The notes under the pieces were generated by a model that saw only the letters and a list, made by a program, of their open reading frames with translations, ran no database searches and was not told where the DNA came from. From Haliotis rufescens (Eukaryota): a stretch of DNA of 64,000 nucleotides. Every line of letters starts with the position of its first letter. The first letter of the stretch is position 1. This document shows positions 1-64,000 of this stretch, piece by piece. The DNA lies in the NCBI RefSeq assembly GCF_023055435.1, contig NW_025963813.1, positions 12,524,001 to 12,588,000 on the forward strand. The letters run 5' to 3'. The translations under genes and the position numbers were made by a program.

Positions 1-1122
1 CATGGGCTAGAAAGCGAAAATAAATGTCGTTTTAGGCCATGATATGAAACACGGATGGGATTAAATGTATTGTACATTCATGGTAAGACCTGGTTGGGAG
101 GTTACAGTGCATGTGTTTCGTTGGTCATGCTATCAACCACTGGTTAGCATGGCCCAGACTGGTTAATTTACAAACTATATTGGAAATACTTCTGACAGCG
201 ATGTAAAACAGCTAATTCACTTATTCCAGACATTTCGAGGTAGATGGATTCTGTCCGACGCAACCCTTGGCTGGAGAAACACTCATGTTGTACTGTTACG
301 GAAACAAAATGAAAATTGGAATTTAATCGGAATAAGAAAACAAAATCTATGCACACTTTCGGAGCCCATTTCTGGTGTCCCCCGCCGTGATATTGCTGGA
401 ATATTGCTAAAAGCGGCGTAAAACCAAACTCACTCACTATCCACACTTTCAGGTCACGTTCTGACCATGAAGCAAGACTTCGTGTATTACATGCACATGG
501 CGTGTCCATAGATGCACTTATCCTGAATAACTCGGCAACCTGTGATGTTATGATTTTGCCAAATGGCATTTGAAGCGGACATTATTTACATAATTTTTCA
601 TAGTTCTATACATCTAATCTGTCTGTTCTGAAGCTCTAATAAGGGGTCGTATAAAACCAAACATGATGTATTATGCTCGAAATCGAGTATATCAACATTC
701 ATGTTCTGTCGGCCTCACTTGCATGTCACTATCTGATTATTCTGAAGAAAGAAACCGCTATTAAAAACCTCAGGGATATAGGCTAAATAATTTAAGAACT
801 GAATTTTGTGTGATTTTAACACAGAAACACCACACACGTATTTTGAGACGGCCGCCAAGTTGCATGACGGAAAGCATTAGTGTGAAACGCAACACCTCGC
901 CGTAACCTACCACTTTCAACAATACACTCATATTGAAAGGAAATACTGCTAAACAGTTGTTGTTAAGGCTTATCAGCCACTTCCAGTAAAACACATACAC
1001 TTTGGTCGTTTGGATCAAACAAAAAGCTTAAATAGTCGACAGGTATATTTTCACTTGACCGGCACATGTGTTTGCGTCGTGAACTCAAGAAGGTCACGAG
1101 TTCACAAAAAGATATTCCCCTC

Positions 1123-1181
<59 letters not shown>

Positions 1182-1425
1182 ACACACACTCCTGCATGTA
1201 TAATAGGTTAAATCACTAAAATGTCAATCCTTGGTTCTTTTTTAGTTTGATGCACACAATAGTCTAACATTTATTTTTTAATTTTTGTAAACAATAAACT
1301 ACTCAAAAGAGGTCAAGAGCCACCCGATTCGGGTAGTCGGGTATTTCTTTTGAGAAGTACATATATTCCTATTTCCTTCTTCGCTTCCCACAAAACGTAC
1401 ATCGTTTGAAATATACTCGTATAAA

Positions 1426-1738
1426 CAGGGTATGAAACTCCCAAAGATTTCAGCCAGACCACAGGACTGGCTAGCTGAAATACTTGCCAGCCCTGACCAA
1501 AACCTGCCTGCCCACTATAATCATATGTTTCTCAGGATAAGCTAACGGGGTTTCTTTTTGGTTACATTTTATCATTCATCTTTACATGTGAAGTAATGAT
1601 TATCATCGGGAAATATTTAGAATATTTTCACATATGAAATATAACCCGACCGTCGGGCAGGGGGATTTAAAAATCTGGAAGCCCGAGTTGAAATCAACCC
1701 GTCTCGGACGGTCGGGCAGGCAGGTATTTCGAACACTG
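1426..1738. mobile_element. hAT-like MITE
   Basis: Imperfect TIR CAGGGTATGAAA / TTTCGAACACTG; GTATAAA on both flanks. Confidence 0.65.
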
Positions 1739-2879
1739 GTATAAAGCTAGTTTGGTTTTATTTGAGGTGCAGAAGGGGTGTTCTTGTGAGTGAGTGGTTG
1801 TTGGTGTTGGAAGAAAATGCTGACTGCGCATGTGCAAGGAGCATTACCATGACGCAGTGTCAGCTGATTTTTCACTTCAGAAGGCGCAAATGGTCGAGCC
1901 TGCAACTGGTGACATAAATCCAAACCGACATTGTAAGAAGATTGATCCAGCCAGATCTTATCTTTTCTTTCAAAAAAAAGTCTGGTTGGTGTCGTGTTCA
2001 GAGTTTTAAAAAACTGTTTAGTCTTTCAAAGGATATGTATGTGTCTCAATTGAGTCGATAAACCTTGCTCCCTTGGTACATTCGGCAACATGCGTATTCT
2101 GTTATGACCGAACACTTATCACTGATTATGCTGCGCAATGTGGTGTTATTATAATTTCTTCTGAACAATACATCGCGCGAAACCACGAAATGAAACGTTT
2201 TGTTCGTAAACGCCCTATCCAGAAAAAATCCAGATTAACTGATAAAACTGTTTTCGTTCCATGCATGGCAGTCTAAGCTGGCCTGTAGAACGTCAGGTCA
2301 TTTCCCAATCAAACAGGCTGCAATCAAAACAAGGGGAGGTAAGCACTGTTTCGGCAAAGATATTAACGTTGTCCCAGGGCCAGTTATTTGTTGTGTTTAT
2401 TATGAACGAGCGCAGTATTACATCCACTTGAGTATGTTTATGTATCCATTAGCCATGTTTGGCGACCCAAGAGGAATATTTCAAAGTAACAAAAGGCATG
2501 TTTGAAACCTGTGAAATAATTCTCAGCCTTCCGTTGTTGAGAAATTGTTTCCACAAAAAGAAAGCCGTTGTTCCGGTCATGTTATCGTGGATCTAGAGTG
2601 TGGTGTTTAATGTACAGCAGACCAGAGAGACTGGGAAACAACCTAAGAAAAAAATCAACGGATGGTTGTGTCATTTGTCTAAAGAAACTATACATTTTAT
2701 CGCCGAACGAATTGATGAGGATATAAACCCTATTATACAAAGGAGAAGGGCAAAATACACAAAACTTCGATGCGAAATAATAGCCTGATTACCGTAGAAC
2801 AGTGAGAACGAAGTGTTGAGCTGATTGGACAAGACCAAGGATTGATAACCAGCAAATACACACCAACTATTTCTTCAAA

Positions 2880-5800
2880 ATGCACCACATTACTGTTGTC
2901 GTCTGCTTTTTACTCTTCAAATCATCCATGCCCCTGAGCCAACCTACTGGATGTAATTACAAAGATGGACTGTTCACCTGCGGGTTCAAAACTTCCATTC
3001 CTCTTAATGCCGTTGGGTTCGACCCTCGACCACAAAGGCTAGTTATTAATGACGTGAACGGCCCCATAACGTCATCGTCGTTTACAAACTTCGCTCAAGT
3101 GAACACCTCGACATTTGACCCTAACTACGCATCTTCCTTAACTTTCGTCTGTGTCGCTGGTGGGTCAGCCGTGCTCAGTTTGGATAATTCCTCTTTTGAG
3201 GGCATGGGTTTTTATCAGGACGTCCGGATTATAAATTGCCAGTTCAACAGCGTCCCGCCTGGAGCTTTTACAAACCTTGGCACTGTCAATTTGTTAAGTT
3301 TAGAAGGCGGTACCATCGACAACCTCGACGTAAACGCGTTTCTTGGCGTGAACATCAAGAAAGATACGACCATCCCTAACCCAAGGGGAGAATTCGCTTT
3401 GTCCAACACCAAACTTGCGCAGGGAGGTTTGAGTCGCGGTGTCCTTGACCCCTTCACGGAGGCCAGCGTTCTTACGTTGAACAATTGTCGTATTCGGGTC
3501 ATAGACTTGGCGTTGTTTAGCAAGATGAAGTATCTCACTCGTATCAGCCTGGACAACAATCCTTTCACCTACGTCGGCAACAACATCTTCAGCGGACTGG
3601 AGAGTCTGAGAAGGATCAGTATGGACAACGTGCCATGGAGATGTTCCTGTGCTGCGTTGTGGTTCCTGCAGTTTGCTGCGGACAAGGGGATTGACCTGCA
3701 GGGCGACATGATGTGTTCATTCCCAAAGGAATATGACCGTGAGTAATTTTATTATATATTACACGTTAATAGAACGCAACTGTCTGCTGAAATGCGCTGC
3801 TGTGAATACCTTTGTCAATACGCCTATCCATGACGGTGTTGCTTTTTCTGTAACTAGGTAGTTGAAGGTGTCACTTTCTCCACCATCTGGATTCAGTGCC
3901 CAGTTCACATGGGATGAGATGGGTGAACACCTAGGGTGCAACTATGCACTGGTCCCTTAAGCCCCCTTTACACAGGGCAGCGACCTTTGTGCCACCTTTG
4001 AGCGATCAAAACCTGGCCAGGACGTTCAATGGTCGCCTAAACCCAGAAAATCATGTTTCTATGTAACTGCTCCAGCAGTTGTTCAGCAGTAACTGCTCGA
4101 GTTGTGCAGCGTCTGCAATGAAACACTGCAGATACAAGCCCTCTATTTATAGGCAGGCTGAGTAGACATTACAGGTAGCTCAAAGGAGGCAGAAAATAGG
4201 CAGAAGCATTGCCATGGTGTCTCAAGGATTGCTGTGGTCGCCGAATGGAGTCACGGCGGTCGCCACAGTCATCGTTTAATGCACGCTGTTGGTCGCCCAA
4301 AGGAGGCACAAGGGAGGCAGAAGCATTACCAAGATAGACGGGAAAAATTACCTGGCGGCAATTGGGCGACCAATGTGCCTTCATTCTGCAACAACGGCAA
4401 TGCTTATGCCTCCCTTCTGCCTCCTTTGAGCAACCAACCTCCTCAGCGACCTTTGTGCGACTGTTTTGAACATGTTCAAAAATTCACGTCAACCATGGCG
4501 TCCATGGCGATGTCTGAACCTCCTGTGTACCACCTTGGAACGACCTAGGCAGCCATTCTGCCTCCTTTGAGCCTCCAACGAAAATTTTATGGTCGCACAC
4601 TGGAGGCACGAAGGTCGCCATCCTGTATAAAAGCCCCATTAGGAACCCACCATTTGATATTGTGTGTGTGCGTGCGTGTGTGTGTGGCTGGATTTCAGCG
4701 ACAAAAAATTGTTCCCGAAAACTTTGGAAAAAAATAGATTCAGCATCATATTAGCTCGTGGTTTAACCATCCCTGACCTGCGTCACTTTACTTGCATTCG
4801 CGCGGTGAAACAGGGAATCTTGGTAGCCAAGGGACTTATCTCTACGCGATGTGCTGCTTCTTGTTAGACAACTGGGTGCCGTTGAACAAAGCGATCTTAG
4901 TGCTAAGGTGATCGTAACTCCCATACCTTAACATAGACTTACGACAGTCGTAGCGCTAAGGTTGTTTTGTACAACGGCACCCTGTGCGATCAGTGTCCAT
5001 TTGTGACATAAGGACTATTCTGGCTTAGAAACATTGCCATACCAGATATGATCGTTCGGAACGTCAGATTTCTAAATCAGCAATATTAGCTATCTGTACC
5101 GTAATAATTATATCCTCGCATTACAATGTTCTGTTCTGAAGCATGAATGTAAATAAGTCTCATGTCTGGATTGCTGCAGGGAGACGCATCACAACGTATC
5201 AGACCCAGGTATGCGGGGCGGTGGTGGCTTGTCCTGCTGGGCTAATGCCGAGTGAGTACCCTTATACCTGTACAACAGACCTGTGAAGATCCGGGGTAGA
5301 ATAGGTCTTCAGTAACCCATGCTTGCCGTAAAAGGTGACTATGCTTGTGGTAAGAGGTGACTTACGGGATCGGGTGGTCAGGCTCGCTGACTTGGTTAAT
5401 GCATGTCATCGATTCCAATTGCCTGGAACGATGTTCATGATGTCAATCACCGGATTGTCTGGTCCAGACTCGATTATTTACAGACCGCCGTCATATAGCT
5501 GGAATATTGCTGAGTGCGGCGTTAAACAACAAACCAACCAACCAACCTGTACAACAACATGAGTGATCGGTGTTGTCATTACAGTATCATTGTTAACATC
5601 AACAATACCGAACAGCGCAACGCCTGTAGAGCTATGTTAAGTATGTGTGCGACCGTGTTTGGATTCTGGGCCCCCTTCCACAAAGCGATCGTAGCGCTAC
5701 GACTGTCTATGTCAAATTAATGGAGTTACGGTCGTCTTAGCCCATATATCGCTTTGTGGAACGGCACCCTGGTCAGAATAGACTTCCATTACCCATGTTA

Positions 5801-6490
5801 ATCGTATACAACTTGTGTCATTTTTACGCCAACGCTAAATATTCTTTTTGAAAACAGCCTCACACAAAACTCCCTGTTTAATGTGTATTCTATAGAAGGA
5901 CATATTAGATATTCTACCATGAATTTGGAATTTACTCGATTCTGATTGGTCAACCAGAGGCTATTAAATCATAATAAAACCTCTCTGACTGAAAAAGCTG
6001 GTTTGACGGCCGCATCACCGCGGAAGCTAATATTCATAGAATAGTACTATTTTCAGTCATTGTCGGTAGGCATATTTAAATAATTATATCTACAATTACA
6101 GGTTACAAAATGCACAGATGCGGTTACTACAATATTCAAATGATGTGTGGCAATACATTTCGTGCAGAAAAACACGCTGCGCGTTCGGTTCCAAATTCAA
6201 TTTAGCGGGGTTAAATCTACAGGTAACCTAGCTCTACATTGAAAACACAGTATGTTTATCTCCTAAATGTGGCCTCCTATCGTGTGTTCGCAGTGTCCGG
6301 GATTTGTCTCACGTGGTTACAGATCCTCTCCTTCAGCATCACCTTCTTCTCCTTCACCGTCGTTGTCGCCTGCGTCGCCTTCATCCTCAAGAACAGACGC
6401 GACATATGCAAGAAGCTGCCCTCGAAGACTCCTGTCAAGTCTGTGAACGGACACAGGGCCGCACCCAGAAGAGTCACACCCTATATATAA
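2880..6490 (+). CDS. Leucine-rich-repeat single-pass membrane protein, 375 aa; exons 2880-3738, 5180-5251, 6294-6490
   Basis: Signal-peptide-like N-terminus, Cys N-cap, LRR motifs (LTLNNCRIRVI, ISLDNNPFTYV) and an LRRCT (NVPWRCSC...MCSFP). GT-AG junctions (C|GTGAGT, CAG|GG; A|GTGAGT, CAG|TG) are all phase 1 and sum to 1128 nt. The last exon encodes a TM helix (ILSFSITFFSFTVVVACVAFIL), then KNRR and a ~35-aa tail. Confidence 0.88.
3960..4638. mobile_element. PIF/Harbinger-like MITE in LRR gene intron 1
   Basis: Imperfect ~40-bp TIRs (TTTACACAGG..GCGACCTTTGTGCC vs GGCACGAAGGTCGCC..CCTGTATAAA), TAA/TTA flanks. Confidence 0.55.
4875..4982. mobile_element. Small hairpin MITE (second copy 5668-5769; fragments near 15890 and 40960-41007)
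   Basis: TIR GGTGCCGTTG.ACAAA / TTTGT.CAACGGCACC with CTG flanks, a Harbinger-type CWG target. Confidence 0.7.
5278..5545 (+). mobile_element. Non-autonomous retroelement family C (no tRNA head, Nin-domain-like 5' part), LRR gene intron 2
   Basis: GACCTGTGAAGATCCGGGGTAGAATAGGTCTTCAG...; shared tail plus (AACC)n; 12-bp TSD ACCTGTACAACA. Confidence 0.88.
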
Positions 6491-6519
6491 CAGTCAAACA
6501 TTATGTCAGTTGATCAGTG

Positions 6520-6925
6520 TCCCTTAGTAAAACGGCCTCTCTCAGTTTATCTGTCTATCTCAGTAAAACAGTTCCTCTCAGTAAAACAAACTCTCAGTCT
6601 TTCTCAGTTTGTCAGCCTCTCTCAGTAAAATTGTCTGTCTCAGTTCAACAGTCCCTCTCAATAAAACGTTACCTTCGTTTATCAATGTCTCTCAGTAAAA
6701 CAATACAACGACCTTCGTAAAGACATTCCCTCTCAGTAATACAACCCCTAAACAATATTTATCCAGTTAAAGTCTCTCTCTGTAAAATTGTCTGTCTCAG
6801 TTAAACAGTCCCTCTCAGTAAAACGTTACCTTCGTTTATCAATGTCTCTCAGTAAAACAATACAACGACCTTCGGAAAATACATTCCCTCTCAGTAATAC
6901 AACCCCTAAACAATATTTATCCAGT
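6520..6925. repeat. CTCTCAGTAAAAC-rich low-complexity repeat with a 157-bp direct duplication, just after the LRR stop codon
   Basis: Near-identical blocks at ~6618-6768 and ~6775-6925. Confidence 0.8.
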
Positions 6926-7176
6926 TCTAGTATAACATTCTTGGCGAATACAAACACGTAATTACTTTGGTTCAGTCCCGGATTATGATCGCCAGGACTC
7001 TATAAGTTGACGTGAGAGGCGTCTAGTTGGACCGGCTGGACAATGTCGCTGACGTGGTTGACAACGTAGGACGTTCAACATGTCGACCACTAGTTTGGCA
7101 GGCCCTCGACAATTTTTAGATCGTGGTATTGTCGGACTACTGCTTACTTCGGTGGGGTATGCTTTATATTGGTATA

Positions 7177-7315
7177 GGGGCGGTCGGGTAGCCTAGTGGT
7201 TGAAGCGTTCGCTCGTCACGCCGCAGACAATGTGTGAAGCCCATTTCTGGTGTCCCCCGCCGTGATATTGCTGGAATATTGCTAAAAGCGGCGTAAAACC
7301 ATACTCACTCACTCA
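7177..7315 (+). mobile_element. SINE family A, internally deleted copy
   Basis: Same head and tail, B-box region deleted; TSD TATTGGTATA. A 3'-only fragment is also present at 363-438. Confidence 0.88.
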
Positions 7316-7724
7316 TATTGGTATAATTTACTGCAAGGTGCGGAGACAGGGGAGGGAACTCCAGTCAACTTAAAATAACCGATGTTTACTGAAACCGATG
7401 TTTACAAAACGTGTCCTGATAAACTGACTTCCACTGTTTTTGACATCTTACATCTTTTCCATGGCAATTCGGCATCCTTTGATTTGGGCCTGTGGCACCT
7501 CAAAATCCTTTCTCCGACTAAAGGACCAGTACTATATCGTAGAAAGCTTTCAATAAGGCCATCTTTGTTTGCAGTGAAAACTATATTCAGATGTATCTTA
7601 ACCTAGGTTGAGTGTCAATAAAGAAATACAGCATTAAGTGAGTACTTTTCTCTTCTGTCGGACTTCCGTTATCAGACTGGGAGCACATACGGTAGAGCAC
7701 CAAGGGAATTCTAACACGCCTGGA

Positions 7725-7992
7725 GGGGGCCATGGGTGGCCCAGTCGTCTTTGGCGCCTCAATTCGGTCACGACCAAAAAACTATGATTGTGGGTTCAAA
7801 TCCCGGTTCGTCCCGATTATGTTCTAGGTTTGTCAGCACCATACCCGTGCTCGTGGGTTTCACCGAAATGGTAAACGTCTGAGACCTGCATCACTCCGGT
7901 CTTTCCTCCCACATTAAGCTGATGCGCCGTGATATAAGCGGAATACTGTTAAAAGCGGCGTTAAACCCAACTCACTCACTCACTCACTCACT
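7725..7992 (+). mobile_element. SINE family B
   Basis: Match to 41896-42186 with a deletion in the head. Confidence 0.87.
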
Positions 7993-8549
7993 AACTTACA
8001 CGACTGTAACCACATCTTGCTGAGATCATTTCGGGTTAGCATAGGTAAACAGAGCCCTATTTTTGGTCATGTGACTTGACCGATTGTGGTTTGTTTCCCC
8101 GATCACGTAGGACGCTGATCATCCTTTTAACCTATGTTGTTTCAGGTAAAGTATTTTTTACTGGCCACCGTTATATAAAATAAAATGAAATCAGATACCG
8201 GTGTCATGTGCTTTCCATGGTAATTTGAAATTTATTTTTTTTCAAATATGTCTTCGATTCTCAATTTTATTGTCTCCATATATCTGAGTCACAGTAAAAC
8301 AATTATGGCGCTTGTCATCATCATCTGTTTCCGTTTCTCTTCATTCTGTTGGAAGGAGGAGTATCCGAACAAAATGTTTAAGCGGCGCTCATTTTGTTTC
8401 GTGCGGATGACAATTTTATTCAACGGCGACGCGCTCGTACTTTTAGCTTCAGAACACCAAGCTCCACCCCAGTGCATGCTACCTTCATCTCCACCAAAGG
8501 GTGGAGAACATGGAAGGAGTTACTGCTGTGAGGAGCTTGCGATGACACA

Positions 8550-8712
8550 TGCCGTGACGTCACTACAATCAGACCGCCCTAGTGATCGCTGAGGCTTGGT
8601 TACGTTGCTGTCAGCGCTGTACCCAAAGCTGCGTTTTACGTGATTATTGAAGAGACTGCGTTGTATTAATTTGGAAAATATATTTATTGATACACACCAT
8701 CAACTTAGGACG
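8550..8712 (+). promoter_or_regulatory. Putative promoter and non-coding first exon of paralog A, with CRE (TGACGTCA 8555-8562)
   Basis: Aligns with the reverse complement of 36681-36835 (TGACGTCA..ACAATCAGACC..CTAGTGATCGC..TACGTTGCTG..GATACACACCATCA..GGTAAG donor) although the surrounding intron DNA is divergent. Confidence 0.6.
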
Positions 8713-9077
8713 GTAAGATTAGCTGTAAATACTTCTTCTTTTTTTCAAGAAACAGACCACGAGCCCTTGATTAAAATATGCTATTGAAAACAACATCTGC
8801 ATCATTAATGCAATTATTAATCATAAAGAAGGTCTTTTTATAACTATATATTGACATGGAAGATTGTTTATATTATGTATTATTAAACAACGAAAGATTA
8901 GCCACAGAACCTTTAACCTCTGGTATACCGTTATATTTTGTTAATGTAAACTATTCTTCAAATACTTTATCTGTTGTAAACATCGTCAACAACATTCGAA
9001 TATTTAGAGGGTTAAAACAGTATGTTGTTATTTTTGTTTATTTTATTAATTCTATAATTTATGTGTCTCCTTTTCAG

Positions 9078-11572
9078 ATGGGTCGGTTGCTACGCAAGAT
9101 AGCAGTGAGAGCCGGGACACAGGTTCTGTCTCCCATACCGGAGTTGCCCGAAGGGTCTCGATCTCCTACACCAGTGAATGGTAAGTTGCTCGAAATATCC
9201 GCAAGGTCCACCAATGGGTGAGTTATCAGGCAATAGAAACACCTATATCATATACAAATAAAAGATTAAAATATATATAAGCATGTGGTCTCAATTTTGA
9301 GATATACGATTCATTACCAGTTAAAATATCTTCATATTTTGTGCTCTTGATATAAACAGCCGTCATCTGTTGATAAAGTGAGATAAAATGCAAGTAAGAT
9401 CATATTTGTTCAAAATCCATCGTTAGTGATGCTCCTGCAACCTTTAGTTTTTTGTTTTATGAATTGGTCATCAGGTTTGCTGCATACTTTTTGCAAAGAA
9501 ACATATTCCAAGTTGTTTCAAACTGCATGTTCTTCATTATAACTACTTCAGTACACGTGTCTAGTTGATGTTATTCTGTAATTAATTCAACCAATCATTG
9601 TTCTGTGTCATGCAGATGCTTTCAACACAAGTCCAAAGAGGCCAGAAAGCCCAAAACTCAGCGAAGAGGAATGGTAGGCTCTGTTGGCAGTTTCAGTATT
9701 GGCAGACAGAACGATCATTAAATGTTTCTTGTCTTTGAAATGGCTACTTTAGTAGTTCTGAAGTAGTTCTAAAGTAGTTCTAAAGTAGTTCTTTAGTAAT
9801 AACTACTTTCTAGTTCTTCAGTAATAAGTAAAATGGGGGTTAAATTATTCTTGTCCCTTACACCGCCCGTCAAGCAATATATGTTAACTTTTTCCACATA
9901 CTTTGTGACCATATTTGTCAACGCATCTGAATTCCAATTCAACATTTCACAAGCGCCATTTGAATTTGAGGAGATGCACCAAACGCAGAATTAACAAAAT
10001 AGTTAATTTAGAATTGCTTTTGATTCTTGTGAACCATCCACGTGAGATCGTTAATTTCGATTGAGTGTGACAAGTCATGTCCAAAACTTTGCAATCAATC
10101 TAGGGTGAGGTCATATAGCCCTCGTCCGGGCAAAGTGTCTCCAATACATCAGTTATTAACTTTAAAATTAATCCTCAGTGTTATCTTACGACTATTCGAT
10201 CTTGTGTAACCCATTAGTTTGACATTTCAAATTTAAAAAATATGTTCGTTCATAAAGAAACAGTGTATTTTCGCTCATATAATGTTAAATTAAAATCTAC
10301 AATTTGTAAAGTCTTGTTTTCTTCATCTCATATTCGGTTGTTAAAAAAATCTGAAGTCCTAGCTTTGTATTTTACATTTTTATATATTGATGATGTCATC
10401 CCTACTTCATTTGTTTCATTGAGCAGCAATCAAACTATAATTAAGACTTGTCGCCTTTTCGCAAACACCTGGTATCATCACTATTTGATAGTGATTCACG
10501 ATATAGTCGGAATCTATCGCTATCGCCTCTGCTTTCACCAGAGATTTCCTATGAATATGGAAAGGGTTTTGTCGCTTATATTTACGTTGCTCATGTGTGC
10601 TGATCATTTATAGTTCACTCTTTTCTTTTACCTAAAATCAGCGATAATTAAGACTGATCTTACGTTGCCCACATGTCTGTTGATTATTAAATGTTTATTC
10701 TTTTCATTGAGCAATAACCAGAAATAATTAAGACTTGTCTTCACGTTGCCAACAAATCTGATGAAAACATCCACGTCTGCTCTTACAGCTTCATGAAGCA
10801 CCTTCAGAGTCTCGCTGCGGACTACAAAAAGGAGATGGAACAGGTAGGAAGACAACTCCGTGTGATGCAGAGAAGAAACGCCCGGATTGAGAAGAACGCC
10901 GAATTCTACCACGTAGAGTACGACAACTACAAGCGGAACTGGGACAAAAACCAGGAGAAGATTCTGGGACTGAAGACGCGTCTGGACAAATACAAGCCAC
11001 TGAAGAAGGTCATTGACAGGTTGCATTCCCTCCAAGATAAAAACAAGCGACTGAGGGCCTCTTATTTCCAGACTGTTCTGGACAACAATTTTCTGAGGAA
11101 AACCTGGAAGAACATGGAAGGGGGAGAGATTGAGGATGAAGAATTTCCGGATGTTGAGAACATGAGAGAGGCAATAGCTCCAAGACCTCCCACAGCTCCC
11201 GACAATGGCCGGGCGGGATCAGCCAGACGACGCCCATACACTGGCAGGTCCAGGGCGGATCGGCCTCATCTGCCGCCTATCACAGAGAACAACAAAACGG
11301 TCACACCTCACAAGCAGACGACAGTTGAATCACATGAGAAGAAACAAAGCAAATCTCCGGTTCATCTGCCACAACTCGGGACAATGGTCCCCACTCCTCC
11401 AACATGTCCACGGAGAAATGCTCCCAGCAGACGACAGAGCAGAATTCCACTGGCCTTACCACCAATCCGTGGTGCGACTTCTGTGGATAGTCTTCGGCTT
11501 CCCCGCCAGGGTGTGCAGGATATTGGTCGCAAGTCTCGGGATCTGCAGGGGACAAGGGTGTCTCGTGATTAA
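9078..11572 (+). CDS. Uncharacterised coiled-coil + Pro/Arg-rich protein, paralog A, 314 aa; coding exons 9078-9180, 9616-9673, 10789-11572
   Basis: TTTTCAG|ATG; G|GTAAG; CAG|AT; TG|GTAGG; CAG|C. Total is 945 nt in frame. The exon structure is conserved in paralog B with mostly synonymous differences. Confidence 0.85.
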
Positions 11573-13268
11573 AGATGGATCGGACTAGTAAACATGGATG
11601 GATGACTTTATAATATACATTTCCTAAATAGATATCGGACATCTGTTGTCTTCATTAATTTTCTGAAATGAGGTTTTAGCACACTAAATTCTCAAGATTA
11701 ATGTAAAAATCCCAATTTACATTTCCATCCATCCTCTATACACCCACCCCCATCGTTCTGCCAACTATCAGGGCTGCTATTGCTCTCGGGGATTAAATGA
11801 CTACCTACAATATGATAATCCCCCATCTCTCCCCAACCAGATGCCAACATCAAAGTGTTGTCTGCTCAGTGCTCACAAAAAGAATGAATTATCCCCCCCC
11901 GCTTGGATCTTACTCCGGCCTTTCCTGCTTGTTGATTATGAAAGCTATCAGTAAAGTCTGAGATTACTTGATTGCTCAAATGAGCATACAGTTTACCAAT
12001 GGTTCAATGTGTGGTGCTTCTGTTTTAGATTCATGTCGCATGTGGGTTTCACACAGCCATATTATAACATGTATATTTTAGACAAAGTTCTTGTCTTTGA
12101 AAGGCATATAGAAGTGATACACTAAGGAAGAGAATTAATGGATGTCAACTTCTTTATCATGAGGAACACAACGTTTCGGAAGTATGCTTTCTCCTTTACG
12201 CCGCTTTTAGCAATACTCCAGCAATATCACGGTGGGGCTCATCTGAAATGGTCTTCAGAAACGCGGGCCAAAGAATGCTTGTAGAATATAGTTTTACATT
12301 TTTCAATGTGCTTCTTGTTTTTATGAACGAATTTCCTTACATAAGCGTTCATAGGAAGTATTGTTGAAAAGCTTTCTGCTATAATTTGTTAAAAATATAT
12401 TTCTTTATTTGAATGTTATAGTTTCGGTATCAAGTTGTTAAATATTTATTTTTATAATACGTTAAAAACATTTTCATCAGACTTTTGTGATTTATTGAAT
12501 GTCCATGCTATTATAGTATATAACGCGTTGTTCAATATTTAAATTGTTGAATAAAAAACCTAAAATAACAAGACGTATTTTCTACCAATTACAGGTATAA
12601 GTTTTTCAATGGAACAAACGCATTGTGGGTTTTCCAGTCAATGTATATTTCTTGGGATATTCATTCCCGCAATGTTTAAACTTTCTTGGCCTGTCTTCAG
12701 ATTAGTTGTGGTCTGCTTTTTATGTATTTATTGCAAATTCAAAATGTGCAACAGCTGATCTTCAGGGCTTGAGAGTCAGTGTCCAGGTTGACTGGACTCA
12801 TGGGTACCTGAACTGGTCCTCAACTGTGGAAGTTTTGGGTGGGGGGGACGTGAGCGAATCCGTTCCATTTGGTAACAAACCGGTTTCACCGAAATGTCTC
12901 GCTTTGTGAATATGGAATCCTCCTGTTTCTAACGGAATATCCGCCTTGATTTATAATGTATCTACGTCTTCCTTGTCGACTGAATCGGGCTTTACGCCAC
13001 ATAGCCTCAAAATGTCTTGATAACAAAGAAAACCTTAATGCTAGCCGCCTAGCTGTGTGATATGTGAAATTCTGCAATCGTTTTCACTGCCCGAGTCCTA
13101 TCTTTGTATTAAGTCCATTGCAGTTTGTGTTACATCATCGTAAATATCATCTTGTTGGAAAGTCACCATCTTTCTCAGAGAGGAAATTCGGACGCGAGTT
13201 TGTTCAATGCTAAGCTAGTTTCAGAACTGAGTTCAACCTTGGGGAGATTCATGTACTACCACATACGA

Positions 13269-13441
13269 GACTCGTGAAAACCCTGGGTAGTGTAGGTCTT
13301 CAGCAACCTCTGCTTGCCGTATGAGGCGATCGATGCTCATGATGTCAGTCACTGGATTGTCTGTTTCAGACTCGATTACTAACAGACCGCCGTCATATAG
13401 CTGGAAAATTGCTGAGTGCGGCGTTAAACAACAAACAAACC
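13269..13441 (+). mobile_element. Family C, internally deleted; a 5'-truncated copy lies at 14221-14435
   Basis: Head and tail match; ACCACATA on both flanks. Confidence 0.82.
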
Positions 13442-16400
13442 ACATAAAAGACCCCTTCAGCCTAAGCGGCATCGATGATATTATGAAAGAAACGAAGGTA
13501 TCGCGCGCTGGTTTATTCGGTTTCAATGGGAGACTAAGCAGTCAGCGGTTTTATGCATGTTTTTTAGTTAGCGCAATATATGCACTGTCGATAAGGGTGT
13601 GGCTTCATGGACCGCGCACTGCCGATTTCAGTTCCCTGGGGTCCACCCGGTTTATTCGGCTACCTGCAAACTACATCGGTACGACTCAATGGACTTGAGG
13701 AGCCGTGCCGTTGATGGTCAAAGGGAAATAACTGTAAATTCTGATTACCTTTTGCTAAACAGACTTGTCTCCCTTCGCGACAAGGACGTCAAGCTCCTTC
13801 CCAGCGCGTGACAACTTCGTTACACTCTCGGAGCTCCGCGAATGCTATCTCTGAGGAGCTTGCAAGGACATAACTCTTGTTTTCTCATACCTGGTGAGCT
13901 CACTTGGATTTGCGTGTGAAGTAACATCGTGATAGTACATAGTTCCATGAACGGTCGATTTGTGGGAGGACTTTTGTAAACAAAACCACTCCCCACGTGG
14001 TCCTTTACGATGTTTTTATCTATGCCAAGTCCATTTGTTTTCCATTTTTAGGAGAAAAATATTCGCATAAAGGAGAAAAAATTCAAACGTGCACTTTGAT
14101 TTTTAATTCACGTCACTGAAGCAGCAGCTTTGTGGCAGTAGTGATATCGGAAGTTTCGACAGTGTATCGGGATGGGAAGGAGCTTGTTCAGTAAGTCAAA
14201 GGGAAACTGCCCAATCAATCCATGCTTTCCGTAAACGGGGACTATGCTTGTCGCAAGAGGCGACTCATGAGATCGGGTGATCAGGCTCGCTGACTTGGTT
14301 AATGCAACTGCGTGGATTGATGCTCATGTTGTCCATCACTGGCTTGTCTGGTCCAGACTCGATTATTTTCAGACCACCATCATATAGCTGGAATATTGCT
14401 GAGTGCGGCGTTAAACAACAAACAAACAAAACAAAAGATGCTGAGTGTACACATGTATGCTTTAATGGACCGTGCACTGACGATTTCAGTCGCAAGCTCC
14501 GACGTTTAGGTTATACAGTTTGGCACTCACTCAATGAAGGTTCATAATCCAATGAACTCACACAAAATGAAAGTCAATTCTTAGTGTACACACCCAAATC
14601 ATTTTCTTTATTTGAAACAAAACGCAATTTTAAAATAGGTTAATATCAATGTTTAAAAATTTTACTCATTCCTCTCACATTGAGAGTAGGAAGCTCAAAA
14701 TAAGTGTGGAAATGTTATGCCCTTGATGTGAGGTCTTCCTGGTCTAATCTAAACAGGCCAGAGTTATACCCCTTAGATTTTGATGAGCCAATTTAACTGG
14801 GACCCTATCTAGTCACAAGGCAAAAGATATTAAGTACCAGTTTATGGTGAGACAACATGGCATCCAATATATAAAAAAATGTTGAAAAAAAAAAAAAATA
14901 TTTGAAATTGTAAAATATAATTTTTTCAAATTCTGACCTTCTGACCTGAATTTCTTGGGGGAAAAGTCTGTAACGCCCTCCCCCTAAAACTCTGTCCTAG
15001 CTGACTGGAAATATATACCCAATTATTATAATAACAACTAGCTTGATGTTATTGATAGTTCTTTATCTTTCATACATCATGGATGCTTTACAGATACCCT
15101 GTGTTCAGTATGTTCTTTTTGTTGACATACCTTATATGACATCGTAAAAATTCTTTTTCTATAACAAAATACAGTATGATAAGTCTGATAAGTTTAAATT
15201 GGCATGGCTTCCATGGCCAAAAGCTATGAATACACAATGCCTTTTAGAAATTGAGTGTGGGTTCAAATCCTGGATGAATGCCTAGACAAACCAGTGATTG
15301 ATAGCATGAGCAGAAGTAACTGTTCATGAGTGAAAATTTGGTTTAACTTCCCTTTGAACAGTTTTCCCATCACATGAAGATGTGTCAGACTAATGCATGA
15401 GTCAAATCTAAATTGATGCTGGTCCCTGATCAGTAGATCCTGCATGACAAAGGGACGCAACTCCTTGTGGTACCCATCACCCATTGTACCATTTTACAAT
15501 GAAAACAAGTCCATGAAATTTAATGAATACCACATAGCATTTCTACACAGAGTAAATATAATGCGATCCAAAATTCACCATAAAGGAGCAATGCTTTTGG
15601 CAAGAATATTCCCATCTTCCCGAGGCAAGAGAGTTAACTGACTATAAAAGTCTAGTTTCCACCCTTCCTGATACACAGTATCTGTCAACCTAACCTCGTC
15701 ATGCAAATACTGTTGCCTTGAACTCTGTGTTGAACTAATTGTCCAGTACAATTGAATTCCTTCAATTCTTATCACTATTTGACCTCTAATAAGTCGAATC
15801 AGGATTTGGACACATTTTTTTTTATCTTAGGTCTCTTTTAGTTCTGACTATCATCAGTCTGTTTAAGCATGGGAGTTCTGATTGATGGCTAAGATCGCTT
15901 TGTGGAACAATGGCTCAGTGACTCCTAAGTACAAAACTGCCCTGATAATCAAACTGTATAAACTTGTGAAACTACAATACATCATGTGAGTGAGTGAGTA
16001 TGGTTTTACGCCACTTTTAGCAATATTCCAGCAATATCACGGCGGGGCACACCAGAAATGGGCTCAGTTATTTTTCAAAACATAAAACAGGTGCTCAATT
16101 GCTTATTTTTTTACACAAAGATCAATAAGGAACTGCATTTTTTAGCAAAAACAGGGGCCTTATTATTTTCTTTTTACACAAATCCCTGAACCCCCCTGAA
16201 AATCAAATAGAGCTGTTGCTCCCCAAGTAATCTTTTATTAACTCAACACTATATTTGCTTGCTTAACATGAACTTCTCAATACTGTAATCTACTGTAGTT
16301 CAGAAATAATATTCAGGGTTTGAAATTGGCACTAGTCCTATTATTGTCCTTGCAAATCTGCCCAATAGTTAAAGTATCATAATGACCAGTAGATATTTGC

Positions 16401-17511
16401 CATTTTTAGGGGTTTTGCTATATATTATCATTATAATGACTTGTGGACCAAAAATGTTAAGTTTTTACCGCTGATATTGTAATGCTTTGACATTGAGAAT
16501 CTGTTTCAAATCTGTGCTTGATATGTCAAACCTTTTCTCAGGTCCATGCAGTTCAAAACAACAGCGCTTAACTGTGTGTATTTCATTGCGTTCAACGCAT
16601 TCAGTGCCAAACATATTTATGTATACACGTTAAACAAGGCCTGTGTGGAACATTGTGGTGATAATGTGGAAGGTAAAGAGCCACATCAACAAATATATAA
16701 ATATTTACATATAATACAACAATAACAATGTTTAACAATTGTGAGTATGGTTTTTTGTTGCCTATTTCATCAATATCCTGGCAGTGGACACCAGTACTGG
16801 GCTTTACATACAATACCAATGTGGCAAACCGGGCACTGAACCATGGACCAGAGACCATATAACAGATTATATTGTCTGGTCTCTGCTTGGACCATGACAA
16901 GCCAACAATTTAACCGCTTGGCTACCCCACAGCCCCATAAAAAATATGAACACATGAGAAAGATTATCGAAACTTAATTAAAAAAAATTCAAATCACTAA
17001 CATTTTGAGATACATCATGACGGCCATGTTGAAAATGTCCTTTTCGGCCATCACTCAGTCAATTTTGCATGTACTGTTGTGAAATTTGACATGCAGCAAG
17101 TATGTGATTTTCAGAATAAGATATGAATACTTTGATTTTTCATCCAGCTGCGACCCATGACTGACTTTTCTGCCCGATGAACATTTTATCAAAGCATTAG
17201 AAAGAACTCCAAAAGTAGATAGACATGGGAAGGGAAGTAACTCTTGGACTCCAAGCAGCATGCTGCTTTCATGCCTCCACTTTACTCTTTTGAATTGCTG
17301 TCCATGCATATAAGGAATACTTGAAATTTTACATGCAATTTTATTTCATTTTGGTCCTGAACCCCATTTCGGAAAAAAGAATCCTTGAAGATTGATCTAC
17401 TCATACACCAAAGATCATGGAGAGTTAACCCTCATCACATAAGGCAGTAAGCAACCTCTCTTCAGGCTATAGTCTTGTGAATGAGCTTGACCCATGAAAT
17501 GATATATCAGT

Positions 17512-17943
17512 TAGGGCTGGGACGAGTCCAAATTTACTACCCGGGTACCCACACCCCTATTACCCGACTCTGCTCAGATCATGCAGATACCCGCTGTTGG
17601 TGTCAAAAGATAGGTACAAAATGTCCTATTGGGTATAGTTTGACAGTAGCCCTGGCAAAATGTATTAAGATACACGTATAAAACGATGTGGTCATTCATA
17701 CACTGAAGTTGACTGAAGTTTTAGCTTTGTTCAAACATATATAAGTCAAAAGGAACGTGTTTCATAGTCATAAAGAAATGCAAACATGAGAAATTGTCGT
17801 GTAACCATGTAGTTATATAGTGATTTTGTGTCATGAAACAAAATATCACGTGACTAACCATGGGTCAGGGTAGTCCTGTGGGTACCCGGGTCCTACTCAG
17901 AACCCACCAGACCCGAGTACCCGAGTTACCCGTCCCAGCCCTA
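17512..17943. mobile_element. hAT-like MITE
   Basis: TIR TAGGGCTGGGACG / CGTCCCAGCCCTA; 8-bp TSD ATATCA(G/A)T. Confidence 0.85.
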
Positions 17944-18368
17944 ATATCAATGTAATCAAAAATAATTCCCAGGGCAATCATGGTATATGCATGATACATG
18001 TTTGATATCCCTGTGACGATGATGTCCAAGCATCATATGGTTCCAAAAACAAATTGCGGCAGCAGTGATTCATATTTACATGGGGCTGTTTAATGAACAA
18101 ATTTCAACAAAATCAAGTAAGGCCTTATTTTTTAATGGTTTACAGATATTTAGCCAATACTAGAGGGACTATTTAAGGTTGGTCAAACTTAAAATAGAAC
18201 ACATTTTTGAAGTAAAGTATAGACAAATATTTTAAAAATACATCCAAATCAAGTCAAGTGATCATTTTGTGTGAATTGATTTTGTCAGGGGATCTGTGAG
18301 CCAAATATTTGAAAACATAAGTGTATTATCATGGCAATGTATGTATATTTTAGAAAAGGTCAAACTAA

Positions 18369-18532
18369 GAGTGAGTGAGTGAGGTTTTACACTGCTTTTA
18401 GCAATATTCCAGCAATATCACGGTGGGGGACACCAGAAATGGGCTTCACACATTGTACCCATGTCGGGAATCGAACCCGGGTCTTCGGCGTGACAAGCAA
18501 ACGCTTTAACCACTAGGCTACCCGACCGCCCC
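18369..18532 (-). mobile_element. SINE family A
   Basis: Full-length match; TSD TCAAAC(T/A)AAGA. Partial or diverged copies lie at 12196-12258, 15986-16065 and 16741-16935. Confidence 0.9.
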
Positions 18533-19266
18533 TCAAACAAAGAACATCAAAGACAATAGATACTGTGCAACAATGAAATCTCATATGGCGCTTTCCTTCA
18601 TGGCAGTGAAAGCTAACCTATTTATATACATGAGTTTTTCTACTCATACAACATCAATAAACTTTGAATACGAATAACAAAAGCGAACATCCTTGGATCC
18701 AAAAATATGCAACATTCCCCAACTGACATTTTATTTGTTTACCATTATTACTATATGTATGGTTGCTGTTGTCCACAACACTCAAAATTCAACCTCCATG
18801 ACAGTGGCCTCAATATAATCATTTCTGAACTGGACAAACCAGTGACTGATATTATGAGCCACTGTTGGGGTATGAAGACACAAAATGAACCAAGTCACTG
18901 GTCTGACAACCCGATCCATCAAGTTGCCTGTATGACAAGCATAGGCTGCATGGGGCCTGTTCTTACCCGGAATCCCCATGGGGACGATAAATAACGATAA
19001 ATAGAGGAGTCACAGAGTATCGCACAAAAAATCCCCTTCTTCGTCCCCCCTTCCCCCCCCCAGGTAAGAAAGACTATAAACATGGTATACCATACGTACA
19101 GGTGGGTTAAAGACTATAATGAAAGTGAAACAAATGTGAAAGAATGCGAAGTGCTGACTGTTTCTAATTGGTGACAAAAATTATATTTAATGCCAATACA
19201 ATACCTGAGCACATTTTAAAATCCTACAAAATGTCTGTCAACATATCAAAGGTTATGATGATTGAT

Positions 19267-19438
19267 GAGTGAGTGAGTGAGTGAGTATGGTTTTACGCCG
19301 CTTTTAGCAATATTCCAGCAATATAACGGCAGGGGACACCAGAAATGGGCTTCACACATTGTACCCATGTCGGGAATCGAACCCGGGTCTTCGGCGAGAC
19401 GAGCGGACGCTTTAACCACGAGGCTACCCGACCGCCCC
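19267..19438 (-). mobile_element. SINE family A
   Basis: Full-length match to the other copies. Confidence 0.9.
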
Positions 19439-20042
19439 GATGTGGTAGGAAAATGAGGCATGTCTTGATGGAAACCCAGAGAATGTGTTTGGTGCAGACA
19501 AACCAAGGATCATAATCTGGTAGAAAAGGTGGATTCAAACCCATGATCATAGAATCATGGGACCCTAAGCGACGCAATACATCACAGTGTATTTAGACCA
19601 TTGGACCACACATGCCCTGGGGATCACCGGGGTGCTCTTTTCTGAATATAATGTCAGCCCACCTCACACCCTTCCTTTTCATACAACTCACTCCAACACT
19701 ACACAGTTTGAAAATCAAGACAATCTGCTGTGCAAATCACCTCCCCCGCCCCCAATGTGGCTAGCACAACCCCTACCCTCTGGCCAGACTACCTGTCAAT
19801 ACAGTCGTACTGTCTTGCCTCTTCGCACTAATCATCCCTGATCTCCCATCTACTTGGACCACAGTTTTGTTTCCAATATGTTTTCTATCCCTCTTAGCAT
19901 TACATCCACCCTGAATCCCACCCATCCACCTTCTCTCAAACGAGTTTAATTTTATTCTCATTTTATTCAGACACAAAATGAAGCTGTGGTGGGTCCTGTG
20001 TATTTATAGTAATAGAATGGAGAAATTCTACTGAGGATGCAC

Positions 20043-20264
20043 AATAGTCACTGTTGACAAAGCTGAGAACTGTGATGGGGTCCTACAGTCAAGACATGAC
20101 ATACATCAGTCTGACTGTAGGGTTCTGTCTTGACTGTAGGACCCCAATAGTCACTGTTGACACAGCCAGGAGTCGTGATGGGGTCCTACAGTCAAGACAT
20201 GACATACATCAGTCTGACAGCAGGGTCATGTCTTGACTGTAGGACCCCATCGCTGCTCTCAGCT
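20043..20264. repeat. Tandem dimer (103-bp period) of a strong hairpin
   Basis: GATGGGGTCCTACAGTCAAGACATGAC / GTCATGTCTTGACTGTAGGACCCCATC. Confidence 0.85.
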
Positions 20265-20461
20265 ATTGTCGTAATACTGACATCACAAGGACTGTTTTGA
20301 TTGACATGAAAAAACAATTAATCATTCCATGATTCCATTTGCAACAATGGCAACATCACAAGAAATCATTGAGATTTCAAATATCATGAATATACAACAA
20401 ATGTGAATGACACTAAACATCAACCTCTTTTTGATCATCTTGATACCTTGCCTTTCAGCTG

Positions 20462-20964
20462 CAGAGCTCCAGATAAGCTGCGTATCTGCGTAAAATACGC
20501 ATCAGAAATGGAGAAATACGCAGTAAAATAAAATCCAAGCGTATCTAATCCGCAACGAACATTACAGATACGCTACGAAAATAAAACGTGTGTATCATCA
20601 AAATGTTGTGAAGTAACCCTGCGTATTCGATTAGCAAATCAGCAACTTATTTTGAAATCATAAATGGGCATTCCGTCAACCTTGCCGAACTCCACGATGA
20701 CAGTTACATCATGATCATTTGCCATCACACTTTCTTGTGGAAGTATCGTGGTATTTTTTAGTCCTAAAATCTCTCGAACCCACACGACACCAGTTTGCAG
20801 GGACCAGATGAATAGTGTCTATAAATATTTAACTTAAATACCCACATGCGTAAAAACTAGTTGGTAACAGAAATTTGAATACCCAGATAGAATTACTGAT
20901 ACCCAATGATTTTAAAATGCATGGGTAAAATACCCACAACACCAAAAGCTTATCTGGGGCTCTG
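20462..20964. mobile_element. MITE with 18-bp TIR
   Basis: CAGAGCTCCAGATAAGCT / AGCTTATCTGGGGCTCTG; CAGCTG on both flanks. Confidence 0.8.
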
Positions 20965-21877
20965 CAGCTGGTTTGTGACTCTTCGTGAAAACAAGTTTAT
21001 ACACCAAGTTGTACACATGACAGGGCCGTAGCCACACTGTGTCACAACGGGAAACATAGAGTGATTGCAGGTCATGACACATGATGTGACACAGAACAAA
21101 TGAATACTCTGGTCTTACAAAGAAACAAATCCTGCATCCAATATGCACAAAAATGAAAATAGATGCACAAAAAAATGCAAAGTGCATCCACTGGGATGCA
21201 GACAATTGTTATGTATTGAATGTTGCTATTTATTCATTTGGTACCATTTTAAATACATTCCCATATGTCCTGGTAATCATTTAAAAACTACAATACACAG
21301 CATAGGTAGATCCAGCCCCCCCCCCCCCCCCCCCCCTTTTGAAAACAAAATGTTGTATGTTGGAGGTAGTAAAATTATCTGAAAGAGGATTTTGAGATTT
21401 TGGACCCTTCCCTCTTTAAAAATGCTGGATCCGTCCTGGCACAGTTGAATAAGATCTAACATGGACACTAGGGGGAACTTCATATATATTTTTAACTTAT
21501 AGCCCCTGAGCAAGCGAAATCTTACGTCACCTGGTGGAAGAGTAATGTATTCAATTTTTCACATTCTCTGGGAACCACATTCTGAAGCTTTGGACCTCCA
21601 TTTTTCAAAACTTGAGACCCATATTGCGTAAGGCTTTGAGTCAGCTTGACCCCCAAAATAAATAACTCAGGTGGAGACCTGATCAAAACATGAAGAAGAC
21701 TTACCATATATAAAGCAACAATGGTTTGAAAACTATACTATGCTTACAGTAAATTTTCCTACCAAAGAAGTGTTCATATTGATTCATGACCTTCACAATA
21801 AGACACAGATTTTGTGTCAGAAAGTATCACAATGCACCAATATATCACTGAATCGTTAGTGGGTTTTTAAAGCGTTC

Positions 21878-24277
21878 TCAAAAACCAAAATACGAGGCAT
21901 TGGTGTCTCCTTGGACAGTGTCATTGACCCCTGTAGCTGAGGAACCTGGGACATCGTCTTGGTCAACCGAGGAATGGGAGCTGTTCTGTTCATCATGTTC
22001 ATCATGTTCATCATGTTCATCTTGCTCGTCCTGTTCATCTTGTTCATCTTGTTCGTCCTGGTCTTCACTGTCACTTTTCAGTTTCTTCTTCATCTTCTTT
22101 CTCCCCTTCCTCCCCGGCTTCATCAGATGGCGAAAGGCGGGAATACCTGGCACAGCATTGTATGTGGCCTTCTCTTTCTCCTCCACCATATCAGGGTGGC
22201 GCTTCTTCATGTGCCAGTTCAATGAAGACTTCTGTCGACATCTATAATCACAGAAGTTGCACTGTACTGGCTTTGAATCTGAATGAATTCTCAAATGAAC
22301 ATAGAGGTGTTTCTTGGCCATGAACCCTTTTCCGCACTGTTCGCACTTGTATTTCCTTATTTTGTAATGAGATATGTTCATGTGAATATCAAGTTCAGTC
22401 TTCTTCTTTGATCTAACGTTACAACCTTCGAAAGGGCATGGAAATGACCTTTTCCCAAGATGCACTCTGTCGTAGTGAAGATCAACAAGTCTTGACAACA
22501 CTGACTTGTATTTACAGCCTTCAAACTTGCAGTAGATGTACAACCCAGCATGCTTCTTCATATGGTTTCGGAAAGATGTTTTACTCCCGGAAAGGTAGTT
22601 ACAAATTGGGCACTTGAGGTCTCCTTCTCTTGCAATGTTGGTTATCCCATGAGCCTCTTCCATGTGGTTTCCCGCTGAGTCCCACACTGTGAACGTCATC
22701 CCACAGATGTGGCACACACAGTTGTCAAACCGACTTGCACTGGATTCGTACGGATTGTGCACAGCTTTCACATGCCGCTGTAGTTTAGTAATCAGTGGGG
22801 TACTAAATGTACACCTTGTACAATACAGAACTTCCCCATGAGCAGTTTTGCGATGTTCTCGAAAGTCCCCAATGGTACCAAAGGTCCTACTGCAAACACT
22901 GCATCTGTAAGGGTGATGGATATCCATGTGCGCAACTGCCTTTTCTTTATCAGGGAGAACCTCCTTGCAGTTCTTACACAAATACTCTGTCTCCGACTTC
23001 TCCTCAATGATGAGGCTATACAAAGTCTCAGTATCAAATTCCATGGCACCGATTCTGAAAGTTGATGATGTCTCGATCTCCTTCTTTGCAGGCTTTTCCT
23101 TCACTTCTTTTGGAGTCTTCTCAAAAGTCGGACTTGGTTGTCTGTGTTGCAAGTCCTCATCCTGACCTAAAATGATACCACCTTCAACAGTATCCATGGT
23201 ATCACAAACTGGAATTCCAATGGCTGGTCTAGTGTCAATATGAGTAAACTTTCGGACCAGATCATCGGAAAATGTCACTCTGATCCCGGGGCTGTCCTCT
23301 TCTTCAGAGTCAGTATTCAAAGCACTATTACTGTAGGACTCATGAGACACCTCGGGGATTTTCTCAGTAGTTCCAGCTTGTTCTTCAGAACATCCTTCAC
23401 TTGATGGCCTCCAAGAATTTCTTCCACTTTTCACACTGACTACTTGAGGAGCCATACATGTTTTCTTTTGATCATCAGCACTGAAGTCAAATCTAGAGAC
23501 TGTCGTATGATCAGAGGATGAATCCATCGCACTTATTGACTTTAAATAGTTCTGAAAGATGTTGGTAATTTCATGCTTAGACACAGCTGATGCTAGTTGT
23601 GAAGCTATGGCTGAGGTGTACGGTACTTTCCCATAATAACTTGCAGTGAAGGGGTATTGATCATCACAGAGCATATTGTGGATATCTGCCTGTCTGTTTG
23701 AACCTTCAGTCTGGACTTTATCACAAATACCTTTTGACAATGACATGCCTATAACTGTTTGTGTCACTGTAGGTTGAGCATTGGTCTGGAGAGTTGAGAC
23801 ATTCATAGGGATTGATTGTCCAGGAACCTCTAAAATTATTGGAGGTTGGGAATTTGAGTTTATAACACTCCCAGAGAGTGAAGACTTTGGAACATGGGAG
23901 GTCATTTGCAGACTAGTCCCTTGTGCAGAATTTCTTAACAAAACACTCTTCCCAAAAGCTGTCATTTGCCCACTGGAGTTCAAAAGCAAAATGTTTCCCA
24001 CAGGCTGCTTCTTGACAACAGTGGACATCTTTGGACTTTCAGGTTTGTTCTGAACTGACGGCATGGTCACTGAGAGTGCAGGATCGCCAAACAGACCTGT
24101 TGATTGCTGGATTAATACTTCTGACTGTTTATTGGAATTTCTTGTTTTTTTTATGCTCATCTTTGTGCCCTTATTTGACGAGGGCTTGCTGCTTGTGGGT
24201 GTGACATACCTGTCCTGTGATTGATCAGTAATGTAGTAATCTGCTCCAAATACATTCAGGTCAGTGTCTTTTTCCAT
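21878..24277 (-). CDS. C2H2 zinc-finger protein, 799 aa, 9 fingers; ZFP91/ZNF653/ZNF692/ZNF276-like C-terminal fingers; single coding exon
   Basis: Uninterrupted ORF with nine CxxC/CxxxxC...HxxxH units. The last finger VQCNFCDYRCRQKSSLNWHMKKRH matches the family signature CRQKASLNWHMKKH. It is followed by a basic NLS-like tract and an acidic DEQ/DEH tail. An upstream acceptor (TTTCATTTCAG) lies near 24590. Confidence 0.92.
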   Translation of the reverse strand: MEKDTDLNVFGADYYITDQSQDRYVTPTSSKPSSNKGTKMSIKKTRNSNKQSEVLIQQSTGLFGDPALSVTMPSVQNKPESPKMSTVVKKQPVGNILLLNSSGQMTAFGKSVLLRNSAQGTSLQMTSHVPKSSLSGSVINSNSQPPIILEVPGQSIPMNVSTLQTNAQPTVTQTVIGMSLSKGICDKVQTEGSNRQADIHNMLCDDQYPFTASYYGKVPYTSAIASQLASAVSKHEITNIFQNYLKSISAMDSSSDHTTVSRFDFSADDQKKTCMAPQVVSVKSGRNSWRPSSEGCSEEQAGTTEKIPEVSHESYSNSALNTDSEEEDSPGIRVTFSDDLVRKFTHIDTRPAIGIPVCDTMDTVEGGIILGQDEDLQHRQPSPTFEKTPKEVKEKPAKKEIETSSTFRIGAMEFDTETLYSLIIEEKSETEYLCKNCKEVLPDKEKAVAHMDIHHPYRCSVCSRTFGTIGDFREHRKTAHGEVLYCTRCTFSTPLITKLQRHVKAVHNPYESSASRFDNCVCHICGMTFTVWDSAGNHMEEAHGITNIAREGDLKCPICNYLSGSKTSFRNHMKKHAGLYIYCKFEGCKYKSVLSRLVDLHYDRVHLGKRSFPCPFEGCNVRSKKKTELDIHMNISHYKIRKYKCEQCGKGFMAKKHLYVHLRIHSDSKPVQCNFCDYRCRQKSSLNWHMKKRHPDMVEEKEKATYNAVPGIPAFRHLMKPGRKGRKKMKKKLKSDSEDQDEQDEQDEQDEQDEHDEHDEHDEQNSSHSSVDQDDVPGSSATGVNDTVQGDTNASYFGF

Positions 24278-24648
24278 AGCACAGTAATGAGGACACCAGG
24301 CAACACTATCAAAGTCACATTTTCAAGATAACAACTTACTGTTCTTTATAAATATCATTTCTGGAGACACATACTGGGCATGTGCTTCACACAAAACTGA
24401 CTGATTCATTATTTTCAGAATAAATGCATTTTGTATTAGCTTGGTGCAACCATATTTTCATCAGTATCCTGTATGATGTATTTTCACAAATGGTTGCACA
24501 GTCATTCTGTTTCATTGTTTACCTTTGAACAACAAGGCAAACAATCTCTCACATCACTTGGGCCTGAATATTTGGGCACAGGATATCATCTGAAATGAAA
24601 TGAAAAAAAACAACTTAGAAAATGAACTATCTAAAACCATAAAATAAA

Positions 24649-24802
24649 TGAGTGAGTTTTACACCGCTTGCAATATTCCAGCAATATCGCGGCGGGGGAC
24701 ACCAGAAATTGGCTTCACACATTGTACCCATGTCAGGAATCGAACCTGGGTCTTCGGCGTGACAAGCAAACGCTTTAACCACTAGGCTACCCGACCACCC
24801 CC
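24649..24802 (-). mobile_element. SINE family A (in the putative 5' intron of the zinc-finger gene)
   Basis: Full-length match; AAAACCAT on both flanks. Confidence 0.88.
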
Positions 24803-25280
24803 AAAACCATTAAGAGTGTTAGTGGGTTACACTTCAGCATTATTCCAGCTGTATTTCCTGATAGGATTGATGAACCCATGTTGGGAATCCTACAGGAATG
24901 ATGACCCATCAGGAAGAAGTGATTCAGTGAATTTGGTTTCAGCGATTGTAAACATTGAAGATAATCAAACATTTTCAAAATAAAGTCAGCTCCAACCATA
25001 GCAATGGACATGTATTAAATAATTAAATTTGAACAATGTTTCTCTGTGAGGGAGTGAGGGAAAGTTGTTTGACTCTGATAAGGCTAACCTGCAGCAGGCA
25101 TGAGAAATGATCAGCCAAATCAGTGATCAGTGTTGGGAAGCTCCTCTAACCCAGGTCCTGTACAGTTTTACAGTATTGTCTCACAATAATCATCCTGTTG
25201 TTGCCAGGGTCAACTGTTAACATGACCAACAGCAGGGATTTATGTATAGGAAAAAGCACCCCTCTGTAATTTTGGTATAA

Positions 25281-25547
25281 ATGGGTTTAACGCCGCTTTG
25301 AACAGTATTCCAGTTATATCACGGCGTGTCAGCTGAATGTGGGGGGAAAACCCGAAGCGATGCAGGTCACAGATGTTTACCACTTTGGTGAAACCCATGA
25401 GCACTGGTATGGTGCTGACAAACTCAGAAACATCATCGGCGCAAACCGGGATTCGAACCCATAATCACATGTTTCTGGCATGCCCAAGGGACACAACTCT
25501 GCACAGCGAATCACAGTGCCTGAGACGACTGGGCCATCTAATCCCCC
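25281..25547 (-). mobile_element. SINE family B (a more diverged copy lies at 26574-26788)
   Basis: Reverse-complement match to the family. Confidence 0.85.
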
Positions 25548-27576
25548 AAAACACCTGTGGGGAGACAGGGCTCAAAATAGCAATATATAACATGTACCGG
25601 TGCAATCTATTATTGAAAAATGCAACCTAACATGTATGTCCATATTTTTTTATTTTTTTACTTCTAACTAACCACTTCTTGACCATCAATCTTGCATTCA
25701 ATAAATTTATCTGAACCTAAGGACAAAAGCCTGTTCCTCTACATAGGTCTGAGGTCCTGTTATCAGTGAAATACAAGTCACCTCTACAAGGCCATAGCAT
25801 TAGTTATTACTAAAAAACATGACTTGGGAACCTTTAATTCCAATTTTTCTGTATTGTTTTGCTTTTTTATTTAGCAAGAAAGTAAATCTATAAATGTAAG
25901 CTTGAATCCTATGTCCTAGGTGACCTGTTGTGGCTACACCCCCTTTGTGCCTCGATGTATGAAGAAGTCCACAGGCCATGGTGACCACAGCTATGTTAAC
26001 CAAGTGGGTGTGTATAGGTGCTTGTACTAGTCCAGACTAGTGCTAATCCACTGATATACCGCTCTATGCACTAGATGCCTCTGTACATTTTACAGCTAGT
26101 CTTACTGTCAGAATCTGTGAATTTTTATTTATCATGACATCCACGTTTCCATGGTGAAAACATAATTATTATTAACACGATGAGAATATCAGGCACCTAT
26201 CCTGGAAATTAAGTTTTGATGCAAGTTGATTGAGATGAAATGTGCTTTTCTGCCAAATAAAAAAAATACATATTGATGTCCATAAAAAACACAGGCTTTA
26301 GAACTGAAATGAAGTTCTAATCTTAGCTTTTGTACACTTTGCACTGCACTTCGTCATGTTTCATGATGTTCATTGATGCTCAATAAATATTAGGAAACTA
26401 CCATATTTACTCTTTTAGACACCCCATCGTCTATAAATTTCCTCATCCCAAATTCTACAATCACACGAAAGGTACATAAAATTTGCAGGGAACAGTCATT
26501 GTAAATCACCAACACATCACAGTATAAAATAGGTAACTGTTATGTTAGGCATTCATTAATTTCATCACAGTGTGTGGGAGGAAAGACTGAAGTGATGCAG
26601 ATCTCAGACATTTACCACTTTGGTGAAAACCCACAAGCACAGGTATGGTGCAGAGCACTGCAGACAAACCAAGAAATAAAATCATGCAAGCTTGGATTCA
26701 AACCCACAAACAAAGGAATCTGGCGAGTCGGAGACACTACACTGCACCGCAATAGTGGTTCCTTAGACAACTGAGCCACCAGTGCCCCACAGCTTGTTTT
26801 AACAACCTATAAGCTCACCTACCATGTGTAGTATTTGTCTGCCTATTCAAATTACTATATTTGGTGCGGTCCAACAATATCTGATTATCCTAATTACACA
26901 ATTACTATAACTCTCTTTCATAAAGGGCACTTATTACAATGTCTAGACCTAAACTATCAATGGGGTAACATGAGAGTGGAGTGCCATTGAACCAGCTATT
27001 TATTATATGAAACAAAAGTGAAGACAAGTTTGAAAACTATCCCTGCATATAATATAAAGCATCTAAAAGTCTGTTTCACATTTAACCAATGAAACATGAG
27101 AAGACATGTGCAGTGTATTAAGCAATTATTCTGTCTCGCTTGTCAGTTAGTTTACACCAGAACTGATCCCGACAGAATGAATTTGGCACACTCATAATAT
27201 ACACACACAAATATGAATTTATTTCAGAAATAATGCAATTCATAATAAGGTCATATGACGGATGGTGGGTAGTTTATGTCCGCTTCTAACAGTTTAGCTC
27301 TACCTCAGTTTGACCAAAGATGGCAACTAGACTCTATTTCCATTATTCCGATAGATGCAAAAGCCGATATTCCAAATGAGCGTTCTAAAACTCTAAAATC
27401 TTGCTCAGGCGGACGTTTCTATTTCACTTGCACCATGCACGCTGAAGGCAGTGAAGCTGTCTGCAAGTCTGAAAATCTTGAATTCAAGATAATGTCACTC
27501 GGCTTGTGGCATCCAACAAAACATTCGCGTTTGAAAAGAAAAAGCTTGCATAAATGCAAAAAGAAAATTATCTACC

Positions 27577-27770
27577 TGCAGCTTTCGCGATTCCTGTAAC
27601 TGTTGCGTCCCAATGTTTGCACTGGCGATCGAACTTTCGAAAGATTTATTTTATCCAACAAAAGCATTAAAGACTCTTTCGTGTTTCAAGGAAGATAACT
27701 CTAAATTAAGTGCTATTCGGTAATCGGTATACCACTAGTGATAAAACTTGTCTCGCGAAACATCCCCAGA
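27577..27770 (-). promoter_or_regulatory. Possible non-coding first exon and promoter of the zinc-finger gene
   Basis: Minus-strand donor CAG|GTAGA near 27577, local CpG enrichment, TCTCGCGA-like motifs near 27583 and 27751. Confidence 0.35.
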
Positions 27771-28164
27771 CAAGTATATCGATATATTACATATTACCGT
27801 TGAGATAACATTAATGGCGCGATTTAATTAAAAATATGATAATTCAAAATACATGTCCACCGAATAATGTCCTAAATCAGCAACAAAAATATTTAAATAA
27901 CAGTCTATTTATATTTTGCTTGAGATACCACTATATATCATGAGGGGCAGATGCCAGCTTCTTATTGATTCAAGTGTTCGCTGGTGTACTTTGTCGTGAT
28001 ATTGCTAAAAGGCGAAAAACTCACTGATAACCCATACTGGTAGAAAGGTATGTTCATTCAATAAATTAATTTAACATCAAACACATTCTTGATTGGATAG
28101 TATAGAGACAGAACTTGCTTGTAATGAAGCTTTTACAGTAATGCAGACAAATATATCAGTAGCA

Positions 28165-30375
28165 TTGGTATGGTGAAGTGAGGCGAAACGGGATTTAACG
28201 ATGAGTCCAAGACGCATGCGTGCGTGCGTGCTTGAGTGAGTGAGTGAGTGTGCTTGTACTTATGCCGGTTTTTAGTGCTAGCCGAGTGAGTGAGTGTGCT
28301 TGTAGTAGTGCCGGTTTTTAGTGCTAGCCGAGTGAGTGAGTGTGCTTGTACTTATGCCGGTTTTTAGTGCTAGCCGAGTGAGTGAGTGTGCTTGTAGTAG
28401 TGCCGGTTTTTAGTGCTAGCCGAGTGAGTGAGTGTGCTTGTACTTATGCCGGTTTTTAGTGCTAGCCGAGTGAGTGAGTGTGCTTGTACTTATGCCGGTT
28501 TTTAGTGCTAGCCGAGTGAGTGAGTGTGCTTGTAGTAGTGCCGGTTTTTAGTGCTAGCCGAGTGAGTGAGTGTGCTTGTACTTATGCCGGTTTTTAGTGC
28601 TAGCCGAGTGAGTGAGTGTGCTTGTACTTATGCAGGTTTTTAGTGCTAGCCGAGTGAGTGAGTGTGCTTGTAGTAGTGCCGGTTTTTAGTGCTAGCCGAG
28701 TGAGTGAGTGTGCTTGTACTTATGCCGGTTTTTAGTGCTAGCCGAGTGAGTGAGTGTGCTTGTACTTATGCAGGTTTTTAGTGCTAGCCGAGTGAGTGAG
28801 TGTGCTTGTACTTATGCCGGTTTTTAGTGCTAGCCGAGTGAGTGAGTGTGCTTGTAGTAGTGCCGGTTTTTAGTGCTAGCCGAGTGAGTGAGTGTGCTTG
28901 TACTTATGCCGGTTTTTAGTGCTAGCCGAGTGAGTGAGTGTGCTTGTACTTATGCCGGTTTTTAGTGCTAGCCGAGTGAGTGAGTGTGCTTGTAGTAGTG
29001 CCGGTTTTTAGTGCTAGCCGAGTGAGTGAGTGTGCTTGTACTTATGCCGGTTTTTAGTGCTAGCCGAGTGAGTGAGTGTGCTTGTACTTATGCAGGTTTT
29101 TAGTGCTAGCCGAGTGAGTGAGTGTGCTTGTAGTAGTGCCGGTTTTTAGTGCTAGCCGAGTGAGTGAGTGTGCTTGTACTAATGCCGGTTTTTAGTGCTA
29201 GCCGAGTGAGTGAGTGTGCTTGTACTTATGCAGGTTTTTAGTGCTAGCCGAGTGAGTGAGTGTGCTTGTAGTAGTGCCGGTTTTTAGTGCTAGCCGAGTG
29301 AGTGAGTGTGCTTGTACTTATGCCGGTTTTTAGTGCTAGCCGAGTGAGTGAGTGTGCTTGTAGTAGTGCCGGTTTTTAGTGCTATCCGAGTGAGTGAGTG
29401 TGCTTGTAGTAGTGCCGGTTTTTAGTGCTAGCCGAGTGAGTGAGTGTGCTTGTACTTATGCCGGTTTTTAGTGCTAGCCGAGTGAGTGAGTGTGCTTGTA
29501 GTAGTGCCGGTTTTTAGTGCTAGCCGAGTGAGTGAGTGTGCTTGTACTTATGCCGGTTTTTAGTGCTAGCCGAGTGAGTGAGTGTGCTTGTAGTAGTGCC
29601 GGTTTTTAGTGCTAGCCGAGTGAGTGAGTGTGCTTGTAGTAGTGCCGGTTTTTAGTGCTAGCGGAGTGAGTGAGTGTGCTTGTACTTATGCCGGTTTTTA
29701 GTGCTAGCCGAGTGAGTGAGTGTGCTTGTAGTAGTGCCGGTTTTTAGTGCTAGCCGAGTAAGTGAGTGTGCTTGTACTTATGCCGGTTTTTAGTGCTAGC
29801 CGAGTGAGTGAGTGTGCTTGTAGTAGTGCCGGTTTTTAGTGCTAGCCGAGTGAGTGAGTGTGCTTGTAGTAGTGCCGGTTTTTAGTGCTAGCCGAGTGAG
29901 TGAGTGTGCTTGTACTTATGCCGGTTTTTAGTGCTAGCCGAGTGAGTGAGTGTGCTTGTACTTATGCCGGTTTTTAGTGCTAGCCGAGTGAGTGAGTGTG
30001 CTTGTACTTATGCCGGTTTTTAGTGCTAGCTGAGTGAGTGAGTGTGCTTGTAGTAGTGCCGGTTTTTAGTGCTAGCGGAGTGAGTGAGTGTGCTTGTACG
30101 TATGCCGGTTTTTAGTGCTAGCCGAGTGAGTGAGTGTGCTTGTAGTAGTGCCGGTTTTTAGTGCTAGCCCGCTGAGATACAAAGCCGCTCCTTCACATGG
30201 ATACCCTTCTCCGACACAGAAAACTGAATCTGAGCCGACCATTCCTTTTCATGTGAGTTATATGCAGGCAGAATAACAACACGCACCGTCTTTTGGAACG
30301 ACGCGGCCAGGGATTAAACCACCGAACTTCCGCTCGCAGAGGAGACTCTCTATTCACTGGGCCATGGAGGCGGTC
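28165..30375 (-). mobile_element. SINE family D (tRNA head + Meta-domain-like body) split by an internal minisatellite
   Basis: Head and body at 30375-30170 (A/B-box-like; GGTCGGCTC..TATCTCAG..GCTAGCACTA), tail at ~28215-28165 (CTTGGAC..CGTTAAA..TCACC); collinear with the copy at 36390-36605. Confidence 0.75.
28238..30169. repeat. 46-bp minisatellite, about 42 units (GAGTGAGTGAGTGTGCTTGTACTTATGCCGGTTTTTAGTGCTAGCC)
   Basis: Head-to-tail array with two main variants (TACTTATG / TAGTAGTG) and no spacers. Confidence 0.97.
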
Positions 30376-30424
30376 GTACAATCAGTATAAATAAGCAGGG
30401 TAAAACAACGCCGCTCATCCGTTC

Positions 30425-30704
30425 GTGAGTGAGTGAGTTGGGTTTAACGCCGCTTTTAACAGTATTACAGTCATTTCGCGGCGTGTCAGCTTAATGTGGG
30501 AGGAAAACCCGAAGTGATGCAGGTCTCAGACAATTACCACTTCGGTGAAAACCACGAGAACTGGTATGGTGCTGACAAACCTAGAAACATAATCGGGGCG
30601 AACCGGGATTCGAACCTACAATCATAGGTTTCTGGCGGGGGAAAGGAACGCAACTCTGTACAGCGAATCGAGGCGCATCAGACGACTGGGCCACCCGTGC
30701 CCCC
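30425..30704 (-). mobile_element. SINE family B
   Basis: Full-length reverse-complement match. Confidence 0.88.
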
Positions 30705-30800
30705 TTATCCGATAGTCCCGAGGTGAGTGAACATTTGGACTACTGGGGACTACTTGGATTATATGACCAAATCTAGTTGAGTTCCGAAGTCCACTGGTTT

Positions 30801-30968
30801 GAGGGTGGTCGGGTAGCCTTGTGGTTTAAGCGTTCGCTCGTCACGCCGAAGACCCGGGTTCGATTCCCGACATGGGTACAATTTGTGAAGCCCATTTCTG
30901 GTGTCCCCCGCCGTGATATTGCTGGAATATTGCTAAAAGCGGCGTAAAACCAAACTCACTCACTCACT
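30801..30968 (+). mobile_element. SINE family A (tRNA-derived, ~170 bp), full-length copy
   Basis: A box GTAGCCTTGTGG, B box GGTTCGATTCC, tail GCTGGAATATTGCTAAAAGCGGCGTAAAACC(ACTC)n, TSD CCACTGGT(T/C)TGA. Confidence 0.9.
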
Positions 30969-31312
30969 CCACTGGTCTGAAATAAACTGTGGAATGGTTG
31001 TGCTTAACTCATGGTGTCTACCTCAACTCATGGTGTCTACCTCGATGTTGACTTATTATTAAAAACTTGAGAACTCATTGGTGATATCAGGTTCAGCACG
31101 TGCATATATGAAATGAAAACAACATATTTTTTAACAACTATTCATTTAATTTTATTCAACATCTGTATTTTTCGACTTAAATCTATTATAAATCAAATGG
31201 TAAACATTGTAAACAGCAGTAACAAAGTTGTAAATATATTTTTGTATAGGTAAATGTAAAGTTTTCCCAAACGTTCCATTATAAAAAGTACTCAGGAACA
31301 GAACAAGTCCAT

Positions 31313-31560
31313 ACAGTAGAACCCCGCTTATCCGGGCACTTGCGCTTTTCAAGGAATGGTCCTGATAAACGAATATAATGTTTTCGTTTTGCATTAATCT
31401 TGTCCGGTGTGCGGGGTTCCGGATAAGTGGAATCCGGACAAGCGGTGTTCCAATATGCATCGGAAATTTTAAATTATTTTTTGGTTTACTTTTTAAAACT
31501 TTTCCCGTCTGCGGGGTTTCAGGCTAAGCTGGATTCGGGCAAGCGGGGTTCCACCGTGTA
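31313..31560. mobile_element. Tc1/mariner-like MITE (another at ~51724-51908)
   Basis: TA-CAGTAGAACCCCGCTT ... AAGCGGGGTTCCACCG..TA. Confidence 0.65.
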
Positions 31561-32209
31561 TGATAAATATATGCAAGCACCTTGCAAAATAGTTTTGCGC
31601 TCAACAGGTATTGGTCTCATGCATAACCAACACAGATTTTTATAAATAACTCACATATGTGCATTGATAAACAAACAGCACCATAATACACCGGGAATCC
31701 AAATATAGACAAAATGTATGTAAATCTTGCTCCTTCGCCATCTCTGGGCGTGAGTGCATCCGCCTTGCTGTGCACCCAATCGGGGACGTGGCGCCATTCC
31801 AAACAAGCATTCAACAGATACATTACTGCCCTCTGTTTCAAAGGGTTTTTATGTGCATCATTGGTCGGTACAGCGTTAACAGACGAGGAGAGACTTGGAA
31901 ATTAAATTTCAGCCTTGTTGTTCGGAGGTACGGAGATTTTACCTGTAGGAGTGGGGGATGAGTAGACAAGGGAGACTGTCCAAAGATGGACTGATTGACG
32001 GACGGATGGATGGATGGATGGATTGATGGATATACAGAATGGATGAAAAGAAACGATTCGGATGTTTGACGGAAGCCGTTAGTGATATGCGCATAAGGTT
32101 TGACTTTATGTCTGCCGACTATACGTTGTTGAAAGGTTGACGTCAGATATATATATTGAAAATGTTCATTATAAATTCATCCATCCATGTTTACTAGTCC
32201 GATCCATCT

Positions 32210-34952
32210 TTAATCACGAGACACCCTTGTCCCCTGCAGATCCCGAGACTTGCGACCAATATCCTGCACACCCTGGCGGGGAAGCCGAAGACTATCCACA
32301 GAAGTCGCACCACGGATTGGTGGTAAGGCCAGTGGAATTCTGCTCTGTCGTCTGCTGGGAGCATTTCTCCGTGGACATGTTGGAGGAGTTGGGACCATTG
32401 TCCCGAGTTGTGGCAGATGAACCGGAGATTTGCTTTGTTTCTTCTCATGTGATTCAACTGTCGTCTGCTTGTGAGGTGTGACCGTTTTGTTGTTCTCTGT
32501 GATAGGCGGCAGATGAGGCCGATCCGCCCTGGACCTGCCAGTGTATGGGCGTCGTCTGGCTGATCCCGCCCGGCCATTGTCGGGAGCTGTGGGAGGTCTT
32601 GGAGCTATTGCCTCTCTCACGTTCTCAACATCCGGAAATTCCTCATCCTCAATCTCTTCCCCTTCCATGTTCTTCCAGGTTTTCCTCAGAAAATTGTTGT
32701 CCAGAACAGTCTGGAAATAAGAGGCCCTCAGTCGCTTGTTTTCATCTTGGAGGGAATGCAACCTGTCAATGACCTTCTTCAGTGGCTTGTATTTGTCCAG
32801 ACGCGTCTTCAGTCCCAGAATCTTCTCCTGGTTTTTGTCCCAGTTCCACTTGTAGTTGTCGTATTCTACGTGGTAGAATTCGGCGTTCTTCTCAATCCGG
32901 GCATTTCTTCTCTGCATCACACGGAGTTGTCTTCCCACCTGTTCCATCTCCTTTTTGTAGTCCGCCGCGAGACTCTGAAGGTGCTTCATGAAGCTGTAAG
33001 AGCAGACGTGGATGTTTTCATCAGATTTGTTGGCAACGTGAAGACAGGTCTTAATTTTTTCTGGTTATTGCTCAATGAAAAGAATAAACATTTAATAATC
33101 AACAGACATGTGGGTAACGTAAGATAAGTCTTAATTATTGTTTTATTGTTGCTCAGTGAAACAAATGAACTATGGATTTTTTACGACCGAATGTGACATC
33201 CAAAACTTAACGTGACACATTAACATGGTTTTGTAGGTTTTAATGAAACATTATATTAACGAAAATAAACTGTTTCTAAATTTATACGCTTAATTTTTTA
33301 TTTTGATAAAATATAATATGTATTGATTTCAAACTAATGTATAACACACAGATTGAATATTCTGAATATGACACAGAATTAACGTTTAATGGTCGTTCTG
33401 TCTGCCAATCTCTATGTAATACTGCCTACGATGCCTACCATTCCTCTTCGCTGAGTTTTGGGTTTTCTGGTCTCTTTGGACTTGCGTTGAAAGCACCAGC
33501 TTGAAACAAAACAATGACCAGTGAAATAAATTAGAGAATTACATTAACTAGACACATGTACTAGAGTATTTTTAATGAAGAACACGCAGTTTGAAAATAT
33601 CTCCTGTATGTTTCTTTTAAAAAAAAGTATCGTCTCAACCGTAAGGATATTAGTACCTTTAGTCTCTTTCATGATCGCCGTAATATTGCAACGATTATGT
33701 GCTTCTAGTGAGTGAGTGAGTATGGTTTTACACCGCTTTTAGCAATATTCCAGCAATATAACGGCGGGGGACACCAGAAATGGGATTCACACATTGTACC
33801 CATGTCGGGAATCGAACCCGGGTCTTAGGCGTCACGAGCGAACGCTTTAACCACTAGGCTACCCGACCGCCCCATATGTGTTTCTAATGCACTCAACCGC
33901 TGTTACAGGGCGCACAGAAATTATTTCATCGAAATTTACGCTAAAGCCATAGACAGACCCTTTTAAACTTTATATGAAATTAAGTAAGGATAGGTTCTAA
34001 CACCGTTATCAAACAAGTGATATATAGAGCAAGGTTGACAATTATATATACAGGTAGGAGGCAATGTTTATACAGTAGAGTAGATATCAGATGTAGTTAT
34101 ACTGGAGTGGAGAGGCCTGTTATGTACACAAATTCGTAGAACAGACATTACCGGCGAAGTCAGTAACATAAAAATTAAAAAAACCTACAAAAAGCCATCG
34201 ATATCCAAAGACTACAAACGTCGATCAACCGTGACCAAGAAATTGTTAACCTTCATGAAGAGATATTCGGAAATGTACCAATTCATAAATGTTGTGATAA
34301 AAAAAGAGAACACAATGTTGTGGATAAGCACCATAAAGGAAGGATTTTAAGTGAGTGAGTGAGTATGGATTTACGCCGCTTTTAGCAATATTCCAGCAAT
34401 ATCACAGCGGGGAACACCAGAAATGGTTTCACACATTGTACTCATGTCGGGAATCAAAACCTGATCTTCGGCACGACGAGCGAACGCTTTTACCACGAGG
34501 CTACCCGACCACCTCATGAAGGATTTTGAACTGGTACGATTTGTCTTGTACTGCATCTCGTTTTACCTTCAGATGACAGCTGTTCATTTCGAGAGCAAAA
34601 ATATGAAGACCTTTGAACTGCTTTCTTATATTGTGTTCATTTGTTATATTAGCCGATATTAATCTCTGTACATATATCTTGTAATTCATACACAACATAA
34701 TGCGGTTATAACGATGACAATACAATGACGTAACAAATAATGCTGAGTAATATCGCTTAGGATTGTAATTGTCACTTCACAATACACCGTAAAAATTGCG
34801 TCCATATAATGAGACATTTTAATATATTAATTTCAAAAACATTACTTACCACTGACAGGCGTAGGAGATCGGGACTCTTCGGGCAACTCCGGGATGGGAG
34901 ACAGAACCTGTGTCCCGGCTCTCATGGCTATTTTGCGAAGCAACCGACCCAT
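32210..34952 (-). CDS. Uncharacterised coiled-coil + Pro/Arg-rich protein, paralog B, 315 aa; coding exons 34952-34850, 33499-33439, 32993-32210
   Basis: Reverse-strand homolog of paralog A with the same splice phases; the exon-2 acceptor is shifted 3 nt; the reading frame is open. Confidence 0.85.
33707..33873 (-). mobile_element. SINE family A (intron of paralog B); a second copy lies at 34350-34513
   Basis: Full-length matches with imperfect TSDs; absent from the corresponding intron of paralog A. Confidence 0.88.
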
Positions 34953-35239
34953 CTGAAAAGAACAAGAAGAAATATGAACTATTTTGAACTTGATTAGTAG
35001 AAACAAATCAGCGTAGATATGAAAATATATGATAATAGTATGTGTTGAAAGAAAGGAAAGTTTCGAATTAGCGTTGGACCAGTAATCTCCCCGACAGAAC
35101 TTCAATGATACTATCCCACATTAAAGGTCATTGGCTTCAACATCAGCAAAGTTCTGTCAAATTTGAAGAATCTATCAATAATGTGAAAGCAAAAAACAGA
35201 CAGGAGACATGAATAATCACTAGTCCGCCTGAAACATCA

Positions 35240-36390
35240 ATGCTTCCGCCGCCATGCTGTATCATACGGATAAAGTACGCCGCAAGCACGAACAGTCACA
35301 TACCAACAATCATTTATACCTTCTTCAATCAAATTATGGAATGAGTTACCCCCTGAATACAGAAGTGCAACATCATTATCAAATTTTAAACACATGATTA
35401 AAACAACCATTACAGCTCCACCTCCATACTTCTCAATCGGCAACCGTAGAGCTAATATTTTACATACACGCCTAAGGCATTCTTGCAGTTCCCTAAATGC
35501 AGACCTCTTTAAAGTAAATTTATCTGATACTTTGTCCTGCTCTTGTGGAAACCCATGTGAAAACAACATACACTTTTTCCTTGAATGTCCCAATTACACC
35601 ATTCCCAGAAATATCATGTTCGCTAACATTATAAAAGCTGGAACTACATGTACAATACAAAATATTCTCTACGGTGATGTAACCTCATCTTCAACAGCGT
35701 TCAAAAATATATACTGTCGACTAATAGATTCGAGTAACCCTTTATCATTAATACAGAATATCGCTCTGCGACCATTTATTATTAATTACGCCATCAGTGA
35801 ATAAACTGCATGCATGTATATGAATACAGTTGTATCTCTGCCTCCTTCTGTAAACATAATGTTTACGGGTATATATACCCTGGTGTATGTGTGTAAATAT
35901 GTGTATGTATATATATGTATGCATGCGTATTCAAGGGTATATGTGTATGTATGTACATGTAGTGTGTGTAGGTATGCATATGTGTACATGTACATAAGTG
36001 TATGTATGATTGTGTAATTATATATGTAGTTTTGCATGTATTTTGGATTAATGTGTACATACAAGTAAACTGTGTCTATAGACAATTCTTATGCATGACT
36101 GTCTATGTTATGGAGTCTATGTTTATGTTCTTGTGTAAATATATTTCTCTTTGTTACTTCTCTTTGTAATAAGTGTATATGTATCTGAGTATGTGTATGT
36201 ATGTATGTATGTATGTATGATTGTGTGTATATATGATTATGTGTATATGTATGTATATGTGTATATATATGTATAATCAATGTCTGTACATATAGAGTAG
36301 GGAAAGGGCCACCTAAGTTGGATAACTTTTGCCCAATCCCGTTGACCATATATGTCAATAAAATATGTTTAAAACAAAACAAACAAAACA
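35240..36390 (+). mobile_element. 5'-truncated CR1-like LINE (ORF2 C-terminus + 3' UTR) in the 5' intron of paralog B
   Basis: Translation RTVTYQQSFIPSSIKLWNELP...HTRLRHSCSSLNADLF...CSCGNPCENNIHFFLEC is typical of a LINE ORF2 end; TA/TG-rich 3' UTR ending AATAAAATATGTTT(AAAC)n. Confidence 0.8.
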
Positions 36391-36605
36391 AGGACTGGTC
36401 GGCTCGGGGTCAGTATACTGTGTCTGAGTTGGGTATTCATGTTAAACTGCGGCATGGTATCTCAGTGAGCTAGCACTATAAATCGGCATCAGTCCGGACT
36501 AGTACAAGCAGCCACACACACACGTGCATGCACGTCGCTATATAAGTGCAATAATCTTGGACGCGACGTTAAACCCAATTTCACCTCACCTCACCTCACC
36601 TCACC
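36390..36605 (+). mobile_element. SINE family D, 5'-truncated
   Basis: GACTGGTCGGCTCGG..CAGTGAGCTAGCACTATAAA..CTAGTACAAGC..CGTTAAACCC..(TCACC)n, resembling the MetaSINE body. Confidence 0.72.
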
Positions 36606-36680
36606 AAATGCAGACTGAACAAATAATTCTGTTTTTGGTTTCATCAATTTCTAAGAAATAAAACCTCTTTATATAAAAAC

Positions 36681-36840
36681 TTACCACTGTAAAGTGATGG
36701 TGTGTATCCAATAAATATATTTATCCCAGTGTCTTCGGTAATCAGACAAAACGTCGCTGTAGGTACAGAGCTGGCAGCAACGTATCCACGCCACCGCGAT
36801 CACTAGGGGGTCTGATTGTCGTGACGTCATATCACGTGAC
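36681..36840 (-). promoter_or_regulatory. Putative promoter and non-coding first exon of paralog B, with CRE (36822-36829) and adjacent E-box
   Basis: Homologous to 8550-8712, with a conserved donor GTAAG near 36684. Confidence 0.6.
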
Positions 36841-38451
36841 GAGTTTGTTGTAGCGGAAGTAGAGTTATCAGTGCGTCTCAGTTGAACATCCCGCGCTGAG
36901 AACTTTTCTGTTCAGACTCCAACCGTATGCTTGAGTTGGGAGGTCACCTTATAAAATTACACAGGCCAGTGTATTCTTATTTGTATTCCCAGACCTGTCA
37001 ACTCGATCTCAAGTATAGGAGTGAGTCTCAATATATTCAACCTAATATGGCTCTAATATCAAGATTAATTAGTCTCAAGCCAAATCCAATTTTGTTTGAA
37101 GAAATATATCTTCATCAATGATGCATAAAAGACTCTTCGAGTCCTTGAATACAGTTGAATGAGGTTTGTCACATTTTTCTTTCTGCGTGTCCCTGGACAC
37201 CGTAAATTAAAACTCAACATGTACGTTTATATGTTCTTCCTCCTTTATGCGATTAGTTTTCTACTAAGAATCAATTTGGCATTGAAAAAAAACATCGCAA
37301 AGGACCATTTGTAGTGGGGAGTTGTCTCATATCTCATTATCAGAGCTGGTACAGGCCAAAGTGACGATGGCTTTTTTGTTTCTCCGGTCGCTATTTTAAG
37401 ACGAAGCCAACCCAGTGAAAAACGTCCCAAACCTCTTTGTGTCGTTTTGTAAGATATGTCGTCGTCATCAGCTGCTGGAAAGACCTTCAACATTTTAATT
37501 GTTCTTATTTGTAGGAAATTAAATTTCCAAAATGTGTATCTTCATGTATTAGACGTAAGTGTTAGTGTGTAAGAGAAATAATAGTCAACATATGTAACGA
37601 CTTCTTTGCGCAAACATTTCGCTGTTTTCAAATACCCCCAATCTAGATCAATCTTGATAAACAAACAAAATTTATGATAATGGTTTTCCCAAAGACAAAA
37701 AGCTATAACTACATTTTGAGTACAAGGGCAAATTTCAAGATTGATGTAAATACCGCTTCCACACTCGTGGCAGCGATGTTACCGAGAGTGTAACGAAGGT
37801 GTCACGCGCTGGGAAGGAGCTTGTGGCCGTTCATGTTCAAAGGGAAGTATCTCTAGTTACGTCAATCAAACGGCGCTGACAGCATACAACACCTCAAGAG
37901 TTTTGTTCCCAAAGGAAGGTAAATGTGTTTAGAAAAATGTAAACCGTTACTACATTTGGGGTTAGAGGGAAAATTTCAAGATTCTTGTTATGGCCGCGAC
38001 CACACTGGTGGCAGCGATGTTACCGAGAGTGTAACGAAGGTGTCACGCGCTGGGAAGGAGTTTGGTTGGGTTATGGTCAAAGGGAAGTAATCATGTTTGT
38101 ACGAGAGTGTTTATACATGAGTTAACTCCCTTGCCTGAACGTACTATCGCCGTGAGGAGCTTGAACTCCGAGCAGTGTCACGCTTAAAACTTCACACACT
38201 GCTTTAATAAAATGGAGCTAACCGCGTTTAACAAATCAATAGTTATGTCCCCTGTTCCAAAGGGAGGTAAGTGTGTTTAGCAAATGGTAAACAAGATTTA
38301 CAGTTACTTCCCTTTGACCACTAATGGCACAGCTCCTCAAATCCAATTCGTCGTATGGATGTAGTATGAATGTAACGGAATAAGGTACCCGAGTTTATCT
38401 GAAATCGTTGGTGGGCGGCCCATGAAACCACATCCGTATCCACTCGGCACA

Positions 38452-38680
38452 TTCCGTGATGATCCGGGTTAGAATAGGTCTTCAGCAACTCATGCTTGCT
38501 GTAAAACCCCGAGTGTGCTTGTCTTAAGGGGCGACAAACGGGTGATCAGGCTCGCTGACTTGGTTAATGCATGCCATCGTACCCCAGTGTTGGGTAAATC
38601 GATGCTCATGATGTCAATCACCTGATATTCTGGTCCAGACTCGATTATTTACAGACTGCCGCTGGAATATTGCAAACAAA
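38452..38680 (+). mobile_element. Family C copy (a further copy lies on the minus strand at 43385-43590)
   Basis: Match to the family consensus. Confidence 0.8.
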
Positions 38681-41284
38681 GATATTCCTCTAACTTCGAA
38701 ACACTGAGATCAGTGGTTGAAAGTCAGGAAATCTATGGATGCGTTGTCTCCCTTTGACCGAACAAGCTCCTTCACAGGGCGAAAAACTTTCCTTTCACTT
38801 CTGATATCATCGCCTCCACAAAGGGTGAGGGGGTGTCAGTCGTTTGAGGTAGTACATAAATCTATCCGTGGTCGAAACGTATCTTGATGAAGAAACTCTA
38901 AGACATAATGCTTCTTATAAACTGCATATTCTCCTCCGTTATCTATCCTTGCTTTGTCAGCACAGTTCGGTGAAGGGAAAAATTAATGTATGTGATTTTA
39001 TTGTATAAAAAGATTAATATCACAAATCTGAATTGATGATATCATGAAATAATTATTGATATTTAATAAAAAATTATTGATATCATTAAAAATTATTGAT
39101 GTCATTCATTAGAATTTTAGATAGATCCATCATAAAATTATTTGTAATATCTAAAAATGTATTTCATATTACGAAAACCATAAGTATTTTTTTTTTAAAT
39201 TCAATTTTGTTATATCAATATTTCAATTTTTGATATATAAAAATCGAATTTGAGATATAAATTGTTCATTTTGTGATATAAATTAATAGTGAAGTTTTAT
39301 ATCAATAAGTTGAATTTGTGATGTGATTAATTAATTCCGTTTTCCACCATAACTGCTCCCTTGACCTGACGTCGATCTTTACGAATATTCACTGCTGCAC
39401 TGAATATCCCCTTTGTGTGAAGGTGTCGAGTCTGAACGGGGAATACCACCCCTCCCACCCCCACCAATATAAAACACCCCCACCAATACAAAACACCCCC
39501 ACCAATACAAAACACCCCCACCAATACAAAACACCCCCATCTCCACCTGCAAACAGAACAAAAAACAAACAAGAAACAACCCACACCAAACCAAAGATTA
39601 AATGTTAGAAACCATGTTAAATGAATTTTGATTCCAACAAAGGCGCTTCTTGACCTTGGTGTTTTGTGGGGACATTCTTTCGTTGCAATTGGACGACACA
39701 AACTACGCTGGAGATACAAGTCTTTTGTTCTGATTTCAATAACTACATTTGCTTGATGCACATTTATACATCGGGAAAATTTAGTCCGCTCATTGTATCG
39801 AAAAAGAAATGTTGCAGAGTATCAAAGTAGATCCAAGAGTGAATGAAATGACAATTTGACGAATTTGCCACCTTTCCTGCAAAGCTCTAAAGAGTGGAAC
39901 TCTGACCTGACAGTTCTATTGATGGTTCGCCAAGCCGAGCAACAGACCTGGGACGATATTCTTTAGGGGAAATCGTATGCAGTTGCATATGTTGTCATAT
40001 TGTATTAAACACCAAATAGTCGAACGAAAAATCAAATTCTGCTTTGAATTATTGACAGGATACGTTAACAATACAATATCAGGTTTGCTAAACGTATTTA
40101 TTTGAACCGACATGAATAAATGTTCGTCTTTAGGAGTAATGCAGTAAGTACTGTGTCCTGTGAAATCGTGGAAATACGTGTCATTTCGCGGGACTAGCAC
40201 ATTTAGAGGTTACGGAATGGGCCAGAGGTTTCGATTGTGGCAAAGAGGTAGACATATCAATCAGGATACTTCAGGCTGCACTACGAATGGGTTTGCTTCA
40301 GGTTTGTGTTAAGGAATAGTCAGAACTCACTGTAGTTATTAAACATTTTCAAGTACATATAGTCTACAAGTATTGGTTATATGTCTGCGAATGAAGAAGG
40401 ATGACCAAAAGGAATATGATTTGGCCTGATTTCCGTTAGAAACGCAAAGTATTTAATGTTATAATATTTTTTTATTTCTGGTGGAAATAGGGTTAAATAA
40501 TGGTTCAGTTTCGTTCATAAATATACTGTTTTACAGCTGATAATATGGTGTATAAGGGATTTAATATTTTTACCTTACGAAATTATGTTTTCATTGGTAA
40601 ATGTAGCAGTCTTATATATTTCCAAGCCAACTGACCAATCTACTTAATTACATGTACATAAGCACATCAACCGAGCTCCCGTGTAATACCAATTTTATGA
40701 AACGAGTGAATAGTTCTGGTATCTGACGAGCGAAATTGGTTTTACACGGGAGCGAGTTTAGTATTTTATTTATTACTTGCCATTTATAACGGTTTTAGAA
40801 TTATACTGTGGAGTGTGAATAGGCTGACACATACACGGTCCACGGCATAGTCCAATTGAGTTTAACAGAATAATACTTCAAACACGTCAAAAATTGAAAC
40901 GTATGAATTTAATACCATACAACGGTCCACCTTTAGAATTCACAAAATTATCGTAGGACTAACGACTGTCGTCGCGCTACAATACGATCGCTTTGTGGAA
41001 CGGGCCTTGCACCTCAAAGTTCACAATAACGTCACAATACCCGATGACGTAATTTGTGGACTTTTGTTGCAAGAACATCGGCGAAACAGTGCCATGTGAC
41101 GTCAGCCTAGCAACAAGGTTGCTGGGGTCATCGAGTGTGCTCCTCTCAGTGATCTATCAACTCAACACGCAATGTCGTTGAATAAGCCAAGGGATGTTGA
41201 GAGCTTTCAATATTTGTTTTGGTATTACACAATGTGTAATACAGCTGTATGTTTATTAAACGGGTGATCTCTTCACGGGCAAGT

Positions 41285-41446
41285 AATAAATAGAGAATCT
41301 CACCCGAGTGTCTTTTGATATCAAATATATCAACACGATTTGATAAAAGTGGAAAAATTCCGAGGCTTGCCGAGGATTTTTGACACTTTTATCAACGAGT
41401 GTTGATATATTTGATATCAAAGACACGAGGGTGAGATTTTATTTAT
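41285..41446. repeat. Foldback palindrome (~70-bp arms); a related hairpin lies at 40669-40758 and an inverted repeat TTTATTACTTGCC spans 40769-41290
   Basis: AATCTCACCC..GTGTCTTT.GATATCAAATATATCAACAC..TTGATAAAAGTG is mirrored around GAGGCTTGCCGAG. Confidence 0.85.
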
Positions 41447-41895
41447 CATCCAACATCATTCTTCCAACTTTTTCAATTTGTAGACAGTAATTAGCAGTGT
41501 TTTCAGTGTAAAAAGTACTGCTAACCGCTTCAGTAGCAGAGCCATTAGTGATGTCATTTGATTGTGACGTCATGGTAACAGGTGACGTCACAATGGTCTG
41601 CAAAGCATTGTGATGTAATTTCATTGCAGCGATATCTACAGTGTAGATATCGCTTGATCTAATCCAAGCGATATCTCCTGTGGGAGCCAGTTTGGGATGA
41701 TAAAACTATTTCAATTCCAATAATGCAAAATGAACAAGGGCTGGAATCTTCACATCCGGTTTTGTACAGGAAGTTGTTTGTTTTGAGGATATTAGAATGA
41801 CTTTGAACTGGAGCCACTTCATACTTGTACTCTGTGTACACCAATAGTTGCCATTAGATACAAATGCTCCAATTCTTTATCTTCATGCTTGTGAA

Positions 41896-42186
41896 GGGGG
41901 CACGGGTGGCCCAGTCGTCTAGGGCGCCGCAATTTGCTGTGCAGAGTTGCGTCCCTTAGACACACCAGAAACCTATGATTGTGGGTTCGAATCCCGGTTC
42001 GCCCCGATTATGTTTCTAGGTTTGTCAGCACCATACCCGTGCCCATGGGTTTCACCAAAGTGGTTAACGTCTGAGATCTGCCTCACTTCGGGCTTTCCTC
42101 CTACATTAAACTGAAGCACCACAATATAACTGGAATACTGTTAAAAGCGGGCGTTAAACCCAACTCACTCACTCACTCACTCACTC
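41896..42186 (+). mobile_element. SINE family B (tRNA-Leu-like head, ~280 bp)
   Basis: GGTGGCCCAGTCGTCTA..GGCGCC ... GTGGGTTCGAATCCC, shared tail plus (ACTC)n; TSD CATGCTTGTGAA. Confidence 0.9.
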
Positions 42187-44298
42187 ATGCTTGTGAAATA
42201 CATTTTTCCATTTATCATGACTGTGTGTTCTTGTGATCTGATAAGTCTCATAAAATATTTTCCTACTTTTTACGTGTTTTTTTTCATGATAGCGACGTCA
42301 AATGATTGAAAGGGCATAGGACATGTTACTTATAAAGTAGTCCTCACTTTTGACAATATGTAAGAACGACATGCCTAATGCCCTGAAATGTGATGAAATC
42401 TGTTTAATACTTCATTAAAAAATATGATTCATCAAAATCAGTCTGTTCCATTTTCTTGCAGTGTACCAGTAATAAAATTTATTCCTACACCTACATTATA
42501 ACAACCTTACCTACAATATTACTGTTATCCCACAACGATTGTGAAATGATCTCCTCACTACCTACCTGTACAGCGGTACAAACTAACAGTGTTAGTCCAC
42601 TAGTCCTCATGAAGATAACATACAGCAAAACCCTTAGAAAGGGCAAATTTCTACTAGTCAAATGATACAATAGTAAATTGCGCATTTTGGCAAGGACTAT
42701 AGGACTAGTCCCTTTTTCTAATGCTGCTGTATATAATAATTATTCAAGTATAATGACCATGTTTTCAGTACATCCTTCCAAAAAGCATTTGAAACAGTTA
42801 GAATAACAATATCATTATCATTAACACCATATTTTCTAATAAAGTCTATAACGGCATTTTATGAAAGATTTGTTTAAACAAAATATGTTTTTCATGTCTT
42901 TCTGGTGCAAGGGAGACAACTCCAAGGGATGCAACGGGGAATAAGTCCCACCGGTGTGGTTTTGTTTTGTCACTAAGGGGCGCTGGCTGGTGCCATGTGC
43001 TTTGGATCGTTCGCCATGTATTTTCCCTCCCCCCTCTTACCACGGGGAGAACATACATTGTCATTTTTTCGTTATTGTAATAACTAGTTAATGACCATTT
43101 CAGCCACTCACCAGCTTTGTGGGTTTTCTGTCATACGGTTATGTAATGGTAGTTCTAACTATTAGTTTTTGAAGTTTAACATTATCATGAGGGCTCGCAG
43201 ATTTCATTTCCATGGGGTACCAATCTAGCTAAAATTATTTTCAGTTGCGTAATATGTTTGTGACCGGATGTATTTAAGACATCTTGAAAACATCACGTGA
43301 CAGTTTACGTTTCACATGCATGGCGACATTAACAGCAGACTATCCTTGTCTATTTTAGGAGAATATGCTGTTATCAATTATGATTTGTTTGTTTGTCTTT
43401 TAACGCCAAACTCAGCAATATTACAGCTATATGACGGCAGTCTGTAATTAATCGGCTCCGTATCAGACAATTCAGTGATTGACACCATGAGAATCAATCT
43501 ACGCAGTTTTGATGCATGACATGCATTAACTAAATCAGCAAGTCTGACCATCCGATTCCGTTAGTCGCCTCTCACAAGCATGGATTGCTGAGGGACAGCG
43601 TACTTTTCATTCTATTCAAACGACTATTCAATGCCATTCAAGAATTCGCTTTTTAAATATCACAAAATACTTTATTGATATCCCAATTCGAATTATAGAT
43701 ATAAAATGATTGATTGAAATCACAAGTTCGATTTCAGAATTGTATAAAATGATTATTGATATCAATAATTCGAATTTCAGATGTCATAGAATTTACAATT
43801 TATAGATTGAAGACAAGGAATGTATGGAATCTAACATTATCAGAATGTCATATCAAGCATAATTAAACAGCATAAAGTCTTTAAGTCTGAACGTGTATTT
43901 TCAACAATTCACCATCCCCAAATCAATATATCCAATGTGCTTTATGCGTGATAAGCATGTCAGACAATATATTAACTTCGATATGACTTAAGGGAGAAGT
44001 CTTTTTTCATGAGCCTTGACGTGAATTATTGATATCACTAATTCTATTATTTATATCATAATTTATACATTTCGAATTTGTGATATCTAAAATTAATTTA
44101 GTGATTTAAAAAAATCGGATTTGCGATATGACATTTTCATTTTATAAGACCAATAAGATTTCGTGATATCTGAATCAACATTGAATTTGTGATATCAATA
44201 AATGAATAATTGATAACATATAATAGGGAATAATTGTATACGGCGCCTCATATAATGACCTGCATCACTTCCGGCTTTTCTTTCACTTTAATACTATT

Positions 44299-44563
44299 GA
44301 CTCGTGAAGATCCGGGTCTAAGTAGGTCTTCAGCAACCCATGCTTGCTGTAAAAAGCGACTACGCTTGTCGTAGGAGGCGACTAATGAGATCGGGTGGTC
44401 AGACTCGGTGATTTGGTAAGTGCATATCATCGTATCCCAATTGCGTAGATCAATGCACATGATGTCAATCACTGGATTGCCTGGTCCAGACTCGATTATT
44501 TACAGACCGCTATTATTTAGTTTGAATATTGCTGAGTGTCGTACTAAAGAACAAAGAAACAAA
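44299..44563 (+). mobile_element. Family C, full length
   Basis: Match; TSD TAATACT(A/C)TT. Confidence 0.87.
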
Positions 44564-45615
44564 TAATACTCTTCAATGACTAAAGCTTAGTTGCACGATT
44601 CATCAACACTGACTACTGTAATCAACAACGGTACAAACTTCATGGGAATTACAGGTAAAAACAGTTCTGGCAGATAAAAAACGAGGAGGCAGCAAGAAGA
44701 CGCCAGTCTGTGACGTGGCCCAGGAAGATACAGGACAAGGAGGGAAGAAAAGGACGAGGCGGGAGGAAGACGCCAGTCTGTGACCTTGGCGTGCCTCATG
44801 GCGATACAAGACAAAGGAGGGAAATAGAGGAAGACGTCAGTCAACGTCAAACAGTGTCGTTATTGACTCTGTTGTATCCAAGCATTGCCTTTGTTAATGA
44901 ACAGCTTGTTCCGAAATATGCCCTAATTGAATAGTTTGTTCGCAGTGGTCTGACAATGAATAGTTTATTTAGTGGAAAAACGTCAGAACTACCAAATGTC
45001 AATTTATGCGTGTTTTTTTGTGAAACGTAACAGATTGTTTGATGGAGCCCAGTAAATATACAGTTTGTTGTTCCTTAATGATATCCATTGTCCTATAATA
45101 TCATCCATGTGAACCTGACTGTTGGATTTCTCAATGCTTTGTATCATCTCATGAGATGTCCCCAGTGTGCCCTGTATTTGAAAGTCTTCATTAAAGTTCA
45201 ACTCAATCTGGGATACTTGCGTTCCTACCTTCTTCCATCTTCCCGAGGCAAGGGAGTTAACTGACTATAAATGTCCTGTGGAGTGCAACTGACGGCGCAT
45301 ATCCTTGACGCATCATCCCACATGCCTTTCATCAACAACAGCAAGGAAGACGCAGCACCCAACACCAACGGCTACACTGACACCTGCAATCATTGCTTCT
45401 GTCTTCTCGTATTGCTTCCGTGTAAATGTCTGGACCTTTTAAGGTCAGCTGGATGTTAACACACACAGAGTGAGCATTTAAGATACTTCCAAATATCGAT
45501 TGATACTTATTTACTGTACTGTATCTTCAGAAGCCCTCCAGTCAACTGCTTCCCCAGATTCTCTCAACTGTGTCCTCAAATTCTCTTCACTCTCAACGTT
45601 GTCAGTTCACAATAA

Positions 45616-45880
45616 GACCTGTGAACATCCGGGGTAGAATAGGTCTTCAGCAACCCATGCTTGCGGTAAAAGGTGACTATGCTTATCGTACAAGGCGACT
45701 AACGGGATCGGGTGGTCAGGCTCGCTGACTTGGTTGATGCATTTCATGGATCCCAATTGCCTGGATCGATGCTCATGATATTAATCACTGGATTGTCTGG
45801 TCCAGACTCGATTATTTACAGACCGCCATTATATAGCTGGAATATTGCTGAGTGCGGCGTTAAACAACAAACCAACCAAC
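45616..45880 (+). mobile_element. Family C, full length (truncated copy at ~45985-46130; single-hairpin variant at 46292-46538)
   Basis: Match; TSD CAGTTCACAATA. Confidence 0.9.
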
Positions 45881-46945
45881 CAGTTCACAATACATTTTGA
45901 CTCGACAGTCAGATCTTGACGCGACCTCTTACGAAGGATTTGTCGGTACAAAGAGATATAAATGGTCGGTCCTTGAAAACTCAAGGCTCACTGACTTGGT
46001 TGCTGCATGTCATTGTATTCCGGTTGCGTAGATCGATTCTCATGACGTCAATCACTGGATTATCTCGTCCAGCCTCGATTATTTACTGACCGTCGTCATA
46101 TAGCTGGGATATTGCTCAGAACGGCGCTCAGCCACGTCAAGGTCTTAGGCTGGCGTCTTCCTCTTCTCTGATAGTCCTGTAGTTTTCAAAGCAGCATGTC
46201 TGATTTCTATATCTCAAAAACGAATATAAACGGTCGGTTCCGAATGGAAATGATAAATGCTATCGTATTCTTATGGTGTCTGAGCGTTATGGTCACGTGA
46301 AGATCCGGATTAGAATTGGTCTTCAGTTGCCCATGCTTGTCGTAAGAGGCGATTAACGGGATCAGGTGGTCAGGCTCGCTGACTTGGCTGATGCATGTCA
46401 TCGTTTCCCAATTGTGCGGATCGATGTACATGATGTCAATCACTGAACTGTCTGGCCCAGACACGATTATTTACAGACCACTGTCATATTACTGGTTTAT
46501 TGCTGAGTGCGGCGTTCAATAACAAACAAGCGAACAAACTGAGTGTTATGGCTTCCATGTCTCAAAGGGTGTACCATGGAAGGGATATCTGCGTTCTTTG
46601 GATTATATTTTGTCAAGATCGAGATTTACCTCGCTTGTCCAGAGTTGACATTTTTGTAGACCTCGAATGTTGCTGAAAACACAATCAAATATATATCCCA
46701 GTAGTGCTTTTCACTCTTCCAAATGCATTTTCGATATTTGTAGTTTTTAAAACCGTTTAACTATGTAAGGGATGTTCAACTGTTATCATTTTGAAACGTA
46801 TGAATCAAATATTCTCGAGGGCCTTTCTCTTTGAAGACGTTTAGCATTCGTTAATTTTTTCACAAAGACAAGAACAGTTATCCATGACATATATTTTGTT
46901 ACATGTATATCTTCAACAGTTTCATATTCTTTGTTTATATCTGAT

Positions 46946-47219
46946 GGTTGGTTCGTTGGTTTGTTTATTGTTTAACGCCGCACTCAGCAATATTCCAGCT
47001 ATATGACGGCGGTCTGTAAATAATCGAGTCTGGACCAGACAATCCACTGATTAATATCATGAGCATCGATCCACGCAATTGGGATCGATGACATGCATCA
47101 ACCAAGTCAGCGAGCCTGACCAACCGATCCCGTTAGTCGCCTTTTACGACAAGCATAGTCGCCTTTTACGGCAAGCATGGGTTGCTGAAGATCTATTCTA
47201 CCCCGGGTCTTCACGGGTC
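46946..47219 (-). mobile_element. Family C, full length
   Basis: Match; TSD TTATATCTGATG. Other fragments lie at ~18790-18980, 52975-53145, 55090-55310 and 56400-56530. Confidence 0.9.
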
Positions 47220-48086
47220 TTATATCTGATGTGAATCGACTTGTGTGTATGTCATCATGCGCTCTCCACCTACTGGTTTATCGTGTAATAATCTTGATGT
47301 GTATAATTATCATTACTCATCCATAGGTTATTATCGTCACAGTAAGTATCCCCCTTTTCCTGTCGATGTGTGGTAATTGCCCACTTCATCATTGAGAAGC
47401 ACGCACTGAACTTGACTTGAAAACGATCCCTCCGTATCAGATTGTACGCATGCTCACCCATGTGACCTAACTGTCATTGTTCTTCCGGCGTCATTCCCAA
47501 TCTCAATAGAGTGCGACAATGGAGAAGAACACTCTCACGTCTACAGGTAATGCCTGTATTCGACATGACACCTTGTGCATCAATATACTTTCATTTCTTT
47601 CAGTGCTTTTCTCAGAATCTGCACTGGGTGGAAGTGTGGCAATGCCACAAAACGCACGTAGCGCGTTATGCTCTCGAATTGCGACAAGCAGAAACAGGGT
47701 ATGTGATCACATAACCCATTGGACTGTAACATATTTATGGTGCGTATACATGGGGACGCGTTATCTCGTAATTTTGAGGGAGACAATGGTCCACGGCTAT
47801 TTCCAGTCCAGATAGTGCTGTGTGTGAAGCTGGCACATTGTCTGTGTGTGAGCGAGTACTGTCTGTTTAGAGCCTGTTCCTGGTGTGCCCCAACACCTCC
47901 CCGACCTGGCACGATAACAATAAACGTTCTAGAATAAACGGAGTGAAAGTTAATACCTTTGTTCTGTGAGATACTCTATTCAAAGCAAATACTCAGTCTG
48001 GATGTACCCAAGGCAGTACCCTGTGTGTAACAAAAAAGATGTCTTAATAATACACGAATTAACATCATTAGTATATTGAACTTCAG

Positions 48087-48199
48087 AGAGAGAATTTATG
48101 GAGGGCAACTTCTTTGAGAAACACAACGTTTCGGAGTATGTACTCCTTCATCAGATGGATGTTCCCCAAGAAAGAAGTTGACATCCATAAATTCTCTCT
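48087..48199 (-). mobile_element. Penelope-like terminal remnant with hammerhead-like core between inverted repeats; half copy at 12127-12195
   Basis: Minus strand reads CTGATGA-A-GGAGT-ACAT-ACTCC-GAAACGTTG, flanked by ~29-bp inverted repeats. Confidence 0.55.
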
Positions 48200-49022
48200 T
48201 ATTTGTATAAATTCTAACTGACACTCATTGACTTAAATTGAACTTAATAATACAATCTGGAGAGACAAGTTATGCTTGAAATGCCGACTGACGTCACGTA
48301 TGACCTAGACTGGCTCATCTTTAAGACGCCCAACCCGTGTATTTAGAAGCATGGATTACAATATCAATAACAAGACAACTTGACCACTGTTGTTAACGTA
48401 TACACGTACACAGACTGGTATATTCAGTGAAACCCTGTTCGTCCAGGAACCTGACAAATCGAAAACCCTGTTTATCCGGAAACTTGACATTCCGGACGAT
48501 TCCTGTTAAGAACGTGTGTATAGTTATTACAAATTACCATATACCAATGATTCGATCCTCCGGAAATTAGTTCGTATTTACGATTTTGTTCTAACCGAAA
48601 CCGCCAGATTAATCCCACTGATTTGGTGTATACGCTATTTACCGCGAACAAATGCACAACGTTATATTGTGTGTTGCTAGACTGTACGTGATATCAGTGA
48701 GTGAATGTTGTGCTGGGTCGGACAAAGCAGTGCTTGACAGCATGAGCAATGATACTCGCCGTCGGGGAACTGTAACACGAGGTCACACATTAAACAACCC
48801 GATCTTCACTCGTGGAAGTATAGGTTCTGGAGGCGTACTGTGCCCCGGTAACCGCGAATGCTTAGTTATAACCTGTAACACACATCAACTAAATAGTTGT
48901 CAAACGTAAAATGCGCAACTGACACATTTCATGATTATTGACGTCATAAGCTCTACCTAACCAAGAAGCATTGAACGTTTCTTTCTTCTTAATGCATTTT
49001 GCATGGAATCTCTCAAATTGAA

Positions 49023-49311
49023 GGGGGCATGGGTGGCCCAGTCGTCTAAGGCGCCGCGATTCGCTGTGCAGAGTTGCGTCCATTGGGCACGCCAGAAATC
49101 TATGTTTGTGTGTTCGAATCCCGGTTCGGCCCTATTATGTTTCTAGGTTTGTCAGCACCATACCCGTGCTCGTGGGTTTCACCGAAGTGGTAAACGTCCG
49201 AGACCTGTATCACTTTGGGCTTTCCTCCCACATTAAGCTGACAAGCCGTGATATAACTGGAATACTGTTAAAAGCGGCGTTGAACCCAACTCACTCACTC
49301 ACTCACTCACT
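49023..49311 (+). mobile_element. SINE family B
   Basis: Full-length match; TSD AAATTGAA. Confidence 0.9.
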
Positions 49312-49673
49312 TAAATTGAAATAGATGCCCATAAGAACACTGAAATGAAATATGGTTATAAACCTATTCGAAATATACCGAAGCAAAATGTAACTTAACA
49401 ATATCGGCAGAGTCAGCACTGTGATCCAATATCGACTCTCCGCTTGTCTCGAAATACGGATAAATCGATGTGTTCTTGAATGAACATATATAGATATATA
49501 TTCAAGAAAGAACAATGACGGGGGATGGATAGAACGTATGTTCCCAAAGTTATTCAAAACCTTTATTTCCGTAACTGCGACATATTTTGATTCAATGATT
49601 CACTTGGGTGTGCATCAGCATTGTGAAACAGTTTTATTGTTTATCTGAATGTATAATTTTAGGAAGTAGATTC

Positions 49674-49835
49674 GTGAGTGAGTATGATTTTACGCCGCTT
49701 TTAGAAATTTTCCAGCAATAATACGGCAGGGGACACAAGAAATGGTCTTCACACATTGTACCCATGTCGGGAATGGAACCCGGGTCTTCGGCGTGACGAG
49801 CGAACGCTTTCACCACTAGGCTACCCGACCGACCC
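49674..49835 (-). mobile_element. SINE family A
   Basis: Full-length match; TSD GATTCGTGA. Confidence 0.88.
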
Positions 49836-50164
49836 TGATTCGTGACAAAGCCGGTGTGATTAAATGCTCAGTAAAACACACCTGCATTTTAACTCGTGTT
49901 GCTTATCTCGTGTGGAAACGTTTGAGGACCAGTAATTGTCAACAAAGGCTAAAGTCTTTATTTCCTCTCTTGACAAACAATGTGCGACATACCTTAATCC
50001 CGATCAAGGCCTGACCGCAAGACGTGAAGACAGATATCCCATTAAGTGTAATCGGGCGTCAGGCCACACTTCTCATTGAACCGGCCAGTCACGATGACAG
50101 TGTACCTGAAGCACTGCTGTTGGTGATTACATTCGCCCCCAACACCCCCACCCCCCACAGACAC

Positions 50165-50986
50165 CCTCTCCTTTCTCTTCTCTGTATGCTTTCCCTTTCT
50201 CCCCGTCTGACTTACTCCCTCTTTCTCTCCTGACTCTCTCCAATCTATCACCTCTTTCTCTCCTGACTCTCTCCGTCTGACTCCCTGCTCTCTTTCTCTC
50301 CTCCTGACTCCCATCTTTCACTCCTTCCGAATCTTTCTCCTCATTCCATCCTTTTGACTCTCTCCCCTCTTCGCTCCCGCCTCTCTCCCCTCTTTCTCTC
50401 CTCCCGTCTTTCTCCCCGTCTGACTCTCTGCTCTCTTTCTCTCCTGACTAACCCCTCTTTCTCTCCTGACTCTCTCGTATTTCTCTCCACACGTCTTTCT
50501 CCCCGTCTGACTCTCTCTCCTCGGTCTGACTCCCCTCTTCGCTCCTGACTCTCTCCCCTCTTCGCTCCTGACTCTCTCACCTCTTTCCCTCCGATTCTGA
50601 CCCTCTTTCTCTCTTCCCGCCGTTCTCCCCGTCTGACTCTCTGCTCTCTTTCTTTCCGTCAGACTCTCCCCCCTTCGCTCCTGGACCTCCCCCTTCTTCG
50701 CACCTGGTTCTCTCCCTCATTCACGCCACCCGACTCTTTCCCCTCTTTCTCTCCTTCTGACTCTCTGCCCGCTTTCTCTTCTGACTACCTCCCTTCTTTC
50801 TCTCCTGATCCTCTTCCCTCTTTCACTCCATTCCACTCTCCCCTCATTCTCTCCTGACTCTCCGCTTTCAATTCACTCTCCCCTCTTTCACTCCTTTCGA
50901 TGCCCGATTCAGAGCGAACGGCACACATATAGAGACACAGAGAGAGAGAGAGAGAGTTAGACGGTCAGTAGAAGAGAGGGAGGGAG

Positions 50987-51017
<31 letters not shown>

Positions 51018-51030
51018 ATCAGAAAGAGGG
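50165..51030. repeat. Polypyrimidine low-complexity tract (CTGACTCTCTC-like) followed by (GA)n
   Basis: Direct inspection. Other simple repeats: poly-C/(CA)n 1131-1189, 19-bp x4 at ~39460-39540, (GT)n 52845-52897. Confidence 0.9.
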
Positions 51031-52402
51031 AGAACGGTCGTTTGTGTGGGGGTGGATGCGAAGGGGGCGCTTCACATACATTACAATTTAATTACACACA
51101 CCATTTTAACATAGTGTAATTATTACTACTTATATTTCAGGCAACATCGGAGAGGCGTGACGTTCTATAATTATAAATAATAAATTCTACAATAGATGAA
51201 TAAATATATAAAGTAAAACATCACTTCATGTACTTTCAGCTGGGGTTATACTGACTTCATTTAAACTTAGTTCGTAGTGACCGTCGACGTTAGCCTGGAA
51301 TGATGGTGAGGACGACGTCAATGATGATGCATAGATGGGAAGGTGTAACGTGCGAGTATAGTACGCATCCCGATGATGAACTGGGACCGTCCTTCGCGAC
51401 AACAGATATGCATCTACACTTCTCCAATTTCATAGGCTTGGGTTTTATCACCCATAAACAAGGGAGGGTACATTGTAACCTACTTTTATTCATAGATATT
51501 TTACCTTTTACTGTGCTACAAATGAAATAAGCATTCACGTCAGATACCCATGACATTGTCAGTCCGAGTGCTCTTCCGCTTACCTCGCACTGATTTAGTA
51601 CAAATCTTGCACCCGGGATATATATGTCAAAAGAGGGCCGAGTTCTCACCTTGAACAATCCGTTATATAAGTGGATTATTAAAAACAAAGTGTCGTCGAA
51701 TTGTGTCTAGAATGCAATGTTATGTACGGTTAACTACGGTTATAACGAACTCGAAGGCACACAAATAACTAGTTTTAGTTCGATATAACCGCAGTTCGTT
51801 AAAGGCAAATATACAGCATTTATGCAACAAATGGTCGGGACTAGAAAATAAGGTTGTTATATCAGTCAGTTCGTTATAAGCGTGTTCGTTATAAACGTAG
51901 TTTACTGAAGTTGGTTTCCCAGTCTTAATGTATAAGTGCAATAAATCTTCTATCATTCATTACCATATCCTGTCGTCTTAGACTTGAGTCCATAGAATCA
52001 GTATTTAGTTTCAGGATTAACAGATGACAACCAATGTCATTTCTGTTTACGTGATTAAAGGCACAGTTATTGTTGAACAAAAAAAGTTATTTAGAGAGCA
52101 GACGTGATTTCCCATGCACAAAGAGAGATTCGGTATCGTCTGAACACAACTGTGTACCAGATACGATCTTTCTGCATAACACGAGGCTAAGAAATCATAT
52201 CACCACGCGATTACCGAACGAGCCCTGCTCGAGTCACGTTCCAAAGGGCCCCCGTATTGCTAGGAGTTGAAGTATGATCCTCGAGCTGTGGCAGGTCCGT
52301 GACTCGACAAACATATCTGGTTTATTGGACGGAGAGCGTTACCTATCTGGATTGCCGTATCGGGTGAGGGGAGGTGTGTACGCGCTCTCGAGTTCGAACC
52401 TG

Positions 52403-52515
52403 TGACGTCACGTGAGTCACAATTCCGGAAAAATAGAAATCATTGACATTGTTTATCTCGATGCAATTTTGGAAATTGATACGATCTGGGCGCGTCGGTT
52501 CGGGGTATATATGGA
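52403..52515 (+). promoter_or_regulatory. Putative LPMO promoter: overlapping CRE/E-box/AP-1 sites and a TATA-like box
   Basis: TGACGTCACGTGAGTCA at 52403-52419 and TATATAT near 52506, about 140 nt upstream of the ATG. Confidence 0.45.
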
Positions 52516-52645
52516 ACCCATATCCAGTCCGGATCACAATATCTCTACGTGTCCTGAGGAGAATTATCCAGTTTCAAGGCACGCTGAAAGAAACGGTTTC
52601 TCGTAACCCAGACGACAGCTTCACTGCGGCAGACGACATCTCATA

Positions 52646-52843
52646 ATGCGTCCCACTCTCTTCACTCTGGTCGTCTGCGTTTGTCTGATGGCCCTCCCCG
52701 ACGCTCAAGGGCACGGGCGTCTGGTGGAACCCCCCTCCCGCTCCAGTATGTGGCGGTACGGCTTTGACAACCCCACCAACTACAACGATCACGAGCTCTA
52801 CTGCGGAGGATTTCAGGTGAGCTAGATGTCAAATGTACCGTAA

Positions 52844-52899
<56 letters not shown>

Positions 52900-55800
52900 T
52901 TATATCAGGACTCTGTTTTTTCTATATTTAATATCTATACACCTGACGAAATCACTTGTTTATATATATATCGAGGATCGGGTGGTCAGGCTCGCTGACT
53001 TCGTTGATGCATGTCATCGATCCCAATTGCGTGGATCGATGCTCATCAATCACTTGATTGTCTGGTCCAGGCTCGATTATTTACAGACCGCCGTCAAATA
53101 GCTGGAATATTGCTGAATGCGGCGTTAAACAACCAACAAACCAACATATCTTTAGGTTTGTTATATTTAATCTTGGGTCTATTTAGAAATGTAACTCTGC
53201 AGAAACGTCAACTTACCGTCTTGGACAAACTGAATGAGAACTATTTCTGAAAGTCCAGCATATGAATGGGATGGTCCCCTTTACATGCTCCACAATCGTT
53301 GTGTAATCTGAGGCGCCGCAAATCGCTGTGAAGAGTTGAGTCCCTTATGCGTGCCAGGATCCTGATAGTGGGTTCCAATCTTAGATTGATCATTGCTTTG
53401 TCAGCACAATACCTCGGTCTTGACACGCTCTGATATAGTGAGTGAGTATGGTTTTACGCCGCTTTTAGCAATATTCCAGCAATATCACGGCGGGGGACAC
53501 CAGAAATGGGATTCACACATTGTACCCATGTCGGGAATCGAACCCGGGTCTTAGGCGTGACGAGCGAACGCTTAAACCACTAGGCTACCCGACCGCCCCC
53601 GCGGTCGAATCGGCGTTAAACCCGACTTACTCCTTCACTTAAAACCCCCAACACATTCGTAGCAAACATACACAGCATGAAACCAAAGATGTTGTCTGGA
53701 AATGAGACCAAAACTGAAATGACATTTTGACACTTTTGGAACATGTAGTCTGATCAGTCATTAGTACCTCAAATGCTATTGAAGTATAGCCACTTTCATT
53801 TTCACTTAAAAATCACAGAAGTGAGCACGATACGGTTCTATCCAATAGGTTATTATTTCTATTTAGGGAGTCTGTATAACAGGTATTCGGCACTAACGAG
53901 ATTTTCTTATGTAGACTACCTGGAATATTACAATTACACTCATCTTAAAACACCCGAGACTTTCATGAAAACATACATCTGTATATGTCATGGTTGTACT
54001 GTTTTCAGAGACAATGGGATGTGAACGGCGGGAAGTGTGGCGTTTGTGGTGATCCCTGGGACGGAAAACGCGAAAACGAGGCTGGGGGGAAATACGCCAA
54101 TGGAATCATTGCCCGGAAGTACAAACCAGGGGAGACAATCACCATTAACGTGGATCTTACAGCCAATCATTTGGGTAAGTTTAACATTGGCTGCCTGTGG
54201 CCAGCCTTTCTACGAAATACAATGGGCAATACAAATATAGTCACAGTACAAGTAGAGAATGTAATAACAATCTCATTCAAGGTTCTTTAACGTCATTTTC
54301 ACATGTAAATTCTCAATCACATATACCACGTAACTGGTGTAGTATATCAGATTTCTACAGTATCTCCTAGATTTTTTTAGCTTTCTTGGCATATATTATC
54401 AGTCTGTTATGGCATGTTTTTCTGGGTAACATTAAAAGCATATTTCTTTCATTTGGTAGGGTACTTCCAGTTCCGCTTGTGCCCCCACAATAGCCCGCAG
54501 ACTCCAGTTAAACAGGAATGTTTGGACAGACATCTCCTCAGGCACACAGACGGAAGTGACCGCTTCAGTGTCACTACTGCATGTCGGGGAATATACTCAA
54601 TGGCTGTCGTACTTCCGGCGAATGTCACTTGCTCCCAGTGTGTCCTTCAGTGGAGATACAATACAGGTACTATCATGCATCGTCATAAATGTACATACAC
54701 CCATTTTTAGACTTTCCAATCTTGTAAAGAGGGTTACATATATATTGTAATTCAAGGGACTTCATCTCCCACACCAGAGACCATATACCGGTATGTGGTC
54801 ACTACCCACACGAACAGTTTGTCAGCATTTAGTGTTTAGCATAACAGATTCTAGCGGCTCAGTTTTTTCAGGAAACACTAAGAGTAAATGAATGTTGTTT
54901 TACATCGCAGTCACTATTAATCCAGCTACATCTCTCGACGGTTTGTACATGTTCTAGTCTGGTTGACAGCATTAACAACAATACACAACGTCGGAATAGT
55001 TCTTTCTGTGGCGTAACAGCCTTCGTTCCCCGTGAATTTTATCGTAATACATACCTTATATCACTCCCGTCTCACTGGCCTCGTATTCTCGTGGGGATGC
55101 CGGGATATGATAAGTTTTCAGCATCCAATGTTTGTCGTGAATGCATGAATGTACGGGTTGTCAGGCTCGGTGATTTGGTTGATTGCCTGCCATCGTTCCC
55201 CGATGGCGTGGGACGTTGCTCATAATATCAATCACTGGTTTGTCTGGACCAGACGAATTACAGGCCGCTGTCATATGGTTGGAATGCTGATTGCGGCTTT
55301 AAGCGTCAAACGAACATCGCATCGGACAATGTTAAGCATCGGGCAAAAGAAAGTAAACACCCATGTTTGATGGTGGCTAGAAATTAAACCAACAACAAAT
55401 TGTTCTTTGATGATAATGTATTTGATACGGGTATCATAGTTGTGTGTTTGAACCTTACGTTTGCTGTTTCTGTGACTGTTTTCAGGCTAGAAAAGTTTTG
55501 AGAACGTTTGTTATTTTTTGGTCAAATCCAATTTTCAAATTTTCAATTGGCCCAGCAGTTTACATTGCACATGCCTCGTACTTATTACGGGGTGTTGAGA
55601 GTACAATGCCTTGGTGATAGTTACTTCATTGACTCATTTGATTCCAGGTAACTCCTGGGGATGTGATGGCCCAACTTGTTGCGTGGGTTGCGGGCCACAG
55701 GAACAGTTCTATGGCTGCGCGGATGTCGCAATCTCTGCAGACTCCGAAGACCAGACGAAATCGCCAACCTCCACATTCAACGTCCACAGTGCAACGTCAC

Positions 55801-56123
55801 CGTGTCACGTGGCCACGAAACCCGTCGAGCAGACGACATCTGAAGCTCGAAATATCACAGCAGCGGCCAATACCACTACTACCTCCACCGGAACGACAAC
55901 AGTCACTGCATCCCCAACATCAGCTGCGACGTCTAAGACCACCACTAGCGTTGCCGACAGCACAACAGCGGACGATAGCGATGAAAACAGCGGCGACTGT
56001 AAGGCCACGGGGCCTTGGGAAGGGAACCCAAGAATCACTGTCTGGTGTCTTGCCAACTGTCGACGTGGTTACTGTCCTGAATATTATTGTTCAGACGCGT
56101 GTCGCCATCAGACCGAGTATTGA
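52646..56123 (+). CDS. Secreted lytic polysaccharide monooxygenase (AA15-type), 339 aa; exons 52646-52816, 54009-54174, 54460-54666, 55648-56123
   Basis: A 22-aa signal peptide ending AQG precedes mature HGRLVEPPSRSSMWR (His1 at 52712). Motifs NYNDHELYCGG, GKCGVCGDPW, LTANHLG (second His), FRLCP, CSQCVLQWRY, GNSWG and GCGPQEQFYGCADV are present. All junctions are GT-AG with matching phases (0,1,1), total 1020 nt. AATAAA lies near 56263. Confidence 0.95.
53437..53600 (-). mobile_element. SINE family A nested in a decayed family-B SINE (~53300-53635) in LPMO intron 1
   Basis: Family-B body upstream and its GGCGTTAAACCC tail downstream of the family-A copy. Confidence 0.82.
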
Positions 56124-57349
56124 CGAGAACCTTTTTCCTCAACATCGATCAGACAGTTTGCCAGTCACGTTTGCTCAATCATCTTTTGTACACGTTTTGT
56201 CGTCTTTTTTATCATTCCTTGAGATATTATATTTTCTGTTTTTATGTTTATTTTTATATTCTAATAAAAAGCAGTATTTGCTACACTATTGTTTTTGTTC
56301 AGTTTTAATTGTGTTGAAATCAGCATGTTTGGTCAAATCTAAGATCATGGCCAAACACGACAGTTCCTCTTGCCTTGCGTGGGTCACGGTTTATCCTAGC
56401 GCCGCAGATTCCGGGGTAGCCAATCCAGTGATAGACATCTTGAACATCGATCTACGCAAATGGGGTACGATAACATGCATCAACCTAGTCAGCGAGCCTG
56501 ACCACCCGATCCTGTTGGTCACCTCTTAGGATGTAGGATGTAATGTACCATTTCTATACTACAGAAAATTTAAATTTACACTATTTAGGGACCGGTCATT
56601 TATTATAGGGGCGGTGGTTCAGAGGGAATCAAGGGAGGGTCAAGAAAAAAATATAGATTTAATAATAAAATGTACAGTGCTTTTGAATTTTGTCTTTTCA
56701 CGGAAGGTCGCGAAAACATTACAAGGACATGGGGAGGGTCGTCCAAAATATGACACGTATTAGGGGAGGGTCGGGTTTTTTTTAGTACATTAGAGCATCA
56801 GAATCCTCTTTAACAAATTTTTTAACATGTCAGATATGTTCCTTCCTTTCTCAACACCATACTCATGATCGTTGGTTTCACCAAAGTGATAAAGACCTGT
56901 ACCTTTCCTGCCACTGAAATACTGTCCAAAGTGACACACACACGTACTGACTCAATTAAGACAACACACTCAAATATGTTTGACATATTTACACATGAGA
57001 TTTACAACTGACGTAAACGACACGCCCTTTGTCGGTTACCCTGACGCAAGTGCTGGCTCAGCAGAATGAAGAGTCAATATTGATGACAAGTTAACGTTAA
57101 AGTGTTTACCATGATGAACGTTAATAACAACAAACAGTGGATCATACATACCCCTCAGCCCTAAACGTTCAACCGCCGATTCTTATCCGACATGGAAGTA
57201 TTGTAGTGTTCTCAGCGAACTGACTTGTCAGTTTTGAGTGTTTGAAAGTAATACAAGATAATTCCTTTGTTCGTCCAAAAGTCCGAGACGTTCCCATAAT
57301 CACGGTCAAAATGTTTACTTACCTGTTTTTATACTATACTAAAACAGCC

Positions 57350-59383
57350 AGGCTATGGCTATGGTGTGATTTTGATGTTACACTAAGATAACCTGGCTAT
57401 GGTGTGATTGTGATTGTGATGCTACGCTAAGACAACCTGGATATGGTATGATTGTGATGCTACACTAAACAACCTGGCTATGGTGTGATTGTGATTGTGA
57501 TGCTACGCTAAGACAACTTGGCTATGGTGTGATTGTGATGCTACACTCAGACAACCTGGCTATGGTGTGATTGTGATTGTGATGCTACACTAAGACAACC
57601 TGGCTATGGTGTGATTGTGATGCTACACTAAGACAACCTGGCTATGGTGTGATTGTGATGCTACGCTAAGACAACCTGGCTATGGTGTGATTGTGATGCT
57701 ACACTCAGACAACCTGGCTATGGTGTGATTGTGATGCTACGCTAAGACAACCTGGCTATGGTGTGATTGTGATGCTACGCTAAGACAACCTGGCTATGGT
57801 GATTGTGATGCTACGCTAAGACAACCTGGATATGGTGTGATTGTGATGCTACACTCAGACAACCTGGCTATGGTGTGATTGTGATGCTACGCTAAGACAA
57901 CCTGGCTATGGTGTGATTGTGATGCTACACTCAGACAACCTGGCTATGGTGTGATTGTGATTGTGATGCTACACTAAGACAACCTGGCCATGGTGTGATT
58001 GTGATGCTACGCTAAGACAACCTGGCTGTGATTGTGATGCTACACTAAGACAACCTGGATATGGTGTGATTGTGATGCTACGCTAAGACAACCTGGATAT
58101 GGTGTGATTGTGATGCTACGCTAAGACAACCTGGATATGGTGTGATTGTGATGCTACACTCAGACAACCTGGCTATGGTGTGATTGTGATGCTACACTCA
58201 GACAACCTGGCTATGGTGTGATTGTGATGCTACACTAAGACAACTTGGCTATGGTGATTGTGATGCTACGCTAAGACAACCTGGCTATGGTGTGATTGTG
58301 ATGCTACACTAAGACAACCTGGCCATGGTGTGATTGTGATGCTACGCTAAGACAACCTGGCTATGGTGTGATTGTGATGCTACGCTAAGACAACCTGGCT
58401 ATGGTGTGATTGTGATGCTACGCTAAGACAACCTGGCTATGGTGTGATTGTGATGCTACACTAAGACAACCTGGCTATGGTGTGATTGTGATGCTACACT
58501 AAGACAACCTGGCTATGGTGTGATTGTGATGCTACGCTAAGACAACCTGGCTATGGTGTGATTGTGATGCTACACTCAGACAACCTGGCTATGGTGTGAT
58601 TGTGATGCTACACTCAGACAACCTGGATATGGTGTGATTGTGATGCTACACTAAGACAACCTGGCTATGGTGTGATTGTGATGCTATGCTAAGACAACCT
58701 GGATATGGTGTGATTGTGATGCTAGACTAAGACAACCTGGCCATGGTGTGATTGTGATGCTACACTCAGACAACCTGCATGGCTATGGTGATTGTGATGC
58801 TACGCTAAGACAACCTGGATATGGTGTGATTGTGATGCTACACTAAGACAACCTGGATATGGTGTGATTGTGATGCTACGCTAAGACAACCTCGCCATGG
58901 TGTGATTGTGATGCTACGCTAAGACAACCTGGCTATGGTGTGATTGTGATGCTACACTAAGACAACCTGGCTATGGTGTGATTGTGATGCTACACTCAGA
59001 CAACCTGGATATGGTGTGATTGTGATGCTACACTAAGACAACCTGGATATGGTGTGATTGTGATGCTACACTAAGACAACCTGGATATGGTGTGATTGTG
59101 ATGCTACACTAAGACAACCTGGCTATGGTGTGATTGTGATGCTATGCTAAGACAACCTGGATATGGTGTGATTGTGATGCTAGACTAAGACAACCTGGCC
59201 ATGGTGTGATTGTGATGCTACGCTAAGACAACCTGGCTATGGTGTGATTGTGATGCTATGCTAAGACAACCTGGCTATGGTGTGATTGTGATGCTACACT
59301 AAGACAACCTGGATATGGTGTGATTGTGATGCTACGCTAAGACAACCTGGCTATGGTGTGATTGTGATGCTACGCTAAGACAA
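57350..59383. repeat. 38-bp minisatellite, about 53 units (GGCTATGGTGTGATTGTGATGCTACACTAAGACAACCT)
   Basis: Head-to-tail array with point variants and TGATTG slippage. Confidence 0.97.
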
Positions 59384-59609
59384 TATTATATTTTATGGTA
59401 TCTGAACTCACCAAAGGATTCTTTAAGTGTGTAGATCTGCTTTAGATCTATGTTTTTAAAAACTGTTATTATTTCCAAACGGCTCCTCACTCACTGATAT
59501 TGATAACAGTTATTAACGACATAAGATAATAAAAAAAATCTGAAGTGTCGGCAGCAAATGCAATATTTAAATCCGTATTCATTGCTGTGTCGTTTCTACT
59601 TTTACACAA

Positions 59610-59940
59610 CTAGCACTTCCGTCTGCACACTTCCTGTTGATAAGATCTGTAAACAAATCAGGAAGATCAGTGTTCCAAGTTCAGAAATGTTGTTGTACCA
59701 CCTGACATTCTGATATTATCAATCACATGTTCCTGACCATAAGGTAAATTTCTATCAGGTTAGCTTCAGTAATTTTTACAATATACGTTTTATGCACTGC
59801 ACCGGTCTCGTTTTGTGGGAGGGGCGGTAATCTACGGATCAGCTGCGGATGTAAATCAAAACAGAGACTGAAGTAGACCTTGATTAAAATTAAAAATGGC
59901 GCTTATCCGACAAGTCATTTCCGGGGGATTTCCGGTGTTG
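59610..59940. promoter_or_regulatory. Possible housekeeping-type promoter of a gene not resolved in this window
   Basis: ETS-like ACTTCCG/ACTTCCTG and ATTTCCGG x2, GGGGCGG, YY1-like AAAATGGCG (~59892), donor-like AAG|GTAAAT at 59742. Confidence 0.3.
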
Positions 59941-60089
59941 ATCCTGACCAAGCGTTTGTCCACATAATTTCATGAAATAATGACAGAAAACGCTTGGATG
60001 TCATATTATCATTATTGTTATTGCGAAATCAATTTGTGATATTCATTCCGTACTGACCATTCGTGGACTTTGTAAAATAAGCCCACTTA

Positions 60090-63000
60090 CCCGCTGGAAT
60101 GCGAGGTTTTTTTCTGACGCACATTTTCCTTAGATCGGAAAAGTGAAGGTGTGCGAGAATTGCGGCCACACGGCACTGGATCTACCTCCGGCTGTAAAAT
60201 TACGCAGAGATGTAGAATATTAAATTTCCTATCTGATGATGTAAATTTAACTGTAAATATTAAACCAGTTTGAAAAAAAAGAAACTGACAAGTGTTGTCT
60301 GAGAAAAACAGAAACTTTCTCCGCTTTTTATTGTACACCGATAAAAGTATTGTGCAACAATATTTTTAAACTGTGAGCGAACAAAACACTGCCTAATATC
60401 AGAACAACATAAATATATATCAAATGGAGTAATAATATGCGTATGTATAACAACATACATTCAATGCAAAAAATAGCCTGCCATAAATAACGAAAACTGA
60501 TTTTCCTCTATGACGTCAAAAGGCGACAGAGAGGTTACACAGTACAAAGAACAGGGGGCATAACACCACTATCGCTTAGCGCTAGTTTATTGTAACTCAC
60601 GTCACTTGGTGAGAATTAGCTGTGGGTATGGACAATATATTTTTGTGGTGTTTAGTTTACGAGGAACCTAACACAAATATCGATATTGAAAATGTATACG
60701 TTTAGGTATAAAAAAAACCATAAGAAATGATGAAATTGTACTTCATAAAAAAAGAAGTAACAGCAAAACTAATGTCCCTTTCTAACCTATAAATTAGTCC
60801 TTAGATTCCAACATACTTGTGATTGTGCAAGTGAATATTTGACAAATGTTGCATGATTTTTAATGGAGCACTAGCCTTGTCTTTAATTGTAATGAAAAAT
60901 GACACCATACTATTTGACGTCATGGCTGGTTTTATGTCATTGACAATGTCGGAGAAAGATGACACTGGTATTTTTATTAATATATATTTCCCCTAATTTT
61001 TGTTCATGGCATGGAAATATTTTTATATACTTTGGAATATGTAAAACAGAATTTGACGCTTTTTCCTTACAACATAAAATGACTGCCTTTACCATTTAAA
61101 TAATGTCTGGAACAGATAGTTTACCCTGTATCGTATTTGGACAAGACACGCACCTGTTTGGCATCAAGTTTACGTAATCAAATACTCAAAAGAATATTTC
61201 AAAACCAAAATTATTTTATTCAATATTGGACATGTATTTCTTCATTATTATGTGAATATTTCTCTTCATCTTGTCTCAGAATTATAAAATAAAAGATGCG
61301 AAGAAAGCTCTATTTGTATACAGTTATCAGGATAATCGTATAAGGTCCCAGCAAAGGGGTTCATGGCACGGGTTATATTTTTATACTTTTTACAATTCTT
61401 GGAGAAATAAAGTTAACAGTATAATATCTTGTGAACTCAATATTTAAAAAGGATGAACGCAATGATTATATAATGCAAAACAAGAGGAATAATTCGAAGA
61501 ACGTTTGCGACTAACGCGCACCTTTCGAATCGTTAGATATCACTGTTCTGTAAATCAAACGACATAAAAAACAATTCAAGACCAAGACAATTCTTCTAGA
61601 AATGTGTGTATATATTTTAATGAAAATTATTATCCATTTTGTTAAGGTAATACATTCAGTTTTAGTTATAAAATGAAATGGCTATTCATGGAGATTGTTT
61701 ATATGAACTTATAATACTGTCTATAGCACAATTATGTAAACAATGTTTAAAAAACAGGAGATTATCAAAGGTTCATACATGTTGTGGCCTATATCTACGT
61801 ATGATATTTTGAACCTTGACAAATATCCAAAGTGAAATTAATTGTGTGAAAAAATGTATAAAAGATGCAAAATCTACATCATAACTGAAACTGTAAACAG
61901 CAGGATACAATGATCGTCTGTGCTTTCATACAACATGTTCAAGGACCTTCACCTCAAAGAAATTGCCAAATATGTACAACAATGTTGACGTATGACATCA
62001 CTACCAGTGACCGACTTTTACAAAATGGCATGTTCACAGACAACAGTACGCTGGATTTTACGAGGGGACTTTCGTTGATTCAGGGATCGTATATACATAA
62101 ATGTGACATGTCAGCAATCAGAAACATTTTGACAATCCGTGTACTGTTACTTGTTGTTATATTTTTCATTGAAACCAACGGAAATAGTCAGAAATTCCGA
62201 TAAATACTGTTGTCGTTGAGCGTGATTTTGCGTCAGTCATGGTGTCACACAGGACGGACAGTTTCTGTTGAAAATATCAAATCATTGCAATGTATCTCAT
62301 CTTAATTCCTTAATTCTTCCTACGATTCTCTTCCCATGCATATTCTGAAAATGTTGAGCCAATGTATTCAACGAATCAACGAATGGATAGCTCAAAATAG
62401 GAGAAAATGCTACACTGTGTAAAATCTGAATTTTGCTTAGTTTACATTTCAAACAAGTGCAGTTTTTTTAGCACAGCGTTTGTTTTCACACCTAATTTAT
62501 AAATGCTTGATTTCATCAAGACACTTTGCATTGGTGACAAAGACCATTTGTCATTTGATTCTAAAATGTATGAGGAATTCAAGGATGTGTGTATCACAGC
62601 TGAGTTTGAATTATGTGTGATGTTATAGGCGTCTCAAAACCGATGTACGTGAAACGTTATTTTGTAAACAGTATCCAATATGGCGGATTGATCACTTTAG
62701 CATTCGTGTTTGCATATTTTCCAAATCATCTGGACGATTCTTGGGTTATCATCGACGTTTTGGAATGATCATTGGTGATTTGATCACTAATATGCTATTT
62801 TTAAAATTCATTTCTCCAAGTCAATATCCGAAATTTAGATTTCAAAACATGCAATAAATAACACCATTTGTGGTGATTTAGTTATGTGTAGAAGATGGCG
62901 ACATTTATGATGTACATAATTTTCAGAGGTCATTTTCAGTAATTTTGCTTGGGCTAGAATGCCAGTGGATGATATCATAGACCAGGGATTTTCCCGCATA

Positions 63001-63111
63001 ATTCAAAACTGTGAAGTGTATCTGTGTGCGTGATGTATTTTGAATTTTATACTACTTCAAAGTGAGGGTAAAACAGTAGGGACATATAATGTCCCTCTGG
63101 CATCCAGCGGG
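60090..63111. mobile_element. Possible ~3-kb non-autonomous piggyBac-like element
   Basis: CCCGCTGGAATGCGAGG at the left end and CCTCTGGCATCCAGCGGG at the right; flanks TTA / TTG (degenerate TTAA); AT-rich interior with no long ORF. Confidence 0.45.
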
Positions 63112-63550
63112 TTGTAGGGAAACAACACTCCAACTCTCACTCATCCAGCCGATGCCATTTTAGTTATCAATGTAATCACCAAATGCAAATTAGCGTCACC
63201 GATCCAGCAAACTGGGCTTTGTTCCAACGATGGAGGGAGGACCTCGTTGACAGCGAGGGGAATCTTCTTGAATCCTCTCATTTGATTGGATGATGCCTGA
63301 CAGATTACCTGACAGACTATGCAAAATAACCTCATAACGTTCACCGCTGCCTCTGAAGGTGTCACAGATATTTAGCAATTTGGCATTTTTCGTGTCTGGG
63401 GTAATTATTTAATCTAAGATTGTGTTATAAATAAAGGTCTGATGTGGTGAATGTATAACATGTTATGTAATATGCACGTGGCAGCACAGCAAGAGAGGAA
63501 TTGTCAGTTAAGTTGCAAAAACCATCAATCAAAGGATTAACAAATAATAC

Positions 63551-63802
63551 CAGTGTATAAGATATCCAGACTGGCATCATGTTGCCAGTCCAGAATATTC
63601 TAGGCGAACTAACAAAAGTAACAAAAGAGTAAACATAGGAACAGTACTGTTTAATGATAGTTCTCAGAAAATAACAATAAACTGGTGTATTGTCAACTTA
63701 GTAGCTTTTATCGCGACCATCAGTTGTGGAGCTTTTCAAAACTGGCCGTCCGTCAGCAAAATACATCTCGGACTGTCAGTCAGACGGGTATATTAAACAC
63801 TG
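63551..63802. mobile_element. hAT-like MITE
   Basis: CAGTGTATAA.. / ..TTAAACACTG with ATAATA flanks. Confidence 0.6.
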
Positions 63803-64000
63803 ATAATATGTTGATTGATTAATTACTGTAATCTTGCACAGTGGATTTGTCAATTGTAAGTATATGGAATACATCCATATCTGGGCTTGAAGTGTCTGTG
63901 TAAAAACAACATACTTTGTTCAAAGGATTAGCCGATAATATGTTGATAGAGTTCTCATTGTTATCTTCCTCACTGGATATTTTAAAGAGCGTGGACATAA

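Follow-up and report, generated by a model that had tools for sequence, protein, structure and literature searches.

Probable recurrent gene conversion confined to the last exon of an old inverted gene pair in the abalone Haliotis rufescens

The 64,000-nt stretch of the Haliotis rufescens genome analysed here (the window) carries two copies of one gene, LOC124139170 (copy A, forward strand) and LOC124139171 (copy B, reverse strand), arranged tail-to-tail with 20.5 kb between them (Table 1). The pair forms the longest of the 149 inverted repeats in the window (1000 nt, 98% identical, 20,495 nt between arms), and the spliced products are identical to P0004/XP_046362153.2 for copy A and P0001/XP_048250787.1 for copy B. 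The upstream block is likely to be an exon in both copies, judging from the GT donor common to them, and the presence of TGACGTCA in both promoters could be taken as a weak hint of testis expression, the motif occurring 12 times in the window. The 205-nt block found only in copy A consists of a high-copy repeat of about 130 nt (10454-10584), covered at a depth of more than 40,000 in all four sequencing runs considered below, and one extra degenerate 78-nt unit. Two repeats private to copy B (33707-33875 and 34350-34517) we take to be SINEs, and the ORF at 35274-35804 is presumably LINE-like by resemblance. The inverted match between 13587-14112 and 37201-38443, which lacks collinearity with the arms, was taken as a dispersed repeat.

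Table 1. Features of the inverted gene pair and of its spacer, in window coordinates
Feature	Positions	Strand	Remarks or basis
Copy A promoter/likely non-coding first exon	8555..8712	+	opens with TGACGTCA motif; 119/144 identical to 36829-36685
Copy A coding exon 1 (LOC124139170)	9078..9180	+	sequence comparison
Copy A coding exon 2	9616..9673	+	sequence comparison
Copy A-only 205-nt block	10452..10656	+	alignment; adjoins 5′ edge of tract
Homogenised tract, arm A	10657..11605	+	132 nt of intron, exon 3 and 33 nt of 3′ UTR
Copy A coding exon 3	10789..11572	+	predicted coiled coil and disordered basic tail
3′ edge of tract, stepped	11606..11643	+	9 mismatches in 38 nt, then diverged indel-rich 3′ UTR
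C2H2 zinc-finger ORF in spacer	21878..24322	-	814 codons stop to stop; PF00096, E=7e-19
Homogenised tract, arm B	32177..33125	-	alignment with arm A
Copy B coding exon 3 (LOC124139171)	32210..32993	-	sequence comparison
Copy B coding exon 2, 61 nt	33439..33499	-	acceptor 3 nt further upstream than in copy A
Copy B coding exon 1	34850..34952	-	sequence comparison
Copy B promoter/likely non-coding first exon	36685..36829	-	119/144 identical to copy A block

The two genes appear to encode a predicted coiled-coil protein found in Haliotis only. The family comprises LOC124139170/171, LOC125383503, LOC124120556 and relatives from H. rubra, H. asinina and H. cracherodii, with copy number outside the window taken from protein records; its members have in common a predicted long helix (residues 51-164), disordered tails, and RRR-x-x-T and LPP[IV] motifs. 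The AlphaFold model is a single long helix (pLDDT 61.6, pTM 0.27). Exon 3 matched no Pfam family, and the ESM Atlas returned unnamed clusters only at 0.91-0.92, all named clusters lying below 0.9. A HMMER search against 1.84 billion representatives yielded eight matches, five of them Haliotis family members; P0011-P0013, weak and spread over multiple stretches (E 3e-8 to 6e-4), were put aside as likely generic coiled-coil matches. No relatives were present among 210 pattern matches in metagenome contigs, the NCBI label “PER10-like” attached to one H. rubra member received no support from Pfam, Atlas or profile searches, and the searches made revealed no relation to lysin/sp18.

We compared the two copies along their length. 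Over the 949 nt of the homogenised tract they differ at 13 positions without a single gap (98.6% identity), while the rest of the duplication is 79-90% identical. Exon 1 has 11 differences in 103 nt, of which 8 are synonymous and 3 non-synonymous, and exon 3 has 10 in 784, in agreement with the manual count of the original prediction; exon 2 differs at 4 of 58 nt, and five homologous intron blocks, in introns described there as barely alignable, align at 79% (414 of 522 positions identical; divergence 0.24 JC). Synonymous differences number 9 at 38.6 sites in exons 1 and 2 versus 6 at 179 sites in exon 3 (Fisher p=1.8e-4; dS about 0.28 versus 0.034), and intronic differences 3 of 132 inside the tract (2.3%) versus 108 of 522 outside (21%, p=1e-8), both p-values, and the intronic one most of all, being optimistic since the tract bounds were set after inspection. 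Homogenisation thus reaches synonymous and non-coding sites, as interlocus gene conversion and segmental concerted evolution require. There is a slight rise in GC inside the tract, measured over short stretches (GC3 0.55 versus 0.50 outside, intron 0.35 versus 0.27), and exons 1-2 have a dN/dS of about 0.16 (p=0.001).

The tract had been described as sharply bounded, about 1 kb long and reaching some 150 nt into the intron and 70 nt into the 3′ UTR. It does extend into both, albeit by 132 and 33 nt only, and of its two edges the 5′ one is sharp, the 3′ one being stepped. The copy-specific insertions claimed for the introns fared similarly: repeats are present in both copies, but a Pfam search with the LINE-like ORF gave no match. 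The 5′ edge is sharp because it coincides with the edge of the 205-nt indel; the intron unit directly before the indel has 88% identity between copies, as elsewhere in the intron. The 78-nt units are 71-76% identical among themselves, compared with about 87% between true A/B counterparts; acquisition of the extra unit of copy A by out-of-register conversion is weakly disfavoured, the unit being 76% identical to its neighbour, and the copy B junction looks like the ends of two units fused together, which would correspond to a deletion in copy B. Differences inside the tract are unevenly distributed: the first 506 nt hold 12 and the remaining 443 nt hold one (permutation p=0.04 with 400 shuffles); within exon 3, the last 410 nt contain one, and two stretches of the tract, of 229 and 213 nt, are identical throughout.

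Comparison with other abalones was done at the protein level and relies on one H. cracherodii protein, P0002, the only copy on record; a second copy, sought among near-length and shorter proteins (up to 630 aa), was not found. In exons 1-2 (54 aa), P0002 matches copy B at five sites, copy A at one and neither at two, while in exon 3 (260 aa) it matches B at two, A at two and neither at 11 (Fisher p=0.022, or 0.046 without a site private to the reference). An equal-branch test on the exon 3 sites gives 11/15 (p=0.002), and the last 135 codons contain no residue differences between A and B as opposed to six to H. cracherodii. Inside the tract, therefore, the paralogs appear closer to each other than to the ortholog, and outside it H. 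cracherodii appears closer to copy B. Since it departs from both H. rufescens copies at 11 exon 3 residues, homogenisation would postdate the split from H. cracherodii. A faster-evolving H. cracherodii branch would imitate part of this signal, and the maximum-likelihood protein tree contains no resolved fork of A, B and H. cracherodii.

Four public sequencing runs from three studies, under three coded organism labels, were inspected as 31-mer contigs rather than as raw or long reads; the evidence comes from the 32 of 40,851 pieces and 40 of 141 variant-table rows listed, and neither bubbles nor phase are visible in such contigs. Contigs for A-like and B-like flanks, similar in depth, exist under all three labels, “B-like” being assigned from difference counts with the letters partly listed, indicating that the duplication is older than the species compared. 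The A/B divergence of the tract (1.4%) lies inside the 0.8-3.0% range observed when the single-copy A flank of the reference is compared with that of the four runs. All contigs of run X12 have only the B letter at 10846 and 10879, and the letters of X2 and X6 coincide at 9 of 12 reference A/B sites (p=0.07, suggestive only), so that several of the reference differences look like private polymorphisms rather than fixed ones. Over 791 nt, the tract contigs of organism C show 12 differences from reference A, about as many as the 10 that separate A and B there; at least four of the 12 depart from both reference copies, in one or both of the copies of organism C. Position 10918, where both letters occur in organism C and in the reference, fits an old unconverted site. 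A copy B origin of the divergent X2/X6 letters in intron 1 of copy A was considered and rejected, as 3 of the 10 alignable sites match B and one site lies in a gap.

We consider it probable, at roughly 70%, that the exon 3 tract was made by recurrent interlocus gene conversion limited to the sole long indel-free block of the duplication. Breaks in one copy would be repeatedly repaired off the other, mostly by non-crossover events. Repeats and indels accumulating after the duplication would have fragmented the introns, and exons 1 and 2 (103 and 58 nt) would have fallen below the length needed for seeding recombination and so escaped. Its coding function would have kept the 784-nt exon 3 free of indels, leaving it able to pair with the other copy across 20 kb. 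Every conversion event would renew the identity that favours the next one; on the 5′ side conversion tracts would be halted by the 205-nt indel, and on the 3′ side they would peter out in the indel-rich UTR. Such homogenisation would need no selection for homogeneity.

The rival that survives best, though we regard it as fairly unlikely, is a single long conversion or template-switch replacement after the H. cracherodii split, followed by ordinary divergence and no continuing exchange. One uninterrupted block, free of gaps and sharp at one edge, is what it would leave, 1.4% divergence could have accrued since then, and the DNA of organism C fits both models. It accommodates less easily the uneven distribution of differences, the long identical runs, the near-identity under all three organism labels and the apparently polymorphic state of the reference A/B differences. 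Our preference for “recurrent” over “once” follows from the layering (p=0.04) and from that near-identity across labels.

A crossover within the tract would invert the 20.5-kb spacer and exchange the 3′ UTRs, and the pair shares with the Saccharomyces flip/flop type a homogenised inverted repeat on either side of a spacer that carries a gene. The most extended form of this idea, which we regard as unlikely, is that flip/flop inverts the zinc-finger spacer across abalone species, swapping the 3′ UTRs of two fast-evolving, possibly sperm-expressed orphans, that the H. rubra pair P0003/P0010 is likewise homogenised, and that exon-limited concerted evolution is a family trait. That the tract is itself the pivot of recurrent inversion, with homogenisation accompanying crossover exchange, we hold to be quite improbable. 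Its geometry does match that of the yeast region, in which an inverted homogenised repeat encloses 24 kb (PMC9731477), and identical runs exceeding 200 nt are present. A second orientation of the spacer was, however, not seen, the arm measures 0.95 kb with a 20-kb spacer as against a 4-kb arm in yeast, and conversion without crossover accounts for all observations; among the contigs listed, none spans the tract with both flanks. Should the spacer flip, it would constitute a small trans-species recurrent inversion resembling that of yeast.

An assembly artefact is an unlikely source of the tract identity, and its specific form, in which one copy was overwritten with reads from its twin during assembly or polishing, seems very improbable. 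Mis-polishing can yield a near-identical exon with diverged flanks, and our depth evidence comes from runs other than the reference's own reads. Nevertheless, in all four runs the tract is represented by one main contig at 1.6-2.3 times the flank depth, while the flanks stay separate, and tract depth is close to the sum of the A and B-like flank depths: 20.1 versus 8.6+7.8, 23.1 versus 14.5+13.6, 77.3 versus 43.7+41.8 and 51.8 versus 30+29.3. The resulting ratios (1.23, 0.82, 0.90 and 0.87) compare with an expectation of 0.83-0.87 from the reference pair and of 0.60 at 5% divergence. Furthermore, the pieces listed include no further contig that departs at about 10% of its letters, and the B letters at 6 of the 13 sites distinguishing the reference arms occur in contigs of other individuals. 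Strong purifying selection holding exon 3 alike in both copies is hardly credible despite the predicted coiled coil and invariant family residues which that exon carries, given that homogenisation also covers synonymous sites and 132 nt of intron and that exon 3 varies freely between species, with 13 of 260 aa differing from H. cracherodii and 31 of 70 from the truncated and possibly decaying H. rubra P0008 (10 of 54 in exons 1-2).

Much of the original prediction is thereby upheld: the inverted duplication is old, as seen from the intron divergence of 0.24 and the separate A-like and B-like flanks under three labels; exons 1-2 are under purifying selection; and recent conversion of the last exon came through favourably both in the contig check for an artefact and in the tract-versus-species check with one H. 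cracherodii protein. The pair would provide a natural example of concerted evolution shrinking back, within an old duplication, to the last long block still without indels, and one edge of the tract can be traced to a single indel. The literature searched contains no described case in molluscs. Titles and abstract openings of the 20 abalone gene-conversion papers listed, out of 21, yielded none on LOC124139170/171, and a search by five gene or protein ids yielded no paper. For abalone population and conservation genomics, it follows that reads and variants from exon 3 of the two genes cannot be placed on one copy or the other.

The process is textbook interlocus gene conversion, of which the abalone pair is an additional example. 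Arms of mammalian sex-chromosome palindromes are many kilobases long. Over their whole length they are reported to be more than 99% identical (PMC8981503), unlike the abalone arm of 0.95 kb at 98.6%, with the remaining duplication at 79-90%. Long-lasting segmental concerted evolution is described for mammalian BMP8A/B (inverted), DDX19A/B and TUBG1/2, which, like the abalone genes, are old duplicates with some exons and intron homogenised and paralogs closer than orthologs there; the mammalian tracts, however, each take in two or more exons together with a complete intron, have persisted across many species for more than 100 My and show raised GC, whereas in abalone one exon and few species are involved (PMC2720389). 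Among invertebrates, converted and diverged regions lie side by side in the Tigriopus californicus paralogs GOT1p1/GOT1p2 (PMC3728101), and conversion between tail-to-tail or head-to-head copies is described for Caenorhabditis hsp16 and hsp70-7/8 (PMC3966223). Those cases concern known enzymes or chaperones, with the worm loci adjacent, in contrast to an orphan protein, a 20-kb spacer and an indel-defined edge in abalone (PMC3728101, PMC3966223). The closest geometry is that of the flip/flop region on Saccharomyces chromosome XIV, an inverted repeat of the Centroid genes YNL018C/YNL034W documented in both orientations, homogenised within species and diverged between them, with germline expression shown for its genes (PMC9731477). 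The two systems share inverted gene copies around a 20-24 kb spacer with other genes, have a repeat alike within species and diverged between species, and belong to fast-evolving, often duplicated families, but yeast homogenises the entire 4-kb two-gene repeat and the abalone pair only its 0.95-kb last-exon block (PMC9731477).

Comparison of the window with itself, together with an inverted-repeat scan, revealed one gene in two copies that are collinear and convergent. Copy A encodes the RefSeq protein of Haliotis rufescens LOC124139170 and copy B that of LOC124139171, with intact reading frames of 314 and 315 codons, respectively. The exon-2 acceptor lies 3 nt further upstream in copy B than in A (33499-33496), adding one residue, and the B-like protein of H. 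cracherodii has the A-type length. TGACGTCA, presumably a CRE-like motif, is kept in both copies at the start of the common upstream block (8555 and 36822), and with 12 occurrences in the window is a weak signal. Inverted matches (72-77%) between 13587-14112 and 37201-38443 are not collinear with the gene arms and were taken as a dispersed repeat.

Features of the inverted gene pair and its surroundings (window coordinates)
Feature	Position	Strand	Remarks
Copy A upstream block	8555-8712	+	self-comparison
Copy A coding exons 1, 2, 3	9078-9180, 9616-9673, 10789-11572	+	
Copy B upstream block	36829-36685	-	
Copy B coding exons 1, 2, 3	34952-34850, 33499-33439, 32993-32210	-	
C2H2 zinc-finger ORF in 20.5-kb spacer	21878-24322	-	
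9-nt coding microsatellite	21987-22067		acidic (DEQ/DEH) run near zinc-finger ORF C-terminus
Minisatellite in spacer	28238-30169		42 copies of 46 nt
Minisatellite further right	57356-59383		53 copies of 38 nt
Neighbouring leucine-rich-repeat ORF	2820-3746	+	
Neighbouring exons of lytic polysaccharide monooxygenase-like gene	53949-56123	+	LPMO_10, E=1e-4; Thr-rich linker

The earlier counts of differences between the copies, 11/103 nt in exon 1 (8 synonymous) and 10/784 in exon 3 (one in the last 410), proved exact. The core of the near-identical tract (10657-11605 in A, 33125-32177 in B) spans 949 nt with 13 differences and zero gaps, and reaches 132 nt into the intron and 33 nt into the 3′ UTR, while the introns beyond it match at 414 of 522 positions across five homologous blocks (JC 0.24). 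Synonymous differences number 9 in 38.6 sites in exons 1+2 (dS 0.28; dN/dS ~0.16) versus 6 in 179 in exon 3 (dS 0.034; p=1.8e-4). Within the tract, differences of all kinds are unevenly spread, with 12 in the first 506 nt and one in the last 443 nt (permutation p=0.04).

On the 5′ side, the tract begins where a 205-nt block private to A (10452-10656) ends. This block consists of a very high-copy repeat (~130 nt) and one additional degenerate 78-nt unit; immediately upstream of it the copies are 88% alike, as in the unconverted intron. Deletion in copy B would be the simpler origin of this difference, since the B junction opposite the block looks like two unit ends fused together. The 3′ edge is stepped: identity extends to 11605, followed by 9 mismatches in 38 nt and then by UTR rich in indels.

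Conversion of the last exon, as put forward in the original prediction, is supported by the one H. cracherodii protein (P0002): A and B are nearer to each other than to it in exon 3, but not in exons 1-2. Of the 8 residues that vary in exons 1-2 it shares 5 with B, while of the 15 that vary in exon 3 it is unlike both rufescens copies at 11 (Fisher p=0.022; equal-branch test p=0.002). Gene conversion in one form or another is given a probability of about 0.9-0.95, and recurrent conversion is considered probable. The exon-3 protein differs at 13/260 residues between rufescens and cracherodii, which is ordinary between-species change, since a single-copy family member differs at 28/324 for the same pair; the 4/260 between A and B is too low for copies splitting before the species, and dates exon-3 homogenisation to after the H. 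cracherodii split, in the rufescens lineage. Against this dating stand the single H. cracherodii copy on record, the A/B/cracherodii fork, which is unresolved in the ML tree, and the tract contigs from a public run of coded organism C, which differ from reference A at 12/791 positions, similar to A versus B (10/791).

The alternative that the tract is an assembly artefact was addressed with public runs compared with 9000-11800 (4 of 24 listed, from 3 studies): X2 and X6 (organism A), X15 (organism B) and X12 (organism C), the organisms being coded labels. These data are contigs, which mask bubbles and phase, and comprise 40 of 141 variant rows and 32 of 40,851 pieces. In each of the four runs, most of the tract is a single contig at 1.6-2.3x the depth of the A-flank contig, and its ratio to the summed A-flank and B-like-flank depth is 0.82-1.23, with 0.83-0.87 expected from the reference pair and 0.60 if divergence were 5%. 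Separate contigs, differing by about as many letters as anticipated, are found for exon 1 or exon 2, and in three runs for the 3′ UTR too. Since tract depth approximates the summed flanks while these segments resolve separately, two copies with near-identical exon 3 are present beyond the reference individual and its organism label, and an artefact is unlikely given the agreement of all 4 runs. Several reference A/B differences look private: at 9105 (exon 1) every contig of X2, X6 and X12 has the B letter, at 10846 and 10879 X12 has the B letter only, and X2 and X6 carry the same letter at 9/12 sites (p=0.07). The reference A intron is nearer to X15 (11 differences/1318 nt) than to X2 (32/1484) or X6 (28/1481). 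Among the variants listed for intron 1 of copy A (9200-9611), X2 and X6 share 17 differences from the reference, of which X15, X12 and copy B lack most; we read this as a deeply diverged haplotype block, with the reference nearer to X15. Selection as the cause of tract similarity is rejected, as silent and intronic sites are homogenised too, and exon 3 evolves faster than exons 1-2 relative to the truncated H. rubra protein P0008 (31/70 versus 10/54 aa).

Recombination needs near-perfect homology to extend over a few hundred nt, and small divergence reportedly leads to its suppression, judging by the title of a 1999 study by Lukacsovich and Waldman. Most likely, exon-3 breaks in one copy are repaired from the inverted twin. 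Exons 1 and 2, being short and lying within 20%-diverged introns interrupted by repeats, would escape, while exon 3, long and kept gap-free by reading-frame constraint, would make the exchange self-sustaining, its extent ending at the nearest large indel. A hypothetical crossover within the tract would flip the spacer and exchange 3′ UTRs.

Convincing relatives of the A/B protein are all from Haliotis, forming three subfamilies in H. rufescens, H. cracherodii, H. rubra and H. asinina, with 31-72% identity between subfamilies or distant species, except for one 82% pair. A Pfam search yielded zero matches and no hydrophobic segment was found in the protein; AlphaFold confidently predicts a helix spanning residues 51-164, the tails being disordered and basic. 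Our best guess, a tentative one, would place it among intracellular coiled-coil proteins of sperm or cilia, because of its fast evolution, the TGACGTCA kept in both promoters, and what we take to be SxIP and LPPI motifs. Two sister-subfamily members of H. rubra, P0003 and P0010 (XP_046580367.1 and XP_046580372.1), both on one 1,003,182-nt contig, are identical over ~195 residues and differ at their N-termini, with a frame change near the P0010 C-terminus, as judged from protein records; they may be another pair homogenised in this way, or else a haplotype left uncollapsed.

Within the open-access papers searched, none was found naming LOC124139170/171, and none of the abalone gene-conversion papers listed was on this locus, judging by title or opening of the abstract. 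The available parts of PMC9022041 cover duplicated abalone sperm proteins, the A/B family being absent there, and those of PMC12627906 list phased abalone assemblies. The tract pattern is real and well supported, and is of a kind already known: the pattern has been described in the Saccharomyces flip/flop repeat (PMC9731477), BMP8A/B and other pairs (PMC2720389), Tigriopus GOT1 (PMC3728101) and inverted Caenorhabditis pairs (PMC3966223).

Follow-up and report, generated by a model that had tools for sequence, protein, structure and literature searches.

The window analysed here is a stretch of 64,000 nt of Haliotis rufescens DNA (GCF_023055435.1 NW_025963813.1:12524001-12588000). It contains a four-exon gene on the plus strand, the features of which are listed in Table 1. 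The joined exons comprise 1020 nt and translate into an open frame of 339 aa that ends with a TGA stop (56121-56123), and all three introns have canonical GT..AG ends. The translated protein is identical at 339/339 residues to RefSeq XP_046362101.2 (Haliotis rufescens LOC124139119). The gene is therefore already modelled, under the name 'uncharacterized protein' and not as a lytic polysaccharide monooxygenase (LPMO). Searches with four Haliotis proteins by tblastn detected this AA15 gene alone within the 64-kb window.

Table 1. Features of the AA15 gene, with positions counted from the first letter of the window
Feature	Position	Strand	Details
5' untranslated leader	52300..52645	+	extends past 52300; contigs X1 (52300-52810, on into exons 2 and 3) and X5 (52300-52813)
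Exon 1	52646..52816	+	predicted signal peptide (22 aa), His1 52712-52714, Tyr24 52781-52783; phase-0 donor; joint to exon 2 in 4/4 runs
Intron 1	52817..54008	+	1192 nt, GT..AG; TG microsatellite and interspersed repeats inside
Exon 2	54009..54174	+	Ala87 54162-54164, second brace histidine His89 54168-54170; phase-1 donor; joint to exon 3 in 4/4 runs
Intron 2	54175..54459	+	285 nt, GT..AG
Exon 3	54460..54666	+	core beta-sandwich strands of the AA15 domain; 68/68 residues same as P0001
Intron 3	54667..55647	+	981 nt, GT..AG; joint in 3/4 runs
Exon 4, coding part	55648..56123	+	Trp163 55656-55658, Glu178 55701-55703, axial Phe180 55707-55709, Ser/Thr-rich linker, six-Cys module, stop
Six-Cys C-terminal module	55998..56102	+	spacing C-X15-C-X3-C-X4-C-X4-C-X3-C; putative chitin-binding, no Pfam family
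3' untranslated region	56124..56288	+	AATAAA at 56263; X5 contig reaches 56288

The splice junctions were found at the predicted places in contigs of four public runs from 4 studies (4/4 runs for junction 1, 4/4 for junction 2 and 3/4 for junction 3); the RNA label of these runs is a guess, though their contigs skip the introns, and their letters differ from the window at scattered sites. A single contig covers exons 1 to 3 in X1, and likewise in X2. The original prediction had joined four exons into a signal peptide, His1, an A-N-H second histidine and a Q-E-Q-F motif, and had made the model depend on transcripts joining these exons. The GT-AG joints, the contigs that run across the introns and the identity with XP_046362101.2 uphold this model, and the gene is confirmed as real, intact and spliced. 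The intron-skipping contigs and the RefSeq match also rule out a pseudogene or mis-joined exons.

It had further been remarked that the exon encoding His1 has no entry in the ORF track. The frame of exon 1 spans 72 codons from stop to stop and 59 codons from its ATG to an in-frame TAG just inside intron 1; the frames around exons 2, 3 and 4 span 113, 109 and 174 codons from stop to stop. The exon is presumably absent from the track because its short frame falls under a length cut-off. The remark thus holds for the track, but as biology it describes a technical artefact, and the 59-codon frame excludes a 'missing His1 exon'.

Family assignment and fold of the catalytic domain

The protein begins with a predicted signal peptide; its hydrophobic stretch, with a Kyte-Doolittle mean of up to 3.2 over 9 residues, closes with A-Q-G, and His23 comes next. 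The A-x-G pattern in front of this histidine and the alignment with 5MSZ, which begins at residue 23, suggest that signal peptidase would expose His23 as His1. In mature numbering, the translated protein carries Tyr24, A87-N88-H89, Trp163 and Q177-E178-Q179-F180. The orthologue from H. cracherodii (P0001), with 327/339 identical residues, served as query for the homologue searches and for folding. Two of its 12 differences from the H. rufescens protein fall within the catalytic domain, and none affects a catalytic or second-sphere residue.

A phmmer search of the PDB sequences with P0001 gave 5MSZ (TdAA15A of Thermobia domestica) as the sole match at E up to 1 (E 7.9e-58, residues 23-211 versus 1-193), a similarity that chance would not produce. 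In the alignment His1, the second His and the Glu two positions before the axial residue all line up, and 10/10 cysteines of 5MSZ face a cysteine; the abalone catalytic domain has three extra cysteines. Tyr166 of TdAA15A faces Trp163 and Tyr184 faces Phe180, with E178-Q179-F180 lying opposite E-E-Y184, in agreement with the E-x-F motif and the axial Phe that had originally been proposed.

The AlphaFold2 model of P0001, built on an alignment of 72 sequences, had pLDDT values mostly >85 over the catalytic domain and was confident over the C-terminal module too; the linker between them (pLDDT <50) is predicted to be disordered. Foldseek with this model ranked 5MSZ first (E 2.8e-26, TM 0.93, rmsd 1.7 A, 48% identity), and AA13, AA10, AA11, AA16 and AA9 structures followed as far weaker matches with 11-21% identity. 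The Pfam LPMO_10 profile, which AA10 and AA15 proteins match alike, scored 79.5 bits against a cut-off of 23, and the cluster of the orthologue P0001 carries a precomputed PF03067 match.

Homologue searches revealed 978 matches at E up to 0.001. The best 120 of the 978 were taken and, with orthologues added, formed a set of 131 proteins, which as the top of the similarity ranking leans towards the query. The second brace His is present in 131/131 of these proteins at its column, and H1, H89, E178 and F180 occur together in 120/131. Judged by sequence and model, the gene is predicted to encode a secreted AA15 LPMO with a complete copper-binding His-brace. This central claim of the original prediction is sustained by the 5MSZ match, the residue columns and the structural superposition.

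TdAA15A resembles the abalone protein in fold, His1/His91, Ala89, the Glu two positions before the axial residue, Tyr24 and the ten cysteines. It differs in lacking a linker and module and in its Tyr166 and Tyr184, which correspond to Trp163 and Phe180, and it is described as a gut enzyme acting on cellulose and chitin (PMC5823890). Bacterial AA10 LPMOs (CBP21, EfCBM33A, others) share the His-brace, the axial Phe, the apical Ala and the LPMO_10 match; in contrast to 5MSZ, however, their structures match weakly, with 11-21% identity. Together with 5MSZ as the single PDB match by phmmer, this speaks against a bacterial AA10. The spliceosomal introns of the abalone gene and its animal relatives set it apart from the bacterial enzymes and counter a recent horizontal transfer.

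Axial residue and C-terminal module among relatives

Phe occupies the axial column in 124 of the 131 homologues, Tyr in 1, and a gap or another letter in 6, mostly where the sequence ends or diverges before the motif. An axial Phe is present in 71 of the 72 named molluscan homologues and the C-terminal module in 51; the 72 carry 35 taxon labels from the match tables, including four Haliotis species. The Phe state was also found in annelids, in spiders, in a cephalopod and in bivalves that live by filter feeding, and so is not tied to an algal diet. All insect LPMO15-1 proteins are reported to carry Trp and Phe at the positions of TdAA15A Tyr166/Tyr184 (PMC9156745), and the Tyr state is described as typical of the expansion in Thermobia and Lepisma (PMC5823890). 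Going by these alignments, Phe is the usual axial residue among mollusc relatives. The original prediction had implied that both an axial Phe and an AA15 in a mollusc are rare. The first implication is contradicted by the counts and by the insect enzymes, which together refute the idea that Phe is unusual, and the second by the report of AA15 in molluscs in 2018 (PMC5823890).

The catalytic domain is followed by a linker of 86 residues, Thr-rich and 44% Ser+Thr, and by a C-terminal module of 35 residues with six cysteines. Neither had been mentioned in the original prediction. The six-Cys pattern matches 79/131 homologues, with 15-3-4-4-1 as the commonest spacing; that of the abalone module is 15-3-4-4-3. 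A Pfam search over 55986-56120 assigned the module to no family at E up to 3, CBM14/peritrophin-A included.

A phmmer search with the module against 1.84 billion representatives detected 85 matches, 76 of them with the motif; among the 9 without it are repeat proteins that are apparently spurious. The 76 motif carriers comprise 33 with AA15 sequence (by our own profile; 13 by Pfam), 6 with GH18 sequence and 37 with neither. Three of the GH18 carriers were recognised by Pfam and three by a C-terminal motif that we take to be characteristic of GH18. Besides one trypsin fusion, the 37 remaining carriers are fragments, proteins made up of the module alone, and arrays with as many as 21 copies. Only the orthologue came back when the module by itself was used in a word-index search, and the ESM Atlas gave no usable match with the module as query. 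Foldseek and VIA-align found no PDB match for a single-sequence model of the module (42 residues, mean pLDDT 80), a domain too small for a claim of a new fold.

The company that the module keeps with AA15 and GH18 domains, and this association alone, points to chitin as its putative ligand. We regard it as somewhat probable that the six-Cys tail represents a chitin-binding module family which has no Pfam entry or matching solved structure and occurs in AA15 LPMOs, in GH18 chitinases and as arrays of up to 21 copies. Its small size would make the six-Cys module convenient to study as a possible new family of carbohydrate-binding modules.

Group I LPMO15-1 proteins of insects (OfLPMO15-1, TcLPMO15-1, LmLPMO15-1) are described with the same architecture, namely a signal peptide, an AA15 domain with H/Y/A/H/W/F, a linker and a six-Cys tail in 333-343 aa (PMC9156745, PMC12955341). 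The residue set H1/Y24/A87/H89/W163/F180 of the abalone protein is that reported for insect LPMO15-1 (PMC9156745). The insect tail, however, consists of two repeats of C-X15-C-X3-C-X6-9-C-X4-C-X1-C, whereas the abalone protein has one module in which X4 and X3 replace X6-9 and X1 (PMC9156745). A W-C-x3-C and a C-P pattern are common to the abalone module and the insect repeat when compared by eye in the supplementary alignment of PMC12955341. The insect repeat is said to be unrelated to CBM14 (PMC9156745), and the text-searchable parts of the supplements of PMC9156745 contained none of the motifs searched for.

One of the 95 named homologues was too short, and a FastTree analysis of the other 94 catalytic domains placed the gene with Haliotis P0002 and P0017 (0.94) within molluscan proteins and separate from P0006 and P0089. 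The deep nodes of this tree are unsupported, and its sequences include no insect protein with the repeat.

Substrate and biological role

The joined exons of the abalone gene encode His1, His89, Ala87, Glu178, Phe180, Tyr24, Trp163 and the ten cysteines of TdAA15A. Going by the cleavage pattern and the start of the 5MSZ alignment, signal peptidase would cut between A-x-G and H and free His1. As is known for the family, the amine and ring of His1 would then hold one copper together with His89 and, after reduction, O2 or H2O2 would oxidise C1 of a glycosidic bond on the crystal surface and leave aldonic-acid ends. The flexible and probably O-glycosylated Ser/Thr linker may tether the six-Cys module, which would anchor the enzyme on chitin. 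The substrate would be endogenous beta-chitin of the radula, the gut lining or a shell-associated matrix, and GH18 chitinases would cut it alongside the enzyme, as they do with insect LPMO15-1.

By analogy with characterised relatives, we consider it likely that the enzyme acts on the animal's own chitin, nicking crystalline chitin for turnover by chitinases. TdAA15B, which has an axial Phe, is reported to cut chitin and not cellulose (PMC5823890); unlike the abalone protein, it consists of the catalytic domain alone. OfLPMO15-1 is reported to oxidise alpha- and beta-chitin, not cellulose, and to act in synergy with a chitinase (PMC9156745). AaAA15A of the oomycete Aphanomyces astaci shares the axial Phe (Phe187) and is described as chitin-specific, and differs from the abalone protein in carrying an X474 module (PMC8393829). 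Since these three Phe-axial enzymes are described as chitin-specific, a role on own chitin is likely and digestion of algae unlikely. The link between Phe and chitin comes from these three enzymes; TdAA15A, the one cellulose-active member in the same papers, has Tyr at both positions. The 37/76 module carriers that have neither AA15 nor GH18 sequence, the trypsin fusion among them, count against chitin as the ligand of the module. The original prediction had offered remodelling of radula or shell chitin as one of two possible functions. Of the two, remodelling of own chitin has the better support, given the chitin specificity of the Phe-axial relatives.

Abalone graze algae, and help in digesting algal polysaccharides was the other function put forward. 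The protein would then be a digestive LPMO that oxidatively attacks the cell-wall polysaccharides of seaweed (cellulose, mixed glucans), in the way that firebrat TdAA15A attacks cellulose. The reported co-option of AA15 for cellulose digestion in Thermobia and the CBM1 carried by some AA15s (PMC5823890) are in line with this, and the axial residue is probably an imperfect predictor of substrate. However, TdAA15A has Tyr166/Tyr184 where the abalone protein has Trp and Phe, the Phe state is shared with the filter-feeding bivalves, the cephalopod, annelids and spiders, and at E 1e-4 no Pfam family for cellulase, laminarinase or alginate lyase was detected in any of the 85 module matches. With TdAA15B and OfLPMO15-1 cutting chitin and not cellulose, and AaAA15A described as chitin-specific, the proposal is poorly supported, and we judge a digestive role on seaweed highly unlikely.

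Related proteins have been described from mollusc shells and mantle. Shell-matrix proteins with the PF03067 domain (Lottia LUSP-14; H. laevigata CLC_1125 and idb_39663; Gigantopelta aegis ctg737-6.62-1) share this Pfam domain with the abalone gene. The LC-MS/MS shell list of G. aegis includes two PF03067 proteins that match Lottia LUSP-14 (PMC11871041 supplement; PMC4094399), and an oyster mantle cell type is reported to express two 'chitin-binding type-4' genes with chitin synthase (bioRxiv 10.64898/2026.05.15.723513). In the H. laevigata shell proteome, 8 supplementary peptide tables for nacre and prism list a Q-E-Q-F peptide of idb_39663 (PMC6003135), and a Phe-axial paralogue is thus physically present in abalone shell. 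The residues flanking Q-E-Q-F in this peptide differ from those of the H. rufescens gene; by length and flanking sequence, CLC_1125 (968 aa) and idb_39663 are paralogues found in shell. Five motifs that the orthologues of H. rufescens and H. rubra have in common returned 0 matches in 24/27 supplementary files to the shell proteome of H. laevigata (PMC6003135), an outcome that is subject to the database the authors used and to differences between the species. It hints only weakly that the protein studied here is not a shell-matrix protein. A PF03067 term was found neither in one supplementary file of a radula transcriptome nor in the main text of a land-snail shell paper.

The protein might instead keep the LPMO fold as a chitin- or copper-binding matrix protein with weak or no catalysis. 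Mollusc shell proteomes list such proteins as chitin-binding only, and the shell paralogue CLC_18633, judged by eye, lacks a histidine where the second brace residue should lie in its peptide window (PMC6003135), so that inactive members appear to exist. The abalone protein, however, keeps every catalytic and second-sphere residue, as does its H. cracherodii orthologue despite the 12 differences, and the four key residues persist together in nearly all homologues (120/131). A matrix role of this kind therefore seems very unlikely to us.

Active enzyme could also be aimed at foreign chitin, from grazed small crustaceans, diatom fibres and fungi or from epibionts and pathogens in mucus. The predicted secretion with a mucin-like linker, the label 'mucin-5AC-like' of the H. 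rubra orthologue and the failure to find a peptide of the abalone gene in the abalone shell proteome would suit such a target, and the several Haliotis paralogues (P0001/P0002, P0017, P0006 and P0089, apart in the tree) could split tasks. On the other hand, the insect enzymes that share these residues and this type of module are reported to be expressed in tissue that forms cuticle and not in midgut (PMC9156745). Endogenous AA15s of shipworms were not detected in the digestive proteome described in PMC6767633, whose authors favour remodelling of endogenous chitin and state that the role of these proteins is still to be determined. We regard foreign chitin as an unlikely target. Taken at the level of the family, the data point to chitinous hard parts, consistent with action of the abalone enzyme on the animal's own chitin.

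The RefSeq gene model, the presence of AA15 in molluscs (2018) and the residue state and tail in insects were already known, and the abalone gene is a further uncharacterised, otherwise ordinary member of AA15. Literature searches, with most subscription journals outside their coverage, turned up neither a mollusc AA15 with biochemical characterisation nor a paper naming LOC124139119. What is gained is a function label for an unnamed RefSeq abalone protein, of little significance otherwise, and a clean test case for a mollusc AA15. The role of insect LPMO15-1 lies in moulting, whereas abalone do not moult. If the abalone enzyme does oxidise chitin, LPMO-assisted chitin turnover would extend from moulting arthropods to an animal that does not moult, in its radula, gut lining or shell. 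Should it instead digest seaweed in the gut, this would overturn the rule that Phe-axial enzymes act on chitin only and would provide the first LPMO from a marine animal with activity on polysaccharides of algae.

Cysteine-rich features of the LPMO

In the LPMO catalytic domain, the segments 54460-54666 and 55648-55710 contribute three cysteines in addition to the ten of the Thermobia domestica enzyme TdAA15A, namely Cys132 and two directly consecutive residues, Cys170-Cys171, of the mature protein. The Cys170-Cys171 pair is positioned in a loop close to the substrate face. In the H. rubra orthologue Cys170-Cys171 are conserved and Cys132 is absent.

The C-terminal six-Cys module of the LPMO (55998-56102) matched no family in Pfam, and comparison of its predicted model with the PDB gave no match for the fold, the domain being too small to imply a new one. 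Among the phmmer matches, the module stands alone in small proteins that look secreted (P0139, P0155 and P0213 are examples) and is repeated in tandem arrays, the largest of which comprises 21 copies in P0132 (1459 aa). GH18 chitinases and the trypsin P0208 were also found among its carriers.

Repeats, duplication and other open frames of the window

Further features of the window are listed in the table. The zinc-finger frame has an acidic D-E-(Q/H) repeat close to its end, and the start of the leucine-rich-repeat frame resembles a signal peptide. Each copy of the 1000-bp inverted pair, which is probably a recent inverted gene duplication, holds one 284-codon open frame; searches of these frames against Pfam revealed nothing significant. 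Between the LPMO stop codon and the 38-bp array downstream of it lie 1.2 kb. Thousands of contigs map to the short interspersed repeats in and after the LPMO gene, which are likely abalone SINEs.

Positions of further features in the window
Feature	Position	Strand or orientation	Details
C2H2 zinc-finger open frame	21878-24322	-	814 codons; several C2H2 fingers
Leucine-rich-repeat open frame	2820-3746	+	308 codons; LRR_8, E 2e-11 (Pfam)
Inverted duplication	10644-11643 and 33138-32139	opposite	1000 bp; 97.7% identity between copies
Second inverted pair	9516-9726 and 33596-33381	opposite	older-looking; flanks 1000-bp pair
Long tandem array	28238-30169		46 bp x 42 copies; 94% match
Long tandem array	57356-59383		38 bp x 53 copies; 91% match
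Short interspersed repeats	52975-53140, 53437-53599, 55200-55300, 56380-56530		LPMO introns 1 and 3, and downstream

AA15-like proteins of the abalone shell

CLC_18633, idb_39663 and CLC_1125, paralogues of the LPMO from the H. laevigata shell, are not called LPMOs by the authors in the portions of PMC6003135 covered here. In CLC_18633 the second histidine of the brace seems to be missing, and idb_39663 carries the Q-E-Q-F motif. CLC_1125, a protein of 968 aa, is represented by up to 27 nacre peptides. According to the PMC6003135 supplements, the shell proteome of H. laevigata includes at least three AA15-like proteins.
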